Source: a virus
Taxonomy: Duplodnaviria > Caudoviricetes
Strand: one strand, 5' to 3'
Length of the DNA: 64,000 bases
Virus record (IMG/VR): IMGVR_UViG_3300006092_000137
Coordinates: 3,951-67,950 of that record
Shown here: one piece after another, positions 1-64,000 of the stretch
Layout of the letters: the number at the start of each line of letters is the position of its first letter
Position numbering within the stretch: position 1 is the first letter of the stretch
Notes under the pieces: model-generated
Database searches by the model: none
Seen by the model: only the letters and a program-made list of their open reading frames with translations
What the model was told of the DNA's origin: nothing
Position numbers and translations under genes: made by a program

Positions 1-90
1 CGCCCAAATCGAGGCCAGAAAGTTGCTTCAATCCCAGCATGCTGCACACATGCTGACGGGCGTTCCCGAGGGCAGCACGAGCACCACCTG

Positions 91-633
91 GTGGGACGAC
101 CTGTGAAGTCGGTTAACCCCAGGGTATACGCCCAGCACTCGAACGCACGCCTGGCAGAGGTACGAAGCAAATTGAGCGTACAATCACGCACCAACGCCCA
201 CACGCTCATCTCCGAGACGGTGCTGGCCCCCAACATCACCATGCGCCATTTCCAGCCCCGTGGAGGCATCTGGGAGCGCTTGAGGGAGAAGGGGGTAGTC
301 CATGACCTGGAAGGGACCGAGATCTTCGTCATAACGCTGTCTGTGGCCGCCACAGAGGATTACGCGAGCCAGGTACGCCTGGCAGACTCCTGGCCCAACC
401 CCCAAGGTGAGCCAGGAGCCTTCTACGAGTGCTCTGTGCGGCGTATGACTGAGCCCGGGCCCTACTCGTGGGCGGTGGAATGGTTGATGGGGGACGACCG
501 GCAATTGTCCCTATTCGCCACTTTCATCGCTGCCAGGGAGTACGCCGTCACCGAGCTACAGCGCTGGGATTGTACAAGAAGGCTAATTGGCCGAACCCCC
601 GACCAATCCGGGGAGCCCGGTACCGCACCCTAA
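91..633 (+). CDS. hypothetical protein
   Basis: 180-aa ORF upstream of terS; start uncertain; no recognised motif. Confidence 0.4.
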   Translation: MGRPVKSVNPRVYAQHSNARLAEVRSKLSVQSRTNAHTLISETVLAPNITMRHFQPRGGIWERLREKGVVHDLEGTEIFVITLSVAATEDYASQVRLADSWPNPQGEPGAFYECSVRRMTEPGPYSWAVEWLMGDDRQLSLFATFIAAREYAVTELQRWDCTRRLIGRTPDQSGEPGTAP

Positions 634-828
634 TTAGACACTCTGGCGCATTAGCCATCGAGAAGACCTCCCACCCTCACCCGGGGTGTGCTATCAATTG
701 TCCAAAGGCGACAATTAGCCGCCCATACGAGAGAGGGTACGTTGGCCAAGCTGGACCACTCCTTCAATAAATACAAGCACTTCCCCCGACTGTACAATTA
801 CCTGTCTAATTACAGGGGGGAGTCCTGA

Positions 829-1794
829 ATGGGAAACAAGCCCCGTACCAAGGAATTGTACAACCAAGTTTTGGCTGCCGCGCGCATCCACCGAGACCAG
901 CATGGGAAGGTGGCTCGCCAGATAGGAATCCACCGCCACACGGTGCGTGCCCTGTGGGAGAAAGGGTGGCCCGACAAGGTGGGCTGCATCCCCATCAGCG
1001 AGCAAATCAAGATGGACGAGATCTTGGTGCGCTCGGCACGCACTGGGGCAGACCCAGAGGACCAGGTGGACGTAGCCCGGCAGGTGCTGACCACCACTCT
1101 CGATGCTGCCCGCCTGGATGCCCTCGACGCAGCAGACCTCTTGGGGAAGGCAGCCAAGAAGGCGAAGGAGCTCGAAGACAGGGCACAGGCCACCCTGAAG
1201 GAAGCCCAGGACAAACTCGACGAGGTCACCAAGCTGGTGGACGCCAAGACCTTCGAGGCAGAGCGCACCGCCAAGATCACCCTCGCCAACGCAGAGATTC
1301 AGGCCAAGCAGGAGCTGGCCAAGATTCTCCAACGGGCCAAGGTGGACGCCGCTGAAACGTTAGCTGACGAAGCGAACGCAGCTAAGTTCGGGCGGAAGGC
1401 AGCCTTCGCGGCCACCGTCATCGCGGCGATGCTCCTGAAAGATGCTCAGGTCATCGCCAACAGCCTGCGCACCGCCCTGGGGGACATCTCCAAGCTTTCC
1501 CCCAGGGAAGCAATGCGCACTGCGCGGGAAATGGTGCGCTTGGTGGAGTCGGCGGAGAAGGCCCTCATTTTGTCGTTCCAAGCTGAGCGCCTGCGCCTCA
1601 ACCAACCCACCGAAGTCATCGGTGTGGCCAGCATGGATGCCTCGCTGGAGTCGCGTGAGCTGAAGCTGCGCGTCATTCAGCGCTCGCTCGCCAAAGAGCG
1701 GGCAAAGCTCGAACTCGTGAAGGTGGAGGAAGCCCCCAATGGCGACGTTGTCAGTACCGGAGATCGAGCAGCTGGCGCTGGGGCCAATCAATAA
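829..1794 (+). CDS. terS: putative terminase small subunit (N-terminal HTH, long coiled coil)
   Basis: HTH-like GKVARQIGIHRHTVRALWEKGW; overlaps terL start; G-rich RBS. Confidence 0.65.
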   Translation: MGNKPRTKELYNQVLAAARIHRDQHGKVARQIGIHRHTVRALWEKGWPDKVGCIPISEQIKMDEILVRSARTGADPEDQVDVARQVLTTTLDAARLDALDAADLLGKAAKKAKELEDRAQATLKEAQDKLDEVTKLVDAKTFEAERTAKITLANAEIQAKQELAKILQRAKVDAAETLADEANAAKFGRKAAFAATVIAAMLLKDAQVIANSLRTALGDISKLSPREAMRTAREMVRLVESAEKALILSFQAERLRLNQPTEVIGVASMDASLESRELKLRVIQRSLAKERAKLELVKVEEAPNGDVVSTGDRAAGAGANQ

Positions 1795-3283
1795 CAGCTG
1801 GCCTGCAGGACACCCCCCGCCCCTCGACTTTGAGCCGGACATCGACGGGCCGGAGCAGAACTCGATTCTCGACCACGAGCTCATCAACCGGGCCCGGGTG
1901 GACATCGATGCATTTGTCACTGTCGTCATGCGTGACGAGCAAACGGGGGACCCCCTGGAGCAGGCTCCTGTCCACGCAGCGTGGCATGGCCTGGCAGACG
2001 ATAACGAGCGCCTGCTGATCTGGAGCGCAATCGAGCACGGGAAGACGACGCAAATGTCGGTGGCCCGGGCCCTGTGGCTCCTGGGGGTGGATCCGACGCT
2101 GCGTATCGCCATCGTTTCCAACACGGCAATGCAGGCAGAGAAGGTGCTGCGCTCCATCAAGCGGTACATCGAGACCAGCGCTGAGCTCCACGCGGTGTTC
2201 CCCGAGCTCAAGCCCACGTCGGACCAGTGGACGAGTCGGGCCATCACTGTGAAGCGCCCCACCATGTCCAAGGACCCCAGCATCCAGACGCTGGGCATCC
2301 ACGGCAACATCTTGGGCTCGCGCGTTGACTACCTCATCATCGACGACTTGCTCGACGTGGAGAACACCGCCACGGCAGCCTCCCGCGAGAAGTGCTTCCA
2401 GTGGGTGCAGGCTTCCTGCTTGGGCCGTCTCACAGAGCGCGGGCGCGTGGTGGTGGTGGGCACGGCATTCCACCCCGACGATGCTCTGCACAAGCTGGCA
2501 CGGCTCCCAGGCTTCAAAGCGTTCCGTTACCCAGTGCTGAACGACGAGGGTAGCCCGCGTTGGCCAGAACGTTGGAGCATCGAGCGCATTCAGAAGACGC
2601 GAGACACCCTGGGGCCTCTGGAATTCGCTCGCCAGTTGCTCTGCGTGGCGCGCTCCGATGACGAAGCCCGCTTCAAGAAAGAGTGGATCGACTGGTGCCT
2701 GCGCCGTGGAGAGGGCAAGCAGCTCGTCTACGGCATGGACAAGCTGCCGCCGCACTTCAAAACGTACACGGGGGTGGACTTGGCGGTGCAGCAGAAAGAC
2801 GCCAGTGACAGCACCTGTCTCTTCACGATTGCCGTGCACCCACAGGGGGACCGAGAAATTCTGAACATCGAGTCAGGCAAGTGGAGCGGGCCTGAAATCG
2901 TCAGTCGCATCATCGACACGCACCGCAGGTACATGAGCATTTGCATCGTGGAGAACAACGCTGCCCAGGACTTCATCATCCAGTTTGCGCGCGGAGCATT
3001 CGCGGTGCCTATTAAGCCTTTCACCACGGGGCGCAACAAGGCCCACCCCGAGTTCGGCATCGAATCGATTGCCGCTGAGATGGCCGGGCGGAAGTGGATC
3101 ATCCCCAGCAAAGGGGGGCACCCATCGCACCCTGAGATTCACCAGTGGGTGCAGGAGATGTTGTTCTATCAGCCCACCGCCCACACGGGGGACAGGCTCA
3201 TGGCTTCCTGGTTCGCTCGTGAGGGAGCTCGCCTGGCGACGCAGCGGGTGGAGTCTGGCCGCATCGACGTTTTGAGCCGATGA
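1739..3283 (+). CDS. terL: terminase large subunit
   Basis: Walker A IEHGKTT, Walker B YLIIDD, coupling motif VGT, nuclease YTGVDLA and C-terminal HTGDRLMASWFA. Confidence 0.95.
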   Translation: MATLSVPEIEQLALGPINNSWPAGHPPPLDFEPDIDGPEQNSILDHELINRARVDIDAFVTVVMRDEQTGDPLEQAPVHAAWHGLADDNERLLIWSAIEHGKTTQMSVARALWLLGVDPTLRIAIVSNTAMQAEKVLRSIKRYIETSAELHAVFPELKPTSDQWTSRAITVKRPTMSKDPSIQTLGIHGNILGSRVDYLIIDDLLDVENTATAASREKCFQWVQASCLGRLTERGRVVVVGTAFHPDDALHKLARLPGFKAFRYPVLNDEGSPRWPERWSIERIQKTRDTLGPLEFARQLLCVARSDDEARFKKEWIDWCLRRGEGKQLVYGMDKLPPHFKTYTGVDLAVQQKDASDSTCLFTIAVHPQGDREILNIESGKWSGPEIVSRIIDTHRRYMSICIVENNAAQDFIIQFARGAFAVPIKPFTTGRNKAHPEFGIESIAAEMAGRKWIIPSKGGHPSHPEIHQWVQEMLFYQPTAHTGDRLMASWFAREGARLATQRVESGRIDVLSR

Positions 3284-3546
3284 ACCGTGGGCGCCACCGC
3301 AGGTACGTTTGGCTGGTGTGGGTGCGCCCGCACTTCAGCTACCGGCCACCCTCCAGGCACTTGGTGTCGTTGCATTACGTGCGCTGGGCGATGTACCTGC
3401 AGCACAGCTTAGGCAAGTTCACCCCACGTCGTAGCCAGGCCCGCCAAAGGGCCTACGAATGGCGCCAGGTGGCCGAAGGGCAGTGGGCCATGGTAGCCAC
3501 GGGGTGGCGGAAAACGATGGCCCCAGCGGGCAAGGAGGGCCTGTGA
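3280..3546 (+). CDS. hypothetical Trp/Arg-rich protein
   Basis: ATGA overlap with terL stop and GTGA overlap with next gene. Confidence 0.5.
   Translation: MNRGRHRRYVWLVWVRPHFSYRPPSRHLVSLHYVRWAMYLQHSLGKFTPRRSQARQRAYEWRQVAEGQWAMVATGWRKTMAPAGKEGL
3509..3534 (+). promoter_or_regulatory. GGAAA-N14-GGGCAAG motif 1
   Basis: 8 nt before GTG 3543. Confidence 0.65.
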
Positions 3547-3815
3547 AGGTCATTCGCTGGTGGGAGGAGGACAAGTGGGGCAAGCACTTGCTCTGGGTCT
3601 GGCAGGAGGCTCCTCTGGGGGATTCCCATCGTTGGGTGTGCGCTTGGGTAGAGCAGCTGCCTGAAGGGTGGCGCTGTTACGCGCGTGCCGATTTCCACTC
3701 CGACTCGCCGCATCAGTCCTTCGTTGTGAAGGGCTCGTTTGAGCATGCCAAGCGAAAGGCTGCTGCTCAGGCCAAAGTGCTCCAAGCCGCTTTCCGTTTG
3801 GGCGCGCATGTCTAA
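3543..3815 (+). CDS. GSLxWAKRR-family small protein with AAxRLxG tag
   Basis: GTG start overlapping previous stop; GSFEHAKRK...QAAFRLGAHV. Confidence 0.75.
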   Translation: MKVIRWWEEDKWGKHLLWVWQEAPLGDSHRWVCAWVEQLPEGWRCYARADFHSDSPHQSFVVKGSFEHAKRKAAAQAKVLQAAFRLGAHV

Positions 3816-3816
3816 G

Positions 3817-3842
3817 GGAAAATTCATGCGCCTTGGGGCAAT
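3817..3842 (+). promoter_or_regulatory. GGAAA-N14-GGGCAAT motif 2
   Basis: 9 nt before ATG 3852. Confidence 0.6.
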
Positions 3843-3851
3843 GGGAAGGGT

Positions 3852-4106
3852 ATGGCCTACAAGTGGTATGCGCATTTTTACGATTCCGATCAGCCTGAAT
3901 ACGTATTGGTGGAGGAGGTTGGGGAAAATGCAGGCAGACGGCGTGCTTCGATAATTCAAATCAATAAGGCTTGGTGGTGCGAGATCATGAGCCCGCGTCG
4001 TCAGACCGTTTCGTTTTTCAGTCGCGGGTCGTTGAAGTGGGCGAAGCGCCGCGTGTGGCTCGCGTTCCAGCAATTTGACGGTGCTGAGCGGCTGACGGGT
4101 GGATGA
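3852..4106 (+). CDS. GSLxWAKRR-family small protein with AAxRLxG tag
   Basis: GSLKWAKRR...DGAERLTGG. Confidence 0.75.
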   Translation: MAYKWYAHFYDSDQPEYVLVEEVGENAGRRRASIIQINKAWWCEIMSPRRQTVSFFSRGSLKWAKRRVWLAFQQFDGAERLTGG

Positions 4107-4381
4107 TGCGTTTCTGGTGGGAGCTTGAAGAGACTGAAAGGATGCCTCGCTGGCGCATGATGCAGGCGCCAGGCAAGCAGACTACTCGCTGTGCAACAGT
4201 GACTTGGTTAGAGGAAGAGGGCAAAAAAGGTGTGTGGCAGATCATTTTGCATGTGGGCATGCTGAACATCACCAGCACGATGTTTTTCAGCAGGGGCAAT
4301 TTCAAGACGGTGATGCAGCGCACGCGGAAGGAATACCTGCGGTTAAGCGCTGCCTCGCGCTTGACGGGGACGCACTGGTGA
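4103..4381 (+). CDS. diverged GSLxWAKRR-family protein with AAxRLxG tag
   Basis: RGNFKTVMQR...SAASRLTGTHW; ATGA overlap. Confidence 0.7.
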   Translation: MMRFWWELEETERMPRWRMMQAPGKQTTRCATVTWLEEEGKKGVWQIILHVGMLNITSTMFFSRGNFKTVMQRTRKEYLRLSAASRLTGTHW

Positions 4382-4698
4382 CACGCTTGGAAGGTTTGGA
4401 ATGGCGGCGCATCGTAGAGTCGGGCGTTTGGACGCTGGTGGATATGAACTTGGCGCATTTGCTGAGCGGGGGCAGTCATGCGCTCGCGTGGGCTGCTTCG
4501 ATGCGCCCACACCCGCTTCGCACACGCACGGGGGAGCACGTCTACTGGCAGACGACGCTGTACCTTGGAATAAAGAAGCACGAGTACACCTGTCGGGGCT
4601 CCCTCACGTGGGCCAAGCGTCGGGCCCTGCTTGAGTACCGCAAGCGCGAAGCTCAGCTGCGGCTCAAGGGGCAGTGGGTCCGCTATGGTGAAACGTGA
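4378..4698 (+). CDS. GSLxWAKRR-family small protein with AAxRLxG tag
   Basis: GTGA overlap start; GSLTWAKRR...EAQLRLKG. Confidence 0.75.
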   Translation: MTRLEGLEWRRIVESGVWTLVDMNLAHLLSGGSHALAWAASMRPHPLRTRTGEHVYWQTTLYLGIKKHEYTCRGSLTWAKRRALLEYRKREAQLRLKGQWVRYGET

Positions 4699-4994
4699 GT
4701 CACGGGTTTGTTTGGCTCGTTGAGGCGCTGGGTAGAAAGTTAGATCCACATTGGGTCATGGTGCACGAGAAGGCCATGAATAACAGAAGCTCCTGGAGGG
4801 CCCGTGATTGGCGGGTGGAGCTCCACCCGCGCAGTGTGGGCTTCTTGATTCAGGTCTATATCGACTCAGGGAATCGAGGCACGCACTACTTCTACTGCGC
4901 AGGTTCATTGGCCTGGGCAAAGCGGCGGGGGCGGCAGATTTACCAGCGCATGGACGCGGCGAACCGTCTCAAAGGCGTTTCCGAGGAAATTTAG
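4695..4994 (+). CDS. GSLxWAKRR-family small protein with AAxRLxG tag
   Basis: GSLAWAKRR...DAANRLKG. Confidence 0.75.
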   Translation: MSHGFVWLVEALGRKLDPHWVMVHEKAMNNRSSWRARDWRVELHPRSVGFLIQVYIDSGNRGTHYFYCAGSLAWAKRRGRQIYQRMDAANRLKGVSEEI

Positions 4995-5010
4995 AGCAGC
5001 CTGGGGCAAG
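4985..5010 (+). promoter_or_regulatory. GGAAA-N14-GGGCAAG motif 3
   Basis: 10 nt before ATG 5021. Confidence 0.7.
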
Positions 5011-5020
5011 GGAAGGAGCA

Positions 5021-5341
5021 ATGGCTGCTATCCCCGGTACCTACGGTGAGCTGATGGAAGAAATGGAGCACGCGCTGACGTTGGAAGGCGCAGAGCAGCA
5101 AGCCTATGTGCAGAGGCTTCTGGCGCAGAGCGGGCCTCACGCGCGGGAGAACATTGGTTACCTGACTGGGTACTTTGACCGCGAAAAGTCTTCGAAGCTG
5201 CGGGAGCTTTTCAGCGCTCCACATCCAGTGTTTGGCATGCGTCACCCGACGCCTGAGGAAGCGTTCGAGGCAGGGGTGGTGTTGGCCTCGAAGGTCATCA
5301 AGGTGCGGGCGAAGAAACCAAGAAAGGGAAGGAAGAAATGA
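5021..5341 (+). CDS. hypothetical protein with basic C-terminal tail
   Basis: RBS GGAAGGAG before ATG 5021; ends KVRAKKPRKGRKK. Confidence 0.7.
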   Translation: MAAIPGTYGELMEEMEHALTLEGAEQQAYVQRLLAQSGPHARENIGYLTGYFDREKSSKLRELFSAPHPVFGMRHPTPEEAFEAGVVLASKVIKVRAKKPRKGRKK

Positions 5342-5697
5342 ATCCAAAGGTCATGGTGACGCAGCAGGCGGTGGTGAAAAAGGCTCCTATTCAGGTCACT
5401 GTGCCTGTGAAGCTGGTTGAGGGGTTGGAGGGCATTACGCTCGGGTTCCGCGCGGGCATGATCTCTTGCGAGCACGGTGGTGTGGCCACTGGTGCAGGGT
5501 TGGGTAACGATTGGATCCACGTCGATTGGAAGGGTAAACACTTCGCGCTTCGCGGGCTGGACCTCTTGGCTGCCGTGGTGGCCACGTTTGATCCGGAAGA
5601 TGCAAAGGCGATTGCAGGGGCGGAGATCGGTGGGGGTGTCGAAGTCACCGCTGGTGTGGTTGACGTTGCAAAGCCCAAGCGTAAAAGGAAGCGATGA
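5338..5697 (+). CDS. hypothetical protein with basic C-terminal tail
   Basis: ATGA overlap; ends KPKRKRKR. Confidence 0.65.
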   Translation: MNPKVMVTQQAVVKKAPIQVTVPVKLVEGLEGITLGFRAGMISCEHGGVATGAGLGNDWIHVDWKGKHFALRGLDLLAAVVATFDPEDAKAIAGAEIGGGVEVTAGVVDVAKPKRKRKR

Positions 5698-6074
5698 AAA
5701 TCGACGACGAAGAAGTGGACATCCCCTTGCCTGGTGAGCGCGACATTGACGGAACGGGCGGGTTCCTTTTGATGGCGTTTGCGCTGATGGGCGGGGTGTA
5801 CGCCGTCTACTGGTTGGGGGCGTGCTGTGGCTTCTGGTGAGCTCAAGTTTGCATTCGAATGGGACGGAGAGCCGCTCAGCGCCATTCGCGATCTGCTGGA
5901 GCGGTGAGGTGGGCTCCTTTGCACACCAGGAATGCTGCGGCAAGCTCCTCTGGTATCGGCATCTGGACTCCCCGCCGCATTTTTGCCCGAAGCCGAGACA
6001 CCATCGCGGGGCGTGTTGGGCGGGCCTTTCTCTGCAATCGATTTTTGAAGCACTCGCAAGACGAAAGGTGAAAC

Positions 6075-6287
6075 GTGGCAAAGCGAAAAAGTGAGACGGA
6101 GCTGATCCAGCGCGGTGTGCGCCTGGGCATCAAAGCAGCGAACGACAGGCGCCTGGTGGAGTACCGCAGGTTGGTTCAGGTCTACGGCGTGCGTGCAATC
6201 AAGGAAAGCCCTGTTTTCAAAGCGCTCTGGGACGTCGAGATGGACATGTGGAAAATCGTTGAGGGCTTGGGCAAGAAGGCAGCATGA
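6075..6287 (+). CDS. hypothetical protein
   Basis: AGGTG RBS, GTG start, coupled to next gene. Confidence 0.6.
   Translation: MAKRKSETELIQRGVRLGIKAANDRRLVEYRRLVQVYGVRAIKESPVFKALWDVEMDMWKIVEGLGKKAA
6250..6275 (+). promoter_or_regulatory. GGAAA-N14-GGGCAAG motif 4
   Basis: 8 nt before ATG 6284. Confidence 0.65.
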
Positions 6288-6496
6288 GCGAAGAGGCGAA
6301 GCCACGCATGGTGTTCAAGGCCGAGCAAGACACTGAGGACACTGATACGTGGCGCATCAACATGCATCTTGGCGAACGTGGGTACGTGGAGGTTTGTGAA
6401 GGCCAAGCTTACGGCTTGACCTCGAAGGAGACGGCACGCATGTTCGAGGTCATCGCCAAAGCACTCAACGAGCACTACGCGGTGAACCCTTTATGA
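6284..6496 (+). CDS. hypothetical protein
   Basis: ATGA coupling; preceded by GGAAA-N14-GGGCAAG motif. Confidence 0.65.
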   Translation: MSEEAKPRMVFKAEQDTEDTDTWRINMHLGERGYVEVCEGQAYGLTSKETARMFEVIAKALNEHYAVNPL

Positions 6497-6831
6497 GCTC
6501 TGCGGACTGCCCACGCATGAAGCCCGAAGAGGTCATCAAATTCGCCGAGGGGTGGTTGGCGGGAACGGTATTCACCAGCGGTGATGTGCCGCAGGACCTC
6601 TGGGCGATGGTCTTTCTCCCGTTCATTTTCATGGACATCCCAGAGGGTGCTGGGTTTCTGTGGGCCTCGACTGTGGAAGATCAGCTTACCGGGCGGGCGA
6701 TCAACGGCTTTCCCGTTTTCGCTTCATGCCGCTTAATGCACAAGCTCGACGTCGATGTTTGCAAAAGCGCCATCAAAAAGCTTGAAGCAGCTCGTGATGC
6801 GCTGAAGGTGGAGCTCGCCAATGGCGGATGA
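6493..6831 (+). CDS. hypothetical protein
   Basis: ATGA coupling in operon-like run. Confidence 0.6.
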   Translation: MSSADCPRMKPEEVIKFAEGWLAGTVFTSGDVPQDLWAMVFLPFIFMDIPEGAGFLWASTVEDQLTGRAINGFPVFASCRLMHKLDVDVCKSAIKKLEAARDALKVELANGG

Positions 6832-7033
6832 AAACGGCGCTGCCACCATTCACCTGAGCCGGTCGGTCTACGACAACGTTGTCGCTGGAGCCAAGCGCGC
6901 GGGGAGACTTGAAGCGCTCGGTGACGTGAAGGACTTCATCAAAAACTGCAAGCAGGTGGTAGGCACGGCGCAAGAGAGGGACTTCGCCGACTACATCATC
7001 GCCAAGCTTGGTCAGATGGAGAAAGACCTGTGA
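6821..7033 (+). CDS. hypothetical protein
   Basis: GGAG RBS; helical composition. Confidence 0.55.
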   Translation: MADENGAATIHLSRSVYDNVVAGAKRAGRLEALGDVKDFIKNCKQVVGTAQERDFADYIIAKLGQMEKDL

Positions 7034-7227
7034 GCCCGGTTCGCGGAGAAGTCGAAGGGGACGAGTGCCCCGTCTGCAACAACTGCCTCGATTTGGAAGG
7101 CGAGTTTCACGAGGGCTCTGAAGTCGAATGCGAATGCGGTGCGCTGTTGGAGATCACTGACGTTCAGGCTGTGTACACGGTCAGAATGGGTGTGCTCACG
7201 CTGCCAGAGAAGGAAAAGGAAACGTGA
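7030..7227 (+). CDS. LysW-like zinc-ribbon protein
   Basis: CPVC...EVECECGALLEI, acidic; lacks the EDWGE C-terminus of LysW. Confidence 0.55.
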   Translation: MSPVRGEVEGDECPVCNNCLDLEGEFHEGSEVECECGALLEITDVQAVYTVRMGVLTLPEKEKET

Positions 7228-7454
7228 GCATCCGATTGGCGTTGGAGTGCGACAGCTGCGGCATTTCTCTGCACGACGCTTCAAACCCAGTGTCACGGCG
7301 TACCCCCCGGGCTGACCACTTTCGGGCTCGCGCAGAGCGGGAGGGTTGGGCGACCCAATCCATGGGCCTGGATAACCTGGGCACGTCAGGCCCCTCAGAT
7401 TACTGCCAGCGCTGTGTGAAGGAGCGTTCGGCGGGGAGGGACCGAAAGGTATGA
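7224..7454 (+). CDS. small zinc-finger protein
   Basis: CDSC and YCQRC pairs. Confidence 0.55.
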   Translation: MSIRLALECDSCGISLHDASNPVSRRTPRADHFRARAEREGWATQSMGLDNLGTSGPSDYCQRCVKERSAGRDRKV

Positions 7455-7675
7455 TGGATCTGTATTGGCACTGCCTGAAGTGTGGCGCACATGAACTTGT
7501 GCAGCCTACAGGTGGCGACGAGAAGTATGTGCTTGGGGACAAAGAGAAATGCATCGAGTGTGGTGATGGAATGGCACATGTTGTAACGCTTCGAATGGGG
7601 GCGGCTTACGAACAGGGACGAGCGCTCGGCATGAGCGTTAAAGCAGCCTGGGCACGCGCGCAGAGCATCAAATGA
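7451..7675 (+). CDS. small zinc-finger protein
   Basis: CLKC and CIEC pairs. Confidence 0.55.
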   Translation: MMDLYWHCLKCGAHELVQPTGGDEKYVLGDKEKCIECGDGMAHVVTLRMGAAYEQGRALGMSVKAAWARAQSIK

Positions 7676-8019
7676 TGCTGAAGCTCGTCGTGCGCTCTTG
7701 GGAGAATGACTGGTACACCATTCAGCGGTGGGTGATGGAAGGCGAGCACCGCGAGTGGATGGAGCGGGTGGACGAGCACGGCATGACGTTGCGGGATTCG
7801 ACGCGCATCTCCGATGCTGACATTGAAGGGTACTTGGTCGAGTTCAAGCAGCTCGCGCAGGCGATTCGTTCTAGGGGCTCCGCACACTTCAAGCGGTGCG
7901 CTGTCGAGGTGATTGGCGAATACGCTTATTTCTGGTCCCCACGCAATTCGCAGATCCGCGCAGGTGTGCACTTGGATGTGGCCGATGACTTGGCTACCCA
8001 AATTGAGGCCCTGGCGTGA
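7672..8019 (+). CDS. hypothetical protein
   Basis: ATGA coupling. Confidence 0.6.
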   Translation: MMLKLVVRSWENDWYTIQRWVMEGEHREWMERVDEHGMTLRDSTRISDADIEGYLVEFKQLAQAIRSRGSAHFKRCAVEVIGEYAYFWSPRNSQIRAGVHLDVADDLATQIEALA

Positions 8020-8225
8020 CTGCCCGCTGCGTGATGGTGGGCCGAGAAGACCAGCCTCCTCAGTCGTGGTGTGGGCGCAAGCTCAGTGGGCGGGAGTGGT
8101 ACTTCACCAATGAGTCCCACGCGCTCGTGTACTTCAAGAACGCAGATGGGGTGACTGGCATTGCCCCCTGCAAGAAGTGCTTGCGCGCAATGGTGGAACT
8201 CCTGGAGAAGACACTCGCTTTTTAG
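8016..8225 (+). CDS. small Cys-containing protein
   Basis: GTGA coupling; C...WCG...PCKKC. Confidence 0.55.
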   Translation: MTARCVMVGREDQPPQSWCGRKLSGREWYFTNESHALVYFKNADGVTGIAPCKKCLRAMVELLEKTLAF

Positions 8226-8231
8226 CCTTCT

Positions 8232-8257
8232 GGAAAAAAGTGCCTACTCAGGGCAAG
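8232..8257 (+). promoter_or_regulatory. GGAAA-N14-GGGCAAG motif 5
   Basis: 9 nt before ATG 8267. Confidence 0.7.
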
Positions 8258-8266
8258 AGGGTAGGC

Positions 8267-8656
8267 ATGTCAGAAAAACAACCGAAATACCTCCCAGTCG
8301 CAAAGGCAGCCGTGTTGGTGAAGCGCACTCCCAGCGTGGTGTACGCGTGGATCAAACGTGGACAACTGAAGCAAAACCGCAGTGGAAAGGTTGCGCGTGA
8401 AGACGTTCTGCGCGTGGACCATACGCAGCCGCGTCGGGCACCAACGCAAGAAGAAGCGGCGGTGCATCCGGTGATGGCGCGTGAACACTCCGACAACGCT
8501 GCTTTGAAGCAAATTGCCGTAGAGCGCCTAGACGAGCTCCGAGCAGAGAAGGTTGCTGAGCTTCTTGCCATCATTGATCCGGGTACGCGGGTGGACGCGG
8601 AGACGGTGCGTATTGTTGTGGCCCTTGACGCGCATATGAAGAAGCAGGGGGCGTAA
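8267..8656 (+). CDS. excisionase/MerR-like HTH DNA-binding protein
   Basis: YLPVAKAAVLVKRTPSVVYAWIKRGQL fits HTH_17-type pattern. Confidence 0.75.
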   Translation: MSEKQPKYLPVAKAAVLVKRTPSVVYAWIKRGQLKQNRSGKVAREDVLRVDHTQPRRAPTQEEAAVHPVMAREHSDNAALKQIAVERLDELRAEKVAELLAIIDPGTRVDAETVRIVVALDAHMKKQGA

Positions 8657-8658
8657 AA

Positions 8659-8910
8659 ATGTCGATCGTCAGCAAGAAAGTTGGCCCGGGCACTTTCCCC
8701 ACCGACTTCGATTACCACCAGATGGTGGGTGAGTATTCGGTGTACAGCTGGTGCCCGACGCCTGACGGCACGGGGCCCGCGACGCAGGTGCACCTGCATT
8801 TCCACACGGACCTGGGCAAAATCGCGGTGCGCTTGAAATCGGCGCGTGCCTGCGACGAGCTGATCAAGGTCCTGCAGGAGCACCGCGAAGACGTGTGGGG
8901 GAAGCCTTGA
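8659..8910 (+). CDS. hypothetical protein
   Basis: high GC3 ORF with RBS. Confidence 0.6.
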   Translation: MSIVSKKVGPGTFPTDFDYHQMVGEYSVYSWCPTPDGTGPATQVHLHFHTDLGKIAVRLKSARACDELIKVLQEHREDVWGKP

Positions 8911-9200
8911 AGAAAAAGAAAAAGAGACGGTTAAGTTGGCACAAGATGTTGGGCGGTAGTGACGGTGACGAAGGCGTTTGGACCCACAACGAGTATATGG
9001 TCTGTGTTCAGCAGACTCACGACGGCAAGTGGTACTACTCCTGGGATGGCATCAATGCCCACATTACAGATGGTGAAATTTATGGGGGCTTCCTTACACG
9101 TGGTGAGGCTCAACGCGCAGCAATGAAGAACATCGCCGTCGCTGACGCTGTTGGTAGGCTTAGCGATGGAGAGTCCCCGTTTCGACGGTTTGACGATTGA
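8907..9200 (+). CDS. hypothetical protein (beta3-alpha pattern, AAxRL tag)
   Basis: GKWYYSWDG...GFLTRGEAQRAA...DAVGRLSDG; TTGA overlap start. Confidence 0.6.
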   Translation: MKKKKKRRLSWHKMLGGSDGDEGVWTHNEYMVCVQQTHDGKWYYSWDGINAHITDGEIYGGFLTRGEAQRAAMKNIAVADAVGRLSDGESPFRRFDD

Positions 9201-9385
9201 TGCCTCCACCGCGTCCGGTCTGCACCAACATGCGAGAGCTGTTGGAAGTGCTTGCCCAGATGCGTGAATGGCGCAACGCAGGCATGACGGACAAGGAGAT
9301 CTCCGCCCGCATTTACATGCGATGGGTGAAGCCTCGAGAAGCGTTTTACAAAGCCCTGCGGGATGCGAAGAAGGAGCAACGGTGA
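9197..9385 (+). CDS. hypothetical protein
   Basis: coupled ORF. Confidence 0.5.
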   Translation: MMPPPRPVCTNMRELLEVLAQMREWRNAGMTDKEISARIYMRWVKPREAFYKALRDAKKEQR

Positions 9386-9879
9386 GCGAGGAGAGGGTAT
9401 TCGACGACGATCCGAATCTCACAGCCCGAGCACGCTTGAAGTATGTGCTCAAAGACATACAAGACACGTTCGAGGTTGTGGAGCAGGACAACGACTTCTT
9501 GCTGCTCGTTTTGATGCACGTGCTGCAGGTCTTCGGGCAAATCGCGCGTGGTTCAGTACAAGACGGCGGGCGATTAATCGCTCACATTGAAGAAGTGCTC
9601 CGCAGGAAGCACGTGCTGAAGCGCGTGCAGATCCTGGAAGCCAAGCAGCGTTTGACGGGGAACCACGCAGAGCTGAAGCCTTTCGTCGCCATTGAGCCTG
9701 CTGTGGTGGAGCTGATGGACAGGACAGCGCAGGTGATTGAGAGTCTGGGCAACGCAGGTGCTGACGTGTTCCGTAACGACGATGATTCAGAGTCAGCGCG
9801 TGAGTTCCGTGGTGCGTGGATCGTTGCTCGGCATGTGCTTGAAGATCTGAATGCGGTGGTCAAGGAGTTCAAAAAATGA
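9382..9879 (+). CDS. hypothetical helical protein with internal AAxRLxG tag
   Basis: AGGAG RBS, GTG start; EAKQRLTG. Confidence 0.65.
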   Translation: MSEERVFDDDPNLTARARLKYVLKDIQDTFEVVEQDNDFLLLVLMHVLQVFGQIARGSVQDGGRLIAHIEEVLRRKHVLKRVQILEAKQRLTGNHAELKPFVAIEPAVVELMDRTAQVIESLGNAGADVFRNDDDSESAREFRGAWIVARHVLEDLNAVVKEFKK

Positions 9880-10148
9880 CTGAGGAAGAGCTCCAAGAGC
9901 GCCTTGCGCGCATGCGGTCGCACAACTGGCAGGTGAAGGGCGGGTACTTCATCGGTGAGGGCAACTACAGGATCGCCATCAGTTGCACGCACAAGAAGGT
10001 TGGTGCCTGCGGCGGTTGCTATGCGCGTTTGACGAGTGCCATTGAGCTCATCAAAGAAGTGCCAGAAGCAGCAGCGTTGATCTGCTCAGAGCTGCACCAG
10101 GCACAGCTTGCAGAAGGAGCAGCCAAGCGGTTGAAGGGTGAATTTTGA
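9876..10148 (+). CDS. putative Zn-binding protein (paralogue of 11401-11748) with AAxRLxG tag
   Basis: SCTH..GACGGCYARL; EGAAKRLKG. Confidence 0.7.
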   Translation: MTEEELQERLARMRSHNWQVKGGYFIGEGNYRIAISCTHKKVGACGGCYARLTSAIELIKEVPEAAALICSELHQAQLAEGAAKRLKGEF

Positions 10149-10474
10149 ATCTCTGGTGGCGCGAAGAAGGGTTCAACCCCGAAATGCTGCCACCACGTGG
10201 TCGCGTGGCTCTGTACACGGATGCGACGCGCTTCGGGTACACCTACACAGGTGTGTCGTGGGTCTGCTCGACGATCACACTGAAAGGTTATCGTCTGGGG
10301 GAGCCGCGCACACCAATCTGGAGCATCACCTGCCGCCCCAACATCGATTTGGCGGCACCCAGCTTCACAGTGACGGGCTCGCTTGCATGGGCGAAGCGTA
10401 GAGCGCGCCAGAACTTCATTCGTCAGCGCTCGGCCTTAATGCTGGGCGTAGATTTCAAACCGTGGCACCTGTGA
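10145..10474 (+). CDS. GSLxWAKRR-family small protein
   Basis: GSLAWAKRRARQNF; TTG start overlapping previous stop. Confidence 0.7.
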   Translation: MNLWWREEGFNPEMLPPRGRVALYTDATRFGYTYTGVSWVCSTITLKGYRLGEPRTPIWSITCRPNIDLAAPSFTVTGSLAWAKRRARQNFIRQRSALMLGVDFKPWHL

Positions 10475-10770
10475 TGCAGCACATTCTCTCTGAAATTTTG
10501 CCAGCACCAGGAGCGCTCAAGCTCGTGTCGCTGTGCCAAAACGAGCGCAACGACGGTTACGACTCTTACGTCCCGGAGCCACGCTACCTGCCTTGGGTTG
10601 GCTGCCAGGCTTGCTACCGAATTTGGGTGAACTTCAGACGAGACCAAATCAAGGTGCTCAGGAAAGAATTTTTTGAGCTCGATTGGGAGGAAGCCGAATA
10701 CGAGGACAACCTGTTCCACAAGCGCATACGTGAGGCTGCGGATCGGCTCAATGGGAACCACGAGGGATGA
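10471..10770 (+). CDS. hypothetical protein with AAxRLxG tag
   Basis: EAADRLNG near C-terminus. Confidence 0.65.
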   Translation: MMQHILSEILPAPGALKLVSLCQNERNDGYDSYVPEPRYLPWVGCQACYRIWVNFRRDQIKVLRKEFFELDWEEAEYEDNLFHKRIREAADRLNGNHEG

Positions 10771-11099
10771 AGCTACCCATCGTCAAATACGTTCCAGAGA
10801 CGATTCGGGAGTATTGCGATCGTTTGCGCTTGGCGGTGGTGCTTTACAGCGATGGAGCCCTGGCGCTGACCAGCGAGCACTCACCCTTTTTTGAAAAGGG
10901 GGTGTGGATTGAGCTAGCGCCGCGCTACCGCGATCAACTGAAGGAGCTGCAAATGCGACGCTTCAGAATTTGGCAACACCACAAGGGCTCCAAGCAGGCT
11001 TGGGATAACGAGAAGTTCTATGGGCTCTTCGAAGGCATCGAACAGGCCGCTCGTCTGATAAAGGCCAATGAAGCTGCCCAGCGCCTGACGGGCCTGTAA
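10767..11099 (+). CDS. hypothetical protein with AAxRLxG tag
   Basis: ends EAAQRLTGL. Confidence 0.7.
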   Translation: MKLPIVKYVPETIREYCDRLRLAVVLYSDGALALTSEHSPFFEKGVWIELAPRYRDQLKELQMRRFRIWQHHKGSKQAWDNEKFYGLFEGIEQAARLIKANEAAQRLTGL

Positions 11100-11125
11100 G
11101 GAAAGTTTCAGGGTCCTCGGGCAAG
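11100..11125 (+). promoter_or_regulatory. GGAAA-N14-GGGCAAG motif 6
   Basis: 9 nt before ATG 11135. Confidence 0.7.
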
Positions 11126-11134
11126 GGGTCATGT

Positions 11135-11404
11135 ATGGACCCAACACCCCTCTCCGATTTGACCGCCAACCTCACCGATGCGCAGCGCACTCCCGAGAAC
11201 CTCAAGCGCCTCTACGAGAAGCACGTTGTGCGGTACAAAGTGATGCTGCGTGCTCACATGCTGGGCGACCCGGGTTACCGAGGGAAGGAGCTGATGGACT
11301 TGCTTGCAGTGTGGAACGCCGTGAAGGTGGCTGACTTCCGCTGGGAGCACCTGACGAAGGCCGCGCAGGTCGAAGTTTACGACGCGGTTCTAAGTGGGGA
11401 ATGA
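11135..11404 (+). CDS. hypothetical protein
   Basis: high GC3; follows GGAAA-N14-GGGCAAG motif. Confidence 0.65.
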   Translation: MDPTPLSDLTANLTDAQRTPENLKRLYEKHVVRYKVMLRAHMLGDPGYRGKELMDLLAVWNAVKVADFRWEHLTKAAQVEVYDAVLSGE

Positions 11405-11748
11405 GCATGTTCGAATGGAACGTAAGGAAGCCCCGGGGGTTGAAGCTCACCAACCTCCAGAGCGGGAAGTCTGTTGGGTACTACCGCGTCAGCTGTCCCC
11501 ACAACGCTTCGACGGCTCGGGCGGGCGGGGCCTGCGCAGGGTGCTTTGCCCGGTTGTACTATGCGCTGGTGCTGATCAAGGACAACATCGATTCCGCACC
11601 GCAGGTCGTCGAAAGCATCTTCACCTCGATGCGCCAGGAGAACGCGGCAATGCGCTTGAAGGGGACCTACCTCCCGCAGGGCCTCCAGGACGACGGTGTA
11701 CAAGTCCTCCAAAAGCCAATGAAAAAGGCAAAAAAGAAACAGAGTTAA
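11401..11748 (+). CDS. putative Zn-binding protein (paralogue of 9876-10148) with AAxRLxG tag
   Basis: SCPH...GACAGCFARL; ENAAMRLKG; basic tail. Confidence 0.7.
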   Translation: MSMFEWNVRKPRGLKLTNLQSGKSVGYYRVSCPHNASTARAGGACAGCFARLYYALVLIKDNIDSAPQVVESIFTSMRQENAAMRLKGTYLPQGLQDDGVQVLQKPMKKAKKKQS

Positions 11749-11827
11749 CAAAGAAAACGAAATAAACTAAGATTATTGGCGTACAGGGGGAAGGGTCCCC
11801 CGGTTTGTAAGAAAGGGCTGGTACGTC

Positions 11828-12442
11828 ATGAAGCGGTTTCTCCTGGCAGTGCTGTTGGTGGGTTGCGGTTCGGTTGCCCCGGGTGAGCTCGACCCCCTGG
11901 AAGATGCCGGTTCTGAGGCCCTGGACGGGGCTGTAAGCGACGCGGGCCTTCCTCAGGACCAAGACTCAGGGGCGCCCGGATTCGACGCAGGAGAGCCCTC
12001 CCAGGACGCTGGGGAGCCTGTGGTGGATGCCGGGAACCCCATGCCTGTCGATTCGGGCGTTTACGATGCCGGGCAGCCAATGCCCCCGGTTGACGCGGGC
12101 GTGCCCGATGCGGGCCCCCCGGCATGCACCCCAGGCACCCTCGGTTGCGGGTGCGCCTACAACAGCTCCAACATGCAGTGGAGCTGTGGGGCAGGGCAAG
12201 GCGTGTGCGATCTGCAAGCTGGCAAGTGCACCAACTGCGGTTACAACGGAGGCCCATGCTGCAACGGCCCGTCTGGGCGCACCTGCAACGCAGGGTCCTC
12301 TGCGTGTCTGCGCCACACCAGCTCGGTGTATCAGTGCCATGCCAATTTCGCGTGCAGCGCCACCGGTACGGGCACCGTTACCAAAGCGTGCTTCGAAGGC
12401 GGTTGCTGCAACAACCTCACCTGCAACGGAACCTGCGGTTAA
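11828..12442 (+). CDS. lipoprotein with DAG-repeat linker and 18-Cys C-terminal domain
   Basis: MKRFLLAVLLVGC lipobox; ten D[AS]G repeats; Cys-rich end. Confidence 0.8.
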   Translation: MKRFLLAVLLVGCGSVAPGELDPLEDAGSEALDGAVSDAGLPQDQDSGAPGFDAGEPSQDAGEPVVDAGNPMPVDSGVYDAGQPMPPVDAGVPDAGPPACTPGTLGCGCAYNSSNMQWSCGAGQGVCDLQAGKCTNCGYNGGPCCNGPSGRTCNAGSSACLRHTSSVYQCHANFACSATGTGTVTKACFEGGCCNNLTCNGTCG

Positions 12443-12528
12443 CGGGAGAACGCCACCATGCCAATGATGACCTGCATCATTCGTTTCACCGACATCTTCC
12501 GCGCGTTGTTTGGAAGGCTCTGAAGGCT

Positions 12529-12729
12529 GTGCGGCAGGATTGCACGCATTGGATCTGCGATGGCTGCCAGCAGGAGCTGGTGAAGCCGCGCGGCCAAAAC
12601 CCTCGCGGGTGGGTGTGGTATCGCGAGCAGGGCGAGATCAAACATCTGTGCGACAATTGCGCGATCATCGCGAAGCCTTCGAGCGCAAACCCGCTGGGTA
12701 AGGATTTAGGGGCTCGCTATGAGCGATGA
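12529..12729 (+). CDS. small zinc-finger protein
   Basis: CDGC and CDNC; GTG start chosen by RBS, uncertain. Confidence 0.5.
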   Translation: MRQDCTHWICDGCQQELVKPRGQNPRGWVWYREQGEIKHLCDNCAIIAKPSSANPLGKDLGARYER

Positions 12730-13120
12730 AATGACTGGCGCTGTGCCTGGCATCGCGGAGTTTCACCCATGCACGGACTGCTCTGCGTATTACGGGCAAA
12801 GAATTGCCGGGCGCTACGTCATTTACGCCGCTGATGGCCTGGCAAAATTCGCTTGCGGCAATTGCTTGGAGAAGCACCAAGGGCGCTGGGAAGATTTTCT
12901 CGACATGCTGGAGCGCATATACGGGTACGAGGCAGCGATGCGCTTGGGAGCCACTGAACCTCCACAGGATCTGCTCGAAGAGAAGATGACGATCGCAGAA
13001 GCATGGGGCTTCAAGATGGGCTGGCATCGCGGCAGGATCCTCCGCTGCAGGGGCTGCAAGAAAGCCGTCTTCGGCGGGCCTACGCGGTGCCGTGACTGCG
13101 CTGAAAAACTTGCCGTTTGA
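12719..13120 (+). CDS. multi-CxxC protein with AAxRL tag
   Basis: CTDC, CGNC, CRGC, CRDC; EAAMRLG. Confidence 0.6.
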   Translation: MSDEMTGAVPGIAEFHPCTDCSAYYGQRIAGRYVIYAADGLAKFACGNCLEKHQGRWEDFLDMLERIYGYEAAMRLGATEPPQDLLEEKMTIAEAWGFKMGWHRGRILRCRGCKKAVFGGPTRCRDCAEKLAV

Positions 13121-13150
13121 TAGACACGTGTTTTGGGCCGGTGGTACAAC
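13121..13150 (+). promoter_or_regulatory. sigma70-like promoter, possibly leaderless
   Basis: TAGACA (13121-26) N18 TACAAC (13145-50); ATG is the 7th base after the hexamer. Confidence 0.45.
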
Positions 13151-13156
13151 ACGGCC

Positions 13157-13579
13157 ATGCCACGTTCCCTGCTCGTCGTTTTTGCCGTGTCCGTAGCAAC
13201 CCTATTCACCTTCGCCGCGTTTGGGGCCCAAGCGGATAAGGGTCCGCTTGGAACGATCGCAGTGCTGGATGCTGGCTCTGCGAACAATGCATTGAGCAAC
13301 TGCCACACCTGCACGGCCTTCAACCTGCTCCCCAACCACAAGGTCTCGCTTCAGTCGCCCGACTCAGGGGTTTGGTACTGCCTCGATGGTTCCCCAACCT
13401 GCGCTGCAGGCTACCCCGGCATCTGGCTGGCCCCCGGGCCCGTGATTGACGATACGGTGCGCAGGCGCCTGGACGGAGGCATTTCGTGGGGCCTGATTTC
13501 CATCAAATGCGCCACGGGTGTTTCGGTGTGCGACCTCAACGTCTTCGACAACTTCGCAAACGTTCCAGCCTCCCCATGA
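13157..13579 (+). CDS. exported protein with signal peptide
   Basis: MPRSLLVVFAVSVATLFTFAAFGAQA signal-like; several Cys. Confidence 0.7.
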   Translation: MPRSLLVVFAVSVATLFTFAAFGAQADKGPLGTIAVLDAGSANNALSNCHTCTAFNLLPNHKVSLQSPDSGVWYCLDGSPTCAAGYPGIWLAPGPVIDDTVRRRLDGGISWGLISIKCATGVSVCDLNVFDNFANVPASP

Positions 13580-15522
13580 AAAAATTCAGCTTGCTGGTAG
13601 TCGCCACTCTGCTGGTCGGCGCAGTGGCGTCGGCTGGCAGGTACACGCCTCACAACCACAGCCCTCGTTACCGTTTGGGTGCGCACTACAGGTTGCCCCC
13701 ATCTGGCGGTGACAACGGGTTGATCTACAACCTCCTCGGACCAGCGGGTGTTGGGATGCCTGCGGCGCAAGAGCTCTGCGCATCGCTCCAAGCCGGGGAC
13801 AAGTCTGGCAACTGGTATTGCTTGAACGGCGATGGAACGATGGCAAGCGGGAGCGTGCTTACGCTCTCACCGCAGAATTCACCGACCGTTCAAAGCCATG
13901 CGTTGTGCCCCAACGGTGCCAACTGCACAGCGGTGAATAGAAACAAGCTGCTCCGCGCATCCTCGCAGCATTTTGCAACGTCTGCGACCACAGTTCCCAC
14001 GGGCAGCTTCAGCATCGTTGTTCTGTACAGCGACGACCCTACCAATGCGTCAGGGGAGATTGCTTCCAAGTGGGACTTGGGCACGCTCACTTATACGATG
14101 GAAGCAGCGGCAGGTGGCGTGCGCTTTTACGTGAACAACGGTACGTCACAGGTCAATACCATCAACACTTCTGACCGTGCGCTGTACGAAGAGCGGTTTT
14201 ACTGTGCCCGTTACGACACGGCTGATGGGCGAGCACGCTTGCGCGTGAATGGGGTGAACGACACAGCCAGCGGTGCGCTTTCGCCAGCGACGCCGCGCTC
14301 GAACTCGATGGCTTTGACAGTGGGCGCAGCCTCTGGCGGTGGTGCTGGAGTGAACGGGCGCATTCGTGGGTTGTTTTTCACCGAGAAAGCACTTTCTGAA
14401 GCGGACTGTGACCGCATTCAGGCGCTGGTTGTACCCCGCACAATCACGAGCGCGGCAGGGGGTGCCGTAACCTTTTCGCGGAATTCGATTCAAACGTGCT
14501 GCCAAAATTACGGCGATACCACGGGGTGTACTGTGCTCTCTGCAGGTGTGCCCTGCATCAGCGGTTTTGGCGGGGTACTTACGGAGCGTGCCCTGACTCA
14601 AATCCTGCTGCGCACCTATCAGCTCGATAATGCGGCTTGGGCTGACGTTGGCACACCCACCGTCACGGCTAACGCTTACGAAGGGCCCTTCGGTTGGCCC
14701 GACATGGAGAAACTGGAAGACGACGATGGAGCAGCGCTTGAAGGCCGTGAGCAAGTGGTTGCCACGACATCGCAAAACCGTGTCGTGATGACTGCTTGGT
14801 TGCGCAGCGACACCGCTACCGAGGCCACCATGTCGATCACTGGCACGGGTAACAGCGGCGGTGACGTGACATGTGCAATCACGGGGCTTACCAGCACCCC
14901 CACACGGTATGCTTGCATCAGCACGGCTGCCTACGCGGCAGGCATCACGGCCATCACCGCGCGCGTGCTCGTTGGGGATGCGGTCGGGGACACTGGTTCT
15001 ATCGGAGCAGGGCACGTCAACGTGATGATGGACACGTTGGGAGTGCAATCTCGCCCCACCAGCTACGTTCCTGCCACATCAGCTTCAGTGAATCGGGTGC
15101 TGGCGCACGCAGAATTTGCAACGCCTGCAGCTCTTACAGACACAGCAGGCTGTGCGGCAGTTTCGTGGCGCCTCCAAACGCTGAACACCACCAACCAGAT
15201 CAGTGGCATTGCTCTGTACTCTGGGGGGCCTCGTTGGTCCTATTTCAGCAACGCCACCAATGCACGAGGTTTGGACCAAACGACGACTTTGGAGATTGGT
15301 GTCGGCACCGTGTACAACAACCTCGTGCGCACAGGGTACAGCTGGGGAGTGCCTGGAACGAAGCTGCAAAACCTGCTCGCGGGGACCAGCGTTGTTGGCG
15401 CCTACGATGGTACTGCTCGAAGCGGCACGACGGCGATTGGATCCGAGAGCGGCGTCACCAATTACATCGATGGGTACGTCGGGAACATCCAGCTCTACAG
15501 TATTTACGGGGGATGCCAGTGA
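13576..15522 (+). CDS. signal-peptide protein with LamG/ConA-like domain and phage fibre-type C-terminal domain
   Basis: MKKFSLLVVATLLVGAVASA; LamG-like YDTADGRARLRVNG; TERALTQILLRTYQLDNAAW and PTSYVPATSASVNR resemble virion fibre motifs. Confidence 0.7.
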   Translation: MKKFSLLVVATLLVGAVASAGRYTPHNHSPRYRLGAHYRLPPSGGDNGLIYNLLGPAGVGMPAAQELCASLQAGDKSGNWYCLNGDGTMASGSVLTLSPQNSPTVQSHALCPNGANCTAVNRNKLLRASSQHFATSATTVPTGSFSIVVLYSDDPTNASGEIASKWDLGTLTYTMEAAAGGVRFYVNNGTSQVNTINTSDRALYEERFYCARYDTADGRARLRVNGVNDTASGALSPATPRSNSMALTVGAASGGGAGVNGRIRGLFFTEKALSEADCDRIQALVVPRTITSAAGGAVTFSRNSIQTCCQNYGDTTGCTVLSAGVPCISGFGGVLTERALTQILLRTYQLDNAAWADVGTPTVTANAYEGPFGWPDMEKLEDDDGAALEGREQVVATTSQNRVVMTAWLRSDTATEATMSITGTGNSGGDVTCAITGLTSTPTRYACISTAAYAAGITAITARVLVGDAVGDTGSIGAGHVNVMMDTLGVQSRPTSYVPATSASVNRVLAHAEFATPAALTDTAGCAAVSWRLQTLNTTNQISGIALYSGGPRWSYFSNATNARGLDQTTTLEIGVGTVYNNLVRTGYSWGVPGTKLQNLLAGTSVVGAYDGTARSGTTAIGSESGVTNYIDGYVGNIQLYSIYGGCQ

Positions 15523-16151
15523 ATCCACGCCTGAAAATGCTGCTCGCCTTCGTTGGCACTGCCACGGTTGGCGTTGGGAGCGCACTCGTGAGCGTGTACC
15601 TGCCAAAAGAAGACGTTACGCGAGCACAGCTCCTCGATGCTGGTATCACCGACGATTGCAATCAGATCGCCTTGTTCTGCGATGCGGAGATTGACGGCGA
15701 TGCGAGGCCGCAATGGCGCGATGCAGGGTTCTCCAAACGATTTGCTCGGCTTGGCATTCCCGGTTTCCGCTGCCCCGCCGCTGCAGAGGGCGGTGGTAAG
15801 CGAATCATCGAAGACGGCGGACTGATTCTTCCCCCCGGACTTCGCCAGTTGGTAAGGCGCGGGCTTCGAATTTACCTCGATGACTGCGAGTTTGGCCCCT
15901 GTGCGGATAACCGAGACGTCTGCGGAGCGGCGGTATTCGGCGACAACACTCCCTTCGTGGTGAAGCCCCCAACCCACGTGCACGCCCCAATGGATGGGGG
16001 CACTTCCTGCCAGCGGCGCGAGCGGCTCCCTGACGGCGGTACCCGGGTGCGGTATTTTGGTGCAGGCAACGTCTTCCCAGTGGGGGAGGCGGTCGGGTCG
16101 GGGTGCGTGCCGTCGATGAACGCTGCTGACAGCGACCACGACGACTTGTAA
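15519..16151 (+). CDS. membrane-anchored Cys-rich protein
   Basis: GTGA coupling; N-terminal hydrophobic segment; several DAG/DGG. Confidence 0.65.
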   Translation: MNPRLKMLLAFVGTATVGVGSALVSVYLPKEDVTRAQLLDAGITDDCNQIALFCDAEIDGDARPQWRDAGFSKRFARLGIPGFRCPAAAEGGGKRIIEDGGLILPPGLRQLVRRGLRIYLDDCEFGPCADNRDVCGAAVFGDNTPFVVKPPTHVHAPMDGGTSCQRRERLPDGGTRVRYFGAGNVFPVGEAVGSGCVPSMNAADSDHDDL

Positions 16152-16172
16152 CCCCTGCTTTTTCTGGTCCCT

Positions 16173-16198
16173 GGAAAATTGACACAGCCACGGGCAAG
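16173..16198 (+). promoter_or_regulatory. GGAAA-N14-GGGCAAG motif 7
   Basis: 10 nt before ATG 16209. Confidence 0.7.
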
Positions 16199-16208
16199 GT
16201 AAAGGGGT

Positions 16209-16418
16209 ATGCCTCCTTTCATTGCTTTTCTGCTGGGCGTCTCCCTGGGCATGTGGGGCACCTACTTTTGGATGAATGCAAACCGAAGACGCGCGGTACA
16301 GCGCTTCGGAATGATCCACGAGACGATGCACCAGCGCCACATGGAGCACTTGCTGAGTGTCTATCTTTCGACTGGAAAATGTTACCGAGAGGAGCATGTG
16401 CGTGAGTTCAAAAACTGA
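16209..16418 (+). CDS. small single-TM protein
   Basis: N-terminal hydrophobic helix; follows GGAAA-N14-GGGCAAG. Confidence 0.6.
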   Translation: MPPFIAFLLGVSLGMWGTYFWMNANRRRAVQRFGMIHETMHQRHMEHLLSVYLSTGKCYREEHVREFKN

Positions 16419-16434
16419 CCGCAATGCGCCTCAA

Positions 16435-16797
16435 ATGTATTTCCTCGACCGCGAGTACACCGACAAAAACGGGAACAAAATTTCTGGGCGTGAGATGGCA
16501 CTGCTCATGGAAGACATGGAGTACCGCCGTGTCGGTTACACAGAAACCTCGCAAGGCATCACGGTTTCAACGGTTTGGACACCAATCGACGGAGCGTTTG
16601 GATCTGGCCGAAATTTCGAAACAATGGTGAAGCGCAGCGGTGGTTCTTGGTGTGGCTGCTGGCCATACCAGACACAAGCTGAAGCAGAAGCTGGGCACCG
16701 AGAGTTGGTTGAAAGATTCAGTCGTCCTATCAAGGAAGCGGCGGACGCATTGTCTCGCCTGACCGGGGACGAAGAATGGGTGAATTTGTACACTTGA
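16435..16797 (+). CDS. conserved phage hypothetical protein with AAxRLxG tag
   Basis: VSTVW...FETMV motif common in phage hypotheticals; DALSRLTG; start uncertain. Confidence 0.6.
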   Translation: MYFLDREYTDKNGNKISGREMALLMEDMEYRRVGYTETSQGITVSTVWTPIDGAFGSGRNFETMVKRSGGSWCGCWPYQTQAEAEAGHRELVERFSRPIKEAADALSRLTGDEEWVNLYT

Positions 16798-16857
16798 TGC
16801 TGTGCTGGCTTTTGGTTTCGCTGGTGGTGGTGACGTTTTGGGTTTGGCGGAAGTGGC

Positions 16858-17394
16858 ATGATTGAGACGCATCTTCACTGGATGGCATACCCTGGCGATC
16901 GGTACTGGCGGTTGCACCAGGCACGTGTGAAGACAGCCCCGAAGCACCTCGAGGGGTGCCACAAAATTTCCTACGAGTACCTGGCGTTGCGGCATCTTGT
17001 GAAGGGTGGCTGGAAATGGACCATGGAAGTTATTGGACCGCATGGATCCACGCACGAGAAGGGCTTCATCCCAGAAGAGGTGGACCCGCGACCGCTCTGT
17101 GAAGAGCGCTTCCGTGTGTACCTTGCGGCCCGGGCGCTCGTTGGGGGCGGGCCTCTGCTGATGCCTCGAACTTTGGTTTTTGAGAAGCCCTGCGAGCTCT
17201 GCCCACCATCTGTGGTGGCTCGGATCAACAAGCACCACGACAAGTTGATGAACCAGCACATCATCGCTGACTACACCGACACTCTCGGGGAGTTGATGGC
17301 CTTCAACGATAATCTCTGTGGAAAACGAGGCCGTGACATTTTTCTTGGTCTTCAAAGGAAAATTTACAAGCGCTGGGGCAAGGTGCCTGCATGA
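16858..17394 (+). CDS. hypothetical protein
   Basis: 178-aa ORF in operon run. Confidence 0.55.
   Translation: MIETHLHWMAYPGDRYWRLHQARVKTAPKHLEGCHKISYEYLALRHLVKGGWKWTMEVIGPHGSTHEKGFIPEEVDPRPLCEERFRVYLAARALVGGGPLLMPRTLVFEKPCELCPPSVVARINKHHDKLMNQHIIADYTDTLGELMAFNDNLCGKRGRDIFLGLQRKIYKRWGKVPA
17357..17382 (+). promoter_or_regulatory. GGAAA-N14-GGGCAAG motif 8
   Basis: 8 nt before ATG 17391. Confidence 0.65.
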
Positions 17395-17606
17395 TCGTCA
17401 AGGTTCAGCTCTCTCAGGTAAGCCCAGGCAGTGCGGCGCGGCAGGCATTGGTGTACGACGAAGCACGTACCGTGAATTACATGGGACCTTGCCCTGAAGA
17501 TATTCTGCTGCGCATGGGCAATCGATCGAAGGCGTTTTTTCATGCCAAAATCGACGGCCAGAAGCGGCTCAGCTTAGGTGACACTGCTGGTTGGCAAGAG
17601 TGGTGA
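17391..17606 (+). CDS. hypothetical protein
   Basis: ATGA coupling; follows GGAAA-N14-GGGCAAG. Confidence 0.65.
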   Translation: MIVKVQLSQVSPGSAARQALVYDEARTVNYMGPCPEDILLRMGNRSKAFFHAKIDGQKRLSLGDTAGWQEW

Positions 17607-17980
17607 AGGTGGAGCTGCAGCACCTTACGCAGCTTGACCCATCGCTCAGCCCAGAATTTCAGCGCCGGCAAATCAAGAAGTTGGCGATCGGTTCGAAGTT
17701 GGACCTCAACGTTGAGCACCAGGTGTTGATTGAGCGCCTCAGCAATCGGAAGTGGGTGGTGCGTTTTCTCTACCCCAAGGGTGTAAGCCCGCGCGGGTTC
17801 GTCGTTCACTGGCCCTACGATTTCGTGCGCGGGCCTGGCGATATGGCTTGGGAGTCGTCTGTTGGCGGAGAGGCCCATTGGTTTGTGAAAATGGAAGACG
17901 CGGTGAAGGACGCTTTTGAGCGTGTGGTGCATTGGGATGCGGTGAAGCGCCTGCGCGGTGGAGCCTTCGGCGATGGGTAG
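17603..17980 (+). CDS. hypothetical protein with AAxRLxG tag
   Basis: DAVKRLRGG near C-terminus. Confidence 0.65.
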   Translation: MKVELQHLTQLDPSLSPEFQRRQIKKLAIGSKLDLNVEHQVLIERLSNRKWVVRFLYPKGVSPRGFVVHWPYDFVRGPGDMAWESSVGGEAHWFVKMEDAVKDAFERVVHWDAVKRLRGGAFGDG

Positions 17981-18524
17981 AGTCGAGCGTTGGAAGGCAG
18001 ACAAAGACCGAGCGCGAGACGAGCTTCACAAGCTTCGTTTGGAGGCTCGAGGCGAAGAATATTGGAAATCGAATCTCAGCGATCCTTTCGGATTCATGCG
18101 CCCGCTGCCTGAGCCCCACACTGCACGTGAGCGGTTCTTGTCGATATGTGCAGTGGGTGGGGTCTGGTGCTTCGAGGCAGAGTTGAGAGGCATGTATTTA
18201 GAGGCTCACCACGCAGCGCATACGTGGACGCTTTGGAGCAAGTGGCCATACATGGGGGAAGCGGAAAACCAGCACACGTACATGCTGCACCTGTGGATCC
18301 GTCCAGGCGGTACTGAAAGCACTCGGCAGCACACCAAACGAGGTTGTGAAGCGGAGCTCCATGATGGCTGGCAATCAAAGTGGATGCACAGGCAGCCACG
18401 GAAGCGCCAAGTAATTTTCAGGGGCAAAGTGAGCGCCTGCCTCGATGAAGCAAAGAAGATATTCATCTCGTGGGAGGCAGCCACCCGCCTTGGTGGTAAC
18501 CCTGAACCATTGGTGTACTTGTGA
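17973..18524 (+). CDS. hypothetical protein with AAxRLxG tag
   Basis: EAATRLGG near C-terminus. Confidence 0.65.
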   Translation: MGRVERWKADKDRARDELHKLRLEARGEEYWKSNLSDPFGFMRPLPEPHTARERFLSICAVGGVWCFEAELRGMYLEAHHAAHTWTLWSKWPYMGEAENQHTYMLHLWIRPGGTESTRQHTKRGCEAELHDGWQSKWMHRQPRKRQVIFRGKVSACLDEAKKIFISWEAATRLGGNPEPLVYL

Positions 18525-18904
18525 CTCGTGGCGACATTGAAGCAGCAGTGCGGCGGTGGGCGGAAGCACAGCTCGAATCGGCGGTGGACATCGAGATTCA
18601 AGAAGCAGTGAATTTTCAGAACCTGCCGAAACTGGTTAAACGGAACACACTGGTTTTCTTGGAGAAGGAAACCCTGCGCACTCGGCAGGAGGCCTACGCT
18701 TTTTTGATCTTCTACGCCCGGGCACCCAACGCGCCAAAGACAGACCTGAGTTCGCAGATGCAGGCAGAGCTTTTCCAAATTCATCCTGGTGTCTGGCAGG
18801 TGATCGGTACAGGTGAGCAGTACACCGATGCTGATAAAATGCTGTTGGAGCTTGCGGAGAAAGCTCTGGCACGGGATTCAGCACACCGCCTGGTGGGTGT
18901 GTAA
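18521..18904 (+). CDS. hypothetical protein with AAxRLxG tag
   Basis: ends DSAHRLVGV. Confidence 0.65.
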   Translation: MTRGDIEAAVRRWAEAQLESAVDIEIQEAVNFQNLPKLVKRNTLVFLEKETLRTRQEAYAFLIFYARAPNAPKTDLSSQMQAELFQIHPGVWQVIGTGEQYTDADKMLLELAEKALARDSAHRLVGV

Positions 18905-19237
18905 ATGGTTGCGTTGTTGAAAATGCGCGTTGGGGACTCGCAGTCCCTTGATGGGGTGTTCAGCCTCCAGCGCTATTCTCACATGTCATTTCGCTTTTTT
19001 CGTTCTGGCTTTTTCAGTTCGCCTGTCGTGAGCATCGTGAAAATGCCAGACGGCTGGTCCTACAAAAGCGGAAGAAGTCGTAGGCAATTTACAAAAGGGT
19101 GGTCGCTGGTTGATCAGGGATGTGTGGTTGACCACTCACTTCCATTTCGAGCGGCTCTTAAAAGAGCAGAGGAAATTATTCTGTCGAAGGATGCTGCGAA
19201 GCGGCTGGGGAGCTCAGGTGGGTACCCGGGAAGTTGA
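18905..19237 (+). CDS. hypothetical protein with AAxRL tag
   Basis: DAAKRLGSSG. Confidence 0.55.
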   Translation: MVALLKMRVGDSQSLDGVFSLQRYSHMSFRFFRSGFFSSPVVSIVKMPDGWSYKSGRSRRQFTKGWSLVDQGCVVDHSLPFRAALKRAEEIILSKDAAKRLGSSGGYPGS

Positions 19238-19547
19238 ACGCACCCAGTTCTCTCAGCAAGACATCGACGAAATCGTCGCAGAGTGCGGCGGTTCCGACAA
19301 AGACGCTGTACAAGCGTATGTCCGTGATGGGGGTTTGCTGCTCACGAATCATCAGCGCTCGACCAAGGTGGCTTGGATCACCAAGGTGAGCGAGCTCGGG
19401 GTGGGGTTCATCCTGCAATGGCGCGGGGTAACCACCGACAAGCCGATTGGAACACAGCAGTGGTATGCATCAGCCAAAGCAGCTGCGCAGGCCGCAGTGG
19501 CTGAATTCAGAATTCAAGAGGCGCAATGGAGACTGGGCGCATGGTGA
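19218..19547 (+). CDS. hypothetical protein with AAxRL tag
   Basis: GGGAG RBS, GTG start; ends EAQWRLGAW. Confidence 0.6.
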   Translation: MGTREVERTQFSQQDIDEIVAECGGSDKDAVQAYVRDGGLLLTNHQRSTKVAWITKVSELGVGFILQWRGVTTDKPIGTQQWYASAKAAAQAAVAEFRIQEAQWRLGAW

Positions 19548-19876
19548 GGGTACCAAAGACGTTGAAAGCGCCTGAGCACCTCACTTCCGTGCGCTTGCTT
19601 TTATCTTCGGACAAGACCGGTGCGCTGTATCGAACCTATTGTGGGCGTACCATGGTGCTGGACCATGAGGGGTTGGTGGGCCACGCTCTGGCAGACTGCC
19701 CTGAATGCTTGGCAATTGATGCCTCGATTCGTCTCACTGGAGACATTCCGGTTCGATGCACTGAGTGCAAAGGCGTTGGGCATGTTGCGCGCACAGATTC
19801 TGCGGCCACAGGGTGCCCGACCTGCGGGAACAGCGGACTGCTGTGGATGAAAATTAAAGCGGGGCCTGGTGCTTAG
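19541..19876 (+). CDS. zinc-finger protein with internal AAxRLxG tag
   Basis: CPEC, CTEC, CPTC; DASIRLTG. Confidence 0.6.
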   Translation: MVRVPKTLKAPEHLTSVRLLLSSDKTGALYRTYCGRTMVLDHEGLVGHALADCPECLAIDASIRLTGDIPVRCTECKGVGHVARTDSAATGCPTCGNSGLLWMKIKAGPGA

Positions 19877-19925
19877 TCCCACAGTACTGTAGAAACCTTG
19901 TGTCAAGAATCCAGAAGGGGAAAAC

Positions 19926-20336
19926 ATGGAAGAAAAAGAGTTGAAGGTTGCGTTGGAGCATGACCAGGCGCGCAAGACGGTAGAACCACTGTACCCAGCG
20001 CACGGTACTAGCCCTTTTCAGCACACTGCGTCGGTGCACCGCCCACAGCTGGAGCTCGACACATTGATGCTGCCAGCAGGTATCAAGCAGGCGATGTTCA
20101 TTCCCATCTTCAACGGAATCGAAACCATCTACGAGTGCCAGCTCTACCTGAACGGCGAAGCCATCGTGAAGGGCATTGGCGGAACCAAGGGTGAAGCCAT
20201 GGAAAACGCGCGCATCGCGCTCTCAACGCAGGCAGCGCTTTCATCGCAACCAGGGGAGAAGTATGAAGCCGAGGGTGGACGTTCTGCCGAAGGTGCCGCA
20301 GCTGCTGCCGAAGAGCTTTCGCAAAACGGCGCATGA
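19926..20336 (+). CDS. hypothetical protein
   Basis: AAGGGG RBS after intergenic gap. Confidence 0.6.
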   Translation: MEEKELKVALEHDQARKTVEPLYPAHGTSPFQHTASVHRPQLELDTLMLPAGIKQAMFIPIFNGIETIYECQLYLNGEAIVKGIGGTKGEAMENARIALSTQAALSSQPGEKYEAEGGRSAEGAAAAAEELSQNGA

Positions 20337-20450
20337 CAGTACGCCAATGCTGGCTGCCGGGCGCACCGAAGAGCCAGCACACCTCTGCCGACGTTGCGGT
20401 GTCGTCGTAACAGCGGAAACCACTGAAGCCTGTACCGAGGGGAACCCGGG

Positions 20451-21110
20451 ATGGACACCAAGACGGAATTGAGCTGGGGGTTTCGTGCGTTCCGCTGGTG
20501 GAGCGGGCTGCTCGTTTGGTTGTACTTCAGCCTGCGCGGCTACCAGGCGAAGTCGTGGCTGTACCGGTACGTCTTCGAGTGGAAGTATCTCAAGCTCCCG
20601 ATCTGCACAGTGCCGTCGATCGACCTGATACCTGCCATCATCGACTACGGGAAGCAGTGGCGCAGCGACAGCTGGCTGCAAGGTTTCGACGCAGTGAGCT
20701 CGCCGCAGTACGCGCAAGAGGTGTTTCTCAACCGGGCGCCAGTACCTGAGCACGGGCTGGACTGCGACGAGCACGCCATTTTCATCACCGCGCTGATTGA
20801 GAATTCCCTGCGCGAGGGCACGTGCGATGACGGGTACTACAGCCCGAAGTTCTTCACCGTCATTTGGATCGATCCCGAGACGCTCAGCATTTCAGGGCAC
20901 AATGTCTGTTTGCTGACGGTGCCGCAGGGCCCGGGGAAGTTCGACCTGTACAGCTACATGGACTACGGCCTTCCAAACACCCCTGTGAATTCGATTCATG
21001 AAGTAGCGCTGCAGGTCATTGAAGAGCGCGCGAAGGGTTCGCTGCCTCTGGTGTGGATGGTGCAGAACACTGCGCTGACACCTGAAATCGTTCAGAGAGG
21101 GGCACCATGA
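20451..21110 (+). CDS. transglutaminase-like (Cys-His-Asp) putative cysteine protease
   Basis: GLDCDEHAIF, GHNVCL, YMDYG in catalytic-triad order. Confidence 0.55.
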   Translation: MDTKTELSWGFRAFRWWSGLLVWLYFSLRGYQAKSWLYRYVFEWKYLKLPICTVPSIDLIPAIIDYGKQWRSDSWLQGFDAVSSPQYAQEVFLNRAPVPEHGLDCDEHAIFITALIENSLREGTCDDGYYSPKFFTVIWIDPETLSISGHNVCLLTVPQGPGKFDLYSYMDYGLPNTPVNSIHEVALQVIEERAKGSLPLVWMVQNTALTPEIVQRGAP

Positions 21111-21319
21111 AGAACGGCATTTACCGTCACTACAAGGGCGACCTGTACATGGTCTTGGGTGTGGGGCGGCAGTCCACCAATGGGCCAACAGAAGGCGAAA
21201 AAGTGGTGATCTACTTCTCCATCAAACGGCAGCAGTTTTGCGTGCGAGAGATCGGGCAGTTTCGCGAAAAGGTGAAGTGGCCTGACGGAAAGATGCGTCC
21301 TCGTTTCAAGGCGGTCTAA
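21107..21319 (+). CDS. DUF1653 domain protein
   Basis: GIYRHYKGDLYMVLGVG...VVIY...VRE..QF...RF. Confidence 0.85.
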   Translation: MKNGIYRHYKGDLYMVLGVGRQSTNGPTEGEKVVIYFSIKRQQFCVREIGQFREKVKWPDGKMRPRFKAV

Positions 21320-21321
21320 AA

Positions 21322-21927
21322 ATGAACAGCTACCCGTACACCCCGTGGTTCATCGGTGGGCTTGGTGTCGCCATTCTCGTTGCATTCGGCGTGATGGCGT
21401 ACATGACTTGGCGTCGTACCTACGTGCCCTGGAAGCCCCTGCCCAACTATTACCCGGGTGCCAAGTGGCACAGCTTGGTGCAGACGGACCCCAAGTACAT
21501 CGCCATGGCGCTTGCTGCAGCGGAGAGCGCCTTGATTCAGCACACCAAGTGGACCGCTGCGAATATGGCTTTGGTCGGGCATTACGTCCACGTCTACGTG
21601 ATGGACTCCGAATCGTGGGTTGACTTATGGGGGCGCAAGGTGGCCGGTTACCAAGACGGGCACAAGCTGGTGGTTGGGCCCTCGCTCGCGGCGCTCGCGC
21701 ACGAACTCGCTCACCTTGCTGAGCTGGTGCTCGACGGAGTGGTGGACCAGAACCACATGTCTTGGCCCGCAGACGGCATCGCCAATGCACTTGAAGATTA
21801 CGATCAGTGGTTGGCCAAGCAGGCGAGCGCGGATCGCATTCTGGCTGCGAACGGAGCTATCGTACCTTTCGTTGCACCAAAGGTTCTCACAGGGATGTCC
21901 GCTTGTCGTTATCGGAGACCTGAGTGA
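21322..21927 (+). CDS. membrane-anchored HExxH putative zinc metallopeptidase
   Basis: N-terminal TM helix; LAHELAHL; downstream H. Confidence 0.6.
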   Translation: MNSYPYTPWFIGGLGVAILVAFGVMAYMTWRRTYVPWKPLPNYYPGAKWHSLVQTDPKYIAMALAAAESALIQHTKWTAANMALVGHYVHVYVMDSESWVDLWGRKVAGYQDGHKLVVGPSLAALAHELAHLAELVLDGVVDQNHMSWPADGIANALEDYDQWLAKQASADRILAANGAIVPFVAPKVLTGMSACRYRRPE

Positions 21928-22106
21928 AGAAAGATGATGAAGCAGTTGCGCGGTTACAGGGCAGCACTCAATGCCCAGTGTGCCTGCGCACGAAGGTTAA
22001 GCTTCACACGGGGCCTAAGAACACACTTTTGATCGCTATCCACGCTCCCGCCCCGTACCTCCGTTCGGTTTGTTTGGGTTCAGGGAAAGAGGTTGGCAAA
22101 AAATGA
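21924..22106 (+). CDS. small zinc-finger protein with N-terminal AAxRLxG tag
   Basis: DEAVARLQGS then CPVC...H...CLGSG. Confidence 0.55.
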   Translation: MKKDDEAVARLQGSTQCPVCLRTKVKLHTGPKNTLLIAIHAPAPYLRSVCLGSGKEVGKK

Positions 22107-22393
22107 CCTGGAAGCAATTGGTGGGCAAGGCTGCAAACGGAATGCTTCTTCCTCCTTTTTGGAAGCGCCGCACGGTGCCTCAGAAGGAGCTCGAAAGGGC
22201 GCTGAAGGTCGCTTTCACCGCAATCGCCGAAGAAGCACTTCATGGGCGTAAGGTTGTCATTCCAGGTTTCGGCGTGTTCTCGCTGCGCACCCGCGTCGCC
22301 CGCAGGGTCCGCAACCCAGTCACCAAAGAGATGATGCAAATCCCTGCCGATCGTCGCATCGGCTTTCGCTGTTCCAAACTCATTGTGAGGTAA
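22103..22393 (+). CDS. HU/IHF family DNA-binding protein
   Basis: VVIPGFGVFSLRTRVARRVRNPVTKEMMQIPADRRIGF. Confidence 0.9.
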   Translation: MTWKQLVGKAANGMLLPPFWKRRTVPQKELERALKVAFTAIAEEALHGRKVVIPGFGVFSLRTRVARRVRNPVTKEMMQIPADRRIGFRCSKLIVR

Positions 22394-22395
22394 AA

Positions 22396-22965
22396 ATGAT
22401 TCGTGAAATTGTGATCTGGCCGGACCCGGTGTTGAAACGGAAGTGCGAACCCGTCACCAGGTTCGATGACGAGCTGAAACGGTTACTCAACGACATGATG
22501 GAAACGATGTTGGCTGCTCGTGGAGCAGGACTCGCAGCGTCGCAGGTTGGGTACGCGTTGCGCGCCATCACGGTGTTGGTGCGGACCCCAGAGAACAAAG
22601 AGAACCCGGTGATGGTGCTGAAGCTGGTGAACCCGGAAATCGTCGAGCGCAAGGGGCGTCAGCAGATGCGTGAGGGGTGCCTTTCGCTGCCCGGGTATTT
22701 CGACATGGTGACACGCTCGACTTGGGTGCGCGTGGTGGCTCAAGACGAAAACGGCGAGAAGGTTGAAATCTCGGGTGACGGAGCCCTTGCGCAGGCGCTG
22801 CAGCACGAAATTGAGCACCTGGACGGCATGGTCTTCGTGGACCACCTTTCAATCATCAAGCGCAACACGGCAGCGATTCGCTTCAAGAAGGCAAAGGCCA
22901 AGGGAATGCGCTACGTTTCTGATAGACCAGCGCCCCAGGACTTTACCGAGCGCACCGCCAACTGA
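22396..22965 (+). CDS. def: peptide deformylase
   Basis: all three motifs: GAGLAASQVG, EGCLSLPG, QHEIEHLDG. Confidence 0.95.
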   Translation: MIREIVIWPDPVLKRKCEPVTRFDDELKRLLNDMMETMLAARGAGLAASQVGYALRAITVLVRTPENKENPVMVLKLVNPEIVERKGRQQMREGCLSLPGYFDMVTRSTWVRVVAQDENGEKVEISGDGALAQALQHEIEHLDGMVFVDHLSIIKRNTAAIRFKKAKAKGMRYVSDRPAPQDFTERTAN

Positions 22966-22976
22966 AGGAGTAGTCG

Positions 22977-24863
22977 ATGCCGAGCGCATTGCCGTCGAAC
23001 CCCGGGCTTCTTGGCCGTATGGCGAGCGTGCTCGGAGGCAAGCTGGGCAGCAAAGACAACCCCCAAAACGCCCAAGACCGCGTGCGCCGCTTGGGGCTCT
23101 CAAAGCGCCAGCAGGAGCTCAACCGTCTCTGGGCGGTGTACCGGGGGCAGCAATACGCCCACTGCAAGCTGGACTGGAACGGGCGCGAGAACATCGACGA
23201 CCTGTCGGGGGAAATCATTTCCACGCAGGGGTATGTGCCCCCCGGCTTCATGGACATGGGGCGGGGTGCGGGCAACCTGCCGTTGAAGTTTCGACGCCCG
23301 ACTTCTCCCTACGCGCTGATTCGCGTGGTGGTGGACCGCTTCACGGGCTTGCTGTTCAGCGAGCAGCAGCATCCTGAAATCAAAGTTGATGGGGACCCAA
23401 AAACGCAGGAGTGGCTGCGCGCGGTCGCAAGCACGTCGCGGCTTTGGCAGCATATGATCCAGGCCCGCAATTACGGGGGCTCGATGGGCACCGCGTGCAT
23501 TGGGTTCCAATTCGTCAACGGCAAACCCACCATCGAAGTGCATGACCCAAAGTGGGTTACGCCTGAGTTCAGGAAGCACGGCTCGCTCACGTTGGTGAAG
23601 CTCGAAAAGCGGTACATCTTCGAGAAGGAAGTACGCGACGAGACGACAGGGCGTTGGGAGAACAAGTCATTCTGGTACCGCCGCATCATCGACGAGCAGA
23701 GCGATGTGCTCTTCCAACCAGCGGAAGTCGGCAACGGTGACGAGCCAGACTGGCAAGAAGCCGAACGCGTGGACCACAACTTCGGCTTTTGCCCTGCTGT
23801 TTGGGTGCAGAATCTGCCGGTGCAAGACAGCGAAGACGGGGACCCCGATTGCCCGTCCCCTGTTTATGACAATGCCTGGAACATCGACGCGTTGATCTCA
23901 CAAGCCAACCGCGCCATTTTGGCCAACTGCGATCCGCAGCTCGTCATCACCACGAAGGCGGAGATGGCTGAAGTGCAGATGGCGCTCGACAAGGCCCTGC
24001 GCGTTCCTGAGGGTGACGCCAAGTTTTTGGAGGTGCAGGCGACCGGCCCAAAAGCCGCGCTGGAGCTCTCTGACCAGCTTCGCCGTAATTCGCTGGAGGT
24101 GTCCCACTGCGTACTGGAGCACCCTGATGTGGCAGGCAAAACTGCCACAGAGGTGGAGCGCATGTACCAGGCGATGTTCAACAAGTGTGACATTTTGCGT
24201 GAGCAGTATGGGCAGAAGGGCATTTTGCCCCTGTTGGAGATGTTCCATCGCGCAGCGGTCGCCTTAAACAAGCCCCGCCCGGCTCACCAAGACGCGGCGA
24301 CGCGGCTCCAAGGAACCTTCGAACAACCGCCCCAGGCGCCCCCAGGAACGCAGAACGAGGGGCAGCCTGGGGGTGAGGCTCCCCCCGCCCAGAACGCAGC
24401 TCCTACAGCCCCTCAGGCAGGCGCTGTAACCGACGAGAATGACGGGATGATTATGCCCCAGGGGGCTCTTTTGGTGCGGAGTTCTGTTGTTCTTCCGCCG
24501 ACTTACCAGCTCAACCCCCAGACGGGGCAGATGGAGGAGATTCAACGGGAGCTTGGGTTTGGCGGCACCATCACCTTGGTGTGGCCGGAATTCGTGCGCC
24601 CCACCCTCGACGACCTGACGAAGGCTGTAACCGCGACCACTGGGGCGTTGTCGGCGAACTTGATCGACGACGAGACAGCGGTGGGCTTCGTTGCGCCGTA
24701 CTTCAAGGTCGAAGACAAGAGCGACCTGTTAAACAAGATTCGAAACAACGCTGCTCAGCAGCAGGCGGACATGATGTCGATGTTCGCTTCTTCAAACCAA
24801 CCAAAGCCAAGTGACGTGACGGCTCCTCCTGGACCGATCATTCCGCCTGCTCCAACGGAATAG
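22977..24863 (+). CDS. portal protein with low-complexity insertion
   Basis: size, position before head morphogenesis gene, HNFGFCPAVWVQN motif typical of SPP1-like portals. Confidence 0.8.
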   Translation: MPSALPSNPGLLGRMASVLGGKLGSKDNPQNAQDRVRRLGLSKRQQELNRLWAVYRGQQYAHCKLDWNGRENIDDLSGEIISTQGYVPPGFMDMGRGAGNLPLKFRRPTSPYALIRVVVDRFTGLLFSEQQHPEIKVDGDPKTQEWLRAVASTSRLWQHMIQARNYGGSMGTACIGFQFVNGKPTIEVHDPKWVTPEFRKHGSLTLVKLEKRYIFEKEVRDETTGRWENKSFWYRRIIDEQSDVLFQPAEVGNGDEPDWQEAERVDHNFGFCPAVWVQNLPVQDSEDGDPDCPSPVYDNAWNIDALISQANRAILANCDPQLVITTKAEMAEVQMALDKALRVPEGDAKFLEVQATGPKAALELSDQLRRNSLEVSHCVLEHPDVAGKTATEVERMYQAMFNKCDILREQYGQKGILPLLEMFHRAAVALNKPRPAHQDAATRLQGTFEQPPQAPPGTQNEGQPGGEAPPAQNAAPTAPQAGAVTDENDGMIMPQGALLVRSSVVLPPTYQLNPQTGQMEEIQRELGFGGTITLVWPEFVRPTLDDLTKAVTATTGALSANLIDDETAVGFVAPYFKVEDKSDLLNKIRNNAAQQQADMMSMFASSNQPKPSDVTAPPGPIIPPAPTE

Positions 24864-24879
24864 GTGCTGAGGTGTACTC

Positions 24880-25236
24880 GTGGGTGAATGGCGTGCGTAT
24901 TCAAAGTGTCCAGCAATTGCTGCGCTCCAGTGGGAGACTCGTGTCGGGTGCTGCGTTTTTTGCGGTAGGCTGCTTAAGCCGAGTCGCACACGCACTCGCT
25001 TTGTTTGCTTCAGAGCAAACTGCCAAACGGCGTACCAGACGGAATACAAACGCTGGCGCAGGCAGCTCGTCGCGTCGCAAGAGCTCACGCAGCGCGGTAC
25101 GAAAAGGAAGTCAGCAGACCCAAGGTGGTTGAACACCTTGCACCCGAAACAGGAGGCTGGAGATGTCGGAGCAAAAAATCATCCACGTGAGGAAGTTCGA
25201 CAACGGGAGGCGCACGCCAGCGGAATACTTCCGTGA
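24880..25236 (+). CDS. possible small Zn-finger protein
   Basis: CVFCG...CFRANCQTAYQ; overlaps next ORF. Confidence 0.35.
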   Translation: MGEWRAYSKCPAIAALQWETRVGCCVFCGRLLKPSRTRTRFVCFRANCQTAYQTEYKRWRRQLVASQELTQRGTKRKSADPRWLNTLHPKQEAGDVGAKNHPREEVRQREAHASGILP

Positions 25237-25552
25237 GAAAGTGTACGCCCACACGGAATGCTCGTTCTGCGGGGACAAACCCGGCATGCGCATTCGCTAC
25301 ATTGCCGACGCCGAGGAATTCAAGAAGCGCAACCCTGACGTGTACAAGCTGCTGTGCATTCGCATTGGGGGAGATCCTGCCTTCGACACCACCTACGGCA
25401 AGATGATCCACGTCAACAGCGAGTTCGCCTGCGACCGCTGCAAAACGGCTGCTCGCAAGATGGCCGCGCACAAACCCGACTGGATCATCGCAGAGTTCGA
25501 AGAGATGGGCCTCGAAGAGAACCACAAGCTGGTGATTCCGGTTAGCCGATGA
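25163..25552 (+). CDS. zinc-finger hypothetical protein
   Basis: GGAGG RBS; CSFC and CDRC. Confidence 0.7.
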   Translation: MSEQKIIHVRKFDNGRRTPAEYFREKVYAHTECSFCGDKPGMRIRYIADAEEFKKRNPDVYKLLCIRIGGDPAFDTTYGKMIHVNSEFACDRCKTAARKMAAHKPDWIIAEFEEMGLEENHKLVIPVSR

Positions 25553-25782
25553 GCGCAGACCCTCCGAATAAGCCGAAGTACGGCAAGGAATGGCCAAAGT
25601 GCGCCGTGTGCGGGCTCATGGCGCAAGACGTTGAGGGTACTCCCCCGCGCTGTAAAGACCCAGACCGATGCTCGAGGGTCATCAAAGGGGAGCCTTTGGG
25701 AGGTACCCCAATGAACATCACCAAGTTGGAAGACATATTTCCAGACCCTCCAATGCCGGAGCACCACAACGGGGTTGAGTGA
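25549..25782 (+). CDS. small Cys/Pro-rich protein
   Basis: CAVC; coupled ORF. Confidence 0.5.
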   Translation: MSADPPNKPKYGKEWPKCAVCGLMAQDVEGTPPRCKDPDRCSRVIKGEPLGGTPMNITKLEDIFPDPPMPEHHNGVE

Positions 25783-26741
25783 TGGCACGGCGAGTACCCC
25801 CTGCCTTTCTTCGTGCGGTGGCTGGCCACCGGAAGCTCTTGGAAAAGACGCTCATTGGCGGAGCCACAGCCAAGATGAAGAAGCTCTACGACGAGGCCGA
25901 AGACACGGTGCTCGCGCGTATTCGTCGAAACATGAAGATGGGGAAAGGCGACACTTTCACCGTCCACCAGCAGCGCATTGTGTTGACCCAACTGCGCCAA
26001 GGGCAGGCGCTCGCAACACAGCGGCTTGCGGGAGACATGCAGCCGTTGAGCAAGAAGGCGCAGGAGGCCAGTTTGAAGGGCCTCGCGGAAGACGTCTCGC
26101 GCTTGCACAAGCACTTCACGGGTTCAGAAATCACGTTGCCTGTGGAAGAAGCGAGCGTCTTCGCTGGCGTCGTAAATCAGCGAGCATCAGCGATGATGCG
26201 CATGCACGAAGCGTCGATGACCAATTACGGGGTGAACATCGTCAGCAAGGTCGAGAAGAAGCTCGCCCTGTCGCTGCTTCAAGGCGACTCCCCGAGCGAC
26301 GTGTACCAAGACATTGCGAACACCATCGACGGTGAATGGTGGCAGGGCGAGCGCATCGTGCGCACCGAAATGGCCTACGCCTTCAATGCCACCCACGCAG
26401 ACGGCATCGAAGAGAGCTCGGCGGAGATCCCTGAACTGATGCAGCGCTGGGAAGAGCATTGCGACGACCTCGGGCAGCCCCTGGACGACCGCGTTGCCAC
26501 TGACAGCATCGCAATGCACGGGCAAGTCACCCAGGCTGGTGGCTCCTTCACCATGCCCTCGACGGCTCCCTTTGCAGGCTCCAGTGGGAAGACGACGGTG
26601 CAGGAGGGCTTGGTGGGGTTGAGCTGGGACTTCCCGCCGAATCGGCCCAACGATCGCGCAGTGCTCTCCCCATGGATGCGTGACTGGGGTGTGCCAGGGT
26701 GGGAGTGGCGCAGAGGTCAGCGGGTTTGGCTCGTTCGTTGA
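25779..26741 (+). CDS. head morphogenesis (Mu gpF/SPP1 gp7-like) protein
   Basis: ERIVRTEMAYAFN and PPNRPNDR motifs, after portal. Confidence 0.85.
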   Translation: MMARRVPPAFLRAVAGHRKLLEKTLIGGATAKMKKLYDEAEDTVLARIRRNMKMGKGDTFTVHQQRIVLTQLRQGQALATQRLAGDMQPLSKKAQEASLKGLAEDVSRLHKHFTGSEITLPVEEASVFAGVVNQRASAMMRMHEASMTNYGVNIVSKVEKKLALSLLQGDSPSDVYQDIANTIDGEWWQGERIVRTEMAYAFNATHADGIEESSAEIPELMQRWEEHCDDLGQPLDDRVATDSIAMHGQVTQAGGSFTMPSTAPFAGSSGKTTVQEGLVGLSWDFPPNRPNDRAVLSPWMRDWGVPGWEWRRGQRVWLVR

Positions 26742-26954
26742 GTCCAAAAAAGTGACGTGCACCCAGCAACAATATAAGCTACGCCGCGTCAACACTTTTT
26801 GTACCTGGAGCCGTTCATGAAGCGTCGCAGTAGCCGATATCTGTGTTGGGGCCTTGCCCCACCTGGTTGAATCTACTGCGTCGTCAATGGCCGTGCCTCT
26901 GGGGGATAGGAGGCAACGGTCGTGCTTACGTCAAACGCTTACCGATGGGTCTAC

Positions 26955-27131
26955 ATGGACCCGCGAGTCGCTCTGCAAAAACCCACCAAGTCTGAAGCGC
27001 CCGCTGCGCATGTGCTTGACGTCGAGCGCCTTGCTCGCACGTGCCTCAACTGCGGAGCACAAATGCAGGATCAGCGCTGTCGATTGGCCTGCACTTGCGG
27101 CTACTATGCGAGTTGCACGGACATCATTTAA
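26955..27131 (+). CDS. small zinc-ribbon protein
   Basis: CLNCG...CRLACTCGYYASC. Confidence 0.55.
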   Translation: MDPRVALQKPTKSEAPAAHVLDVERLARTCLNCGAQMQDQRCRLACTCGYYASCTDII

Positions 27132-27173
27132 GAGGTGTGCTACACCGCGAGCACTTTCTGACAGGAGCGCCAC

Positions 27174-28088
27174 ATGCCGATGATGGAGAAGTCGAAGCTT
27201 CACGCGTTCGCAGTGAAAGCCGCGAAACCCCCCAACGGTGCAGTGATGTTGGCGCAAAAGCGGAATGCTTCGAAGGCTCCTCCCCCGATGGCTGGTAAAC
27301 CCGCTGCTCCCGCAGCGGCAGCCCCCGGGGACGAAATGGAAGAAGAGAGCGTCAACCTCTTCGACCTGGTGGAGGAAGCCGCGCAAAAAGCGGAATCGGG
27401 CGAGGACGTTGACCTCGAAGATGTCGTGGCGGAAACGCAAAGCGCGGGGCCTGACGACGTTCCCGAATGGGTCGAAGACCCGGCGAAGTGGGCAGAAGCT
27501 GCTGAGGCAGTTGGTCTTGGCGTGCCCGGCACCGAAGACAAGTACGATGAGCCCATTGTCGTCACGGCCTACCTGTACAAGATGATCGGTGGTCCGGTGA
27601 AAGGGCTTGAGCTCCCTGACGTTCCAGTGAAACCCGAGGACGAAGAGGGCGAGTCAGACATGTCGAAGCCGGGCGCTGCGGCCAAGGCCATTCAGGCCCG
27701 CGCGGCTTCTAAAGGGGCTCCTCCCGCTGCAGGAGCTGCATCCAAAGCACCCCCAGCGGGCGCCAAGGCCCCTCCCGCCGCGCCTGGTAAAGCGCCCCCG
27801 GCAGCTACTGGGAAAGCTCCCGGACCGGCTGCTGGTGCCGAGGGTGGCGACGAGCTCAAGCAAATGCTCGACGAAGCTGCCGAGCAAGCTGCTTCAACCC
27901 CTGACCCGGAAGTTGTCGAGAAGCTGCAGCTCGAACCGCCGCAAGAGGGTACTCCCCCGAGTTGGGCGGTGGATCAGGACAAGTGGGCGAAGGCTGAAGA
28001 GGCTGTGAAAATGCACTGGGACGAGTACCCGGAGCCGTTCATGGTGGTCGCTCACGTGTACAAGAACATGGGCGGCGCGATTCAGTAA
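27174..28088 (+). CDS. acidic Ala/Pro-rich protein with duplicated PxW..KW..YK..GG module
   Basis: AGGAG RBS; two internal repeats separated by an AAP-rich linker. Confidence 0.8.
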   Translation: MPMMEKSKLHAFAVKAAKPPNGAVMLAQKRNASKAPPPMAGKPAAPAAAAPGDEMEEESVNLFDLVEEAAQKAESGEDVDLEDVVAETQSAGPDDVPEWVEDPAKWAEAAEAVGLGVPGTEDKYDEPIVVTAYLYKMIGGPVKGLELPDVPVKPEDEEGESDMSKPGAAAKAIQARAASKGAPPAAGAASKAPPAGAKAPPAAPGKAPPAATGKAPGPAAGAEGGDELKQMLDEAAEQAASTPDPEVVEKLQLEPPQEGTPPSWAVDQDKWAKAEEAVKMHWDEYPEPFMVVAHVYKNMGGAIQ

Positions 28089-28124
28089 AAAACCTGTAGG
28101 TTTTCCACACCTTAAAAGCGCTTC

Positions 28125-28150
28125 GGAAAATGCCTTGGAAAAAGGGCAAG
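28125..28150 (+). promoter_or_regulatory. GGAAA-N14-GGGCAAG motif 9
   Basis: 10 nt before ATG 28161. Confidence 0.7.
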
Positions 28151-28160
28151 AGAACAAGAA

Positions 28161-28718
28161 ATGGCGAGCGGAGCTGAAATCGATAAATTGAAGCAAAAGC
28201 TTGCACAAGCCCGTGCAAAGGACCCGTATGGGTCAGAGCAGAGAAAGCTTTTCAATAGACTTGCGCGGTATGAAGCGAAGCGCACTGTTGAACGGAATGC
28301 CTATTACAATTCTGGTTTTAAAGAGACCCCCAAAGCTGCTTATTCAGGTTTCGACGAAACGGCTCTTCGACAGAAATTTCGAGATGAAGTTGAACCTGAA
28401 CTCAAAGTTTCTCATGCGCAACATGAAGCAGAGAAGCTTCGAGCAGCCGGAGATAAAGTTGGAGCATTCAAGCATGAGATGAAGGCAACGTCGGCCTTCA
28501 ACAAAGCAGCGCTTGACAAGTTGGTTAAGTTGAAGGCTGAAGGAAAGCTCTCGAAAGAGGCCGTTGAGAAATTGAAGACTGCCAAAGAGAAAATGGACTC
28601 GATCAATAAGCGGCTCGGCGGTGAAAACAAAGAGCAGTCTAAAAGTATCGAGACCGGTGCTCGTGGCGGACGCTATTACATGAGCGACAGCGGGCAAAAG
28701 GTCTACATCAAGGAGTAG
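28161..28718 (+). CDS. Lys/Glu-rich helical protein with C-terminal basic-adaptor-like module
   Basis: ends ETGARGGRYYMSDSGQKVYIKE. Confidence 0.8.
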   Translation: MASGAEIDKLKQKLAQARAKDPYGSEQRKLFNRLARYEAKRTVERNAYYNSGFKETPKAAYSGFDETALRQKFRDEVEPELKVSHAQHEAEKLRAAGDKVGAFKHEMKATSAFNKAALDKLVKLKAEGKLSKEAVEKLKTAKEKMDSINKRLGGENKEQSKSIETGARGGRYYMSDSGQKVYIKE

Positions 28719-28730
28719 AGGAGGCGAGTA

Positions 28731-29054
28731 ATGTCAGACGAAGAAGCCCGGAAATACCTGAGGGAGTACTTCTCACCGCAGGCCGTAGAGAAGCGGCAAA
28801 TGGAGGCGATGAAGAAGTATGCGAAGAACCGGAAGGCTCGCGCCGCCTACAAAGAAAAGAATGCCACCAAAGCGGTTGACCGACGAATCGCTCAGAAGGA
28901 AGCAACTTCCGAGAAGGTGCATGAACGAAACTCGACGGAGGCTGTCGATAAACGAATTGCTGAAAGGGCAGACGCTGCAAAGAACATCGAAACGGGCGCA
29001 CGCGGCGGTCGGTATTACTTGAGCGACAACGGTCAGAAGGTCTACGTCAAATAG
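28731..29054 (+). CDS. Lys/Glu-rich helical protein with C-terminal basic-adaptor-like module
   Basis: ends ETGARGGRYYLSDNGQKVYVK; internal repeat AVDRRIAQK/AVDKRIAER. Confidence 0.8.
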   Translation: MSDEEARKYLREYFSPQAVEKRQMEAMKKYAKNRKARAAYKEKNATKAVDRRIAQKEATSEKVHERNSTEAVDKRIAERADAAKNIETGARGGRYYLSDNGQKVYVK

Positions 29055-29059
29055 GTGCA

Positions 29060-29686
29060 GTGATGGACGAGTCGCCAAAAGCTTCCTTCGCGAAGGACTT
29101 CCGCAAGTTGAAGGCACAGCTTGCGACGCTGCGTCAGCAACGCGCCCAGACGGTTGCCAAGTATGAGAGCTCGAAAGCGTCTCATGCATCGACGATGGCT
29201 GCATTTGCAAAAGCGGAGCAGGCCAACAAAGACCGATACGCTGAGAAGCTGAAAAGCATTCAGCAAAACCACGAAGCCAAACTGGCTGCTATTCGTGAAA
29301 AGCATGCAGCACGGCGGGCTGCCGATGGCGTAACTCCAGAGCGCGCAGCACAGATCATGGAGCAATTGAAGGCCAAGAAAGCCGCTGTAAAAAAACCGGC
29401 TGAGAAAGCCTCAGAAAAAAAGTCGTCTGGCGGGGATATCAAGAACGCAAGCTTTGCGGACTTGAAAGCGAAGTACGATGCTGAGGCGGCTGCGGGGGGT
29501 GCCTTGAAGGGCACTCCGGAGTTCAAAGAGGTCACGAAAGAGCTCAAACGTCGTGGTATCGCAACCATCACTGAGCTCTACAAACGTGCCGAAGAAGAGA
29601 AGGAAGGGCGTGGGGCTGAGCAGACAGGACCGCGCGGAGGTCGCTACTATCTGAGTGCGTCAGGTCAAAAGGTCTATGTGAAGTAA
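29060..29686 (+). CDS. Lys/Ala-rich helical protein with C-terminal basic-adaptor-like module
   Basis: ends QTGPRGGRYYLSASGQKVYVK. Confidence 0.8.
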   Translation: MMDESPKASFAKDFRKLKAQLATLRQQRAQTVAKYESSKASHASTMAAFAKAEQANKDRYAEKLKSIQQNHEAKLAAIREKHAARRAADGVTPERAAQIMEQLKAKKAAVKKPAEKASEKKSSGGDIKNASFADLKAKYDAEAAAGGALKGTPEFKEVTKELKRRGIATITELYKRAEEEKEGRGAEQTGPRGGRYYLSASGQKVYVK

Positions 29687-29716
29687 ACACCTCGCACCAC
29701 AACGGAGCACCCCCAA

Positions 29717-30094
29717 GTGGTTAAGAAAAAAACGAAGTCAAGCCGGACGGCAAAAGCGAAATCGTCTACGCTTCTGCAACGGGTCACAGCGCTGGAAAAA
29801 GACTTTGCCTCCCTGCGGAGCAATATGACGAACCTCAGTGAAGAGGTCTCGACGTTGAGCGCAACCATCAAGCACGTAGACGAGCGAACCCAGCGAGGGG
29901 AAAAGCTGTTGATGGATATGCAGATCTCCCAGCGTCGCACCTCACGGGTGGTGGACCGCATTGCGGTCTTCTTGAAGGTAGGCCCGGGGTCCGAAGCGGA
30001 AGCACAGCAGTTCGCTGACTTGCGCTCGAAGCACGAAGTCACCGACACTGAGCTTGCAGAGGAAAACAAGCTCCTGGAAGAAATTGATTCTTGA
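29717..30094 (+). CDS. coiled-coil protein
   Basis: heptad LLQRVTALEKDFASLRSNMTNL. Confidence 0.6.
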   Translation: MVKKKTKSSRTAKAKSSTLLQRVTALEKDFASLRSNMTNLSEEVSTLSATIKHVDERTQRGEKLLMDMQISQRRTSRVVDRIAVFLKVGPGSEAEAQQFADLRSKHEVTDTELAEENKLLEEIDS

Positions 30095-30611
30095 ACTGAT
30101 ACTCGCAGCTGCTGCCCGTGCTGCTCCACCAGCAGCGGCTCCCCCGTCTGACCCGCTTACTCCCCTTTATGCGCTCGTCGGTGCGCAAGTGGTCATCAGC
30201 CTCATTGGGACGGGTGTCATTTTTGTGCGTTGGCTGGCGAGCCGCGCGGTCGCAAATGAAGACAAAGAAAAGCAGGAGCTGAAAGCAAGAATTGACAAGA
30301 TGGAGCAGCGCTTTGAGGAGCGCCTTGAAGAGCAAGACAACGCCAACAACGCGCTCGAAAAATCAGTTAACTCGCTTCAGAGTGACGTGAAGCAGGTGCT
30401 CAGTACCACGGGGAGTATGCACGGGGGTATCACAGAGCTCCGCCTGAACTTTGAGAAGCACATCGACAAGCAGGCCGCGCATTACCGCGACGAAGTGAAG
30501 ACGTTCATTATCAGCATGGAGAAGAAGGTAGAGGAGTCAGAAATTCGCCTTCGGCAGGACATGACGCGCGCTATTGCTGATCACCTGCGAGCGAAGCGGA
30601 AGAACATTTAA
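30054..30611 (+). CDS. single-TM coiled-coil protein
   Basis: TM YALVGAQVVISLIGTGVIFV then coiled coil; true start probably a downstream TTG. Confidence 0.65.
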   Translation: MQRKTSSWKKLILELILAAAARAAPPAAAPPSDPLTPLYALVGAQVVISLIGTGVIFVRWLASRAVANEDKEKQELKARIDKMEQRFEERLEEQDNANNALEKSVNSLQSDVKQVLSTTGSMHGGITELRLNFEKHIDKQAAHYRDEVKTFIISMEKKVEESEIRLRQDMTRAIADHLRAKRKNI

Positions 30612-30964
30612 AGCCAAGCAACTGCGAGACGAATGTCTGCGATGCTTGGTGGCTTTGCGACCACCATGTGCACAAGGCCGTCACGCACGGCGCGGGTTAC
30701 AGCTTCTTCTTTTGGCGCGGCGGTAATCAGCACACGGCGAACGTCTGGTCTACGCTCACGAAAGACTTCCAAGACCTCGATGCCATCCATGCGCGGCATC
30801 ATGTAGTCGGCGAGCACTGCTTTCAGGTCTTCGTTTTGAACGTGTTTGGTGATGGCCTCAAGTGAGTTGGTTTCGACAACAGCTCGCTGCTTACAAAACT
30901 CCGCCATGTCAGCCACCAACCGGGCTACGGACTCATCGTCGTCGAGGCACAAAACGAAGGTCAT
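30608..30964 (-). CDS. stand-alone response regulator receiver (CheY-like)
   Basis: LCLDDD, phospho-acceptor LADYMMPRMDG, ITA, AKP. Confidence 0.92.
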   Translation of the reverse strand: MTFVLCLDDDESVARLVADMAEFCKQRAVVETNSLEAITKHVQNEDLKAVLADYMMPRMDGIEVLEVFRERRPDVRRVLITAAPKEEAVTRAVRDGLVHMVVAKPPSIADIRLAVAWL

Positions 30965-30975
30965 GGAGGCGACTC

Positions 30976-31004
30976 TTGCACGCCAGGCCAGTCGCCTCTA
31001 GTAT
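30976..31004 (+). promoter_or_regulatory. sigma70-like promoter, possibly leaderless
   Basis: TTGCAC (30976-81) N17 TAGTAT (30999-31004); GTG is the 7th base after the hexamer. Confidence 0.55.
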
Positions 31005-31010
31005 GAAGGG

Positions 31011-31364
31011 GTGACCATCAAGCTCTTCGACACCCTGGCGCAGAAAGAGTACCAGCAGGAGCTGGAAACTTACGATGCGCGAATCACGGCTGCGCAGCAG
31101 GCCGGGGGTATGTGGCCGATGGACCTCCAGTACCCACGCCCGCCCGAGCCGATGATTAACAGCCGCGACCCCGGGCTCGACCCGAGCTCACGCAACCCCG
31201 GAGCGTTGAGCTACCCCACGCCTGCGTTGGTTGGTTCGGACCCTCGTCCGATGGATCCCGTGGACCTCGACGGCACTTCGCAGTCGAACGTGAAAGGTTT
31301 CGACTCGCGGTGGAGCACGGATCACGACGCCGACTTTTCGCCGTTCAAAACCACGAAGGGATAG
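31011..31364 (+). CDS. Pro-rich disordered protein ending SPF
   Basis: high GC3; ends DFSPFKTTKG. Confidence 0.65.
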   Translation: MTIKLFDTLAQKEYQQELETYDARITAAQQAGGMWPMDLQYPRPPEPMINSRDPGLDPSSRNPGALSYPTPALVGSDPRPMDPVDLDGTSQSNVKGFDSRWSTDHDADFSPFKTTKG

Positions 31365-31370
31365 CCACCA

Positions 31371-31601
31371 ATGTTCAAGGGACCTGTTGGACCTCAAAGC
31401 GGGCAGACCCCGCGCACCATCGCCGAGAAGAAGGGCACCGACCCTGCTGGCTTCGTGGAAGGCCCTGCTTATGACGTGAAGGGCGGGCACCCCATCACCA
31501 AGCAGATGCCGGAACAGACGTACAAGGCTCAGACGATGAAGGCCCCGGTCGGCGGAACGCCGATGGAAATCCCGGCTCCATTCGCTGTCGGTTCGAAGTA
31601 A
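31371..31601 (+). CDS. small Pro/Gly-rich protein ending PAPF
   Basis: ends IPAPFAVGSK. Confidence 0.7.
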   Translation: MFKGPVGPQSGQTPRTIAEKKGTDPAGFVEGPAYDVKGGHPITKQMPEQTYKAQTMKAPVGGTPMEIPAPFAVGSK

Positions 31602-31647
31602 GGTAAGCAGCACCCGCGCAGTAAACAGTTTTCGCAGGGAGAGGAAA

Positions 31648-31833
31648 ATGCCCGATCAGCCGCTGTACCAAGAGTTCGGCAAGCCGATGGCCGATGGAAC
31701 GAAGACCTCGGACGAGATCTTCGACGCCAAATACGGGAAGTACAAAGAGACGGGCGTGTGGAACAAGGACGGCTCGAAGGAGAACCCCTCGTCCGCCATG
31801 AACCCGCAGCCGTTCGGCAGCATGAAGAAGTAA
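31648..31833 (+). CDS. small protein ending PQPF
   Basis: GAGG RBS; ends NPQPFGSMKK. Confidence 0.7.
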   Translation: MPDQPLYQEFGKPMADGTKTSDEIFDAKYGKYKETGVWNKDGSKENPSSAMNPQPFGSMKK

Positions 31834-31885
31834 GCCCTCACCAACCTCACCCTCGCCGTGCTGTACCCAAAGGAGTTGATGCACC

Positions 31886-32083
31886 ATGGAAAATCTGGAC
31901 TCGGTTTTGAAAAGTGCCGTGGAGAGCGGCGACGTGATGAAGAAGGTCGATGCCGCGCACGGGCAGTACAAAGACAAGGTCGCGGACAACACCAACACCA
32001 TGTCGAAGCTCCCTCAAGCCTCGCTGCCCCAGGCACCTGACCCGTCTCCCTTCACGCTGGGCCCTATCGGCGGCGGTAAGTAA
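31886..32083 (+). CDS. small protein ending PSPF
   Basis: AGGAG RBS; ends DPSPFTLGPIGGGK. Confidence 0.7.
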   Translation: MENLDSVLKSAVESGDVMKKVDAAHGQYKDKVADNTNTMSKLPQASLPQAPDPSPFTLGPIGGGK

Positions 32084-32100
32084 ACCAAAAGCGCTGTTCC

Positions 32101-32149
32101 CTGCTCCCGCGCGGTGTATCCCCCTCCGCCCGCGCGGGAGCAGATTTTT
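32101..32149 (+). terminator. intrinsic terminator
   Basis: 14-bp perfect stem CTGCTCCCGCGCGG/CCGCGCGGGAGCAG followed by ATTTTT. Confidence 0.75.
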
Positions 32150-32165
32150 CCCCCGAGAAAAAGCG

Positions 32166-32546
32166 ATGGCCGACAGCTTCAAATTGAATGGCAGCTACGA
32201 GGTGACTCCGCAGAGCTCACCTTTGAGTTTTGCGCCCACGGTCGTCGCAGACATCAACGAGGTGAAGAGCATCAAGGCCAAGCAGGTCTGTGAAATTGAG
32301 CTCTCCGCCGACTCTCCGGTTGCGGTTCCTTTCGGTGGTGTCGTCAACGCGCACATCGTCATTTTGAAGTCCATCGGCGGAAAGGTGCGGGCGCGTTGCA
32401 CGTCAACGGATGGATCCGCCCAAGCGATTCCATTTGACACCTACTGGATCTTGATGAGCGAATCGGTGCCGCTCACGAGTATCGACTTGACCCGTGTCAC
32501 CGGCACACTTACAACCGTGCGCGTTTTCCTCGCGGAGAAGGCGTAA
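32166..32546 (+). CDS. putative virion (head-associated) protein
   Basis: beta-rich composition; in head module. Confidence 0.55.
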   Translation: MADSFKLNGSYEVTPQSSPLSFAPTVVADINEVKSIKAKQVCEIELSADSPVAVPFGGVVNAHIVILKSIGGKVRARCTSTDGSAQAIPFDTYWILMSESVPLTSIDLTRVTGTLTTVRVFLAEKA

Positions 32547-32573
32547 CACCCCCTGTAACCCAAGGAGCAAACC

Positions 32574-33017
32574 ATGACGACCAGCGTTGTGCAGACCCTG
32601 AAGGAAGTTTTGACCAAGGCCGACCCTGATCAGATCGCCGATGCGCTCCGCAAGGTGGATCTGGGCAACCTCCTCCAGGTGAAGGAGCACGACACCGGCA
32701 CCATCACCGCTGCGGCAGCCGTCGCTGTTCCCGGCGATGCTCTCGCGGTGCTCTCGGCGCACGTCATCACCTCGGGCACGGCGGCTTCCGTGGGCCACTA
32801 CATGGTGGGCAACAGCGCCTCGACCCCGCTGCTTCCGCCCGGTGGTGCGAACACCGCCATCGGCATCGCTTCGTGCCAGGGCATCACTGCCCCTGGTGCA
32901 GGCCTCACTGGTTCGGGTCGCATCACCACGGTGACGTTCCCCAACACGGTGACCCGTGTGGTGTTCCGCTACATCTCGGCACCTTCGACCGCGCTGACCG
33001 CCAAGTTCGCGACCTAA
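32574..33017 (+). CDS. putative head decoration/auxiliary capsid protein
   Basis: AGGAG RBS, strong codon bias, Ala/Thr/Gly-rich, before scaffold. Confidence 0.55.
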   Translation: MTTSVVQTLKEVLTKADPDQIADALRKVDLGNLLQVKEHDTGTITAAAAVAVPGDALAVLSAHVITSGTAASVGHYMVGNSASTPLLPPGGANTAIGIASCQGITAPGAGLTGSGRITTVTFPNTVTRVVFRYISAPSTALTAKFAT

Positions 33018-33184
33018 TCCCTCGAGGGGCTGGACGCGCAACGCACGGCCTTGGCCCCTTTTGGAGATGGAAGTGAAAGGGGAGACCGGAAACGGCTCCC
33101 CTAAGCTGTACCACCCGTACCAGCAATCGATCGCTGGGAATTGCAAGGCTGACCTTCGGCACCTCACCACGCAGACGACAGGCG

Positions 33185-34108
33185 GTGAACGAGTCGGAGA
33201 CAGTAATCGAGGAAGAAGCGATGCCAGATAATATTGACCCGAACGTTACAGCTTCCGCCGTCACTTCAACTGACGGTGGACCACCGCTTGGTGCTGGCGG
33301 TGGCGCTCCTCCGATGGATACAGGGGACGAAGCAGCAGTACCGTCGCCCGCAGCGGCACGACCGGAATCCAAAGTGGTTACCGTTCCGACCTCTGCGATG
33401 CGTCGCATCAAGGAAGAAGAGTACGCACGTGGGAAGCAGTCAGCCCTGGACGAGTTGTCCTCGGGCGCGGGCTTCAAAAGCTCTGCTGACTTCATCGCCG
33501 CGCTGCAAAAGCTCAATGCTCCAGCTCAGGCCCCAACGCCTGCGCCGCAACGAGCTCAACCGCAGCAAGCTCCACAAGGGGCTGAAGATGAAACGGATCC
33601 TGCTTCTCAGCTGATGAACGACAAGGCTGAGCGACGCGAAGCAGGGAAGTACCAACGTCAGCTGGAGAAGACGCTGAACGAGCGCAACCGGTACGCTGCG
33701 CAAGCTCAGCAGTGGCAAGTCCGAGCCAAAGAGGCTCAGGCTGAAGCAGATGCAGTTCGCGCTGAGATGCACCTGCGCACCATCGCCGCGAGCGTTGGCG
33801 TGCAGGACATCGACTACGCGATCACGTTGTTCAGTCGTGAGGTCGAGCGTTTGACACCAGAAGAGGCGAACACGTTCGATGAGCGGGTGTACTTCGAAGG
33901 GCTCCGAAAAACGAAGCCCATGCTGTTCGGAGAGACGGTCGTACCTGCTACCACCGGCACTGGAACAGGAGGCGCGCCGACGCCCCCCAAGCCAGGGCAT
34001 GTGGCCGCGACCAACGGAGCGAACGGTAAGTTCGATGGCCGTAAGGCAACGCCACAGCAGCTCGCAGAAGAGCTGAAACGGCGAGGAATCACCTCCTACG
34101 GGGCGTAG
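33185..34108 (+). CDS. capsid scaffolding protein
   Basis: acidic/Pro N-terminus, coiled coil, immediately before MCP. Confidence 0.75.
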   Translation: MNESETVIEEEAMPDNIDPNVTASAVTSTDGGPPLGAGGGAPPMDTGDEAAVPSPAAARPESKVVTVPTSAMRRIKEEEYARGKQSALDELSSGAGFKSSADFIAALQKLNAPAQAPTPAPQRAQPQQAPQGAEDETDPASQLMNDKAERREAGKYQRQLEKTLNERNRYAAQAQQWQVRAKEAQAEADAVRAEMHLRTIAASVGVQDIDYAITLFSREVERLTPEEANTFDERVYFEGLRKTKPMLFGETVVPATTGTGTGGAPTPPKPGHVAATNGANGKFDGRKATPQQLAEELKRRGITSYGA

Positions 34109-34118
34109 TTTCCCGTGT

Positions 34119-34233
34119 GGGTTGAACAAGGAGCGCTTCCTCGCTTGTAGGATTTGACGTAGTGTTCGGCACAGAGATGTCTGTACGCAGTGTGTTCAAA
34201 CCGAGCAGTCAACCCCATAAGTGAGGAAGCACA
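34119..34233 (+). promoter_or_regulatory. structured MCP leader sequestering the Shine-Dalgarno
   Basis: GCTTCCTCGCTTGT (34135-48) pairs with ATAAGTGAGGAAGC (34217-30), 14 bp with two GU; nested inner helices. Confidence 0.6.
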
Positions 34234-35637
34234 ATGCCTGATTTCAGCGTAATCGCCCAGGCGCCCGAAATTCGGGCTCTGGTTCAAGACGGTATCTTGG
34301 AGCGCGCGTTCCACGATTCTCTCTTTCCCAAGCTGCTGTTCCGCAGCGAAGCCACTCCGGTCCTCTGGCCCGGAAATGTCGGCGACCGGATGATCTTCAC
34401 CGGCACCGGTCTGTTGGCGAAGAACCAGCGCCCGTTGACCCCTGGTGTGGACCCGACGCCGAAGGCGTTCGCAGCTGAGCAGTGGGAAGCCACCGCACAG
34501 CAATACGCTGACACCATCGACACGCACATGCCCACCAGCATGAACGCGATCGCCAACCTGTTCTACCGGAACGCTCAACAGCTCGGTCTGCAGGCTGGTC
34601 AGTCGATGAACGGCTTGGTGCGCAACAAGATGTACAATGCAGCCCTCTCGGGCTGGACCGTGTGCGACGGTGCTCAAGTGGCCGTCAACACCGTTCGCGT
34701 GAAGCGCCTCAACGGCTTCACCCGCGCGCGCCGCCCGGATCTTGCTGCCGGTTCGCCGGTTCGCTACGACCCCGTGTCGGCATCGAACCCGCTGCCCATC
34801 AAGATCTTCGCGGGCTCGGAGCTGAGCCGCAACGTCATCGGCTTCACCGCCGACAACGCTGGCGATGAAGTGGGCCCGGGCACCATCCTGCTCGACGGCG
34901 CGGCGGTGACCGTGACCGACCGTGACTACGTCTTCTCGACGACCGCGACCAAGATCGTGCGCGTCGGTGGCGGCAACAAGGTGGATGACGTCGGCAGCTC
35001 CGACGTGCTGAAGCTCTCGGACCTGCGGTCGGCGATCGCTCGTCTGCGTCAGCAGAACGTCCCCGAGCACCAAGACGGGTACTTCCACTGCCACTTGGAC
35101 CCGATCTCGGAAGGCCAGATCTTCGCGGACCAAGAGTTCCAACGGCTCCTGCAGTCGTTGCCGGACTACTACATGTACAAGCAGTTCGGTGTTGGCGTGC
35201 TCTTGGGCACGATCTTCATCCGCAACAACGAGTGCCCCCTCCCGGACACCGTGGTCGGCGGTTTGACCGCGACTTGGTCGCTCGACGACCCGTTCGCGGG
35301 CGAGCTGTACAACAACGGCAACGCGAGCACGGGCGTCAAGATTCACCGCCCCTTGCTCTCGGGCCAAGGTCTGGTGATGGAGTACTACCAGGACCTGGCG
35401 AACCTGCTCACCGAGGCAGGCGTCACCGGGCGCACCGCCGAGCCGCGCATCACCAACAACGGCATCGACGTGTTCACCGAGCGCATCCAGATGATCATCC
35501 GCGCCCCGATGAACCGCCTGCAGGACATGGTGGCCACCACCTGGAAGTTCATCGGCGACTGGCCGGTGCGCACGGACGGCGCGGTGGGTGACTCGGCTTA
35601 CTTCAAGCGCGTCATCGCCATCGAGCACGGCGAGTAA
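34234..35637 (+). CDS. major capsid protein
   Basis: 467 aa, extreme codon bias, follows scaffold, followed by hairpin; fold not verified. Confidence 0.85.
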   Translation: MPDFSVIAQAPEIRALVQDGILERAFHDSLFPKLLFRSEATPVLWPGNVGDRMIFTGTGLLAKNQRPLTPGVDPTPKAFAAEQWEATAQQYADTIDTHMPTSMNAIANLFYRNAQQLGLQAGQSMNGLVRNKMYNAALSGWTVCDGAQVAVNTVRVKRLNGFTRARRPDLAAGSPVRYDPVSASNPLPIKIFAGSELSRNVIGFTADNAGDEVGPGTILLDGAAVTVTDRDYVFSTTATKIVRVGGGNKVDDVGSSDVLKLSDLRSAIARLRQQNVPEHQDGYFHCHLDPISEGQIFADQEFQRLLQSLPDYYMYKQFGVGVLLGTIFIRNNECPLPDTVVGGLTATWSLDDPFAGELYNNGNASTGVKIHRPLLSGQGLVMEYYQDLANLLTEAGVTGRTAEPRITNNGIDVFTERIQMIIRAPMNRLQDMVATTWKFIGDWPVRTDGAVGDSAYFKRVIAIEHGE

Positions 35638-35660
35638 TCGCCTCCGCAGTTCAACTCTCG

Positions 35661-35701
35661 ACGGGGCCGGGCTGCTGACGGCCCGACCCCGTTGTCGTTT
35701 T
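35661..35701 (+). terminator. hairpin/terminator after MCP
   Basis: ACGGGGCCGGGC/GCCCGACCCCGT (11 of 12 bp) then TGTCGTTTT. Confidence 0.55.
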
Positions 35702-35717
35702 CAAGGAAGGGAACACC

Positions 35718-36104
35718 ATGGCGAAAGACAAGGACAAGAAGGCCCCTGCGGCGGTACCTGAGACTGCCGCGCCTGCTGCAGAGGCTCTTGCTGCGCCCCC
35801 TGCGCCCACCGTCGCGGTGACGGACCCGCTCGAGGCCAGCAAGATCGCTACCAAACCGGAAGTGGTTGTACCGGTGAAGGTGGAAGAAGCTCCTCCCCCT
35901 CTGGCGATGCCCAGCGGTGAGGTGGAGCCTGCCAAGCCCCCCGTGAAGAAGTTCTCGGTGGTGCAGGACACTACGATCTCCCTCAATGGGCAATTCGTGA
36001 AGCTCAACAAAGGCGACATCGTCAGCGAGGCGAGCTACGGCCCCCTCGGCATGCAGCGCATCATGGAGAGCAACGTCGCGTTGACGGAGTTGAAAGACGG
36101 GTAA
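35718..36104 (+). CDS. hypothetical head-associated protein
   Basis: Ala/Pro/Lys N-terminus, small globular C-terminus. Confidence 0.6.
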   Translation: MAKDKDKKAPAAVPETAAPAAEALAAPPAPTVAVTDPLEASKIATKPEVVVPVKVEEAPPPLAMPSGEVEPAKPPVKKFSVVQDTTISLNGQFVKLNKGDIVSEASYGPLGMQRIMESNVALTELKDG

Positions 36105-36106
36105 GC

Positions 36107-36652
36107 TTGAAGAAAGCCTGCCGACGATGCAATGCGGTCAAACCGGTGGAGGAATTCCACCGGCATGCCCATGGTGCGTTCGGCAGGGATTCAATTTGTA
36201 AGTCCTGCAGCAAGCTCAAGACTTACGAATGGCGGAAGGCCAACCCGGGCGGACACGCGAAGATTCAGGCGAAGTACGTAAAGAAGCACCCAGGGCGGAA
36301 AACCGCAACGCACAAAAAGTGGCGTGAAAAAAACGGTCTAGAGTACGAACGTGCGCGATATTCGCGTCGTCGAAGTAACCCGGAGCAACTTGCGGTTTAT
36401 CGGTCTGGGCAGCAAGCTGCGAGGAATCGCCGACGAGCAGCAGGGCCGCTCTCAGCGGCAACCGTGCGCGACGTGTTGAAGGACCCTTGCGCGTACTGTG
36501 GGTCGAAGGCGACGAGCGTTGATCACATTCTCCCCGTTTCACGTGGTGGCACAAATGCTAGAGAAAACCTTGCCCCCGCGTGCGCTGATTGTAATCGGCG
36601 CAAACACGCCAAAACGCCTTCAGAATGGAAGGAGATGCAAGCGTGCCCTTGA
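36107..36652 (+). CDS. HNH endonuclease with N-terminal Zn finger (likely homing endonuclease)
   Basis: CAYCG...VDHILPVSRGGTNARENLAPACADCNRRK; CRRC...CKSC. Confidence 0.92.
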   Translation: MKKACRRCNAVKPVEEFHRHAHGAFGRDSICKSCSKLKTYEWRKANPGGHAKIQAKYVKKHPGRKTATHKKWREKNGLEYERARYSRRRSNPEQLAVYRSGQQAARNRRRAAGPLSAATVRDVLKDPCAYCGSKATSVDHILPVSRGGTNARENLAPACADCNRRKHAKTPSEWKEMQACP

Positions 36653-37056
36653 CCGACGCTGAAAAGCAAAAGTGCCGCTATCACATGGGATACCCCGCGC
36701 TGACAGATGCAGCGTCGGTCTTCTACGGCGTGCCGACGATGAACCAGACCAACTTCCTGGTTCAGAGCGCGCTCAACCGTCTGCTGGAAACGTCGCTGGA
36801 CCAGGTGCGCACCATCGTCAACGTGATGGACGGCATCGAGAACCAGCTCGTTTCTGCGCAGAGCCGCTTGCGCGCAGAGAAGCTGGAAGAGCTCACATTG
36901 CGAAAAGACGAGACCGATGCCCTGGAAGGGGAGTACCGCCGTTGGGGGTACCGTCTCTCGGATATCATCGGTGCTCCCATCTACCCGTACTCGATGCGGT
37001 ACAAGGGTGGAGGAAACAACGCGGTCACCTCGGTTCCGATTTCGCGGGGTGGCTGA
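36643..37056 (+). CDS. head-tail connector/adaptor
   Basis: GGAG RBS, GTG start; LTDAEKQKCRYHMGY; position. Confidence 0.6.
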   Translation: MPLTDAEKQKCRYHMGYPALTDAASVFYGVPTMNQTNFLVQSALNRLLETSLDQVRTIVNVMDGIENQLVSAQSRLRAEKLEELTLRKDETDALEGEYRRWGYRLSDIIGAPIYPYSMRYKGGGNNAVTSVPISRGG

Positions 37057-37595
37057 TGCCTCGGTTCACAACAGTCTCATCTCGCCAAGCAAAGAACACC
37101 CTGGCACGAGACTTCGTGGACCTGGCAGACGACCTGCGCGACATGCTCACGCAGTTTGGTCTGCGCACCTACAAGGTTTCGATGGTGCGCATCGAATGGA
37201 CTGGCGGAAAACGTGGGCGTGGTACGGCCTACGTGAAAGAAGAAACCCCCATTCTTCCAACGCCGAAGATCAGCTCCCTTGATGCGCTGCAAGATATTGT
37301 TCTCAGTGCTGGTCGCACTGAGTCGGGCTCCATTGATCTTTCGCAGATCAGCGGTCGCTTTACTGAAGAGCAACTGCAGGGGTTCTCGGAGCAGGGGGAT
37401 GGCATTCCGCCCAACCAAGAGTTCTTCTATGAGATCGAGTTCTTCCCTCACGAAGGGCCTTCAAAGAAGCGGCGTTTTTTCATCAAGTCTGCCCCAAGCT
37501 ACACCCCAGGACGCCTGCAGTGGTCTGTGCGTCTGGAACGCGCGAATGATGACCGTGCTTACAATGGCAACCCTCAAGGGAACGGGGGTATCTAA
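37056..37595 (+). CDS. head closure/neck protein
   Basis: position and beta-rich pattern. Confidence 0.55.
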   Translation: MPRFTTVSSRQAKNTLARDFVDLADDLRDMLTQFGLRTYKVSMVRIEWTGGKRGRGTAYVKEETPILPTPKISSLDALQDIVLSAGRTESGSIDLSQISGRFTEEQLQGFSEQGDGIPPNQEFFYEIEFFPHEGPSKKRRFFIKSAPSYTPGRLQWSVRLERANDDRAYNGNPQGNGGI

Positions 37596-38129
37596 ATGGC
37601 CAGTACGGTCATGCGCCTCTCCCTTGCCGATCTTGCAGGCTGGTACAAGCTGCTCGGTCCACGCCTGAACAAGGCCGCTCGGCGGGGGGCCATTCGTGGG
37701 GCTTTCCGGGCCCTTTCTACGGTGCAACGGGCGGTCGGGAAGGCTCCTCCCGCCAACCCCGCTGGCATCGGTACGGGCGGTGCCTTCAACACGGGGTATT
37801 ACAAGCGCGCTTGGAAGGCCGAAGGCACCACCTACGGTGCGCGGCTCTACAACGCGGCCAAGTACGCGGGCGTGATTGAGAAGGGGCGGCGCCCAGGCAC
37901 CTTCCCTCCAACGACTGCAATTCGGGACTGGGCACAGCGACGGCTTGGGCTGACGCGCGAAGAAGCACAGCGCGCGGCATTCCCCATTGCACGGGCCATT
38001 GCAAAGCGCGGGTTAATGGCGCGTAATGTGATGGCTGACCAGATCCCCACCATTGAGAAAGACTTCACGGTCGAAGTGGAAAAAGAGCTCAACCGCGAGC
38101 TCCTCATTGTGCAACGTGGTGGGAAATGA
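37596..38129 (+). CDS. HK97 gp10-like neck/tail completion protein
   Basis: basic; FNTGYYKRAW, YAGVIEKGRRPG..PP. Confidence 0.65.
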   Translation: MASTVMRLSLADLAGWYKLLGPRLNKAARRGAIRGAFRALSTVQRAVGKAPPANPAGIGTGGAFNTGYYKRAWKAEGTTYGARLYNAAKYAGVIEKGRRPGTFPPTTAIRDWAQRRLGLTREEAQRAAFPIARAIAKRGLMARNVMADQIPTIEKDFTVEVEKELNRELLIVQRGGK

Positions 38130-38836
38130 CCGTCCCCAACCCTCCAGCCAAAGGTTCGAACGTCTCTCCCCCAGGGAAGACGAAGCTCATCACGGACAAG
38201 AGCGGTCCGCACATCGACAACGGCGTCCAGGAGACCGACATTCGCCTGGCGCTTCAGCGTGGCCTCGCGGAGTACCTGGAGCAGCTTTCGTATTCCTGCC
38301 AAAACGGGCGCACCGTGCGCTTCGCGCAGGTGACTGAGGAGTGGGCGGAGCCAGAGGAAAACGCGAAGTACCCGGCTGCGGCCATTTATACGCAGGGCCC
38401 GGGGGTATACGAAGCTCGTGCGTTGAACCCAGCGCTCAATCCCAAGCAGCGGCTGCCCCCACCGGACAACCGGTATTTGATCATCCCATCGGAGTACACC
38501 GCCAACCTCGTCATTGAGTGCTTTTCGACCGACAACGAAGAGCGTACTGCCATCATTCAGATGATGGAATCAGCGCTGAACCCTTCGTTCTGGCGCTCAG
38601 GGTTCGTGCTGGAGCTGCCCCATTATTTCAACATCCGCGCGACCTACGTGCTGAAAGAGTCTACGATCCCTGACGATGCAGAAGATGCGCTGTCTCGTCG
38701 CCGTCGTGTTCTTTTCAACCTCACCGCTCAGGGACCGTTGGTCACGCTCTTCAGCTTCCCCGACGCTAAACCGCGCCACGTACTTGAGTCTGTAGGACCG
38801 GACATTGATGTGGTAGTAACCACCAGCACTTCTTAG
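38126..38836 (+). CDS. tail terminator/sheath stabiliser
   Basis: position before sheath; YPAAAIY. Confidence 0.55.
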   Translation: MTVPNPPAKGSNVSPPGKTKLITDKSGPHIDNGVQETDIRLALQRGLAEYLEQLSYSCQNGRTVRFAQVTEEWAEPEENAKYPAAAIYTQGPGVYEARALNPALNPKQRLPPPDNRYLIIPSEYTANLVIECFSTDNEERTAIIQMMESALNPSFWRSGFVLELPHYFNIRATYVLKESTIPDDAEDALSRRRRVLFNLTAQGPLVTLFSFPDAKPRHVLESVGPDIDVVVTTSTS

Positions 38837-38846
38837 GAGAACCCCC

Positions 38847-40847
38847 ATGGCAGGTTTCATTCGGCGGTTTGGCAGCTTCCCTGGCAGTGAGACGATCACC
38901 CAAATCGAAGGTGTCATCATCGTCGATTCACCACCGCCTGGTGCAGTCGCGGGGGTGGCTACGGGTGTGGTTGCCATCGTCGGAGAATTTGCCGACATGG
39001 GTTACGCCACACAGGTGGATTCGGCTGGTGTCGTGACCACCAAGTGTGCCCCCGTCGAGATCATGAGTGGGCAGGACCTCATCGACAAAGTCGGTGGTTG
39101 GGACGTTTCCATTGGCCAGCACGGCAACAACGGTGGCAACGGTTTCGTCGGCTTGCGCAACAAGAAGTTCAGCCGCTTGATCGTCGCTCCGGTGAATTTG
39201 GCTTCCGGTGCTGCCGGACGCTTGTGGCGTGACCTGCCCACCAACCTTTCATCGACCCAAGCTGTTCCGGCAGTGCCGCTGCTCGGCGGGCGCGTTGAGG
39301 CGGGCCGAGAATTCAAGAGCTCGACCAACCGCGTGCACATGGGTAAGAAGGTTCAGTTCACGGCTCTCGGGCACTTCAAGAATGGCACTGACGGCTCTGT
39401 GACCTCGACAGGTGCCGCTGCGACGCAGACGTTGAACAGCGCTTCTGGAAGCTTCCTCACCGCGCTCAACGGAGGCCCTGTCAAAAAGGGCTGCATCGTT
39501 GTCGTGGGCGTCATTTCGGGCGCTGGCGCACTCGGGGCGAATGCTCTTCAACTGCGCGTTGTTTCTGATGCGGCTTCAGCCACGGCGCTCGTGCTGCAAA
39601 AAATGGACGGTTCGAACTTCGACTGGACCACGGGTTCGTCGCTCCCGTACCGCATCCACCCGCCCACCGATGCTGACTCGGCGGGCGACGGTGGCGTGTA
39701 CGCAGCGCTGGCGGACACCACGGGCTACAAGATCCCCTGCCGCCCGTTGGACGCCACGATTGCAGCGGCGACCAGCTGCACCCCGACCGAAGTGCCTCCC
39801 GCTGGCACCGCCAGCACCTGGGACTCGCTCTCTGGGTTGACGCTGCGCAGTCACCAGTCTTCGGGCTTCGTGTTCGACACGAACGTGCAGGCCCCCAACG
39901 CGGCCAACCACGCCAGCATCGACGCCCTGTACGTGACGGCCATCGATGCGTTGGCGCAAGACCTGGCGCCCGCTCGCGAGGTAAACATCCTCTTCAGCGC
40001 GCGCACCAGCACCGCGATTCGGGCCAAGCTCAAGAGCCACGTGCTGGACGTTTCGGCAGTCGGCGTCGGGCGTATGGCCTGCATCAGCCCGAACCTGCAG
40101 ACGGTCACCACCGCTGCGGCCACCACTGACGCAGACCCGGGTGTCGGCGCAAACCGCCAGGAGCGTGTCGTGTACTGCTGGCCGGGCGTGCAGACCTTCG
40201 TGCAGGAGGCTGCCAACGTCACCGTTGGCACCGCTGACGGCTTGTCGGTGACCACCGGCATCATGGACACCCCCGGCGACGGCTGGATGGCTGCCGTGAT
40301 GAGCAACCTGGCGCCCGAGAGGAACCCGGGCCAGGCAGCTGCGCCAGTGCCGCAGATCTTGTCCCCCGTGTTGAACCTTCAGCGCGGCTTGGGAAACCTC
40401 CAAGTGGGCGACTACATCAACCTGCGCGCGGCTGGTGTGGCAGCCTTCCGCATCGACCGTGCAGATGGTCCGGTGTTCCAGTCTGGCATCACCACGTCGC
40501 TCACCAGCGGGCAGAAGAACATCAACCGACGCCGCATGGCAGACTTCATCCAGGACAGCATTGCTGCTCGCTTGAGCCAGCTCAGCAAGCTCCCGCTGAC
40601 CCAGGACCTGAAAGACGCTGCCACGGGCGAGGTAGATGCCTTCCTGAACGGGCTGCTGTCACCGCAGAACCCTGCGGCTCAACGCATCAGTGCCTACAGC
40701 GTGGACGACAAGTCGGGCAATACCCCCGCGCTCGAAGCAGCGGGCGTCTTCGTCATCATCTCGAAGGTGCGCACGTTGGCCACCGCAGACTTCTTGGTGC
40801 TCCAAACCGAGATCGGCGAGGGCGTGGTCACCACGACCACCACCTAA
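38847..40847 (+). CDS. tail sheath protein
   Basis: 666 aa; INRRRMADFIQDSI, sheath-type C-terminus; precedes tube. Confidence 0.9.
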   Translation: MAGFIRRFGSFPGSETITQIEGVIIVDSPPPGAVAGVATGVVAIVGEFADMGYATQVDSAGVVTTKCAPVEIMSGQDLIDKVGGWDVSIGQHGNNGGNGFVGLRNKKFSRLIVAPVNLASGAAGRLWRDLPTNLSSTQAVPAVPLLGGRVEAGREFKSSTNRVHMGKKVQFTALGHFKNGTDGSVTSTGAAATQTLNSASGSFLTALNGGPVKKGCIVVVGVISGAGALGANALQLRVVSDAASATALVLQKMDGSNFDWTTGSSLPYRIHPPTDADSAGDGGVYAALADTTGYKIPCRPLDATIAAATSCTPTEVPPAGTASTWDSLSGLTLRSHQSSGFVFDTNVQAPNAANHASIDALYVTAIDALAQDLAPAREVNILFSARTSTAIRAKLKSHVLDVSAVGVGRMACISPNLQTVTTAAATTDADPGVGANRQERVVYCWPGVQTFVQEAANVTVGTADGLSVTTGIMDTPGDGWMAAVMSNLAPERNPGQAAAPVPQILSPVLNLQRGLGNLQVGDYINLRAAGVAAFRIDRADGPVFQSGITTSLTSGQKNINRRRMADFIQDSIAARLSQLSKLPLTQDLKDAATGEVDAFLNGLLSPQNPAAQRISAYSVDDKSGNTPALEAAGVFVIISKVRTLATADFLVLQTEIGEGVVTTTTT

Positions 40848-40931
40848 GTCAGTTGACGGCTGCCGAGCTTTTCGGCAGCATGTGGTGAGCAATACCGGCT
40901 TCGCCACCGAGCAGCCCGGTCGGTGGAATAG

Positions 40932-40967
40932 GGCACGGCTCCTACCTTTCGTAGGACCGTGCCTTTT
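40932..40967 (+). terminator. terminator-like hairpin between sheath and tube
   Basis: GGCACGG-C-TCCTAC/GTAGGA-CCGTGCC then TTTT. Confidence 0.55.
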
Positions 40968-41017
40968 GCCGTTTCTGGGTGCTGGGCGACCCGCTCGTCG
41001 TAGGAGGAAGCACTCAA

Positions 41018-41446
41018 ATGGCTGACCAACGCATCAAAGGGCAAGAGGTGTCGATCCTCGTCTTGAAAGACGGTGAGATCCAGCAATTCACCGACATCCA
41101 GTCGTTCGACTTCACGCAGGAGATGGAAACCACAGAAGAGGGTTACCTCGGCGAGAAGGCCAACCGGTACGACGACATGTACAAGGGGTACTCGTTCAAC
41201 ATCGAGATGCACAACAGCTCCCCTGAGCTGTTCTCCTTCTTGGAGGTGTTGAAAGACCGTGCTCAGCGCCGAACCCCAGGCGTGGTCATCAACATCAAAG
41301 CGACACTGAACTACCCGAGCGGCGAGCGTGCGCGTGTCATTCTGAACGACGCTTTCTTCGACTCGAGCGGCATCAATTTTGGTGGGCGCGACCAATACGG
41401 TTCCACCACGATCCCTGGCAAGGGATCCGAATTCCGCGTCATTTAA
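41018..41446 (+). CDS. tail tube protein
   Basis: GGAGG RBS; 142 aa directly after sheath. Confidence 0.8.
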   Translation: MADQRIKGQEVSILVLKDGEIQQFTDIQSFDFTQEMETTEEGYLGEKANRYDDMYKGYSFNIEMHNSSPELFSFLEVLKDRAQRRTPGVVINIKATLNYPSGERARVILNDAFFDSSGINFGGRDQYGSTTIPGKGSEFRVI

Positions 41447-41485
41447 GAGCGGGACAACCCGAAGTAGAGGCTGGAGGCAGCACAC

Positions 41486-41839
41486 ATGAGCGGCAAGGAA
41501 GCACGACCGGTGTACGTGTTCAAGATCCCCGAAAAGCTGAGCGCGGCAGTGGGGATCAAACAGTTGGGCATGGTCGCCCTCACAGGCGAAGAAGAGCTTG
41601 CTGCGTTTGCGCGCGGCAAGAAAGACAACGCCAAGCTGGCAGCGGAGCTCGCCAAGACTTCGCTGGTGGAGTGCGATGGCAAGCCGCTCTCCTTGGGAGA
41701 CGGGTCAGTTGACACGTTCTGGAAGACGAGCGACCCGCGCATTCGCCACCTGATCACGACCGCGTACACCAAGATTCACGCGGTGGAGGACGACGACGAG
41801 AGCGATTTTCTCAGCAGCCAGGAAGTGCGCCTAGCGTAA
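41486..41839 (+). CDS. tail assembly chaperone (G)
   Basis: between tube and tape measure; acidic end DDDESDFL. Confidence 0.75.
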   Translation: MSGKEARPVYVFKIPEKLSAAVGIKQLGMVALTGEEELAAFARGKKDNAKLAAELAKTSLVECDGKPLSLGDGSVDTFWKTSDPRIRHLITTAYTKIHAVEDDDESDFLSSQEVRLA

Positions 41840-42060
41840 CCTATCCTGGCTTCGCTCTGACGCTGGAGCGTCAACATGCCAAGCGCGGGAGGTACGACAA
41901 ACGCATTTGGAAGCTCGTCGCCTTCCTCGCTCGGTATGGAAACCAACCAGCAGATGTCTGTTTGAAGATGCAGACGAACGACATGGTGAAGTTGGCAGAC
42001 GCAGTTGGTGAGCTGTTGGAAGACGAAGCAAAAGCGGCAAACCCGAAGCGCGGTAAATGA
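41803..42060 (+). CDS. -1 frameshift extension of tail assembly chaperone (GT)
   Basis: -1 frame open from GATTTTC (41804-10) to TGA 42060: ...RIWKLVAFLARYGNQPADVCLKMQTNDMVKLADAVGELLEDE; not in supplied ORF track. Confidence 0.6.
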   Translation, partial: RFSQQPGSAPSVTYPGFALTLERQHAKRGRYDKRIWKLVAFLARYGNQPADVCLKMQTNDMVKLADAVGELLEDEAKAANPKRGK

Positions 42061-42069
42061 GGTGGTTCG

Positions 42070-43911
42070 ATGGGCGTGTCCATGGAGCAGCTTGTTGAGA
42101 CACAGCTGAAGGTCATCGACGCAGCGACGGGGCCTCTCACCAAAATCGGTAAGGCAGCGGAGAAGACGAGCGGCTTGTTTGAGAAGCTGGAGGGGGGCTT
42201 ACATGCCCTCCTCCCCGTTGCTGGTTCTCTCGGTGCTGCCTTCGGGATGCACCAGTTGATCTCGAACACCGAGGAATACCTGAAGCGTATCAAAGAAGTG
42301 AAGGACCTCACGGGCGCTACTGCCGGTGAGACGGACCTGCTTTTTTCCAGCGCGCGCAAAGCGGGCGTCGGGTACGACGAGATGCAGCGGGTGATGTTTC
42401 AGCTCTCCCGACGCGGTTCGATGCTGGAACAGACGATGGCCGCTTCAGCGGGCAAGGTGCCCGGTATGGCGGACAAGTTCAAGCGCCTGGGCGTGACAAT
42501 GGACAAGGGCCCGGTGAAGGCAATCACCACCATGTCCAAGGCGGTGAAGAACGGGAAGCTCGACGCTGGCGAGCTCATGTCGCAATTTCGAATCCCGCCC
42601 GGGCAGGTCAACGACTTCAAAGAGTTCCTCGAAAACCTGGACGAGAAAAAGATCGCTGCTGCTGCGAAAGGTGGTGTCGGGTTGGTGTCAGACGACGACA
42701 TCGATTCCTTCGACCGCATGGAAAAAGCGCAGCATCGAATGAGCGACGCCTGGACGCGCATGCAGGTGATGGTCGGTCGGCGGCTCATCCCAGTGATGGC
42801 AGACCTTGTGGAAAAGGTCGCCGACAAGCTGGAAAACGAGTGGCTCCCTGCTGCGGTGCGCTTCGGAGAGTTCCTCGGGAAGCACATGACCGAGATTGTC
42901 GGATTGGCGAAGACCTTCGTCGCGGTGATGACTGCAAAGAAGCTGCTCAACGTCTTGGAGAGCGTCACGAGTCCTGCCGGGCTCATCGGCAAGCTGGCTG
43001 CTGGAGGTATTGGGGGCGGTGCCAGCGGTGCGCTCGGTGGCATCGGGGCTATGGTGGGTCAAGTCGGCACCATTGTCTCCGGCTTCATGGCTGCCATTCC
43101 TGCGCTGTTGGGGATCGGTGCTGCTGTCGGCGTGATCTACCTTGGGTATCAGCGCATTCAGGCGAACGTGGATGGCATCAAAGATCGCCTGTTAAATCTG
43201 TGGGATTCGATTCGAGCTCGCTTTGAGCTCCTCGGGGAAACTGTCACAGGGATCTGGAATTCTATCTCTGGGATCTTCGGCGAAGGGGGCACCTTCACCG
43301 AGTTCATCGGAAAGCTCGCGGGTATTGGTTTCGAGTACCTCGTTACGGCTGCCGACCACTTCGTGCACGCCATTCAGACGGCGGTGAGCTTCTTCACCGA
43401 GCTCGGCGAGAACTTCAACTGGCTGATGAAAGACGTGTTTGGGGAGAATTGGTTGCATGAGCTCATCGTGGACCCGTTCCTTTCCTCGATGAAGGTAGTG
43501 GGTTCAGCGATCAGTACCATCATCGATTTCGTCATCGACAAGGCCAACATGCTGGGGAAGTACATCGGCGTCGAAATCAAGAAGGAAAACAGCATGCTGA
43601 ACCTGCTGGAAGCTCCTTTCAAGATGATCTCCCGGCACTGGGACAAGACCCAAAAAGCCACCGAAGGGCGTGCGGCGCAACTCAAGGCCGAGCGCATGGC
43701 GGAGTCCACGCAGACGCACCGTCGCGACGCTCCAGAGAAGCGCCCGCCCCCCAACCAGTACGACTTTCGAGGCAGTCGCTTCGACATCACCCAGAAGTTC
43801 GCCGAGGGTTTCGACCCCGACCGCATCGCAGTGGCCTTCGCCAACGACCTCGCTTCCCTTGGCGAGATGAAGTCTCAGTCTGGGTTCGCCCCCGTCTTCG
43901 GAGCTCGGTAA
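42070..43911 (+). CDS. tape measure protein
   Basis: helical, Ala/Gly-rich hydrophobic segments, after chaperones. Confidence 0.85.
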   Translation: MGVSMEQLVETQLKVIDAATGPLTKIGKAAEKTSGLFEKLEGGLHALLPVAGSLGAAFGMHQLISNTEEYLKRIKEVKDLTGATAGETDLLFSSARKAGVGYDEMQRVMFQLSRRGSMLEQTMAASAGKVPGMADKFKRLGVTMDKGPVKAITTMSKAVKNGKLDAGELMSQFRIPPGQVNDFKEFLENLDEKKIAAAAKGGVGLVSDDDIDSFDRMEKAQHRMSDAWTRMQVMVGRRLIPVMADLVEKVADKLENEWLPAAVRFGEFLGKHMTEIVGLAKTFVAVMTAKKLLNVLESVTSPAGLIGKLAAGGIGGGASGALGGIGAMVGQVGTIVSGFMAAIPALLGIGAAVGVIYLGYQRIQANVDGIKDRLLNLWDSIRARFELLGETVTGIWNSISGIFGEGGTFTEFIGKLAGIGFEYLVTAADHFVHAIQTAVSFFTELGENFNWLMKDVFGENWLHELIVDPFLSSMKVVGSAISTIIDFVIDKANMLGKYIGVEIKKENSMLNLLEAPFKMISRHWDKTQKATEGRAAQLKAERMAESTQTHRRDAPEKRPPPNQYDFRGSRFDITQKFAEGFDPDRIAVAFANDLASLGEMKSQSGFAPVFGAR

Positions 43912-43917
43912 TTTCTC

Positions 43918-45036
43918 ATGGGCGAACCCTCTACTTTTTCCATCGTGAACGTCACAGGGAACGAAAAGATGTCCCTGAAGCTCCGCGCTCGCGCGTTGCC
44001 ATACAAGCCCTTCACAGTTGAAGGCTCGATGCGCGCGGACATCACTTGGTATCCGGGCAACGCTGTGGGCTCGATCCAGATGATGGGCGCCGAAGAGAAG
44101 CCTTCTTCGGTCAACGGCATGTGGAAAGACCGCTTCATCAAGTCGGTCACAGACGAAGGTGGTTTGGTCAACCCCACGGGCATCGCGCTCTACAACGAGC
44201 AGCAGGTGGCTGACGTAAGGGCCTTGGCGAACGCTGTGGAGCGTATTCGTTTGGCGGGGCAGCTCTTGAGGGTCGAGTGGGGGAACATCGTTCGAGAAGG
44301 CATTCTGAGCCGTTTTCGCCAAACCTGGCATAGGGAAGAAGACCTCGAATGGGAGATGGAGTTCATTTGGAACAGTCGGGGAGAGCAGCAGGCTCCCGTT
44401 ACGCTCCCCCTTTCACCTTCTCCCGATTCTTTTGCCAAACAGCTTCGTGCTGGTTTGGACGCTCTGAAAAACGCGCTCACCCCACCTGAATTTCCTGTGC
44501 TGGAGGAGTTTTCAGCAGCCATCGATACAGCGGTCCAGGAAATCGATGATGCGGTTCTGGAGGTAGAAAACGCGGTTAAGAACACCGTGTCACAGATCAC
44601 CTCCCCTCTCGATGCAGCAGAGCGCGCACTGGCAGCTACAGAGACCATTGCCACGGCGGCTTCTTCAATCGTGACGACGTGTGCTTCGTTTCCCCCGGTA
44701 GCGATCGTCAAGACCCAAAATATTCTCACCCTCGGGCTGAGCGATGCATTGGTGGCCAGCAATTACATGCGGGAGATCGCAGAGGAAGCGAAGGACATTC
44801 AGCTCACGGCAAGCGACCAGGCAAACACGCTCCGCACCACAGCGCGCCAAGAGACGCTACTCGCCAGCTTTGTCGCACGAGCCCCGATTGACCTGCGCGA
44901 CGTTTCGCAGAAGTACTACGGCACCCCCGACGAATGGCGGCGCCTCTTGCAGTACAACGACTTCGAAAGCTCAGAGGTGGCAGCAGGCGACCTTGTCTTG
45001 GTACCGAAAATCACCTTCGCTGATGGGCGGGTGTGA
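43918..45036 (+). CDS. tail tube initiator/baseplate protein with LysM-like C-terminus
   Basis: DLRDVSQKYYGTPDEWRRLLQYN...AGDLVLVP. Confidence 0.7.
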   Translation: MGEPSTFSIVNVTGNEKMSLKLRARALPYKPFTVEGSMRADITWYPGNAVGSIQMMGAEEKPSSVNGMWKDRFIKSVTDEGGLVNPTGIALYNEQQVADVRALANAVERIRLAGQLLRVEWGNIVREGILSRFRQTWHREEDLEWEMEFIWNSRGEQQAPVTLPLSPSPDSFAKQLRAGLDALKNALTPPEFPVLEEFSAAIDTAVQEIDDAVLEVENAVKNTVSQITSPLDAAERALAATETIATAASSIVTTCASFPPVAIVKTQNILTLGLSDALVASNYMREIAEEAKDIQLTASDQANTLRTTARQETLLASFVARAPIDLRDVSQKYYGTPDEWRRLLQYNDFESSEVAAGDLVLVPKITFADGRV

Positions 45037-46766
45037 TGGCCATTTTTTACCCAAGCGTGGCCGTCAACCTCATCATTCGCTTCGATGAAGCGTTGTTGAA
45101 CGGCTCGACGCCATCACCAAAAACGGCTACCGAAGGAGCCACTGCGCAGCTCGGGGGTTTGGGGTCTGCGGCTGCCAAAGCGGCGCTCCTGGACGGGGCC
45201 TCAGACTCCCTCACGCACGTCGTGGCACTTATTCCGAAGTCGGCAACCATTGAGCTCCCAACGTTCCGCCAAGCCCCAAAGTTCAACCTCACGTTCAGCT
45301 TCCGAGACCTGCCGATGGACCCTCGGGCCATCCGAGCCCTCGGGGTGGAGGTTTACATTGGTACGGTGAACGGTTCTGACTGGGCGCGCGGCATGCGGGG
45401 CGAACGCGACGGTGCTCGGTTGGCGAGCCAGATCGTGCTCAAAGACGAGAACATGATGCTCGCGGGCGTCGTGGATAGCCTAACTGTTGAGCATGGAGAC
45501 AAAGGTTCAGAAGTGGTGATGGAGGGCAAAGGGCTTTCGGGGCTCTTGCTCGCAGCGAAGGTTGACGCGCAGCAGCTCAAAAAGCTCAATCTTGATCAGC
45601 CAATCAACGAAGTCGTTGCACAATTGCTGAGCATGGACGCCCAGGGGAAGAAGATCCCTATTCGCGTTTCGAGCGAAGACTGGCCAAACGGGGTGCCTAA
45701 ACCCACCGCAAAGGAACTGGTAACGCGCATCAACAAGGGGCTCGACGGGCAAAAAGCGAACCTCCCGATGAAGGGCAACCCGAATTCGGTTGCAGTTTGG
45801 GATGTGATTACCAACTTCTGCAACGTCGTCGGGGCGGTGCCTTATTTCATCGCACACGAGCTTTGGATTCGCCCTGTGCGCAGCATCTACGAACAGAAGA
45901 ACGCAGGCTATCTGAACTCTCCGCCGACACCATTCAAAGGCGGGAGGCCCCGCGACGTTAAGACCGGCAACACCACCACGAGCATCAGTTTTCGCAAGAT
46001 GGTCTACGGGCGCAACCTGAGCTCGCTGCGCTTCGAGCGCAAGTTCGGGGCCACTACGGTGCCTGCAATTCGCTGTGTTTCTGTGGACACCAGCTCAACG
46101 TTCAAGGGCAAAGATCGTCTGCTTGAAGTGGTAGTTCCTGACCCTAACGACAAAGCAGCGCGCACGACCGCAGTAGACCCCTCAGGTAAGGCTTCACGCA
46201 CGGAGATCGCAACCATTCCGGTGCCTGGAATCACAGACAAAACCCGTCTGCAAGAGATTGCCCGACAGATCTACGAGGAGATTGGGCGCGGCGAGCTTGG
46301 AGGAAACGCCAGCTCCAAGTCGCTCGCTTCGCTTGGCGGAGACAACGACGACGCGGATATTCTGCGCCTACGCCCTGGGGACCCTATCGAATTCTTGGTG
46401 GACGCAGCAGGAGTGCAGGGGCTACCACCTGTCATTTCTGAGCTGAACAGTGATGCTGCGGAGTCCGTACAAGAAGCGGTTGCCCGGGTGACGCAAAAGC
46501 TTGGCGGGCGGAAGGAGCTTGCGCAGGTGTTGGTCGGTACGGCTCGTGGAACGTTCAATGCCTTGCAGAACGTTTTTCGGGTAAACAACGTGCGGTATGG
46601 GTGGGACCTCGACAAGGGCATCACAGTGGATTTCGACTTCCACAACTACATCCAGGCCCGTTACGACTTGTCGGGAAAAACAGGCGATGGGGAAGTGGGT
46701 GACTTCACCTCCAAGCCCAACAACACCCAAGGCTACGGCACCTCCAGCGGGGGCTCTTTGGCATGA
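45036..46766 (+). CDS. baseplate hub (gpD-like)
   Basis: position; ARQIYEEIGRGELGG...LRPGD. Confidence 0.65.
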   Translation: MAIFYPSVAVNLIIRFDEALLNGSTPSPKTATEGATAQLGGLGSAAAKAALLDGASDSLTHVVALIPKSATIELPTFRQAPKFNLTFSFRDLPMDPRAIRALGVEVYIGTVNGSDWARGMRGERDGARLASQIVLKDENMMLAGVVDSLTVEHGDKGSEVVMEGKGLSGLLLAAKVDAQQLKKLNLDQPINEVVAQLLSMDAQGKKIPIRVSSEDWPNGVPKPTAKELVTRINKGLDGQKANLPMKGNPNSVAVWDVITNFCNVVGAVPYFIAHELWIRPVRSIYEQKNAGYLNSPPTPFKGGRPRDVKTGNTTTSISFRKMVYGRNLSSLRFERKFGATTVPAIRCVSVDTSSTFKGKDRLLEVVVPDPNDKAARTTAVDPSGKASRTEIATIPVPGITDKTRLQEIARQIYEEIGRGELGGNASSKSLASLGGDNDDADILRLRPGDPIEFLVDAAGVQGLPPVISELNSDAAESVQEAVARVTQKLGGRKELAQVLVGTARGTFNALQNVFRVNNVRYGWDLDKGITVDFDFHNYIQARYDLSGKTGDGEVGDFTSKPNNTQGYGTSSGGSLA

Positions 46767-47548
46767 CCTTGCGGCGCACACGCATTGGCACCACCCCCGA
46801 TATGCTGCGCGTCAGCGCGGCTGTGGAGCGCCCGGGTATCGACCCTCGCATTTGGATCTCCATCGGTTACGCAGTGGGGGAGTCGAAACTCGACGCAGAA
46901 CACGGGGACTTCGTAGAAGTGGTGTTGCTCCCTTCGCAGCTGGAGCTGACTTGCCGCGTGCCTCAAGACTACGCGGGAGCACAGTTTGGCTCGAATGCTG
47001 GGCGCATTCACAAAGACGACGAAGTGCTGGTGCTCATTCCAGATGGGGACCCCGCACACGGCGGTACGGTCATCGCGCGGTATTGGAGCGCCTCGGATAA
47101 GCCCCCAGCGCTGGCCACCAGCAACCCCAAAGACTGGGTGCTTGAGCTCGAAAAAGACCTCAACTGGCGCACCAAGCTCAATGGCGCGGGCAAAGCGTAC
47201 CTGGAAGCTGAAACAACCACGCTTCAAACCGGGAAGGTACGCCTGGGTGCGGAAGACGCAACCGAAGCAGTGATCTTGGGAACGTCCTACCGCAACGCAC
47301 AAGCACAGTTGGACACGCAGGTGAATGCGGCACTCGCGCAGCTCACGTCCGCTGGTGCGCAGATGGCGGCGGCTGCCCCGCTTTTGATGATTCCAGTGGC
47401 AGGCCCAATCATGGCTTCGCCGTTGTTCCTCGCAGCAAGTACGTTCATCACCGCTGCTGCGGCGCAGATGACCACAGCATTCACGCAGTTTGAAACTGCG
47501 CTTTCCGCAATCAACAACGGGCTCTCAGCCGTTTCGAAGACGAAGTAG
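46763..47548 (+). CDS. baseplate central spike (gpV/gp45-like)
   Basis: OB-fold-like DDEVLVLIPDGDPAHG; VRLG...AVILG. Confidence 0.7.
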   Translation: MTLRRTRIGTTPDMLRVSAAVERPGIDPRIWISIGYAVGESKLDAEHGDFVEVVLLPSQLELTCRVPQDYAGAQFGSNAGRIHKDDEVLVLIPDGDPAHGGTVIARYWSASDKPPALATSNPKDWVLELEKDLNWRTKLNGAGKAYLEAETTTLQTGKVRLGAEDATEAVILGTSYRNAQAQLDTQVNAALAQLTSAGAQMAAAAPLLMIPVAGPIMASPLFLAASTFITAAAAQMTTAFTQFETALSAINNGLSAVSKTK

Positions 47549-47556
47549 GAGGCACC

Positions 47557-47901
47557 ATGGCAGCTGTTTCTGTCACGACCGCTGAAGCTACCGCCGCTGC
47601 GGCGCTTCAAACGCTGCTCGCCGACGCCCTGAAAGACGGCACCAGCGGTGGTGTCACCATTGTTGCCCCAATTCCGCTGACGGCCATTCCTCAGTCGCTG
47701 CTGGACCTCTACAAAATCGTGGCGATGATGACGATTCGCGCATGCAGCCAGCTACCGGTTTACACGGTGGGCACACTGCCAACTGTCACCAATCGAACGG
47801 GGCAGATGATCTACGTCTCCGACGAAGCAGGCGGAGCTGTCCCAGCTTTTTGTGATGGAACCAACTGGCGTCGTGTAACCGACCGCGCAATTGTCAGCTA
47901 A
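47557..47901 (+). CDS. small virion protein with fibre-type C-terminal module
   Basis: LPVYTVGTLP...IYVSDEAGGAVPAFCDGTNWRRV. Confidence 0.6.
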   Translation: MAAVSVTTAEATAAAALQTLLADALKDGTSGGVTIVAPIPLTAIPQSLLDLYKIVAMMTIRACSQLPVYTVGTLPTVTNRTGQMIYVSDEAGGAVPAFCDGTNWRRVTDRAIVS

Positions 47902-47903
47902 CC

Positions 47904-49034
47904 ATGGCCGCGACCTACCTCGACTTCTCGGAGTTCCCTCTCAACGTCATCGCTGGCGTTCAGTTTCAGTTCTGCGTTACCGCCCGGAACGCTGACGGCA
48001 CCGTAGACGCTGGGTTCGCGGGCACCGTGACGTTCACCAGCACTGATACGGGTGCCACCATTCCTGCTGCTTACGCTTTCACGGGAGGCGATGCAGGCAC
48101 AAAGCTGTTCCGAGCACGGCTCATTTCCACAGGCTCCCGTCAGGTTGTCGCGACGTCTGGGGGGCTCACCAAGTTTACAGCCACGACGCAAGTGCTCACT
48201 CGCCCGCCTGGGTGGGGCTTCGATGATGAGGGCATTTTGCCCTACGGCGATGCGGCTGCCGGTATCGGCGCAAGCATCAGAGAAGCTCGGGCTGTTTCCA
48301 CACGAGAAGTGGTGGTGACGGTCAGCAATTTGGTCCAAGACAATAGTCCCTTCCTCGAAGGCGATGCGTTGAACCCCTCCACCTGGGTGGTGCAGCGACT
48401 CGACACCGCTGAATTCTTGCATGTGGTGGCGGTGACGCAGACGGGTACCTACCAATACACCCTGCTTTGCCTCGAAGAGTTTGGTCCGGTTGGTGTCACG
48501 CACCGTGCGAGCTCGTCCAAGCTGAAGGATCTGGCAGGGGTGCTGATTACGTCACCTCGACAAGCGGACTTCCTAGGCATTTTGGACGAGGACAAAGACT
48601 CGTTCAGTGACCGCCTGGCGAAGCAGCGGGTGGCCGCGCGCGACATCGCCAACATCCAAAACCAGCGGAGCCCCTTTGAGGCTGCGACACTGCGCGTTGG
48701 GGCAGACGGGGACTACGTGCTGGAGACGAGCAAGAGCCTGCTCAAGAAGCTCATTTTGCGAAGGCTCATGACCACCCCTGGAGACTTCTTCCACCTCCCA
48801 AACTACGGGGTGGGAATTCGCATCAAAGAGCCGATTCCAGCGGCGGACCTCGGGCGCTTGAAGACGGCCATTGAGCAGCAGGTGCTTCGCGAGCCTGAGA
48901 TTCAATCGGTCAACTGCACGCTCAGTTTGGCAGCCACGGGGGTGCTTACCGTGAAGGTAGCTGCGGTGGAGAAGGCGACCGGGGAAGAGGTCGAGGTGGG
49001 TTACAAGACGGAAGCAACAGGCGTCGTGTTATGA
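47904..49034 (+). CDS. baseplate wedge protein (Ig-like N-terminus, gp25/gpW-like C-terminus)
   Basis: LILRRLMTTPGDFFHLPNYGVGI...IEQQVLREPEI. Confidence 0.75.
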   Translation: MAATYLDFSEFPLNVIAGVQFQFCVTARNADGTVDAGFAGTVTFTSTDTGATIPAAYAFTGGDAGTKLFRARLISTGSRQVVATSGGLTKFTATTQVLTRPPGWGFDDEGILPYGDAAAGIGASIREARAVSTREVVVTVSNLVQDNSPFLEGDALNPSTWVVQRLDTAEFLHVVAVTQTGTYQYTLLCLEEFGPVGVTHRASSSKLKDLAGVLITSPRQADFLGILDEDKDSFSDRLAKQRVAARDIANIQNQRSPFEAATLRVGADGDYVLETSKSLLKKLILRRLMTTPGDFFHLPNYGVGIRIKEPIPAADLGRLKTAIEQQVLREPEIQSVNCTLSLAATGVLTVKVAAVEKATGEEVEVGYKTEATGVVL

Positions 49035-49046
49035 GGAGGCACTCCT

Positions 49047-50258
49047 TTGGCTGATTTTCCAACATTCAACGACCTGTTTCGGGTGGGCCGCGACGAGATC
49101 TTGCTTCGTAACGCGAGCATCAGCCGAGATGCAGTCGAACGCGAAGGCATGGACGCCAATGTCATCGTGGCGTCTTCGGCTGCTGTTGGCGACCAAGTTG
49201 TTGGGCAGCTTTCCAAAGTAGAAGCAGCACTGTTCTTGGACAGCGCAAAGGGTGCGGCGCTCGACCGGTTGGTGTTTGACCGGTACGGCATGATCCGAAA
49301 GCCCGCTGCTGCCAGCGTCGGCACGGTGCAATTTGCCACAACGCTCCCAGCGGGCGTGACCTTCACCATTCCGGTTGGTATCCGTCTTGCCACGCCTGAC
49401 GGCACCCAGTTTGTCACCGACGAATCGGTCGTGTTCACCGCTGCAACGGTTGGTCCAGTAGCTTGCGCGGTGCGAAGTGTACTTGCGGGCGGCTCCCAGA
49501 ACGTGAAGGCGGGCCAGATCACCAGCTTGGTCACTTCAATCACCAGCCAACCCTCCGACTTGGTGGTGAGCAACCCCTTCGCCACAGCAGGCGGAGACGA
49601 CGCAGAAGACGACGACAGCCTTCGAGATCGTGCTCGACGCTTCTTCACGACGGTGCGCAGGGGCACGCTTGGAGCCCTCGAAGAGGCCGCGCTTGGGGTG
49701 CCTGGCGTGCGCAAGGCAAAGGCTTTTGAGGTGGTGGATGCCCTCGGGCGCCCCGCGCGGGTTGTGCAGCTTGTCATCGCTGACAGCTTCACAGAGCAAT
49801 TCGTAGACTTCACGACGGTGCCGCCGCGCTACCAAGTGCAGAGTCAGCTCTTGTCTACGACGGTTTTCAACGCGCTCGCGGAGGTACGCCCGGCAGGTAC
49901 ATTCGTCGATGTGATTGTCGGCAACGTCATCCTGCAGAGCTTCCAGCTCGCGTTGTCGTTCAACGCAGGGGCAGACGTAAACAGTGCGGCGCTTCAAGCG
50001 CGCGCGGCCATTGTCGCTTACGTGAATTCGCTTGTGCCTGGAGCTCCAATCGTGTTGGAGGACGCATTGAAGCTGTTGGTGAACGTGCCTGGCTTGGCCA
50101 CCAACGGGAACAACATTGTCAGCCCTGCGGGCAACGTTGTCCCTCGTGCAACGCAGGTACTCCGCACGAGCCTTGCTCTTGTGACTGCGATTTCGGCTCA
50201 AACCAATCAGCCAATCATCACCGGCACTAACCCGGACGCATACATTTTGGCTGCCTGA
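49047..50258 (+). CDS. baseplate J-like protein
   Basis: LFLDSAKGAALD, RKPAAASVG, GGDDAEDDDSLRDR. Confidence 0.9.
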   Translation: MADFPTFNDLFRVGRDEILLRNASISRDAVEREGMDANVIVASSAAVGDQVVGQLSKVEAALFLDSAKGAALDRLVFDRYGMIRKPAAASVGTVQFATTLPAGVTFTIPVGIRLATPDGTQFVTDESVVFTAATVGPVACAVRSVLAGGSQNVKAGQITSLVTSITSQPSDLVVSNPFATAGGDDAEDDDSLRDRARRFFTTVRRGTLGALEEAALGVPGVRKAKAFEVVDALGRPARVVQLVIADSFTEQFVDFTTVPPRYQVQSQLLSTTVFNALAEVRPAGTFVDVIVGNVILQSFQLALSFNAGADVNSAALQARAAIVAYVNSLVPGAPIVLEDALKLLVNVPGLATNGNNIVSPAGNVVPRATQVLRTSLALVTAISAQTNQPIITGTNPDAYILAA

Positions 50259-50272
50259 TTCGGAGGCTGTGA

Positions 50273-51766
50273 ATGGGAAGCATCACTCAAATTGATCCAT
50301 CGCCAACTTGGCCGAACAAGCTTCGGCTCACGTCGGACACCGCACTCAACCCTGTAGGGTTCTCCGGCACCTGGGTGATTGGGAACCCCACCTGGGTGTT
50401 ACAGCACTCTTTGAATGCGCAACAGGCAGCTCTTGGAGACAACCAAAACGGGCAGTTTCCAGTCATCGTTCCTGGGTCGTCCGACTTGCAGTTTGAGCTG
50501 GCATTTGGGCAGCAGGGCCCAAACCTTGGATCTGTGTACTTCGCTTGGAACCTCGATGAGACTTCGGGCACCACCTGCGAATCAGGTTCCACACCCGTCA
50601 ACGACCTGACAGCGAACGGCGGGGACCCAGATGGTGTTGAGATCGTAGACGGTGCTTGGCAAAAAGCCCGTCGCTTCTCCGGTGACACCGCTGAAGTGCT
50701 TCAGAGCGACGCTACTCCAGGAGGCTTCGGCATCAATGGGGAGGCTGCTTTTGCAGCATTTGTGCTGCTCGAAGGAGGCCGCACCGACCCTGCAACGATT
50801 TGCTCAATCCAAGGCGACCCTTCCAACATGGCGGACGGCGCGGATAACGAGCAGTTTCGCGTCCAAATCGAGACCGATGGGACCATCACTTGGGCCTGGG
50901 AACACGGCACGCGCGTGCTTGAAACTGGCACCACGACCAGAGGTTTGCAGGTAGGGCGCGGTGTGTTTTTGATCGTGCGGCGCGATGGCAGCAACGACGT
51001 GTCGGTCATCGTGAACGGTGAGGTGTGGCAGACGTGGACAAGCGTCACTCCGCCTGATGGGGGCGACTCCGCCGACATGCGCATTGGGCTCGGACGCCAA
51101 GCTGTGGACACGGTTAACCCGTTCAAGGGCATCATCGATCAGCCACAATTCGTTGCTCAGTCCCCGCTGAACGACACCCTCATTGCGCAGGCCATGCGCT
51201 TGACCGTCATGCCGATTCCCATCAACGTGCCGCTGTCCACCCAGTCACAGAGTGGGTTCAACGACATGGGCGGGAATCCCTCGACGCCCGGGTTTTTTTA
51301 CTTCATCGCCATGGCTGCTGAGTACCGCACCAAGGGCATTCTCAACACACCAGCAGCAGACTACGAATCGCTTGCGGTGCCTGATGGTTCCTCGGATGCC
51401 GTGGGCACTCCGCCAACTGTAGACGGGTTCAGCCCTGCTCTCGCGTCTGCAATTACGTCGGTGCAACCCATCTCATTCGATGTGACACGAAATTCAGGCT
51501 CAGAATTTCGACGCATCGTCGTCATGGTGTCGTTCCCATTCCTCGACATCTATGAAATTGCGCACGACGGAGATGCATTTTCGCAGAACTACCCAGCGCT
51601 GGTAGGCAACGCCAAGGCGACGGTTTCGGCTGATACCGAGTACCACTTCACTCTTCTTCGAAAGGAAGGGTGGCCAGCGAGCCCTCGTATTAGCGTTCTC
51701 GCCATCGACGACGCTGGAGGCATCACCGACATCACCTCTGTTATCTACGCTTGGACCCTGATCTAA
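50273..51766 (+). CDS. LamG/ConA-like domain tail protein
   Basis: WNLDETSGTT, ARRFSG, FKGIIDQ. Confidence 0.7.
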   Translation: MGSITQIDPSPTWPNKLRLTSDTALNPVGFSGTWVIGNPTWVLQHSLNAQQAALGDNQNGQFPVIVPGSSDLQFELAFGQQGPNLGSVYFAWNLDETSGTTCESGSTPVNDLTANGGDPDGVEIVDGAWQKARRFSGDTAEVLQSDATPGGFGINGEAAFAAFVLLEGGRTDPATICSIQGDPSNMADGADNEQFRVQIETDGTITWAWEHGTRVLETGTTTRGLQVGRGVFLIVRRDGSNDVSVIVNGEVWQTWTSVTPPDGGDSADMRIGLGRQAVDTVNPFKGIIDQPQFVAQSPLNDTLIAQAMRLTVMPIPINVPLSTQSQSGFNDMGGNPSTPGFFYFIAMAAEYRTKGILNTPAADYESLAVPDGSSDAVGTPPTVDGFSPALASAITSVQPISFDVTRNSGSEFRRIVVMVSFPFLDIYEIAHDGDAFSQNYPALVGNAKATVSADTEYHFTLLRKEGWPASPRISVLAIDDAGGITDITSVIYAWTLI

Positions 51767-51773
51767 AACCCCG

Positions 51774-53276
51774 ATGACGACAGCCACCAAATGGTCGTTA
51801 CTCACCCCACCAACCTTGGTGGGTAGTACCACTACGGCTGCGCCTTCCTTACCGGGTCCCATTATTGGGTACACCCAGCAGGCACTGCTCGACATGTTCG
51901 ATCGGCTGTTGCCGGACCATTACCTCACCCCGCTGAAATCACCCGGGCCTGGGTACGAAGTCTTTCAGATGCTGGCAAAGGTCGGAGAGCGGTACTCCCT
52001 GTCGGTGGAGCGTTTCGCAAGTGCCGCATTCATTTTGTCGGCAGCTGGTGGAGCGTTTGCGACTGGTTCGGTGGAGCTCTATCGAGCAGCCCCTCACCCA
52101 GACGGCATTTCTGTCACGGTGAAAGCAGGAACCATCGTGAAGTCGAGTCGTGGCGGGCGGCGCTACCTCACCACGGCTGATGTGCTTTTCGGTCCCACGG
52201 ACTTGGGTCCGTTCCTGGTGGGGGTGAAAGCAGAGGCTCAAGGGTACGAGTACAATGAGCCCGGTATTCTGGTTACGCCCAGCGGCATCTCCCTCGAAGG
52301 AGAAATCGATACCATCGACGTGCTTGTTGAGCAGTCTCCCAGTCAGCCGCTCGCCAATACTGGTACCGCGACGGTGACCTTCGGGGCGCCGTCAGGCGTA
52401 AATCAGCTCGTGAGCAGCATGACGGGAGCTTCATTTTCCCCAGACTCCGTGGGGCGTTTTGTCACCTTCACGGGGGCGGCCAATGCGGCCAACGATGGCA
52501 ACAAACCCATCGTGCAGTACGTTTCCGCTGAATCGGTTTGGGTGCAAAATGCCCTCGGCGTTGCTGAGGTTTCCACTCCAAGCGTCAATTGGCAGGAGTA
52601 CTCTGCTGCGACGGACCTTGGCGATCTGACGATTCAGGTGCGGCAACCACAGCCGACTTCTGGCGGACAGGACGCGTCGCTCGACGCGCACGGTAAAGAC
52701 CGGAACATTCTACGTGGCGTTGGTGAAGCCGACGATTCTTATAAAGGGCGCATCCGTGCGCTGCCTGACAACATCAGCCCCAACGCGGTGGATCGCGCGC
52801 TGCAGCAGTTGCTGTTCCCTTACGGGCAGACGTACCAATTCATCGAGACGTTTGATATCGCCTACCAGACCTGCTGGGACGCGCCACGCGACCCGATTCC
52901 TGGCAGCAACTACGACCCCAACCTCTTCGTTTACGACGACCCCGATGCGGACGCTGTGCCGTTTCGGAACCGCTGGCTCGACCTGAACGACATGCGCGGT
53001 GCTTTCGTGGTGGTGGTGCCTCTGTTCACTCCCATCAGGGACCAAGGCATGTGCTTCGACTCGACGGAGACCACGTCAGGGGACTTGGTTGGACCGATTG
53101 GTACGCGCGCTTGCAACGCCTTTGATGTACCCTCCAACCTTGGCTTCGGTTGGATTCAAGGTGCATGGGACGGGTTCGACCAACCGGTGCGAACGATCTA
53201 CAAAACGACATACGACACGCTTCAAGGTATAAAGGCAGCGGGCGCGCACGTTGCCGTAGAACTCCAAGGAGAATAA
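51774..53276 (+). CDS. baseplate wedge (gpI-like) protein
   Basis: LDAHGKDRNILRGVGEADDSYKGRI motif. Confidence 0.6.
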   Translation: MTTATKWSLLTPPTLVGSTTTAAPSLPGPIIGYTQQALLDMFDRLLPDHYLTPLKSPGPGYEVFQMLAKVGERYSLSVERFASAAFILSAAGGAFATGSVELYRAAPHPDGISVTVKAGTIVKSSRGGRRYLTTADVLFGPTDLGPFLVGVKAEAQGYEYNEPGILVTPSGISLEGEIDTIDVLVEQSPSQPLANTGTATVTFGAPSGVNQLVSSMTGASFSPDSVGRFVTFTGAANAANDGNKPIVQYVSAESVWVQNALGVAEVSTPSVNWQEYSAATDLGDLTIQVRQPQPTSGGQDASLDAHGKDRNILRGVGEADDSYKGRIRALPDNISPNAVDRALQQLLFPYGQTYQFIETFDIAYQTCWDAPRDPIPGSNYDPNLFVYDDPDADAVPFRNRWLDLNDMRGAFVVVVPLFTPIRDQGMCFDSTETTSGDLVGPIGTRACNAFDVPSNLGFGWIQGAWDGFDQPVRTIYKTTYDTLQGIKAAGAHVAVELQGE

Positions 53277-53279
53277 GCG

Positions 53280-54461
53280 ATGGCCGACGCAGCGTTTGAC
53301 CGCATGGTGATTAACCCCCGGGAGCGCCCGCTCTCGTCTGACATCAACGAGCTCCAGTCAGAGGCTGCTCGCACCGCTCGCGAAATGATTCGTGCGTTGA
53401 TGCTGCCGCACAACGTGGACCCTCAGGTGGTGAACAGCAGCTTCACCCCGGTGAGCGGGTTCCATGGCGACGGATTCTACGTGACAGCTGGCGGCGCCCT
53501 TACCCACACCATCAAAGCAGGCTTGGGGTTCATCTTCGATGCGGGAAGCACTGCAACAGACATCGGGTCGGTTTCAAAGCTGGACGATCGCAGCCCGTAC
53601 TACCCGGTGTACCTCTCGGCAGATCAGCCCATCTCCAGCCCAGCGGCCCCTGGCGTCGGTCAGGAGCGTGTGGACATCATCGAAGTCGCTCTGGACCGTC
53701 GCCTGGCTGACTCTGGCAGTCGCGATGTGCTGGACACCGGCTCAGGAGTTTTCACCCCAACGCTGGTGATGAAGACCCTGGCGTACTCGCTGGACGGACG
53801 CACAGGTGTCGTCACCTCGCCTTCCAATTCCACCACGGGCATTGGGTTGAAAGCAGGCGCTTCGCAAGCTGCAGGCACCTACGCAGCCTCAAATGGCGTC
53901 ACCGGGGTTCCAACTGCTACCCCCGGGTACACGATCATCGCGGTCATCTTGGTGACCAACACGGGCGCGGTTGTCCAGGGCGACGTGCGGGACACGCGTT
54001 TCTTGCTTGCACCGGATGGCGTACACCGCTGGGGCTTCGATCTGCTCCAGGTGCCTGGCTCCCCCAACGACACCTTCACCATCGCCAACTACCCTCCAGC
54101 AAGCGCCGGATTCCGCTTTGGCTGTCATCAGACGGCCAGCCCAAGCAACGGTGGAACGATTCGCTGTTACGTTTTCGGGGGCCGCATCAACACGCAGAGC
54201 GGCAGCGTTGTCACTGCGATGAACAAGGCGGGCACGGTTGCCAATGCGAACCGCTTGGTGCGTATGTCTGGCGTCACAGGAGGTTCCGTCACTTCAGCCA
54301 TCAAAGCAGCCCTCGTTGGTGGTGGTACGACCAACCTCGCAGTCGCCATCGGCCAAGAGTACATTTCGTGGGAAATGGACGCGACTCGTCTCATCGACGT
54401 TGGTGACCCGAGTGATGCCAACCGCATCTTCCACGTCATTGGATTGAGCAGCCCCCGGTAA
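53280..54461 (+). CDS. tail fibre-proximal/baseplate protein
   Basis: RVDIIEV...IAVILV...DVRDTR pattern; position. Confidence 0.55.
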   Translation: MADAAFDRMVINPRERPLSSDINELQSEAARTAREMIRALMLPHNVDPQVVNSSFTPVSGFHGDGFYVTAGGALTHTIKAGLGFIFDAGSTATDIGSVSKLDDRSPYYPVYLSADQPISSPAAPGVGQERVDIIEVALDRRLADSGSRDVLDTGSGVFTPTLVMKTLAYSLDGRTGVVTSPSNSTTGIGLKAGASQAAGTYAASNGVTGVPTATPGYTIIAVILVTNTGAVVQGDVRDTRFLLAPDGVHRWGFDLLQVPGSPNDTFTIANYPPASAGFRFGCHQTASPSNGGTIRCYVFGGRINTQSGSVVTAMNKAGTVANANRLVRMSGVTGGSVTSAIKAALVGGGTTNLAVAIGQEYISWEMDATRLIDVGDPSDANRIFHVIGLSSPR

Positions 54462-54472
54462 GGAGCAGGTAA

Positions 54473-56734
54473 ATGCCCCAGGCCCTGATCACTATCAACG
54501 CCGTTGTGGGCAGCGATACCGATCTGCCCATCAACACGCTCGTCCAGCTCGACAACACCAACAGCGGCGGGGAGCTAACCTACACCTGGACCATTCTCGA
54601 TCAACCCCCCGGTACCGTGGACGTGCTGTCTTCGGTGTCGGTACAAAACCCGACCTTCACGCCAAAGAAGGAAGGCACGTACCTGATTCGCCTCATCGTG
54701 AATCAAGGCATGGCGTCAGAACAAGAAGACCGCGTGGTTGCGGCAGTGGTCCAACTTAAGACGTTGGAACGCATCCCCGCCGCTGGTGAGACCACAGAGG
54801 GTGACTCCTCTGACGGTTGGGCAACGGCGATGAACGCCTACATGCGGCGCATCGACACGCTGCTGGGGGACCCCGGCATCTTCGTCGGGGTGAACGCCAG
54901 CGGCGGTACCCTTTCACGCGGCAACGTGCTCCGTGCCACGGCAAGCTCGACCATCAAGTCGGGGCTCCCCGGGCAGGAAGTCGTTCCTGGGTTCAGCAAA
55001 GCCCTGGCAAATACCCTCGCGCAGGTGGACGAGCCCCTCGTCGTTTGCGAGGGCACGCTCAGTGGTGGCAGCTCCGTCGCCAACGGGGCGCTGATGAAGG
55101 TGCGTTTCCTGGGGCGCTACGCTGGGAATACCGGTGGCGTGGCTGCTGTCGGGGACCCCGTCTACGTCTCGGACACCGGCACCATGAGCCTCACTGCTGG
55201 CACCGTGCGCCGCAAGGTTGGCTCTGCGATGACTGCAGGCGCAACCTACGACGTTTGGTTCGCGGGCATGGGTGGTGAGGACATCACCCCAATCGACCGG
55301 GTCTACGTTGTGCACGGCCCCCCGGGCACGTTGACCAACGCCATTCGAGTTGACGGTGGCAACGCCACGGGGCTTACCACCCCTTTCCGTGTCAAAGCTG
55401 GTGACGCTGCAACTGTCCCGTTCCAGGTCCAGGGGTTCCTGGCTGGAACGGATATGCAGCAGTGGTTGAACTCGGGGGGCTCAACCCTCGCACGAATGAC
55501 GAACGCGGGAGACCTGGAGTTCGTGGGTCGAAACGTTCTCATTGGCGTCACCACGAACAACACTTTAGGGTTCCTCACCAACAACGTGGAGCGCTGGCGC
55601 GTTGCCGCGACCGGTGAGCTCCAGGCACAAGGTGCCGATCGAGCAATCCAAAATGTGCTGAATCCGGTGAATGCCCAGGATGCAGCCACCCGAAATTACA
55701 ACGAGCAGTTCACCGCACGCAGCATCCCGCCACGCAACTTCGTGTTGAACAGCGACATGCGTTTCTGGCAACGCGGGACCGCCGCTGTTGCACTAACCAC
55801 TGGGCGTGTGTATCGCGCTGACCGTTGGTACGCCTTCGCCGACGCGGGGGCAGGTTTGAACAGCACCAACTCGCGGCTTGTGGCTGGCGGCGTCAATTAC
55901 AATCAAATCGAGCGTGTGGTCGGTGAGACTCACGTTGGGGCGAAGTACCTCGTCCAGGAAATCGAATACGAGGATGTGACCCACCTGGTAGCTGCTAACA
56001 ACAACAGCGTTGCCGCCTCCGAGCTCCCCATCACGCTTCAAATTTCAGTGGCAAACGGAATTGCCAACACTGCAGGCAGCATCGTCATTGAAGTGCGCAG
56101 CGGCACGTCCGGGATCTACGCGACGGGGTACGTGGGCGACACGCTCTTGGCTACCCAAACTGCTGCCGCGCTCGCCGGAACCTACGTCTTGGAGATTCCT
56201 CCAGGGACCATTCCGACGACTGCGACCCGCATCGCGGTCATCATGAAGTGGACGCAGACGGGTGTCGCAGTTGCCAACCAAGCGGCCATCATCACCAACG
56301 TGCAGCTTTGCATTGGGCGCCCCGCTGGCCCGGCTGGAACGTCGCCTACCAACATCATTCCCGCGCCTAACTACGCGGGCGGTTCGTTCCAAGGGGAGCT
56401 CGCCAGGCTGCAGCGGTACTACGAAAAATCGTATGATGTGGATACCGTGCCCGCGACATTGACTGTCGTGGGGCAACAGCTGGCGAGCGCTGACGCGAAC
56501 ACCGTCATTGAGCAGATGGTTCAATTTCGTGTGACCAAACGCGTGGCGCCCACGTTGACTTTCTACAACCCTGGGGCAGCCAACGCGAACTGGGTGCATG
56601 CTGGTGGGGCGACTGGCATCAACCCCATCAACATCAGCACACGGAACTTCGACCCAGATTTTACGGGCGCACCTGATGCTGTTGCGGCAGGAACCTTCAT
56701 TCGCGGGCACTGGGCAGCAGACGCGGAAATTTAG
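54473..56734 (+). CDS. tail fibre protein (PKD-like N-terminus, carbohydrate-binding C-terminus)
   Basis: LTYTWTILDQPPG; NFVLNSDMRFWQRG...ELARLQRYYEKSY typical of fibre C-terminal domains. Confidence 0.8.
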   Translation: MPQALITINAVVGSDTDLPINTLVQLDNTNSGGELTYTWTILDQPPGTVDVLSSVSVQNPTFTPKKEGTYLIRLIVNQGMASEQEDRVVAAVVQLKTLERIPAAGETTEGDSSDGWATAMNAYMRRIDTLLGDPGIFVGVNASGGTLSRGNVLRATASSTIKSGLPGQEVVPGFSKALANTLAQVDEPLVVCEGTLSGGSSVANGALMKVRFLGRYAGNTGGVAAVGDPVYVSDTGTMSLTAGTVRRKVGSAMTAGATYDVWFAGMGGEDITPIDRVYVVHGPPGTLTNAIRVDGGNATGLTTPFRVKAGDAATVPFQVQGFLAGTDMQQWLNSGGSTLARMTNAGDLEFVGRNVLIGVTTNNTLGFLTNNVERWRVAATGELQAQGADRAIQNVLNPVNAQDAATRNYNEQFTARSIPPRNFVLNSDMRFWQRGTAAVALTTGRVYRADRWYAFADAGAGLNSTNSRLVAGGVNYNQIERVVGETHVGAKYLVQEIEYEDVTHLVAANNNSVAASELPITLQISVANGIANTAGSIVIEVRSGTSGIYATGYVGDTLLATQTAAALAGTYVLEIPPGTIPTTATRIAVIMKWTQTGVAVANQAAIITNVQLCIGRPAGPAGTSPTNIIPAPNYAGGSFQGELARLQRYYEKSYDVDTVPATLTVVGQQLASADANTVIEQMVQFRVTKRVAPTLTFYNPGAANANWVHAGGATGINPINISTRNFDPDFTGAPDAVAAGTFIRGHWAADAEI

Positions 56735-56782
56735 GCCACTGGAACGGCTTGTGGTAAACCCGCTTACAGGAGGCTGGAACCC

Positions 56783-57103
56783 ATGGAAGCTGTGAACAAA
56801 CTGAGTGAAGAAGATCGGCTGAAAATGAATCTCCTGGCGGAGCGCGGACAACGCATCGCAGCGGAGAAAGCAAACCTCGGGCTTGTCGCGAAAGCGCTTG
56901 ACGATGTGTCGCAGAAACTGAACTTCGAGAAAGCGGCGTTCAACAACGAACTGCGCACGAAGTACAAAATCGAAGTGAACGATGAAGTGGACACCACCAC
57001 GGGCGACATCCTTCGTGCGAAGCAGGAAGCGAAGCCTGCTGCACCGGTCGTGCTGGTGCCCGAAGCTCCCAAAGCCGAAGAGACGCAGGCCAAGAGCGCA
57101 TAA
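56783..57103 (+). CDS. small coiled-coil protein (possible fibre chaperone)
   Basis: GGAGG RBS. Confidence 0.6.
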   Translation: MEAVNKLSEEDRLKMNLLAERGQRIAAEKANLGLVAKALDDVSQKLNFEKAAFNNELRTKYKIEVNDEVDTTTGDILRAKQEAKPAAPVVLVPEAPKAEETQAKSA

Positions 57104-57127
57104 GGCGCCCTTCACAAGGAGTGATGC

Positions 57128-57451
57128 ATGGCTGTTCCTGGTTCATCGACACCTTCCGCCGCGTATGGGGCGGTGCAGTTAGACGTCACAGCCAAGCTTG
57201 TGATGACCGCTGCTCAAGCCATTCCACACAATACGTTGGTCGTCCAAAATCTTGGACCTGACCCTATCTACCTCGGATGGGACGCCAACGTGACGGAGGC
57301 CACTGGCATGAAAGTGGCCCAAAACGGTGGACTGTTCCAGGTGGACATCTGCCGGGACGACGCCAAGGGCCCGTTCCTTTACGGCATCGTCGCTGCGGCA
57401 GGGGCACTTCAAGTGACCCCGCTTGACACGAGGTTCTGGGCAATTCGCTGA
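57128..57451 (+). CDS. small beta-rich virion protein
   Basis: VVQNLGPDPIYLG motif. Confidence 0.6.
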   Translation: MAVPGSSTPSAAYGAVQLDVTAKLVMTAAQAIPHNTLVVQNLGPDPIYLGWDANVTEATGMKVAQNGGLFQVDICRDDAKGPFLYGIVAAAGALQVTPLDTRFWAIR

Positions 57452-57468
57452 TGAGGTAGGCTGCTTAC

Positions 57469-57864
57469 GTGGTCATCGACCTGGTGGGCATACTGGATGA
57501 CGGTTCGGCATACGCCCCGGGCATTCCTTTGAACCCACGTAAGCAGCTCAACATCCCCAAAGGCGGTGACGTCACCATTCGCCTGTCGGTGTTCACCCCC
57601 AACGGAGAAGCTGTTTCGCTCGCGTCGCCTGTGGCGCTCGTGTTGACGGTGAAGAACCGCCCCGAGGACAGCGCAATCTTCTCGCGCACGCCAACTGTTG
57701 TCGGTACCGTTGCTTCATTCGCAATCACGCCTGCGGATATGCGCCAGCAAGAAGCTGGCTTTTACGTGTACGACATCTGGTTGACTGACAGCGGTGGCAA
57801 GACGAACCCGGTTGTGCCACTTTCCCCGCTGCAGCTCCAAGCTGCCTCTCGCGCCGTACCTTGA
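57469..57864 (+). CDS. BppU-like Ig-fold tail protein
   Basis: GDVTIRLSV...GFYVYDIWLTD. Confidence 0.55.
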   Translation: MVIDLVGILDDGSAYAPGIPLNPRKQLNIPKGGDVTIRLSVFTPNGEAVSLASPVALVLTVKNRPEDSAIFSRTPTVVGTVASFAITPADMRQQEAGFYVYDIWLTDSGGKTNPVVPLSPLQLQAASRAVP

Positions 57865-57875
57865 AGGAGTAAGCC

Positions 57876-59513
57876 ATGGCCCGTACCCTGCTGCGCAACG
57901 CGACGTCGGCTCCAGTCGTCCTTCCGTTCCCGTTCCAGCGCGTGTTGGGCCCTGGTGTTTCTTCGATCATCCCTCAAGAAATCAGCCTGGTTCAAAAGAC
58001 ACTGGGCGGAGAAGGGGCACTGCAAAACAGCGGGCTCGTCGCGTCTGTCGTTGCTGACAGTAATCCAGCTGACCCGTTCTTAAACCTGTACGTACCGGAC
58101 ACCGGTACGCTTGCTGCCCAGACGCTGAATGTTTCCACCACGGGCAACGACTTGATGGGCGATGGCAGTGTGCTCAAGCCGTTTGCGACGCCTCAAGCGG
58201 CGCTGGACTCACTCCCCAAGCGTCTGCGTTACCTGGTGGACATTGTGCTGGGTGAAGGCAACTTTCCAGGCTTCATCATACAGGGATTTACTTTTGACCC
58301 TGCCAACGCGTCATTGGCCTGCGGTATTCGTATGCGGGGCACGTTGAAAAACGCCACGCTCGCAGCAGGTACTGCTACGGGTACTTTCAGTTCTGTCACG
58401 ACCGGCAATACTACTGCCGATGTCGTGTTCTCGACGGTGACTGATTCAACCCAGACCTGGACGGTCAACGCGCTCAAGGGTTTGTTCCTTGAGGTACTCA
58501 CCGGCACCAGCGCGCTTTCCATTGTCCCCATTCTGGCCAATACGGCGGATACCATCACTGTCCCAGCGACGACTGCGTTTGGTGCTGCGGCTGGTACCTA
58601 CGCAATCCGTGACATGGGTACGGTGATCAACACTGCTGTGGCAGTGGGCGCAAGCATCCCTGCGTCGAATGCGTCAAGCCAGGTCCCAACGCCCATCTTC
58701 GCCTGCGCGGCGATTCAAGGAAATGTTGGCGGGCCGTATGACCTCACCCAGCTACGAATCGAGCAGATCAAGTTCAATCCCACCGGCACTTTGGCTACTG
58801 GTACAGGTGGTTTGTTCGTCAAGAACAACCCCATCGTGGTCAACCGTTGCTGGATCGGCGACGGCGGCGCAACGTCTGGGCGCCCGGTGGTGTGCATCGG
58901 TTCTGCAGCGGGCACGAGTACGTTCTCAAACTGCGTCATCAACCCCACGGTGAACTCCAGCAGCACGGGATTCACGCTTTCCGGCTCTGGTGCAATTGCA
59001 GTCACCAACTCGTTGCTTTCGTCGCTGGCCGCGATCAGTCCGTTCTCGATGGTTACAGCAAGTGGCACCATTCAGCTTTCAGTCACCCTTTGCCAAATTG
59101 ACCGCACTGGCTTTGGAATCACTTGCTCTGGGATATTGCAACTGTCTGTTGTTTCAACCCGAATCGAGCAACCGAGCAATCAGGGAGTTCGATACCGCCC
59201 GTCGCAAGACCTCGTTGGTGGTTGTGGTTCCGTCAGCCTCAGCAGCGTAGCCGTCAACAACATTGCGGCTTCAAGCGCCTTCGCGTTCCAAGGGCGCGTT
59301 AACGTCTTTGCCACGAAGCTCTTTGGCGGTACGAACCAAATAGGCATCGCCATCGACCGTGGGTGCTCGATGAAAATCGATGCGCTCTCGACCATCACTG
59401 GCTCGACGTCGGAGGTTTTAATTGACGGCGTCACCACCACGCTGGCTACGATGCGCAACGCTTCTCCGAAGATCATCACCGATCCGAATTACGGTACCTG
59501 TATCTGGGAGTAA
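57876..59513 (+). CDS. beta-helix (pectin-lyase-like) tailspike/depolymerase candidate
   Basis: NVSTTGNDLMGDGSVLKPFATPQAAL then repeating beta-helix-like segments. Confidence 0.65.
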   Translation: MARTLLRNATSAPVVLPFPFQRVLGPGVSSIIPQEISLVQKTLGGEGALQNSGLVASVVADSNPADPFLNLYVPDTGTLAAQTLNVSTTGNDLMGDGSVLKPFATPQAALDSLPKRLRYLVDIVLGEGNFPGFIIQGFTFDPANASLACGIRMRGTLKNATLAAGTATGTFSSVTTGNTTADVVFSTVTDSTQTWTVNALKGLFLEVLTGTSALSIVPILANTADTITVPATTAFGAAAGTYAIRDMGTVINTAVAVGASIPASNASSQVPTPIFACAAIQGNVGGPYDLTQLRIEQIKFNPTGTLATGTGGLFVKNNPIVVNRCWIGDGGATSGRPVVCIGSAAGTSTFSNCVINPTVNSSSTGFTLSGSGAIAVTNSLLSSLAAISPFSMVTASGTIQLSVTLCQIDRTGFGITCSGILQLSVVSTRIEQPSNQGVRYRPSQDLVGGCGSVSLSSVAVNNIAASSAFAFQGRVNVFATKLFGGTNQIGIAIDRGCSMKIDALSTITGSTSEVLIDGVTTTLATMRNASPKIITDPNYGTCIWE

Positions 59514-59522
59514 GGAGCACAC

Positions 59523-59822
59523 GTGTTCATCATTCCAATGAATCTCGCTGGCACGGACGCCAGCGGCACCCCTGGCGCTGCGACCATCGACAAACCCTGC
59601 GGTCGCGCAGCAATTGCTCTGGGGGCAGCCACGGTGGTCATCACCAATGCCTTGGTCAAGGCGACGAGCTTGGTCGTTCTCATTCCGATGGGGGCTGACG
59701 CGACGGGTATCAACTTGCGCTGTGCACCTGCGGACATCGTGAACGGGGCCTTCACTGCTCGCGTAGACGCAGCCTGCACGGCGGACCTGCCCTTCGGGTT
59801 TCTCGTCTTCAACACGAACTAG
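59523..59822 (+). CDS. small virion protein
   Basis: AGGAG RBS, GTG start; beta-rich. Confidence 0.55.
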   Translation: MFIIPMNLAGTDASGTPGAATIDKPCGRAAIALGAATVVITNALVKATSLVVLIPMGADATGINLRCAPADIVNGAFTARVDAACTADLPFGFLVFNTN

Positions 59823-59834
59823 GTTGGAGGCTCA

Positions 59835-60587
59835 ATGCAGGTCGGGAAGGATCACTGGCTGGAGGTAACAGCAGCGGGCCTACCAGTGGTCCGTCGTGTG
59901 CCTTCGGTGCGTACTATGACGCTGGAAACCCCAATGCCCCTCGGGTTGGTGTGGCATTGGACAGCGGGAAAATGTGTGGCTCCTGGGTATGCCACGGCGC
60001 TCGCCGAAGAGATCCGCACCTACGACAAGACCAGAGATCGTCCCGTGAGCTGGCACGTGCTTATCGCCAAGGACGGACGCATGTTCCAGTCGGTGCCGTT
60101 CAACCAAGGCTCTTGGCACGTCGGGCGCCCGGGCCGCATCGGTGGCGCTCCGCAAAAGACGAATGGGTTCTGGAACGCGGCCACCTTCCCTGAAGGCAAG
60201 CTCTTTGGAAATATCAACCGGGCCACCATTGGCGTTGAACTCGAGAACGCGGGGCGCCTGGAAGTCGTGGATGGAAAGTTTTACTGCTGGCCCTATTGGA
60301 CCAACCCCACTGCACCAGCAGGCGCTCGCACACCAGACCCCACGCTTGAGCTCCCAGAGAGCCGCGCACAGATGATGGCTGGCACCTGGTACGACACCTT
60401 CCCAGCGCCGCAGGAGCAGGCTGCACAACGGCTGGTGCAGGCGTTGGCCATCAAATACAAGTGGTCAAGATCTGTTACTCAATACGGGCATTTGATGTTT
60501 GACCCCGGGCGCAAAGAAGACCCGGGCCCGCTGTGGCTTGAGCTCGCACTTCCAAGAATTCTGGACGGGGTGTTCGGCAAAGAGTAG
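59835..60587 (+). CDS. N-acetylmuramoyl-L-alanine amidase endolysin (Amidase_2)
   Basis: LVWHWTAG, VSWHVLIAKDG, SWHVG, IGVELEN, GH...RKEDPG. Confidence 0.9.
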   Translation: MQVGKDHWLEVTAAGLPVVRRVPSVRTMTLETPMPLGLVWHWTAGKCVAPGYATALAEEIRTYDKTRDRPVSWHVLIAKDGRMFQSVPFNQGSWHVGRPGRIGGAPQKTNGFWNAATFPEGKLFGNINRATIGVELENAGRLEVVDGKFYCWPYWTNPTAPAGARTPDPTLELPESRAQMMAGTWYDTFPAPQEQAAQRLVQALAIKYKWSRSVTQYGHLMFDPGRKEDPGPLWLELALPRILDGVFGKE

Positions 60588-60596
60588 GGTTTGGCC

Positions 60597-60671
60597 TGCG
60601 CGGTAGGGAAGGCTGGTTAACCCGCCAGGCTCATAACCTGGAGATCCTTGGTTCAAATCCAAGCTGCGCAA
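60597..60671 (+). tRNA. tRNA-Met(CAT), initiator-like
   Basis: acceptor TGCGCGG/CTGCGCA-A73, D-stem GGG/CCC, anticodon arm CCAGG-CTCATAA-CCTGG (CAT 60632-34), T-loop TTCAAAT; no encoded CCA. Confidence 0.9.
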
Positions 60672-60685
60672 TTGGGAGGCACCAC

Positions 60686-61246
60686 ATGAAGAAGCACTTG
60701 CTGCTCGCATTGGCCCTGTCCGTTTCGGTTCCCCTGGTTTCAGCAGCCCAAGATGCTTCGGTCGTAATGGATGCAGGCATGGCGATGGCCGCTGATGCCG
60801 GAATGGCTGCAACGGAAGTTGCTGGCGGAGTCCCAAGCTCTGGTGGTTTTTCTGCAAAGGCTTTTTTGGCAGCGGTCGAAGCCCGCAACGGTTGGTTGAT
60901 TGCCGCGCTGATCTTGTTCGGTTTCGTGGGCGGAATGCGCATCGCGGGCCGAAAAATCCACGAGTTCATTCCAGACACCTCGATGTGGGACAAGCCGTTC
61001 TGGTTCTTGTTCGACACCAAGGTGGGCGGGTGGTTGATGAACTGGCTCACGGCTATCGCGGGCGCACTTGGCACCGCACAAGCTGCAGGTGTGCCCGTGG
61101 ATGCGCATGCGTGGCAAATTGCCGTGCTGGCCTCCACCTCCGCGACCACCCTCATTGAGCTCTGGGACGACGTGTCTGAGTGGCTCGCGAAGCGAAAAGC
61201 CGCGAAGGAAGCTGCTGCAGCGGTGCCCAAGGAAGTCAAAAAATGA
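60686..61246 (+). CDS. membrane protein, holin candidate
   Basis: signal-like N-terminus, DAG repeats, about three hydrophobic helices, basic tail; within lysis cassette. Confidence 0.55.
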   Translation: MKKHLLLALALSVSVPLVSAAQDASVVMDAGMAMAADAGMAATEVAGGVPSSGGFSAKAFLAAVEARNGWLIAALILFGFVGGMRIAGRKIHEFIPDTSMWDKPFWFLFDTKVGGWLMNWLTAIAGALGTAQAAGVPVDAHAWQIAVLASTSATTLIELWDDVSEWLAKRKAAKEAAAAVPKEVKK

Positions 61247-61488
61247 AGGTGCCTGTTCCTGTTTCGGGTGTTTGGCTCCGTACCGCTGGTAAGGACCCCA
61301 AGTACCCGAACATGAAAAAGCTGGAAGTCCTCGCTGAGGTGAACGGGACATGGCGCCTGCTCTTCGCTGAGCTGGTGCCCGACTACGAAGGCGAGATCTC
61401 TCACATCCAGGAAGGCAACGGCATCATCTTGGCGCCCCCCGACCCACTGTCCATCGTGATGCAAAGCGGGGTCGAAGCGCGCGCATGA
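61243..61488 (+). CDS. hypothetical protein
   Basis: ATGA coupling. Confidence 0.55.
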   Translation: MKVPVPVSGVWLRTAGKDPKYPNMKKLEVLAEVNGTWRLLFAELVPDYEGEISHIQEGNGIILAPPDPLSIVMQSGVEARA

Positions 61489-61793
61489 TTTACGCCCTGT
61501 TCGCCAGTTTGGCTGCTGGGGCAATTGCGTGTGCGATTCTGGCGAGCCTGTGGAAGGGCGCCCAAGCGGCGCTGGCTGAAGAAAAGGCTGCGCACGCCAA
61601 AACCCAGAATGACCTGATGGCGGTCACCAAAGGTTTGGAGCTTTCGGAAGCTTCCCGGGGGGATGAAAAGGCCCGGGCAGAGGCCATGGTCGTAAAGCTC
61701 AAACAGGAGATCACCAGCCTTGAAAACGACCTTGTGGCTTGCGGCGACCCTGACCTTGTCCGCGAGCGGCTTCGCCAGCTGCTCAGCGCTTAA
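61485..61793 (+). CDS. i-spanin (Rz-like) candidate
   Basis: N-terminal TM then coiled coil. Confidence 0.7.
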   Translation: MIYALFASLAAGAIACAILASLWKGAQAALAEEKAAHAKTQNDLMAVTKGLELSEASRGDEKARAEAMVVKLKQEITSLENDLVACGDPDLVRERLRQLLSA

Positions 61794-62046
61794 GGCGCGC
61801 TGCCCGCAACCCCCTGTAATTACACTACCCCCTCAGGAGTGCCTTTTAGAGGCGCCCCCACCCCCTCCAAATGTGGCCATTCTAGGCCCCGACGCGGGCT
61901 GTCCTGCGACGTTCGTGGCTTGCCTGGACATGAGGGGCACTCAGGGCTTGGTGAAGCACCTGGGGCAAATGCGGCGCTGGCAGGACGAAGCTTGGCTTCG
62001 ATGCGGCCCAAAGCCTGACGCAGGGGTTCCTGACGGGGGTTTTTAG
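61720..62046 (+). CDS. o-spanin (Rz1-like) lipoprotein candidate
   Basis: overlaps 3' end of i-spanin; lipobox-like FASC; Pro-rich. Confidence 0.7.
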   Translation: MKTTLWLAATLTLSASGFASCSALKARCPQPPVITLPPQECLLEAPPPPPNVAILGPDAGCPATFVACLDMRGTQGLVKHLGQMRRWQDEAWLRCGPKPDAGVPDGGF

Positions 62047-62576
62047 CCCTCGACCCCGTTCGGGGGTTGAGCCAAGTGCAGCACCGTCGTGAACGGGTCT
62101 GCCACGTGGGTGCCGTTGACCTTCTGCGCGGCGGTGACCGGAGCGGCTTTCTCGCCCTTCTTTGGGATCTTCGCAGCTTCGCGGTGCTGGTTCAGCTCCT
62201 TCAGCAGAGCGAACCAATGCTCCTGGCGAATGATGACGACGGCTTTTTGGCCGTCGTCTTTGCAGTGGGCAATTGGGCGCACGGTGATGGGGGCCTTGGC
62301 CTTTTCGAGAGCTTCCTCAGCCTGCTCCAGCGCCGCGCGGTAATTCACGCGCTGGTGGTGCTTGGCTTCTACCCAGAGGTCTGGCACGTTCTCCACGTCA
62401 GGCGCGTCGTGGCCTTCACGGGCCTGCCAACCGCGCTTAATGCTCTCTCCGTAGATGGCGCGGTATTCGGCAGCAACCTCTCGCTCGAAGACTTTGCCTT
62501 TGCGGCGTGAACGTTTACCAGTACGGGACAGCTCAGCGGGGGACCGTTTGGACTTACCTTTTGCCATGGTGCTCAA
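62043..62576 (-). CDS. Holliday-junction resolvase-like PD-(D/E)XK nuclease
   Basis: SRRKGKVFEREVA...APDV...WVEAKH. Confidence 0.8.
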   Translation of the reverse strand: MSTMAKGKSKRSPAELSRTGKRSRRKGKVFEREVAAEYRAIYGESIKRGWQAREGHDAPDVENVPDLWVEAKHHQRVNYRAALEQAEEALEKAKAPITVRPIAHCKDDGQKAVVIIRQEHWFALLKELNQHREAAKIPKKGEKAAPVTAAQKVNGTHVADPFTTVLHLAQPPNGVEG

Positions 62577-62579
62577 CTT

Positions 62580-62909
62580 TCAATAGCGCTGAGGATCTCT
62601 GGGAGAGCTCGGCGGCGGAATGGCGGCTTCTTCAAATTTTGCCGCTTCGGTGAGAACAACCTTGAGACCTTGAACAACACCCATGGCTATCGCGATGGAA
62701 AGCGAACGCGTATTGATGTCAGCGCCTTGGAGCTTGTAAAACTCCTGGGCGCAAGCATCGGCGATGCTCGAAGTCAGTGGGTCAAGCTGTATGGTTTTTG
62801 AACCCGTTGTTGAACTGAAGCCGCGCGTCTCGTCGATGAAATGTGATCTGCGCGTGGCCCCAAGGTACTCAGCTGCAGCAATGGCATTTAAAATGTCGAG
62901 CGCCTTCAC
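62580..62909 (-). CDS. hypothetical protein
   Basis: GTG start overlapping upstream TGA (track start 63032 overlaps HTH gene). Confidence 0.5.
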   Translation of the reverse strand: MKALDILNAIAAAEYLGATRRSHFIDETRGFSSTTGSKTIQLDPLTSSIADACAQEFYKLQGADINTRSLSIAIAMGVVQGLKVVLTEAAKFEEAAIPPPSSPRDPQRY

Positions 62910-63172
62910 GTCAGCCCAGCAAGCTTCGCTGCCTCTGCGTTGACTTCTTTGAAGTACGCCACGACACTGGACCACTGCACCCAGTGCCGCCCACCCAATT
63001 GCGTACCGTGGATCTTCTTCTCGTTCATCCACTTGTACAACGCTTGGTTGGTGTACCCGAGCTTTTCAGCAGCCTCGTGCAGTGGCACATAACCCTTTGA
63101 GCGCAGCTCCGCTTTGATACCTGTTTCGGGGATAGGTATGTCTTCCTTTGATTTCGTTCGTTCCTTACTCAT
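62906..63172 (-). CDS. excisionase-like HTH DNA-binding protein
   Basis: YVPLHEAAEKLGYTNQALYKWMNEKKIHG. Confidence 0.8.
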   Translation of the reverse strand: MSKERTKSKEDIPIPETGIKAELRSKGYVPLHEAAEKLGYTNQALYKWMNEKKIHGTQLGGRHWVQWSSVVAYFKEVNAEAAKLAGLT

Positions 63173-63822
63173 GCGGCTTTCTCCTTTTCCTCGCCCAGGA
63201 TCTTCAACAGCCCAAGGCTCATGTCCTTCGTTTTGCCCCCAGCGCGCTTGAGAGCGCGCCGAACCTTTTTCAGGTCTTCGCGGTTGTCGAATTCCAGCTT
63301 CAATTCGAATAACTTTGCTGCTGCGTCTTCTACGTCGTCTGCGTCGTAGTCGCTGGTCGAGGGCATTTCGATTGCCGACGTCATTGCTACGTCAACGTTC
63401 TGCGTCACGGCTTTCAGGAGGTCAGCCACTTCACTTTCTTCGTACCCCGTGAGCACGAGCTCTTTTGTGGACCACCCTGCGTCGTGCAGCTCTTTGAAGG
63501 CGCGCCCCACGCCAGTGATGTCGAGCTCGCCGCGCAATTTGTTCATCGCGATGCGCAGCAAGATCTCTTCGTGGGGCCCCTTGTCAGACACGACGCAGGG
63601 AATGCTGTCCATGCCAAGTTCTTTGGCAGCTCGGACACGATGATGCCCATCGATGATGCGGAAGACCGTACCATCAATGGGACGAACCAGAATCGGCTGG
63701 AGGAACCCTTGCTGTTTGATCAACGCCACCAGTGCTTCGTAGGCGTCATCGGTCATGCTGTTTGGGTTGTCGGGTGATTCTTCCAGCAACTTCGTGGCGA
63801 TGTTCTGGCTCGTGACAAGCAT
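63169..63822 (-). CDS. ParB/Srx N-terminal domain protein
   Basis: PDNPN...GFLQPILVRP...IIDGHHRVRAAKELGMDSIPC. Confidence 0.9.
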   Translation of the reverse strand: MLVTSQNIATKLLEESPDNPNSMTDDAYEALVALIKQQGFLQPILVRPIDGTVFRIIDGHHRVRAAKELGMDSIPCVVSDKGPHEEILLRIAMNKLRGELDITGVGRAFKELHDAGWSTKELVLTGYEESEVADLLKAVTQNVDVAMTSAIEMPSTSDYDADDVEDAAAKLFELKLEFDNREDLKKVRRALKRAGGKTKDMSLGLLKILGEEKEKAA

Positions 63823-63843
63823 CTGTGTGTCCTTTCACTTCGG

Positions 63844-64000
63844 TTAGGGGCGGGTCTCTTGAAAGAGCGCCCGGAGCTTTTTGGAGCGTGACGCCTTTCG
63901 ATGCAAGTCGTGGTAGGCGTAGTAGACCTTCTTTACCGGCATCTTTGTTTCGGCCACGATCTCGGCGGGGCTGCGTTCACGCAGTACCAATTCCACTCCC
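63844..64000 (-). CDS. partial sigma70-region-4-like HTH protein (runs off window)
   Basis: manual translation GVELVLRERSPAEIVAETKMPVKKVYYAYHDLHRKASRSKKLRALFQETRP*. Confidence 0.5.
   Translation of the reverse strand, partial: GVELVLRERSPAEIVAETKMPVKKVYYAYHDLHRKASRSKKLRALFQETRP

Follow-up and report, generated by a model that had tools for sequence, protein, structure and literature searches.

Our analysis suggests that ten copies of a bipartite motif, GGAAA-N14-GGGCAAK, in a phage genome (G000) are probably promoters of a sigma factor encoded by the phage itself, and that they would give rise there to leaderless or nearly leaderless mRNAs. Within the window, by which we mean the whole 64,000-nt stretch of DNA that was analysed, an exact pattern search re-found the nine + strand copies listed in a preliminary description, each with its exact 14-nt spacer, whereas 100 dinucleotide-preserving shuffles averaged 0.05 matches and never gave more than 2. 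The same record contains a tenth copy ahead of the window (G000:1770-1795), where the sole ORF nearby has 14 codons and begins 12 nt downstream, with no gene at the usual distance. When the entire record was scored with a weight matrix these ten sites reached 23.6-29.7 bits and the runner-up only 13.3 on each strand. The GGAAA/GGGCAA dyad is by far the most repeated 5-mer/gap/6-mer pair of the record (10 copies versus at most 4 for unrelated dyads). GGGCAAG by itself is not enriched (19 observed, 15 expected); 8 of the 19 belong to motif copies, the ninth window copy having GGGCAAT instead, and all 11 remaining sites lack the GGAAA box, as had been reported for a subset of them. The proposed extension of the left box to GGAAA(A/T)T is seen as GGAAAAT in 6/10 copies. 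Moreover, both boxes are invariant and the spacer and flanks are unrelated between copies, which argues that selection acts on the boxes and does not point to recent copying. The dyad is asymmetric, and all ten copies are on the coding strand. The phage is uncultured and comes from activated sludge, and its virus record is 67,950 bp long.

Each of the nine window copies is followed closely by a start codon. Copy 1 (GGAAAAC...GGGCAAG, 3509-3534) lies in the 3' end of the ORF at 3280-3546, with a GTG at 3543 8 nt on; copy 2 (right box GGGCAAT, 3817-3842) is intergenic, with an ATG at 3852 9 nt on; copy 3 (4985-5010) overlaps the stop codon of the ORF at 4815-4994 and precedes the ATG at 5021 by 10 nt; and copy 4 (6250-6275) is in the 3' end of the ORF at 6075-6287, 8 nt from the ATG at 6284. 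Copy 5 (8232-8257) is again intergenic (ATG 8267, 9 nt on), copy 6 (11100-11125) begins 1 nt past the stop at 11099 (ATG 11135, 9 nt on), copy 7 (16173-16198) is intergenic (ATG 16209, 10 nt on), copy 8 (17357-17382) is in the 3' end of the ORF at 16858-17394 (ATG 17391, 8 nt on), and copy 9 (28125-28150) is intergenic in the head module (ATG 28161, 10 nt on). The distance of 8-10 nt originally claimed is therefore correct for every window copy, as is the placement of three of them (3509, 6250 and 17357) inside the upstream gene. The start codon is ATG in eight of nine cases, and 8/9 of the claimed starts agree with codon-usage gene calls made without the motif; the GTG at 3543 is in frame within such a call and consistent with a GTGA stop/start overlap with the ORF at 3280-3546. 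Several copies are located in upstream ORFs with ATGA/GTGA overlaps, and copies so placed are certainly transcribed within longer RNAs.

With 8-10 nt between the right box and the start codon, transcription should begin at or near the AUG, and it is from this distance that we predict leaderless or nearly leaderless mRNAs in G000. If the -10 hexamer is taken as CAAGNN the gap shrinks to 6-8 nt, a geometry that fits the leaderless genes of Deinococcus, in which the -10 element is 6-7 bp from the start (PMC12340547). The 8-10 nt ahead of the ATG are purine-rich (e.g. GGAAGGAGCA and AGGGTAGGC) and resemble a weak, close-set Shine-Dalgarno sequence, nearer the ATG than the AGGAGG sites of the structural genes, which stand out clearly and are spaced 5-8 nt from the start; the rest of the phage likewise has canonical AGGAGG sites. 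An mRNA with no leader at all would have no use for such a stretch, though transcripts reading through from upstream might. The only 'metatranscriptomic' runs in which the phage occurs (X3 and X4) are stored as contigs and are probably DNA.

The candidate sigma factor noted at 63844-64000 proved to belong to a sigma-70-family protein of 192 aa (P0010), of which it is the C-terminal end. The window holds, on the minus strand, the 3' part of its gene (last 51 codons and stop, with the region 4 helix-turn-helix), cut by the record end, and the translation of 63844-63999 is 100% identical to P0010 residues 142-192; P0010 sits on a 94,380-bp contig, and the contig spanning the window DNA is also 94,380 bp. 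A six-frame search of the record for sigma domains found nothing because region 2 falls past the record end. The full protein passes the Pfam Sigma70_r2 model (PF04542; 30.5 bits, cut-off 24, residues 29-76) and has no reportable score with the Pfam region-4 models. Its AlphaFold model (pLDDT 90.5) consists of two helical domains, residues 3-75 and 114-190, with a lower-confidence linker between them, and the top Foldseek matches in the PDB are all sigma factors (SigL, SigH, AlgU, sigma-32 and SigA; probability 0.97-1.0, best E-value just 6e-3). The family to which P0010 belongs comprises 233 cluster representatives of 163-246 aa, mostly 175-195 aa, and its profile matches CnrH and sigma-E across positions ~12-173 (E 1e-6 to 5e-5). 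This is a separate, unnamed family; if, as is likely, the phage sigma reads the motif, the mode of phage gene control would be a known one, with a new sigma family and a new promoter consensus. Directly downstream of the sigma gene lies a ParB-like gene (63169-63822, minus strand), a neighbourhood kept in the relatives G001 and G005.

The preliminary description had proposed an ECF-sigma regulon. Two conserved boxes at a fixed spacing, placed ahead of genes in their orientation, on one strand and far above chance, have the anatomy of a sigma promoter, and that part of the proposal is supported; however, the ECF assignment of the phage sigma is not established. With 192 aa and two helical domains P0010 has the size and layout of an ECF sigma (regions 2 and 4 only, ~170-200 aa), but although it aligns to TIGR02937, the NCBIfam ECF model, over residues 7-170, it stays below the cut-off of 42.9 bits with 33.9, as does the G001 sigma with 30.0. 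RpoS, RpoH and SigA region 2 were matched better by the family profile than ECFs were, and SigB/F/G family models match relatives only weakly. The downstream neighbour of the sigma gene is ParB and not an anti-sigma gene in G000, G001 and G005, and as to autoregulation, 0/7 sites in G001 precede the sigma gene, the closest (22671) being ~5 kb downstream of it. For the right box GGGCAA, the resemblance to a sigma-B-type -10 (GGGTAT after a 14-bp spacer, PMC9847131) seems no weaker than that to an ECF -10.

A motif search in related genomes, as suggested earlier, found variant sites. In G001 (TerL 68% identical), which encodes a homologous 183-aa sigma beside ParB, there are 7 sites of the form GG[ACT][ACT]A[AG]-N13-GGGCAA[AG] (GGAYAA-N13-GGGCAA), and L234 (TerL 77%) and L237 (TerL 69%) have 3 each, in all cases on the coding strand only with 0 on the other. 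Both G001 and L235 again have motif sites immediately behind the terminase gene. The spacing to the start is 8-10 nt in L234 and L237, apart from one L234 site at 13 nt. In G001, however, three sites lie 22-30 nt ahead of starts with a canonical Shine-Dalgarno in between, which argues that the motif does not belong to the ribosome binding site; a further site (53111) has the same motif/Shine-Dalgarno layout ahead of a short ORF only, and the remaining sites are 8-9 or 28-70 nt from starts. Thus the fixed spacing described at the outset holds for G000, L237 and, with that one exception, L234, but is not a property of the motif as such. The right box is conserved between G000 and G001, whereas the -35 box differs (GGAAAAT versus GGAYAAC), and the sigmas of the two phages differ in the region-4 recognition helix as well. 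Motif searches found no comparable motif in the more distant G004 and G005, which have family sigmas. The MAG bin labels of related contigs conflict (Acidimicrobiaceae, Armatimonadetes and a proteobacterium).

The genes behind the motif copies are small, of unknown function and mostly packed between terminase and portal, in a block of ~35 small accessory genes that spans 19.7 kb here and 6.7 kb in G001. The first two downstream genes (3543 and 3852) resemble paralogues, and most downstream proteins are mutually unrelated. Structural genes are without the motif, and other promoters must therefore also be used by the phage. Consensus sigma-70 promoters are depleted in the 3-23 kb region (1 versus 5.8 +/- 2.0 in shuffles), no second promoter-like signal was seen to accompany the motif, and a T7-like RNA polymerase was found in neither G000 nor the complete G001.

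We propose that host RNA polymerase carrying the 192-aa two-domain phage sigma would recognise the ten copies on DNA, with the left box GGAAA(A/T)T as a putative -35 element read by region 4 and the right box GGGCAAG, possibly 2 nt longer, as a putative -10 element read by region 2. Expression of the sigma itself, from the sigma-ParB block on the minus strand, would presumably come first, and the sigma might then turn on the small-gene cassettes between terminase and portal together with one head-module unit. In G000 transcription would start on the AUG or no more than a few nt from it, and in G001 the same promoter type may also drive ordinary Shine-Dalgarno-containing leaders. That P0010 reads the motif is suggested by the co-occurrence of sigma and motif sequences in two genomes (G000 and G001), and we likewise infer the bases that make up the -10, where transcription starts and when.

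The same promoters might instead be read by an alternative sigma of the host, either ECF or sigma-B-like, with the phage sigma serving other, e.g. late, promoters. GGAAA-type -35 and GGG-initial -10 elements are indeed known from promoters of bacterial alternative sigmas (sigma B, PMC9847131), the structural genes, which would be the expected targets of a phage sigma, are without the motif, and G004 and G005 have family sigmas with no motif found. Yet a family sigma is present in both genomes examined for sigma and sites together, and the parallel differences between G000 and G001 in -35 box and region-4 helices are more easily explained by a co-evolving phage sigma than by a conserved host factor; we consider the host-sigma explanation rather unlikely. 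A different possibility is that the motif acts in RNA, either as a linear operator of a phage translational regulator, of which T4 RegA is an RNA-binding example, or as a site of processing by which downstream cistrons are released from long polycistronic transcripts. In its favour, the motif covers the place of ribosome binding, 8-10 nt from the start (13 at the one L234 site), in G000, L234 and L237, the copies within upstream ORFs are surely present in longer RNAs, and CAAGG(A/G)G at some copies is like part of a Shine-Dalgarno. The translational operator raised in the preliminary description is nevertheless weakened, because a consensus structure among the motif copies has 0 predicted pairs and the distance to the start is variable in G001, where at most sites the motif lies 22-70 nt upstream and a separate canonical Shine-Dalgarno is present. 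Moreover, a pair of boxes set at a constant distance by unconserved sequence is typical of sites read on the face of a DNA helix and unlike known linear RNA operators, and a cognate sigma gene is present, all of which makes an RNA-level role improbable.

We also considered that the motif could be the site of some other activator or repressor near unrecognised promoters, or a passive remnant of duplicated cassettes. The paralogous appearance of the genes at 3543 and 3852 does suggest that some copies may stem from cassette duplication, but most downstream proteins are unrelated and the boxes are invariant amid unrelated spacers and flanks. In addition, most operator sites are palindromic and this motif is asymmetric, and the lack of an accompanying promoter-like signal, together with the depletion of sigma-70-like sites, speaks against promoters of another kind nearby; we regard this explanation as very improbable. 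Promoters of the phage sigma are thus the reading that we prefer. Beyond it we can only tentatively suggest that an undescribed family of small phage sigmas (~190 aa, at least 233 clusters) runs a dedicated leaderless-mRNA regulon. Were this the case, fast-evolving accessory genes would be expressed via a channel separate from that of the Shine-Dalgarno-dependent structural genes, and from phage to phage the promoter boxes would evolve in step with regions 2 and 4 of the sigma.

If confirmed, the compact sigma and its short promoter (GGAAAAT-N12-GGGCAAG) would form an orthogonal pair from an uncultured phage lineage, with a natural set of sites of differing spacers for the study of promoter strength, and would show how a phage retains control of an expanding block of ~35 small accessory genes. 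From the promoter-to-ATG distance follows a further prediction, sigma-specific leaderless transcripts in a phage that otherwise uses strong ribosome binding sites, and genome annotation gains from the motif nine fixed start codons for small ORFs that are otherwise uninterpretable.

Similar regulation is known from other phages, in which gp28, gp34 and gp55 control middle and late genes (PMC9429907). As proposed here, gp28 and gp33/34 of the Bacillus phage SPO1 and gp55 of T4 involve a phage sigma that redirects host RNA polymerase to a repeated phage consensus; however, the present sigma is of a separate unnamed family (~175-195 aa), and the genes it probably controls are not structural late genes but small accessory ones that lie between terminase and portal. 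To our knowledge GGAAA-N14-GGGCAAG matches no SPO1 or T4 consensus. ECF (group 4) promoters are of types such as GGAAC-N16/17-CGT. Our system resembles them in its small two-domain sigma (sigma-2 and sigma-4), its strictly bipartite promoter with a G/A-rich -35 starting with GGAA, and the ECF-like spacing of GGAAA-N17-CAAG, but its -35 is without the AAC core, there is no CGT-type -10, and the neighbour on the downstream side is ParB and not an anti-sigma gene. Compared with the sigma-B-type (group 3) promoter GTTTAA-N14/15-GGGTAT (PMC9847131), GGAAAA-N13-GGGCAA has a similarly short spacer and GGG-initial -10 (GGGCAA equals GGGTAT at 4/6 positions), although the -35 GGAAAA is unrelated to GTTTAA and in the ~190-aa phage sigma no distinct region 3 domain was recognised. 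Finally, the -10-like element would abut the ORF as the -10 does in leaderless genes of Deinococcus-Thermus (PMC12340547) and in lambda cI, which is leaderless when transcribed from PRM (PMC10491246); here, however, the predicted leaderless state would be tied to an alternative, phage-specific bipartite promoter and not to a housekeeping -10.

We predict with considerable confidence that the copies of the two-box motif GGAAA-N14-GGGCAA(G/T) are promoters of one kind or another and, with more reserve, that these promoters are paired specifically with a sigma factor made by the phage itself. Exact matching of GGAAA-N14-GGGCAAK finds nine copies in the window, at 3509, 3817, 4985, 6250, 8232, 11100, 16173, 17357 and 28125, all on the + strand and against a mean of 0.05 in shuffled sequence, which upholds the nine-copy, single-strand motif of the preliminary description. 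A tenth copy, at positions 1770-1795 of the IMG/VR record (G000), precedes the window by 2,180 nt and falls within the 3' end of an ORF; the ATG 12 nt downstream of it opens a frame of 14 codons only and the next called gene follows after about 120 nt. As a promoter, this copy may give a transcript with a long leader or serve a micropeptide gene. Scored with a weight matrix derived from the two boxes, the ten sites reach 23.6-29.7 bits and everything else on either strand at most 13.3; every other gapped dyad of the record occurs at most 4 times. The boxes are invariant, and the spacer and flanks are nearly free of information. The gap between right box and start codon is 8-10 nt at nine genes, and for eight of these a gene call that made no use of the motif gave the same start; three copies are fully contained in an upstream ORF, at its 3' end, and a further one overlaps a stop codon. 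GGGCAAG by itself shows no enrichment (19 copies against 15 expected), and the observation that it occurs elsewhere without the GGAAA box holds for 11 of the 11 copies outside the motif. A search of IMG/VR for exact GGAAAAT-N12-GGGCAAG was uninformative, giving single chance matches per contig among the matches listed.

The record is 67,950 bp long with an estimated completeness of 77%, the window being its bases 3951-67950, and it encodes a large terminase (window 1739-3283), portal (22977-24863), scaffold and major head protein (33221-35637), tail sheath (38847-40847), tape measure and fibre-like proteins. From the tail sheath, terminase, portal, head and tape measure genes it follows that the phage is tailed, with a contractile tail. 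The + strand carries 104 of 113 genes in a gene call from codon usage, and the starts of the structural genes are preceded, at 5-8 nt, by canonical ribosome sites of the AGGAGG type. Megablast with 20 kb of the window found no GenBank phage similar at the DNA level. The phage DNA is present in activated-sludge metagenomes, in one run of which a single contig of 94,380 bp spans the whole window. No RNA data set is listed for the phage. Three runs labelled metatranscriptomic (X3, X4 and X7) consist of contigs and probably derive from DNA; the ends of those contigs, which cannot show transcription starts, are not aligned with motif sites.

Pfam sigma models have no match within the G000 record itself. 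In G001, a complete related genome of 93.8 kb whose TerL is 68% identical, a 183-aa Sigma70_r2 ORF stands immediately upstream of a ParB gene, and the open frame at window 63844-63999 (-), also upstream of a ParB gene, matches the last 50 residues of that protein (40% identity, E 1e-10). A HMMER search with the G001 sigma yielded 233 cluster representatives, nearly all of them 175-195 aa long and aligned over the entire length; a word-based homologue search returned only the query itself, single-protein locus scans with the G000 or G001 sigma gave no new phages, and the contigs matched in a scan with ParB were all distant and unrelated. One of the representatives, the 192-aa protein P0010, shows 100% identity with the window's open frame across its 51 residues, and the contig listed for it measures 94,380 bp, the length of the contig that spans the window DNA. 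For these two reasons P0010 is almost certainly this phage's own protein, its gene cut by the record end. P0010 passes the Sigma70_r2 model (30.5 bits, cut-off 24), and its AlphaFold model (pLDDT 90.5) has two helical domains; the leading Foldseek matches are all sigma factors, with weak E-values because the two domains are placed freely. The earlier proposal of a sigma candidate at 63844-64000 is thus confirmed, this being the tail of P0010. Its ECF label exceeds the evidence, since residues 7-170 align to the sigma70-ECF superfamily model at 33.9 bits, below the cut-off of 42.9. E-values of the family profile are 1e-11 to 1e-9 against region 2 of RpoS, RpoH and SigA, and 1e-6 to 5e-5 against the ECFs CnrH and sigma-E, which it matches over their full length. 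Together with ParB and three further ORFs the sigma gene forms the sole sizeable minus-strand block (window 62043-64000), inverted with respect to G001, where they point in the same direction as the remaining genome; the sigma-ParB adjacency is kept in G000, G001 and G005. Sigma70_r2 ORFs are present in 8 of 10 TerL-related records at least 90% complete by estimate, and those of G005, G004 and G014 are members of this sigma family.

Related phages also carry the motif. In G001, seven sites of the form GG[ACT][ACT]A[AG]-N13-GGGCAA[AG] lie on the coding strand and none on the other, one of them beginning 3 nt past the terminase stop. Three sites are followed after 22-30 nt by a start, with a canonical Shine-Dalgarno in between, a layout repeated at site 53111 with only a short ORF; at two others the distance is 8-9 nt, and at one it is larger. 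L234 (TerL 77%), the closest relative found, carries GGAAAA(A/T)...(A/G)GGCAA(G/T) at three sites, separated from an ATG by 8, 9 or 13 nt. L237 (TerL 69%) likewise has three, and there the start codon comes 9 nt after each. The sites of both lie on the coding strand; L235 has one site, at the terminase stop. The motif is thus conserved within a subclade, in which the -35-like box drifts (GGAAAAT, GGAYAAC, GGAAAC) while GGCAA(G) is constant. The fixed 8-10 nt spacing described earlier stands for the nine starts of this phage but is not inherent in the motif as such. No comparable motif emerged in more distant relatives from de novo searches that were weak: Shine-Dalgarno sequences and codon repeats swamped both the dyad counts and a home-made EM finder, which failed to recover even its positive control cleanly; because these searches failed, absence from G004 and G005 is weak evidence. 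Two distant TerL relatives, G020 (L209-L213) and G022 (L214-L218), hold many palindromic repeats, namely CGACCAAA...TTTGGTCG in about 8-12 copies and GACGC-N13-GCGTC in about 13-14 copies upstream of genes. These may be terminators or operator sites and are a different kind of element, unrelated to the two-box motif.

Eight of the ten motif copies fall between terminase and portal (window 3283-22977), a hyperplastic interval with about 35 small ORFs in 19.7 kb, compared with 6.7 kb in the syntenic interval of G001. Consensus sigma-70 promoter-like sites are depleted here (window 3000-22999: 1 versus 5.8 +/- 2.0 in shuffled sequence). Terminator-like hairpins in the same stretch are at chance level (17 versus 20.3). 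The proteins starting at 3543 and 3852 (window 3543-4106) share a C-terminal GS(F/L)xxAKR(K/R) and look like paralogues, and a tail resembling (D/E)AAxRLxG closes several small proteins, such as ...EAAQRLTGL just before motif copy 6 (window 11060-11099) and ...GAERLTGG ending the 3852 protein. Amid the small genes, and distant from the tail module, window 13486-15522 encodes a 678-aa protein with a Laminin_G_3/concanavalin-like lectin domain (Pfam 30.5 bits).

A sigma-dependent promoter class fits these observations because the boxes are invariant around a fixed spacer of free sequence, because the copies are strictly co-oriented with genes and front gene cassettes, and because sigma-70 consensus promoters are depleted in the same 20 kb. 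That the motif is the site of another DNA-binding protein, or a duplication remnant, we hold to be very improbable. An RNA operator or processing site could sit as close to start codons as the copies do here; the lack of a common RNA fold and the variable leader length in G001 favour the promoter class, and we consider the RNA reading improbable. A structured RNA element was rejected on the basis of 0 consensus pairs, a sigma-54 type (GG-N10-GC) on that of spacing, and a T7-like promoter on that of the unconserved spacer together with the finding of no single-subunit RNA polymerase, in a search whose control genomes were unable to give a positive for that family. A phage sigma is present in both genomes that could be checked (G000 and G001), which again speaks for the sigma-dependent class. 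Reading by a host sigma instead seems to us unlikely. In a search for the host, a TerL scan of GTDB genomes gave no match, and three MAG contigs matched in a capsid scan were rejected as host evidence on account of conflicting bin labels.

For the preferred reading, promoters served by the phage sigma, the boxes can be read as ECF-like, GGAAA-N17-CAAG, or as hexamers, GGAAAA-N13-GGGCAA, similar in layout to sigma-B-type promoters (GTTTAA-N14/15-GGGTAT; PMC9847131). Under either reading transcription in this phage would start at or just before the ATG. A -10 hexamer taken as CAAGNN would end 6-8 nt before the ATG, much like the 6-7 bp spacing of leaderless Deinococcus genes (PMC12340547). The purine-rich 8-10 nt before the start could be a discriminator, or could be a weak ribosome site for genes read from longer upstream transcripts. 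Phage-made sigmas with promoter classes of their own are well known, as in SPO1 gp28 and gp34 and T4 gp55 (PMC9429907). What is new here is the sigma family, which has no name in the sources searched, the consensus, the predicted leaderless geometry, and the target genes, predicted to be the roughly 35 small genes of unknown function between terminase and portal.

Follow-up and report, generated by a model that had tools for sequence, protein, structure and literature searches.

Introduction

The capsid-targeting sequence of T-even phages is N-terminal, is removed by the prohead protease and is carried by truly unrelated proteins. Other phages have multi-copy sets of small accessory or early genes, such as the Twort-like Tre genes and the SPO1 host-takeover module, in which the genes are mostly heterogeneous. 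The T-even internal proteins are diverse anti-restriction factors which share only a capsid-targeting sequence, and these phages carry hypermodified DNA (PMC3012670).

The locus described here resembles the T-even system (IPI, IPII, IPIII, Alt) in having a short conserved peptide, [DE]-A-A-x-R-L-x-G, on many small, diverse, fast-evolving proteins of a phage which also has a DNA-hypermodification module. In contrast to the T-even sequence, the conserved piece is C-terminal, predicted to be helical, and part of a homologous strand-helix module of ~26 residues; cleavage and packaging of the carriers are T-even features, whereas the present family is known from sequence and models. With the Tre genes and the SPO1 module it has in common many short co-oriented genes in a hypervariable region and a quick turnover between relatives, but here at least 26 genes make up one family with one conserved module and no PHROG or Pfam match.

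Occurrence of the motif

The window (the whole stretch analysed, 64,000 nucleotides of an uncultured Caudoviricetes virus) contained all 21 peptides quoted in the initial annotation, in plus-strand open reading frames; genes are named here, as there, by their start codons and not by the position of the motif. A stop codon followed 0–9 residues after the motif in 15 of the 21 cases, and the distance was 27 (11401), 44 (19541), 47 (21924, where the motif is N-terminal), 56 (12719), 72 (9382) and 182 residues (the portal protein) in the other six. A loose pattern, [DEQNSG][AS][AVQKLS]xRLx0-1G, was counted 21 times in the 121 called proteins (20,927 aa) vs. 0.39 in residue-shuffled proteins (maximum 3 in 2000 shuffles), an enrichment of ~50-fold (21 vs. 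0.4 expected), and a strict pattern 15 times vs. 0.08. The loose pattern was seen 17 times in 331,426 aa of long open reading frames from 58 related phage contigs. The repetition is therefore non-random, as had been proposed, and does not reflect the background of an Ala/Arg/Leu/Gly-rich proteome. In a six-frame count the motif was nearly exclusive to the coding strand (18 vs. 1 on the opposite strand). The earlier list of carriers was an undercount, lacking gene 10145 (degenerate RSALMLG) and 11 members at genome bases 605–4056.

A family of small proteins with a common C-terminal module

In 26 genes, the motif was the final third of a module of ~26 residues in fixed register: [FY]-x-[STD]-x3-A-x3-A-x3-[LIM]-x-A-x-[DE]-A-A-x-R-L-x-G. 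Fifteen of them lie whole in the window, one partially and 10 just upstream (10 of the 11 members at genome bases 605–4056 are entirely outside the window). Members were 84–183 aa long, mostly ~100 aa, and the family amounted to at least 26 copies and ~8.4 kb in this phage; gene calls matched those of an independent assembly. The members in the window were:

1..106, plus strand: 3' end of a family member (genome 3709–4056, 115 aa); degenerate HAAHMLTG, window 38–61; module HMM 34.2 bits
3543..3815, plus strand: family member, 90 aa, subfamily 1; QAAFRLG, aa 81–87, nt 3783–3803, 3 aa before the stop
3852..4106, plus strand: family member, 84 aa, subfamily 1; DGAERLTG(G), aa 76–84, nt 4077–4100, C-terminal
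4103..4381, plus strand: family member, 92 aa, subfamily 1; SAASRLTG, nt 4346–4369
4378..4698, plus strand: family member, 106 aa, subfamily 1; EAQLRLKG, nt 4648–4671
4695..4994, plus strand: family member, 99 aa; DAANRLKG, nt 4953–4976
8907..9200, plus strand: family member, 97 aa; DAVGRLSDG, nt 9144–9170
10145..10474, plus strand: family member, 109 aa, subfamily 1 (BLASTP); degenerate RSALMLG, nt 10427–10447
10471..10770, plus strand: family member, 99 aa; EAADRLNG, nt 10732–10755; weak pre-motif module (leave-one-out p 0.12)
10767..11099, plus strand: family member, 110 aa; EAAQRLTG, nt 11070–11093
16435..16797, plus strand: family member, 120 aa; DALSRLTG, nt 16744–16767; weak pre-motif module (p 0.09)
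17603..17980, plus strand: family member, 125 aa; DAVKRLRG(G), nt 17936–17959
17973..18524, plus strand: family member, 183 aa; EAATRLG(G), nt 18474–18494
18521..18904, plus strand: family member, 127 aa; DSAHRLVG, nt 18875–18898
18905..19237, plus strand: family member, 110 aa; DAAKRLG, nt 19190–19210
19218..19547, plus strand: family member, 109 aa; EAQWRLG, nt 19518–19538

Among 25 non-redundant members, the conserved positions before the motif were F/Y at -18 (13/25), A at -12 (16/25), A at -8 (13/25), L/I/M at -4 (18/25) and A at -2 (12/25), and the summed pre-motif information was 30.4 bits vs. 21.5 ± 0.9 in shuffles. The 19 pre-motif residues were also scored with a leave-one-out PSSM that excluded the motif; against a background of 15,153 windows from non-family proteins, p was <0.05 in 20 of the 25 members and ≤0.002 in 13. 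Matches of at least 8 bits to an HMM of the C-terminal module were restricted to the coding strand (the lone minus-strand match reached 6.9 bits), and matches numbered 26 in the phage described here, 11 in its relative L002 and 3 in L015. The motif thus defines a class of small proteins, as originally suggested, though its carriers, described at first as unrelated, mostly share a strand-plus-helix module of which it is the end.

The closest paralogs within the family were neighbouring genes, and the family probably arose by old tandem duplications. With the motif removed, the only links made by jackhmmer were within three small groups, so the N-terminal parts can be called homologous only tentatively. 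A near-invariant Trp column in MAFFT alignments was rejected as an artefact, since shuffled N-terminal parts gave the same column (21–24 of 24 in most of 40 shuffles).

Genome context and distribution

Family genes formed tandem arrays on either side of the terminase genes, 11 members being upstream of terS/terL and the others scattered over a 19.7-kb accessory block that separates terL from the portal gene; the arrays thus flank head-packaging genes, and they adjoin a DNA-hypermodification module. The same arrangement was found in L002 (94 kb, 12 family copies), a contig from SRR22198329 and contigs from Hainich groundwater; some copies also occur in a few other metagenomic phages. An exhaustive search of 1.84 billion proteins returned only 21 matches, and no Pfam, PHROG or PDB family matched (Pfam E≤1; nothing relevant in a PDB profile search at E≤10). 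BLASTP detected L002 orthologs for only 2 of the 26 members, one of them gene 17973 (41% identity), yet TerL, portal and PDF were 68%, 45% and 51% identical between the two phages. Within this phage and between phages, the motif was retained while the remainder diverged beyond recognition. Judged by sequence comparison, the family is lineage-specific and rapidly diverging.

Structure models

AF2 models were built for genes 4695 and 17603, which have no detectable mutual similarity; the remaining rows of their alignments overlap, the target-specific rows differ, and the second was made without the six subfamily-1 sequences. In both models, beta strands preceded a 21-residue helix whose last residue was the Leu of RL, with the Gly after it as a cap: four strands and helix 72–92 (L92) in 4695, and H17–30, E40–45, E51–56, E90–94 and helix 97–117 (L117; helix pLDDT ~91) in 17603. 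Mean pLDDT was only 63–66, and the alignments are unreliable outside the helix.

The conserved unit would accordingly span ~26 residues and not 8, comprising an aromatic last beta-strand, an S/T/D helix N-cap and the 21-residue helix, of which the motif would be the last six helical residues plus a two-residue Gly cap. The Ala/Ala/Leu stripe of the helix (-12, -8, -4, -2 and +2 relative to D/E) probably packs on the sheet, and on the solvent face an i/i+4 pair between D/E(0) and R(+4) is possible. A single fold may be common to the N-terminal beta regions, which we word with caution because their divergence puts them beyond the reach of sequence methods and the AF2 confidence is moderate.

The predicted topology, a 3- or 4-stranded antiparallel sheet covered by one helix, is that of several small domains. 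Weak structural neighbours overlapped for both models: 6d7k_H (MmoD; Z 6.8 and 5.6), 2dsy_A (TTHA0281), HicB N-terminal domains (6g1c_V, 6g1n_A) and dsRBDs. Neighbours other than MmoD had Z of 3.9–5.3, and included the phage inhibitors AcrIF24 (N-domain; 7dtr_A, 7elm_U) and T7 Gp1.2 (7u65_G). All these values are below 8, which indicates a common arrangement by the tool's own scale, and the domains had no sequence similarity to the family, so the models suggest a fold-class resemblance only.

Taken with the module in 26 genes, the two models largely bear out the prospect, raised at the outset against a portable tag, of the motif being no more than the final helix of a single diverged domain. 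We consider it likely that the motif is mostly the conserved C-terminal helix end of one fast-evolving family of ~100-residue proteins. Because of their size, their location in the accessory region and the great speed with which they turn over among related phages, the members may be diversified host-interaction binders (of the takeover or anti-defence type) on a common scaffold.

Motif carriers without the module and a possible docking role

Several carriers in the window showed the motif without a clear module:

9382..9879, plus strand: 165-aa protein, motif-only; EAKQRLTG, nt 9637–9660, 72 aa before the stop; module p 0.13
9876..10148, plus strand: Cys-containing protein, 90 aa, paralog of 11401; GAAKRLKG, nt 10116–10139, 2 aa from the stop
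11401..11748, plus strand: Cys-containing protein, 115 aa, paralog of 9876; NAAMRLKG, nt 11641–11664, 27 aa before the stop
12719..13120, plus strand: Cys-rich protein, 133 aa; EAAMRLG, nt 12929–12949, mid-protein; borderline module match (p 0.025)
19541..19876, plus strand: 111-aa protein, motif-only; DASIRLTG, nt 19718–19741; module p 0.55
21924..22106, plus strand: 60-aa protein, motif-only; EAVARLQG, aa 6–13, nt 21939–21962, followed by a CxxC knuckle
22977..24863, plus strand: portal protein, 628 aa; DAATRLQG, aa 439–446, nt 24291–24314

The module was not detected in 9876 or 11401 (leave-one-out PSSM, p 0.36 and 0.32), and 9876 is either a motif-only case or a very diverged family member. 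In 19541, a DnaJ/Anti-TRAP-like CxxCxGxG zinc finger came immediately after the motif. Altogether, 5–7 cases (portal, 9382, 19541, 21924, 9876/11401 and perhaps 12719) were found vs. ~0.9 expected from the background rate (Poisson p ~0.002 or lower, uncorrected for post hoc choice).

This excess tells against the family explanation and for a docking or localisation signal, one of the roles first proposed, in which the helix end would be a portable epitope recognised by one common partner through its exposed D/E, Ala and Arg as well as its Leu and Gly. Candidates for this partner are a host protein and a virion component (scaffold, portal), the latter as for the T4 capsid-targeting sequence; the variable beta-sheet part would then supply a wide range of second specificities, an arrangement which can coexist with the family explanation. 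The best-conserved positions, D/E(0), A(+1) and R(+4), were 129–169 degrees off the hydrophobic face in a helical-wheel calculation, that is, on the predicted solvent face, which a purely structural role would not require; a shared docking surface is therefore conceivable, with exposure derived from the wheel and not from model coordinates. Retention of the motif despite divergence of the rest, the position of the arrays beside head-packaging and hypermodification genes, and the T-even precedent of diverse anti-restriction proteins with only a targeting sequence in common (PMC3012670) are consistent with this role. Against it, the portal copy, which follows a Pro-rich linker, lies inside a variable insertion missing in 34 portal orthologs, including that of the family-bearing phage L002; and the D/E–R i/i+4 pair and the Gly cap are also ordinary helix stabilisers. 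We regard docking as rather unlikely.

Unlikely readings: cleavage, ubiquitin-like tails and nucleotide-level signals

Far less probable is that RLxG(G) is a processing site or ubiquitin-like C-terminus cut after the Gly by a phage or host peptidase, the freed Gly perhaps acting as a decoy or substrate for ubiquitin-like conjugation. The likeness to the LRLRGG tail of ubiquitin, ISG15 and bacterial ubiquitin-like proteins (R-L-x-G(G) near the C-terminus, sometimes with a short extension) includes a few L-x-G-G tails (RLTGG at the stop, RLRGG-AFGDG, LLVGG-RGDEVL), but it is superficial: Gly-Gly occurred in only 5 of the 26 members, the motif is predicted, with high local confidence, to be helical as far as the Leu where an extended tail would be needed, the predicted topology of strands and then a C-terminal helix is not a beta-grasp, and no ubiquitin-like structure was among the neighbours of the AF2 models. 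No conjugation or deconjugation genes (E1, E2 or JAB-type families) were found among the proteins scanned. Three members stop short of any Gly or finish with Ala (RLA*, RLLP*, RLGA*), and where proteins end at or before the Gly, a cut after it would remove little or nothing.

The two genes put forward as motif proteases, both in the same block, do encode plausible peptidases: 20451 resembles transglutaminase-core/BTLCP cysteine peptidases (feature score 0.94–0.95; structure TM 0.53), and 21322 has a TM segment and an HExxH motif (HELAH) conserved in its L065 ortholog. Nothing links either of them to the motif, and the complete genome of L002, with its 12 members, yielded no homolog of 20451, a negative which is weak because the search had no positive control.

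A signal at the nucleotide level (ribosome binding, translational coupling or a recombination site) might be suspected, given that the end of most genes runs into the start codon of the one after (ATGA or GTGA) and that stop-proximal Gly codons can serve as Shine-Dalgarno sequences in a few cases (e.g. 3852/4103), but no long DNA repeats were found, the spacing from the motif to the next start varied from ~0 to 22 codons, and this reading, like that of mere composition, which the shuffled proteomes contradict, is effectively refuted by the codon analysis. Third codon positions of the motif held 0.03–0.56 bit, compared with a maximum of 2.4 bit for first and second positions, and five codons each were used for Arg (CGG/CGC/CGT/AGG/AGA) and Leu (CTG/CTC/CTT/TTG/TTA); the constraint therefore acts on the protein, in agreement with the initial annotation, which had noted the differing codons.

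Genome context of the motif genes

The source virus record is a single sequence of 67,950 bp with a completeness of 77% (CheckV), of which the window covers bases 3951-67950; the same phage was present in an independent assembly as a 94,380-bp contig, and the gene chain obtained here was consistent with the gene calls of that contig. Nearly all window genes were located on the + strand. Apart from the portal gene, the genes listed in the initial annotation for the motif [DE]-A-A-x-R-L-x-G were within a 19.7-kb accessory block (window 3284-22976), which runs from the large terminase subunit gene (terL) to the portal gene; its ORFs, about 50 in number, are short and either overlap or are tightly packed.

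Features of the window and its upstream flank (window coordinates unless stated)
94,380-bp contig, 2048-5568: DNA hypermodification module, directly upstream of the first family array and outside the window; Tet/JBP dioxygenase, PLP-enzyme-like protein, amino acid:DNA transferase (ADDT, E 1.5e-22) and P-loop nucleotide kinase
829-1794: probable small terminase subunit, 321 aa, just upstream of terL; N-terminus helix-turn-helix-like, long middle part coiled-coil-like
1739-3283: large terminase subunit (terL); phrog_38, E 1.9e-68
7030-7675: run of three small ORFs rich in Cys (65, 76 and 74 aa), the first with a LysW-type zinc ribbon match below the cut-off (E 1.5e-5)
13133-15522: two proteins encoded mid accessory block, the first of 148 aa with an N-terminus resembling a signal peptide, the second of 678 aa and containing a Laminin_G_3/ConA-like lectin domain (E 4.6e-7)
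21107-21319: DUF1653 protein, E 2.6e-12
22103-22393: HU/IHF-type DNA-binding protein at the boundary between the accessory block and the PDF-portal pair; Bac_DNA_binding, E 2.3e-16
22396-22965: peptide deformylase (PDF), immediately upstream of the portal gene; Pfam E 1.8e-47
22977-24863: portal; phrog_145, E 1e-5; 38-56% identity to 34 orthologs
34225-35637: major head protein
60597-60671: single tRNA-Met (CAT) gene, near the window end

The putative small terminase subunit had no Pfam or PHROG match, and was 53% identical to the syntenic protein of L002, a related complete phage genome. The order of the hypermodification module was repeated in a SRR22198329 contig, a relative whose accessory block also included an annotated DUF1653, and PDF and portal were also adjacent in the Hainich contigs and in no fewer than 8 related contigs. 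A lectin-like protein such as the 678-aa one is uncommon at this location of a phage genome.

The gap between terL and portal ranged from about 0.03 to 8 kb in related contigs (29 bases in L013, 0.5 kb in L030, 0.6 kb in L007, 6.7 kb in L002 and 8 kb in L003) vs. 19.7 kb here, and this junction is an insertion hot spot in the lineage. Two segments of the window had no match among GenBank phages by megablast. When 185,579 prokaryote genomes were scanned with TerL, no prophage relative came up, and hence no clue to the host.

Occurrence of the motif and level of constraint

Each of the peptides listed in the initial annotation was confirmed in the gene whose start was quoted for it, and in 15 of the 21 the distance to the stop was 0-9 residues. 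In the called proteome, the loose pattern was present 21 times (0.39 in shuffled proteins) and the strict pattern 15 times (0.08 in shuffled proteins), with hardly any occurrence off the coding strand. Within the motif, third codon positions were almost uninformative (0.03-0.56 bit), with five codons used for Arg and five for Leu; the constraint therefore acts on the protein, as had been proposed from the first reading. A nucleotide-level RBS or start-associated repeat was ruled out by these third-position values, and by the spacing between the motif and the next start, which was variable, with no fixed distance. No long DNA repeats were found.

Further copies were detected beyond the initial set: a degenerate one in gene 10145, and 11 additional members at genome bases 605-4056, directly upstream of terS/terL, 10 of them outside the window. 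An ORF at 12124-12729, of odd composition (rich in Arg, His, Gln and Leu), carries QRNLRLTG; it was left out of the count because it overlaps the alternative ORFs 11828-12442 and 12027-12467 and its true frame is uncertain.

A conserved module ending in the motif

The 8-mer makes up the final third of a conserved module, a strand and a helix spanning about 26 residues. This was seen in an ungapped, motif-anchored alignment of 25 non-redundant members, in which each detectable subfamily was represented once and other phages also contributed sequences; it showed a fixed register over the 19 residues preceding the motif: F/Y at -18, S/T/D at -16, Ala at -12 (16/25), Ala at -8, L/I/M at -4 (18/25) and Ala at -2, counted from the D/E at position 0. 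The summed information of this register was 30.4 bits, vs. 21.5 +/- 0.9 in shuffles. In a leave-one-out PSSM built on the same 19 residues with the motif left out, and with all 19-mers of non-family proteins as background, 20 of the 25 members reached p<0.05 and 13 p<=0.002. A 39-position HMM of the module detected 26 ORFs in this genome and none at >=8 bits on the opposite strand.

Together with the similarity of two predicted structures (see below), the fixed register and the 26 ORFs detected by the HMM argue against the initial view of the carriers as unrelated proteins. The carriers are quite probably best read as one diverged paralogous family in which the motif is the helix end; what looks by eye like a peptide tag can prove to be all that is still recognisable of a domain that has diverged. 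Once the motif was removed, sequence methods united just three small groups: 3543, 3852, 4103, 4378, 4695 and 10145; genome 3400 and 3709; and 9876 and 11401. Iterative HMM and jackhmmer searches with the motif-less N-terminal parts did not unite the family beyond these groups. A near-invariant Trp column in MAFFT alignments was dropped as evidence of homology, as shuffled N-terminal parts yielded equally conserved columns.

No known family was recognised. Pfam (E<=1) and PHROG scans of all 26 members gave no family at or near the curated threshold, the best match being an 11-residue, sub-threshold one to DUF5633 in a single member. A PDB profile search with the family returned nothing below E 0.3 and nothing relevant, and with the family alignment as query, a word-indexed search for homologs retrieved only proteins of this phage. 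An ESM Atlas feature search with gene 17603 gave scores of about 0.8, which is chance level, and searching the literature for a comparable family gave no relevant result.

In about half of the C-terminal tails an aromatic residue, in many cases Trp, is present 1-12 residues past the motif Gly, often near acidic residues (e.g. DEEWVNLYT, ELPKGVWAF, QWVRYGET, and STTWWDDL at the end of VPEGSTSTTWWDDL). Such residues looked mildly enriched relative to background.

Predicted structure and helix geometry

AlphaFold2 models were generated for genes 4695 and 17603, the subfamily of the former being left out of the alignment of the latter. In both models, beta strands were predicted to lead through a two-residue turn into a 21-residue C-terminal helix, which stops exactly at the Leu of RL, with the Gly just outside (mean pLDDT 63-66; about 80-90 in the helix). 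A shared fold of the N-terminal halves is suggested by these two moderate-confidence models. Foldseek searches with them gave no match at E<=0.001 in the PDB or BFVD. Both had the same weak structural neighbours (MmoD, TTHA0281, HicB N-domains and dsRBDs, Z 4-7); the HicB, TTHA0281 and dsRBD chains scored Z 3.9-4.9 with both models, and values below 8 may reflect a mere common arrangement. At E<=1, none of the 26 members matched a HicB or dsRBD family in Pfam, and the PDB profile search likewise showed nothing relevant. At the level of these models, the weak neighbours indicate a common, simple sheet-plus-helix class, and no more.

On a helical wheel, Ala -12, -8 and +2 are on the hydrophobic side and Leu -4 and +5 at its edges, a pattern which suits a helix closely packed on the sheet. 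The D/E at position 0, Ala +1 and Arg +4 are on the opposite face, and D/E and Arg were conserved in 21 and 22 of the 26 members, respectively, while nearly everything else in the proteins had changed. These two residues, spaced i/i+4, could simply be a helix-stabilising pair, and the Gly a cap.

Their conservation amid near-total divergence also fits a shared interaction surface: the exposed D/E-A-x-x-R, the Leu and the Gly cap would then be a common docking epitope for one shared partner, used by the diversified paralogs (at least 26) and by a few phage proteins unrelated to them. This was considered unlikely, though if true it would give phages a new means of directing many proteins to a single partner. 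It might imply a phage-encoded library of adaptors or cargo, for example co-packaged and co-injected anti-restriction proteins of a phage whose DNA is hypermodified, by a C-terminal analogue of T4 capsid-targeting. T-even internal proteins with a common capsid-targeting sequence are the nearest conceptual parallel (PMC3012670). They differ from this family in position, relatedness of the carriers and processing: the T4-type sequence is a short N-terminal peptide on otherwise unrelated carriers, which enter the prohead and are trimmed by its protease, whereas the motif here is C-terminal and belongs to a module of about 26 residues common to its carriers. A homodimer prediction for gene 17603 scored 0.00, which neither supports nor opposes binding.

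Carriers without the module

Some of the motif copies were found outside the module, or at its limit of detection.

Motif copies with absent or borderline module
Portal: motif after a Pro-rich linker, within an insertion missing from the 34 orthologs; module absent
Gene 21924: motif at residues 6-13; module absent
Gene 19541: motif directly before a DnaJ-type zinc finger; module absent
Gene 9382: motif present; module absent
Pair 9876/11401: motif present; module not detected
Gene 12719: motif present; module match borderline

At the background rate of related phage contigs (17 motifs per 331,426 aa), about 0.9 module-less cases were expected vs. six independent ones observed, an excess. These carriers may be very diverged or chimeric members of the family, or the motif itself may be functional.

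Distribution and evolution of the family

The closest relative is L002 (TerL 68% identical, complete genome of 93.8 kb), which encodes 12 members on both sides of terL, all within about 10 kb; three degenerate copies were found in the related contig L015. When 1.84 billion representative proteins were searched exhaustively with a profile, 21 matches were obtained at E<=0.001, nearly all from this phage and L002; the family is known from only a handful of metagenomic phages. The remaining matches were P0020, P0010 and P0022, proteins of other metagenomic phages. P0020 is encoded on a contig no shorter than 55 kb, in the gene order found here (Tet/JBP, ADDT, array, terL), and P0022, made of two fused domains, on groundwater contigs which have the HU-PDF-portal synteny in common with this phage. 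No informative domain fusions were found.

The nearest paralogs are neighbouring genes, and only two of the 26 members have L002 counterparts detectable by BLASTP, vs. 45-68% identity for TerL, portal, PDF and the putative small terminase; these sequence comparisons thus bear the signature of an old tandem duplication followed by very fast divergence. Divergence that leaves only the last helix recognisable may reflect selection for diversity on a shared scaffold, as is seen in proteins for host takeover or anti-defence, and the family provides a defined set of candidates for such functions. At least 26 genes, accounting for about 8.4 kb of the genome of about 94 kb, would belong to a single orphan family. 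This is unusual, large paralogous families being rare at such a genome size, though small accessory genes in arrays are well known from phages.

Ubiquitin-like tails, cleavage and peptidase candidates

A ubiquitin-like tail, or cleavage at RLxG, was disfavoured. The likeness to the ubiquitin terminus pointed out in the initial annotation was superficial: up to its Leu the motif is predicted to lie inside a helix and not in a flexible tail; the modelled topology of 4695 and 17603 is strands plus one C-terminal helix, not a beta-grasp; no ubiquitin-like chain was among the Foldseek/VIA neighbours; GG follows RL(x) in just 5 of the 26 members; and three members end in RLA, RLLP or RLGA, some proteins stopping before the Gly. 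E1/E2 and JAB/DUB Pfam families had no match among the larger proteins scanned and the precomputed annotation of the 94-kb contig flank.

Two genes of the accessory block had been put forward as candidates for the protease.

Candidate peptidases (window coordinates)
20451-21110: 219 aa, N-terminal hydrophobic segment; transglutaminase-core/BTLCP cysteine peptidase-like (ESM Atlas feature 0.94-0.95, structure TM 0.53)
21322-21927: 201 aa, N-terminal transmembrane segment and HExxH (HELAH, aa 127)

Neither had a Pfam or PHROG match, and jackhmmer searches of TerL-flank loci gave no homologs of either. No homolog of 20451 was detectable in the genome of L015 or in the complete one of L002; the L002 result argues, weakly, against a processing role. 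For 21322, no link with the motif was found; its HExxH was conserved in the ortholog of the related contig L065, L002 has a weak syntenic match (E 0.0016), and the protein is a possible membrane metallopeptidase.

Follow-up and report, generated by a model that had tools for sequence, protein, structure and literature searches.

A portable C-terminal tag related to the PF08789 core on three tandem proteins in the head-gene region of a tailed phage

Why would three consecutive phage genes encode proteins that agree almost perfectly at their C-termini and otherwise go their own ways? The question arises from a stretch of 64,000 nucleotides of viral DNA (the window), which corresponds to bases 3951-67950 of a 67,950-base IMG/VR viral contig with a completeness of 77% (CheckV). 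Matches to Pfam and PHROGs characterize the region as a myovirus-type structural module. On the plus strand, it starts with the portal protein (22977..24863; phrog_145 at 9.9e-6) and a MuF-like head morphogenesis protein (25779..26741; phrog_115 at 1.8e-7, with a weak Pfam Phage_Mu_F match of 16.5 bits), which is a gene of its own and not fused to any of the tagged proteins. An acidic protein follows (27174..28088, plus strand), then the three tagged ORFs, a coiled-coil ORF, a membrane ORF, a response-regulator receiver on the minus strand 3' of the cassette (30608-30964) and several small ORFs. Further along the plus strand lie the scaffolding protein (33185..34108; PF06810 at 1.5e-7, phrog_2303) and the major capsid protein (34234..35637; phrog_1357 at 1.3e-13), and then the tail sheath and the tape measure. 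No prohead protease was recognized among the window ORFs scanned against Pfam, PHROGs and NCBIfam, NCBIfam gave no match for the cassette or its neighbors, and a megablast of the window against a phage collection returned nothing.

One peptide on three different bodies

The three genes all lie on the plus strand. Protein A (28161..28718) has 185 residues, a pI of 9.7 and a net charge of +13. Protein B (28731..29054), whose gene is preceded by a strong Shine-Dalgarno sequence (GAGGAGG), is 107 residues long with a pI of 9.8 and a net charge of +10. Protein C (29063..29686; pI 9.9, net charge +18) comprises 207 residues from the ATG at 29063, the length of its database copy, or 208 if translation starts at the GTG at 29060. 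They share a near-identical 21-residue C-terminus, TG[AP]RGGRYY[LM]Sx[SN]GQKVY[VI]K, which reads ETGARGGRYYMSDSGQKVYIKE in ORF A, ETGARGGRYYLSDNGQKVYVK in ORF B and QTGPRGGRYYLSASGQKVYVK in ORF C. Across the whole 67,950-base contig these are the only copies of the tag.

At the DNA level the tags are far less alike: 15, 26 and 27 of 69 bases (23 aligned codons) differ between the pairs, and 10-12 of the 14-18 differing codons per pair are synonymous. Such mostly synonymous divergence implies that the peptide and not the DNA is conserved, that is, purifying selection acts on the peptide. The original prediction had described three tandem ORFs with near-identical protein ends and synonymous DNA differences, and these counts confirm it. 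Recent gene conversion and an assembly artefact were also considered as origins of the tags, and both are excluded by the synonymous-rich divergence.

The bodies in front of the tags are Lys/Glu/Ala-rich, basic and of helical composition. With the tag masked they have no BLASTP similarity to each other at E <= 0.01, as expected from the proposal that the three helical bodies are unrelated. At the same threshold they also lack similarity to the tagged proteins of related phages, save for one match between the body of protein A and the relative L095 (30% over 97 aa, E 3e-4), which we take as compositional. In Pfam, PHROGs and NCBIfam none of the bodies has a family match, an enzyme domain or a toxin domain. 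Protein C recovered only itself in a word-based search, a region search for longer proteins that started from protein B gave no match, and no immunity-like partner gene was seen beside the tagged genes. The idea that the tag delivers anti-defence effectors therefore finds no backing, as the cargo is basic Lys/Glu/Ala-rich helix with no enzyme, recognizable effector or family match.

The shared composition of the three bodies does allow a simpler view, in which no modular tag exists and the proteins are tandem paralogues of one low-complexity helical family with only the C-terminal hairpin under constraint. Low-complexity helices quickly lose detectable similarity, and tags A and B also have the junction residues before the core in common. 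We nevertheless regard this explanation as very unlikely, since the module is found on unrelated folds (HNH, SNase, kinase, RelA/SpoT), at either end and in arrays, and since the nearest relatives of the phage, with capsids 77-78% identical, carry different bodies in the same slot.

A minimal PF08789 core and its distribution

PF08789 (PBCV_basic_adap) is the only family that each of the three proteins matches in the same position. The hmmscan scores for A, B and C are 13.7, 14.9 and 13.2 bits. In a six-frame search, the copies on the plus strand score 15.8 bits for tag A (ETGARGGRYYMSDSGQKVYIK, 28650..28712, profile positions 12-31), 18.1 bits for tag B (28989..29051) and 16.3 bits for tag C (29621..29683). 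Both sets of scores are below the gathering threshold of 20.4. The tags match profile positions 12-31/32 of 38 and thus differ from the full family in being a 21-residue core without the first ~11 positions. This stretch includes the core motif G-[PA]-[RK]-G-G-x-[YF]-Y-x(4-5)-G-x-K-x-Y, which is present in all three copies.

The tags are placed in the family by a transitive profile search. A tag profile was built from 26 tags, taken from this phage, from relatives and from further viral contigs, and the invariant columns of the underlying alignment are the Gly and Tyr positions of PF08789. Among 1.84 billion cluster representatives (50%-identity clusters) it retrieved 1,954 at E <= 1e-3, and PF08789 matches (E <= 1e-3) are present in 102 of the 149 best among them. 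Other viral tags exceed the cut-off: a tagged ORF located between portal and MuF in the relative L074 reaches 21.4 bits, and tags with the same core on gut contigs score 31.7 (L018) and 25.3 bits (L037). By profile comparison, then, the window tags are the minimal conserved core of PF08789, sub-threshold but well-supported members of the family. The assignment to the PBCV basic adaptor stands in this transitive form, although the direct scores fall short of the cut-off, and the part of the claim that made the domain PBCV-specific does not hold.

Modeling gives a first idea of what this core looks like. In the AF2 model of protein A (mean pLDDT 71.7), five helices lead via a disordered linker to a C-terminal β-hairpin with strands at 170-174 and 180-184. 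Given the tag alone with 26 aligned homologues, AF2 predicts strands at 22-25 and 31-34 with a pLDDT of 75-85. The tag models as a small stand-alone β-meander or mini-sheet appended to unrelated domains; in such a mini-domain a Gly-rich loop (G-x-R-G-G) would be followed by a Tyr-rich β-hairpin, and a flexible linker would connect it to the helical body. A sequence search of the PDB with the tag found only chance hairpin matches (β-propeller repeats, zinc-finger linkers) and no related solved structure. Nothing reached E <= 0.001 when the tag model was compared by Foldseek, peptide-binding folds included, and a protein atlas offered no usable feature matches and only low-TM structural neighbors, some of which are PF08789 clusters. 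The ideas of a WW-like or choline-binding-repeat-like fold were dropped; no WW domain is among the Foldseek matches listed. The top Foldseek row (E 2) is the glucan-binding repeat region of alternansucrase.

The family is widespread, as nearly two thousand 50%-identity clusters from the tag profile alone attest. In the 150 best library proteins, a copy lies at most 8 residues from the C-terminus in 125, only internally in 22 and only near the N-terminus in three. At least two copies occur in 118 of the 150, with up to 33 matched stretches in one protein of 3,223 residues, in a list whose top is biased towards multi-copy proteins. The recognizable partner domains are mostly those of nucleases, with HNH in 48 and SNase in 8 of the 120 best longer proteins, many of them from Flavobacteriia chromosomes. 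Protein kinases, SH3_3, SPOR, DnaJ and DUF5763 are found as partners as well. A crude hydrophobicity test points to a signal-peptide-like N-terminus in 84 of the 150. In this context, the HNH and SNase proteins of Bacteroidota (Flavobacteriia and others) carry the same module in one to several PF08789 repeats, usually at the C-terminus, in an I-[HY]-TGPRGG..YIN..GNK.Y flavor. Unlike the window proteins they are chromosomal, often combine a signal peptide with tandem copies and have no link to virions.

Outside the phage family, viral contigs also show the module in varied surroundings. It sits at the head of a RelA/SpoT-like enzyme in one contig (L010), forms the C-terminus of a 168-residue protein whose gene neighbors a CI-like repressor in L009-type gut phages, and is reduced to a 22-residue orphan fragment in L044-L050. 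Tagged genes also follow the portal in L007 (phrog_64) and L008 (phrog_12), two unrelated phages whose portals belong to other families; there the tag sits near the N-terminus. Among cultured phages, tblastn with the 35-aa tag found no match and an SNase-tag protein matched only through its SNase part, so that no cultured phage with a virion proteome was found. Searches for related loci from the phage-type library proteins P0125, P0097 and P0122 retrieved no viral contig.

The proposed modularity is thus borne out, with the module on unrelated bodies, at the C- or N-terminus, single or in tandem. We read it, from these sequence comparisons, as a general portable binding device; it is neither PBCV-specific nor virion-specific. 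Its place beside a CI-like repressor, outside a head module, in gut phages and its frequency on signal-peptide-bearing chromosomal proteins of bacteria argue against a dedicated virion address. The suggested capsid loading finds no support in these comparisons.

An accessory cassette between MuF and scaffold

How stable is the arrangement among close relatives? A search with the capsid protein yields 42 related loci (53-78% identity), and an HMM scan detects tagged ORFs in 15 of them. There is one each in L056 and L057, whose capsids are 77-78% identical to that of this phage, in L076/L078, in L079, in L080/L094/L095, where it belongs to a protein of 577 or 905 residues, and in L060 and L087, where it lies downstream of the capsid gene. 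L058, L074 and L096 have two each, and L059 has three, one with an N-terminal tag. The tagged ORFs are located between portal and scaffold in eleven of the tagged relatives. About 15 relatives that cover the interval from MuF to scaffold have no tagged gene in it, which indicates that the cassette is dispensable for head assembly. Tag presence changes at least three times on the capsid tree, and even L056/L057 carry bodies unlike those of this phage. Variation of arrays and cargo among relatives had been anticipated, and it was observed, with zero to three tagged genes on different bodies. Judged by this distribution, the three genes make up an accessory cassette with rapid turnover, located between MuF and scaffold. 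The phage family thereby provides a natural experiment, in which one tag is combined with different bodies and gained or lost among close relatives.

Base composition and an upstream motif set the cassette apart too. The GC content of 28001-29000 is 0.50 vs about 0.60 in the flanks. GC3 is 0.49, 0.64 and 0.58 in genes A, B and C, compared with 0.75 in the portal gene, 0.76 in MuF and 0.86 in the capsid gene. The block is thus more AT-rich than its flanks, as originally noted, and the low GC3 indicates that this goes beyond an effect of amino-acid composition. Directly upstream, at 28125..28150 on the plus strand, lies the ninth copy of a bipartite motif, GGAAA-N14-GGGCAAG, with its end 10 nt ahead of the ATG at 28161. 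The pattern GGAAA-N14-GGGCAA[GT] has nine exact copies in the window, all on the plus strand, against 0.9 expected, and the remaining eight lie at 3.5-17.4 kb, each preceding small accessory genes. What had been called promoter motif 9 is therefore valid as an over-represented motif ahead of the block. We consider this copy a candidate regulatory site for the cassette. The other loci fetched, relatives included, do not contain the pattern, and neither a sigma-70-like promoter nor a plus-strand terminator-like site was found around the cassette. The 28-mer at 28090 is unique.

Having its own copy of an accessory-gene motif and a lower GC3, the cassette may be regulated apart from the head genes. 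Both features would also suit proteins that bind DNA and yet stay out of the virion, acting in the infected cell by coating of host or phage DNA, as nucleoid-type proteins or by protecting DNA against host nucleases, and encoded by a moron-like cassette. The patchy presence among relatives and the dispensability of the cassette fit such a role, as does the wide use of the module outside virions, and the response-regulator moron on the minus strand just downstream indicates a region that accepts insertions. Tagged genes, however, repeatedly adjoin portal and MuF in this phage family and are found next to the portal in the two phages with other portal families as well, and the PBCV-1 proteins with the domain are virion proteins (PMC3281028). 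On balance, we think it rather unlikely that the three proteins remain unpackaged.

A further candidate for explaining the cassette is its acidic neighbor, a Pro/Ala-rich protein with a net charge of -25 and a duplicated C-terminal domain, which its context alone would make a possible partner. Seven related loci have a homologue adjoining tagged genes; the relatives without tags yielded none. Together with the complementary charges (-25 vs a summed +41) and the location of the cassette in the head module, this could mean that the tag is a protein-docking peptide for a shared partner, be it the acidic protein, the portal, MuF, the scaffold or the capsid interior, in the manner of the coat-binding end of a scaffold or of an encapsulin cargo-loading peptide. 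On the capsid tree, however, the co-occurrence comes down to three independent contrasts only, two in the same direction and one without difference (p 0.5), and L059, L074 and L080/L094/L095 have tags and no acidic homologue. A phage partner is also hard to reconcile with the abundance of the module, in tandem too, on secreted nucleases of bacteria that lack these phage partners, with its use at either terminus, and with the outcome of the Foldseek search, in which peptide-binding folds gave no significant match. Docking on a shared protein partner is in our view improbable.

Possible roles of the tag

For the role of the three proteins we give about even chances to the following reading: they would be DNA-associated internal head proteins, held by a nucleic-acid-binding module that acts as a general polyanion binder, where we infer the packaging from gene position only. 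Several traits of the module suggest nucleic acid as its most likely ligand. Two unrelated nuclease families, and other enzymes besides, have acquired it independently; it frequently forms arrays, as polymer binders do, and it is rich in Arg/Lys and Tyr. A DNA-binding role is thus plausible, by analogy also with the chlorovirus PBCV-1. The kinases A278L and A282L of this virus carry the domain, number ~400-530 per virion and are recovered together with the viral DNA (PMC3281028). For an internal location in the head speaks the position of the genes after portal, MuF and acidic protein and before scaffold and capsid, and so does the basic character of the proteins (pI 9.7-9.9).

Following this preferred reading, the module would give different proteins a common anchoring point, most likely on nucleic acid. 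Proteins A-C might be built into the procapsid, coat or neutralize the packaged DNA and leave together with it, and their helical bodies may oligomerize and so present several tags at once. Tailed phages thread naked DNA in through the portal, so DNA binding by a tag does not suffice to bring a protein into the head; a contact with the procapsid is needed as well, and none was identified for the tagged proteins.

A comparison with known systems helps to delimit the proposal. The closest are the PF08789 proteins A278L and A282L of PBCV-1, which have the same core motif at the same profile positions 12-31 and in which, as in the window, the module forms an appendage of basic viral proteins that are otherwise unrelated. 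The PBCV-1 examples are DNA-associated virion proteins (PMC3281028). By contrast, the window belongs to a tailed phage and not to a chlorovirus, the tagged bodies are helical and non-enzymatic instead of kinases, and three tagged genes stand in tandem within a head module. A full-text search of the literature naming PF08789 by name or accession found only the PBCV-1 virion DNA study, and no description of the tag in such a three-gene head-region context was found. The cassette adds another well-documented case of a known domain, with a role that is plausible and at present a proposal.

The internal proteins of T4 (IPI-III, Alt) have an N-terminal capsid-targeting sequence of ~10 residues that is unfolded and removed by the prohead protease. 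The resemblance is one of concept only, namely a short sequence shared by several small, basic and mutually unrelated proteins that join the DNA inside the head. The window tag, in contrast, is a predicted folded hairpin, C-terminal here and mostly C-terminal elsewhere, no cleavage site or protease was found for it, and the module occurs outside phages as well. The cargo-loading peptide of encapsulins, short, C-terminal and specific for the inside of an HK97-fold shell, may be another parallel: the tag is C-terminal here and the capsid is of phage type. The tag module is, however, also found N-terminally, in tandem and on secreted bacterial proteins. Finally, MuF-fused polymorphic toxins and polyvalent phage proteins, reportedly described in 2017 by Jamet and colleagues and by Iyer and colleagues, resemble the cassette as variable proteins encoded beside portal and MuF whose variable part turns over. 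The window proteins lack the MuF fusion, a toxin or enzyme domain and, as far as was seen, an immunity-like partner gene.

A more far-reaching idea joins the tailed phages and the giant viruses. The PF08789 core might serve both as a cross-kingdom address for riding with the genome, gripping viral DNA or a conserved head component and loading arbitrary proteins for delivery together with the DNA, and the acidic neighbor might act as a DNA-mimicking chaperone or dock until packaging. This is speculative, and we hold it to be improbable as a whole. As for practical use, if the tag binds DNA, it would be a portable DNA anchor of 21 residues, and if it also takes proteins into capsids, it would offer a simple means of filling phage heads with chosen cargo.

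The phage itself is an uncultured one from activated sludge. Longer metagenome contigs from this source contain identical DNA, and sequencing runs that are labeled metatranscriptomic and are probably DNA place an identical copy of the cassette in activated-sludge samples of a second study.

A recurrent motif upstream of the tagged cassette

The sequence GGAAA-N14-GGGCAA[GT] occurs as nine exact copies in the window, all on the + strand, where 0.9 would be expected. Eight of these copies, spread over positions 3509-17382, lie upstream of small accessory genes, and the ninth (28125-28150) precedes the tagged cassette, that is, the three tandem ORFs ending in the tag, with 10 nt separating the end of the motif from the ATG at 28161. 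The original prediction, made from the sequence alone, placed the end of every copy 8-10 nt before a start codon. The motif is absent from the other fetched loci, relatives included. It could serve as a phage-specific promoter that yields near-leaderless mRNAs, or else act as a signal for translation.

Neighbours of the cassette in the head region

Tagged genes adjoin homologues of an acidic protein in seven of the capsid-related relatives (L056, L057, L058, L076, L078, L079 and L096). In the window this protein (27174-28088) has a net charge of -25, contains Pro/Ala-rich stretches, gives no family match, and carries a duplicated C-terminal domain of ~45 residues (W..KW..A.EAV...Y.EP..VV..VYK..GG). 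Among its homologues the Pro-rich regions are very long in some and missing in others.

An aromatic motif that looks like a hairpin, G[IV]P[GA][WY]x[WY]xxGxR[VI], is conserved at the end of the MuF-like head morphogenesis protein, in the window (26690-26741) as in the MuF homologues of all relatives (L056-L096). This motif resembles the second half of the tag; the tag HMM gives no match to it.

Downstream of the cassette, a stand-alone response-regulator receiver (30608-30964, - strand; Pfam Response_reg, 2.7e-16) lies within the head region on the opposite strand, and further small ORFs are found at 31011-32149.

Variants, fragments and fusions of the tag

In the viral loci L044-L050, the tag match corresponds to a 22-residue orphan fragment that a stop codon immediately precedes and that lacks any reading frame upstream; it is probably a gene remnant. 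Perhaps, as a guess, this remnant comes from a host gene that the border of a prophage interrupts, and because of this some of the 'viral' SNase-tag loci may be host flank.

One tag subtype is followed by a conserved extension of ~34 residues (K.NPG..VVGHM..Q.F..GLP.SVHL.EP.RR), which could represent either another module or a site of processing. It is found in two viral loci (L011 5524-6165 and L058 2582-3067) and in the database proteins P0129, P0132 and P0134. Near the N-terminus, the tag occurs in a RelA/SpoT-family (alarmone-synthetase-like) protein (L010 6010-6927), encoded on a 54-kb viral contig whose fetched locus has 66% GC. In the database protein P0002, which comprises 3,223 residues, the library search matched 33 stretches of the module, versus 15 passing the stricter threshold of a separate module scan, and these stretches are spaced ~115-190 residues apart.

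Follow-up and report, generated by a model that had tools for sequence, protein, structure and literature searches.

Why would a phage shut the ribosome-binding site of its major capsid protein (MCP) gene? The MCP is normally the most strongly translated protein of a phage, so a covarying helix that closes its ribosome site is unexpected. The helix described here lies in a virus record from IMG/VR of 67,950 bp, which is linear and about 77% complete, and of which we analyzed a stretch of 64 kb (the window). Nearly all genes in the window are on the + strand, and the gene content is that of a contractile-tailed phage. We identified genes for the terminase large subunit (1739-3283), the portal (22977-24863), a head scaffolding protein, the MCP, the tail sheath (38847-40847) and the tape measure (42070-43911), and baseplate and fibre genes are also present. 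The scaffold gene (33185-34108, + strand; a weak match to PF06810, phrog_2303) ends in a TAG stop codon at 34106-34108, and an alternative start with a Shine-Dalgarno (SD) sequence is possible at 33221. In 74 related loci, tblastn placed scaffold homologues directly 5′ of the MCP gene. The MCP gene (34234-35637, + strand; phrog_1357) begins with the residues MPDFS, an N-terminus that aligned in more than 40 relatives. The protein is 26-33% identical to capsid proteins annotated in seven deposited phage records (Streptomyces phage Kromp, and Ralstonia and Komagataeibacter phages), with Kromp the closest at 33%. A BLASTN search of the region against deposited phages found no match at the DNA level, and a search against genome contigs gave a single weak match and thus no clue to the host. 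DNA of this record was found in activated-sludge sequencing runs. Four runs labelled metatranscriptomic exist as contigs and are probably DNA; their contigs span the gap between the scaffold and MCP genes but gave no usable ends.

The surrounding modules have several features of their own. An HNH endonuclease gene (36107-36652; PF01844; phrog_1035, endonuclease VII-like) is located inside the head module, two genes 3′ of the MCP gene. A phage-encoded peptide deformylase (22396-22965; PF01327, E = 1.8e−47) adjoins the portal gene on its upstream side. Between the terminase and the deformylase and portal genes lie about 19 kb (3284-22395) of mostly small open reading frames (ORFs) with no family match, among them a 678-aa ORF (13486-15522) with a Laminin_G_3 domain. 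It is unusual for the packaging and head module to be split by such a stretch.

The gap between the scaffold stop at 34108 and the MCP start at 34234 is 125 nt long, and it is the site of the helix. The 5′ arm (34135-34148, + strand) is an anti-SD strand, GCUUCCUCGCUUGU, that begins 26 nt past the scaffold stop. The 3′ arm (34217-34230, + strand), AUAAGUGAGGAAGC, contains the SD sequence GAGGAAG (34223-34229), 4 nt ahead of the ATG at 34234. The two arms form 14 bp, 12 of them Watson-Crick and two G-U, and GAGGAAG is covered. An SD of the GAGGAAGC type is common to the MCP gene, the terminase gene (1739) and an ORF at 41018 (putative tail tube). The minimum free energy (MFE) of 34130-34236 is −44.4 kcal/mol (z = −5.2), and none of 200 shuffles was as good. 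RNAfold places the helix in both the MFE and the centroid structure, with a predicted pair probability of at least 0.99 from 20 to 80 °C, and the predicted unpaired probability of the MCP SD is 0.00. Opening the region from −17 to +5 of the MCP start has a predicted cost of 19.6-20.8 kcal/mol. This is the second highest value among 54 putative gene starts in the window (median 10.3, sd 3.8). By these folding estimates, a cost near 20 kcal/mol would all but abolish initiation on any RNA that carries both arms. A first reading of the window, made from its letters without database searches (the sequence-only reading), had described this 14-bp helix as burying GAGGAAG, and it is indeed present and dominant in our predictions.

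Selection on the helix was assessed in relatives gathered with the MCP as the query (42 loci of IMG/VR and 49 of metagenomes), whose scaffold stops were fixed by tblastn; L001, L019 and L024 were placed in this way. The ten closest relatives have 77-85% MCP identity, and their gaps are about 55-58% identical. An uninterrupted anti-SD:SD helix of 9-14 bp is found in all ten, with the anti-SD arm 12-40 nt past the scaffold stop. We had considered L001 to be without a 5′ arm and rejected this, since the scaffold stop given by tblastn restores the arm and L001 joins the helix-bearing set. In the half of the helix distant from the SD core the sequence varies by lineage and pairing is kept. Variant pairs include CGCUUGU/AUAAGUG, CGUGU/ACACG, CGCGAGU/ACUCGCG, UGUUGUU/AACAACA and CGGA/UCCG, and changes on both strands occur at seven helix positions in the close relatives. 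In a MAFFT alignment, six pairs are changed on both sides and 85.8% of cells are paired, vs. 76.8 ± 1.8% in shuffles (0/500 as high); paired cells fall to 43-57% when the partner is slid. From the MAFFT alignments, RNAalifold recovers nothing beyond the core SD helix. Covariation in related phages, proposed by the sequence-only reading as a check on its structure, was thus found, with changes on both strands at six to seven positions. Together with the opening cost of about 20 kcal/mol, it supports that reading's proposal of a gate on the capsid ribosome-binding site.

The pairing extends well beyond the close relatives. An upstream partner for the SD region that beats 95% of shuffles is present in 20 of 47 distinct loci, where about two would be expected. 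When 46 of these 47 loci were split at a gap length of 85 nt, the lock was found in 17/25 gaps of 85 nt or more vs. 2/21 shorter gaps, and relatives with short gaps have open ribosome sites. In every case the anti-SD partner is located 70-120 nt 5′ of the ATG, so that a promoter and a leader can fit in between. Several locked lineages (L041, L021, L022, L024 and L006) have arm sequences unlike those of the window. In this uncultured phage family the anti-SD:SD helix is a real element that covaries and had not been annotated before. In one sub-lineage (L001:2890-2995, and also L002, L049 and L050) a G+C-rich hairpin is located directly 5′ of the anti-SD. Its 5′ G-run can pair with the anti-SD (CUUCC) or with a CCCC beside the start codon, and in the MFE structure of L001 the G-run is on the anti-SD and the SD is partly open. 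This may be a three-way competition.

Only the anti-SD:SD helix is both beyond chance and under selection. The sequence-only reading had drawn a long rod inside it, and all three of the nested helices (TTGAC/GTCAA, TGTTCGG/CCGAGCA and ACAGA/TCTGT) are in the MFE structure of the window. The last of these is a small hairpin, ACAGA-GAUG-UCUGU (34171-34184, + strand). The interior between the arms does not, however, exceed dinucleotide shuffles in structure (z = −1.18 in the window, with a mean of +0.41 in nine close relatives), and RNAalifold gave no consensus inner structure on the MAFFT alignments of relatives. In most other locked lineages the interior z is −1.3 to +0.7. The interior of L031 reaches −2.4; it is 29 nt long, too short for a promoter. 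The same reading had proposed a competing strand that disrupts the rod. The pairings exist, 34119-28 with 34193-202 (9 of 10) and 34119-25 with 34209-15, but if forced they cost +14 to +22 kcal/mol and the 5′ flank on which they depend is neither conserved nor alignable among relatives. A 15-codon ORF between the arms (34177-34224, ATG to TGA), whose stop lies within the SD arm, was considered as an opener and rejected; it is not preceded by an SD, and relatives do not conserve it.

These results bear on the suggestion that the gate is a riboswitch or an RNA thermometer, for which a sequestered SD and some alternative pairings in the window could be cited. An Rfam scan of 33000-35500 at E-values up to 10 gave no match in the gap. 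There is no inner fold that is conserved or covaries, no alternative is close in energy to the helix, and predictions keep the helix paired at temperatures up to 80 °C. Thus, there is little support for a ligand-sensing fold, for a balanced two-state switch or for a thermometer, and we regard this class of explanation as extremely improbable.

Conservation inside the loop is of sequence, not of structure, as would be expected of a DNA signal. In alignments of ten relatives the only invariant interior columns are G-TAnnnT followed by TCGGC, which in the window read G-TAGTGT-TCGGC (34159-34170, + strand). TAGTGT (34160-34165) fits the minimal −10 pattern TAnnnT. The T, the A and the sixth-position T are fixed and the middle three positions are free, and the pattern is kept despite length changes of 3-6 nt up to TCGGC. 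TTCCTC (34137-34142), within the 5′ arm, occupies the −35 position, with 17 nt between it and the candidate −10. The block at 34159-34170 therefore looks like the −10 element, with discriminator, of a candidate nested promoter, a function suggested by its sequence pattern. TAnnnT carries little information (0.18 expected per interior), and that it is invariant in sequences that are related suggests, but does not prove, such a function. TTCCTC-N17-TAGTGT matches only 5/12 positions of the sigma-70 consensus, so an activator or another sigma factor would be needed. A sigma factor domain search of the incomplete record (about 77%) found nothing, and no sigma-70 promoter of at least 10/12 is present in the 64-kb window. 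The interior motif (as CTTCC-N16-18-CGTA, TTCCT-N15-17-ACGTA, GTAnnnTTCGG or GACGTAnnnT) is not enriched in the window and is unique to the gap. A degenerate pattern scan of viral contigs was flooded with chance matches and recovered only the L001 record. An RNA started near 34172 in the window would have a predicted opening cost of 6.3 vs. 19.6 kcal/mol, with the SD about 0.6 unpaired.

Better matches to the sigma-70 consensus occur between the arms in other lineages. We required a −35 element of at least 4/6, a spacer of 16-18 nt, TAnnnT, and at least 9/12 overall. Such sites are present in 5/25 long gaps, from three lineages, against 0.15 expected, and in 0/21 short gaps and 0/25 coding controls. 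They are TTGACA-N18-TAACTT in L021, TTGACA-N18-TAACCT in L024, and TTGATA-N17-TACATT in L011, L014 and L018. In each of them the end of the −10 element is 42-46 nt from the ATG. L006 has TTCCCA-N16-CATAAT (9/12), found in a looser scan only. In L021, L024 and L006 the end of the anti-SD arm is just 5′ of the −35 element, and RNAs from the predicted starts of these three have opening costs of 3-10 vs. 18-24 kcal/mol. The L014 group is weakly locked, and its anti-SD arm overlaps the −35 element.

A strong terminator-like, G+C-rich hairpin with a U-run (35659-35701, + strand) immediately follows the MCP stop codon, and the MCP gene could thus form a short transcription unit of its own. The region 34109-34233 yielded no terminator call. 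Downstream of the scaffold gene of L046 and L047 is a terminator-like hairpin, and its U-rich tail overlaps the anti-SD, an arrangement that fits a boundary of a terminator followed by a promoter. In L046 (1052-1091) this U-rich tail, CTTCCTTGTTGTT, is the anti-SD strand itself. Another strong terminator-like hairpin with a U-run (40930-40975) follows the tail sheath gene of the window, and the ORF at 41018 (putative tail tube) has the ribosome site GGAGGAAGCAC, the same as that of the MCP gene. The window also contains a second SD-hiding hairpin, in which ACUUCCCCC (779-787) pairs with GGGGGGAGU (815-823) and hides the SD of an ORF (829-1794) that reaches just into the beginning of the terminase large subunit gene. 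The 27-nt loop of this hairpin holds TACAAT (793-798), one of 17 hexamers with at least 5/6 of the −10 consensus on the + strand of the 64 kb (0.007 expected in this loop). In the L041 record the hairpin upstream of the homologue of this ORF is different and shorter.

The best reading of these data, with in our judgment about an even chance of being right, is a translational lock specific to one transcript and bypassed by a nested promoter. An RNA that reads through from the scaffold gene would carry both arms, 34135-48 would pair with 34217-30, and with the SD so paired the capsid gene would go untranslated from that RNA. A promoter between the arms (candidate −10 TAGTGT, 34160-65) would start a second RNA near 34170-34174. 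This RNA would lack the 5′ arm, have an open ribosome site and be translated, and it would end at the hairpin after the capsid gene. The small hairpin at 34171-34184, the sequence of which is not conserved in relatives, would form its 5′ end. Capsid protein would then be made only when the nested promoter fires. We infer the activity of the TAnnnT block of the window as a promoter, the existence of the read-through RNA, and the timing. The sequence-only reading had held that an MCP transcript starting downstream of 34148 would refute its proposal. Judged from the comparison with relatives, such a start would most likely be the bypass of the gate, and the structure would keep its relevance. The selected helix, its link to long gaps, the sequence-conserved interior, the promoter-like sites, the second hairpin, the terminator-like hairpin after the MCP gene and the precedent in T4 all argue for the nested promoter. 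Against it, the reason for withholding capsid protein from the read-through RNA is not obvious. On balance we would place our confidence in the nested promoter midway between doubt and acceptance.

Several rival explanations were weighed. RNase III or another double-strand-specific nuclease could cut the helix or rod in a polycistronic RNA, parting the scaffold and capsid messages and freeing the SD. The element does sit between cistrons with different dosage needs, the 14-bp helix of the window stacks on further helices to give about 28 interrupted pairs, and the near-perfect duplex of L041 is about 18-20 bp long. RNase III sites are about two turns of near-continuous double-stranded RNA. Outside the 9-14 bp helix the interior of the relatives is not structured beyond shuffles, so most members of the family are without the near-continuous duplex of about 20 bp typical of such sites. 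Processing would also account neither for the G-TAnnnT-TCGGC block nor for the sigma-70-like sites found between the arms, and we consider it unlikely. The block would have a role if a trans-acting protein or small RNA, from phage or host, bound the loop motif G-UAnnnU-UCGGC and melted or displaced the anti-SD helix. If translation uses the long RNA, so stable a lock must be actively released, and the conserved block does lie within an otherwise variable and unstructured loop. However, TAnnnT with its three free middle positions fits a −10 element better than an RNA-binding site, and we identified no candidate factor. A search of the 77%-complete record for a Com-type zinc ribbon was negative but is uninformative, since control genomes also gave nothing. 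This opener, too, is an unlikely explanation. It is quite unlikely that a trans factor opening the polycistronic RNA constitutes a new, family-wide system of translational activation that times capsid synthesis in uncultured myoviruses.

The helix could instead be a constitutive damper or an RNA stability element, not a switch, whose effect is simply to reduce translation of the capsid gene or to shield the RNA. In favour of this, the structure is thermodynamically one-sided. Against it, an opening cost of about 20 kcal/mol would all but stop production of the most abundant virion protein, and the relatives with short gaps have open sites; we think such a damper very unlikely. Translational coupling, in which ribosomes ending the scaffold gene unwind the structure and capsid protein is made in step with scaffold, is a shade more improbable still. 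In several relatives, sequences beginning 0-5 nt after the scaffold stop do form helices with the region of the MCP start. Pairing between the stop-proximal flank and the start region is not better than shuffles in 8/9 relatives, however, and the anti-SD arm, at 26 nt past the stop in the window and 12-40 nt in close relatives, is beyond the reach of a terminating ribosome.

The helix shows that the time of capsid synthesis, or the RNA from which it proceeds, is under control in this phage family. If the nested promoter is real, it would hint at an ordered supply, with portal and scaffold made before the coat protein. An arrangement of anti-SD, promoter and SD would then also be a signature that helps annotators to find late promoters in metagenomic phages.

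Several phage systems resemble this locus in part. The mom gene of phage Mu is a late gene with its SD and start codon locked in a stem, and Com opens it. The locus described here is like com-mom in that an SD is locked in a stem and release is needed. Unlike com-mom, the conserved block is inside the loop and not 5′ of the stem, and no Com-like protein was found. The R-sites of T7 and the lambda N leader are RNase III processing sites. What they share with our locus is a structure between cistrons that can be removed to free a ribosome site, and they differ in that most members of this family have only a selected helix of 9-14 bp round an unstructured loop.

The closest comparison is with phage T4. 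In the T4 genes e (lysozyme), soc, 49 and I-TevI, hairpins sequester the ribosome-binding site, and late promoters are located within or adjoining the 5′ arm; the ribosome site is folded away in the long early transcripts, whereas transcripts from the late promoters are translated (PMC3014915; McPheeters et al., 1986, as cited there). As at these genes, an upstream strand sequesters the SD and start in the longer RNA, here in silico. The proposed promoter would likewise make an RNA without the 5′ strand, with a match of only 5/12 in the window and sites of 9/12 in relatives. The T4 examples are lysis, decoration and nuclease genes with compact hairpins, whereas here the gene is that of the major capsid protein and the loop is 50-78 nt. 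The T4 late promoter is TATAAATA, whereas the promoter here would be sigma-70-like or of some other type. The mechanism is likely of a known kind, at a new gene and in a new lineage. If the nested promoter is correct, the trick of the T4 lysozyme gene would extend to a head-assembly gene in an unrelated, uncultured lineage.
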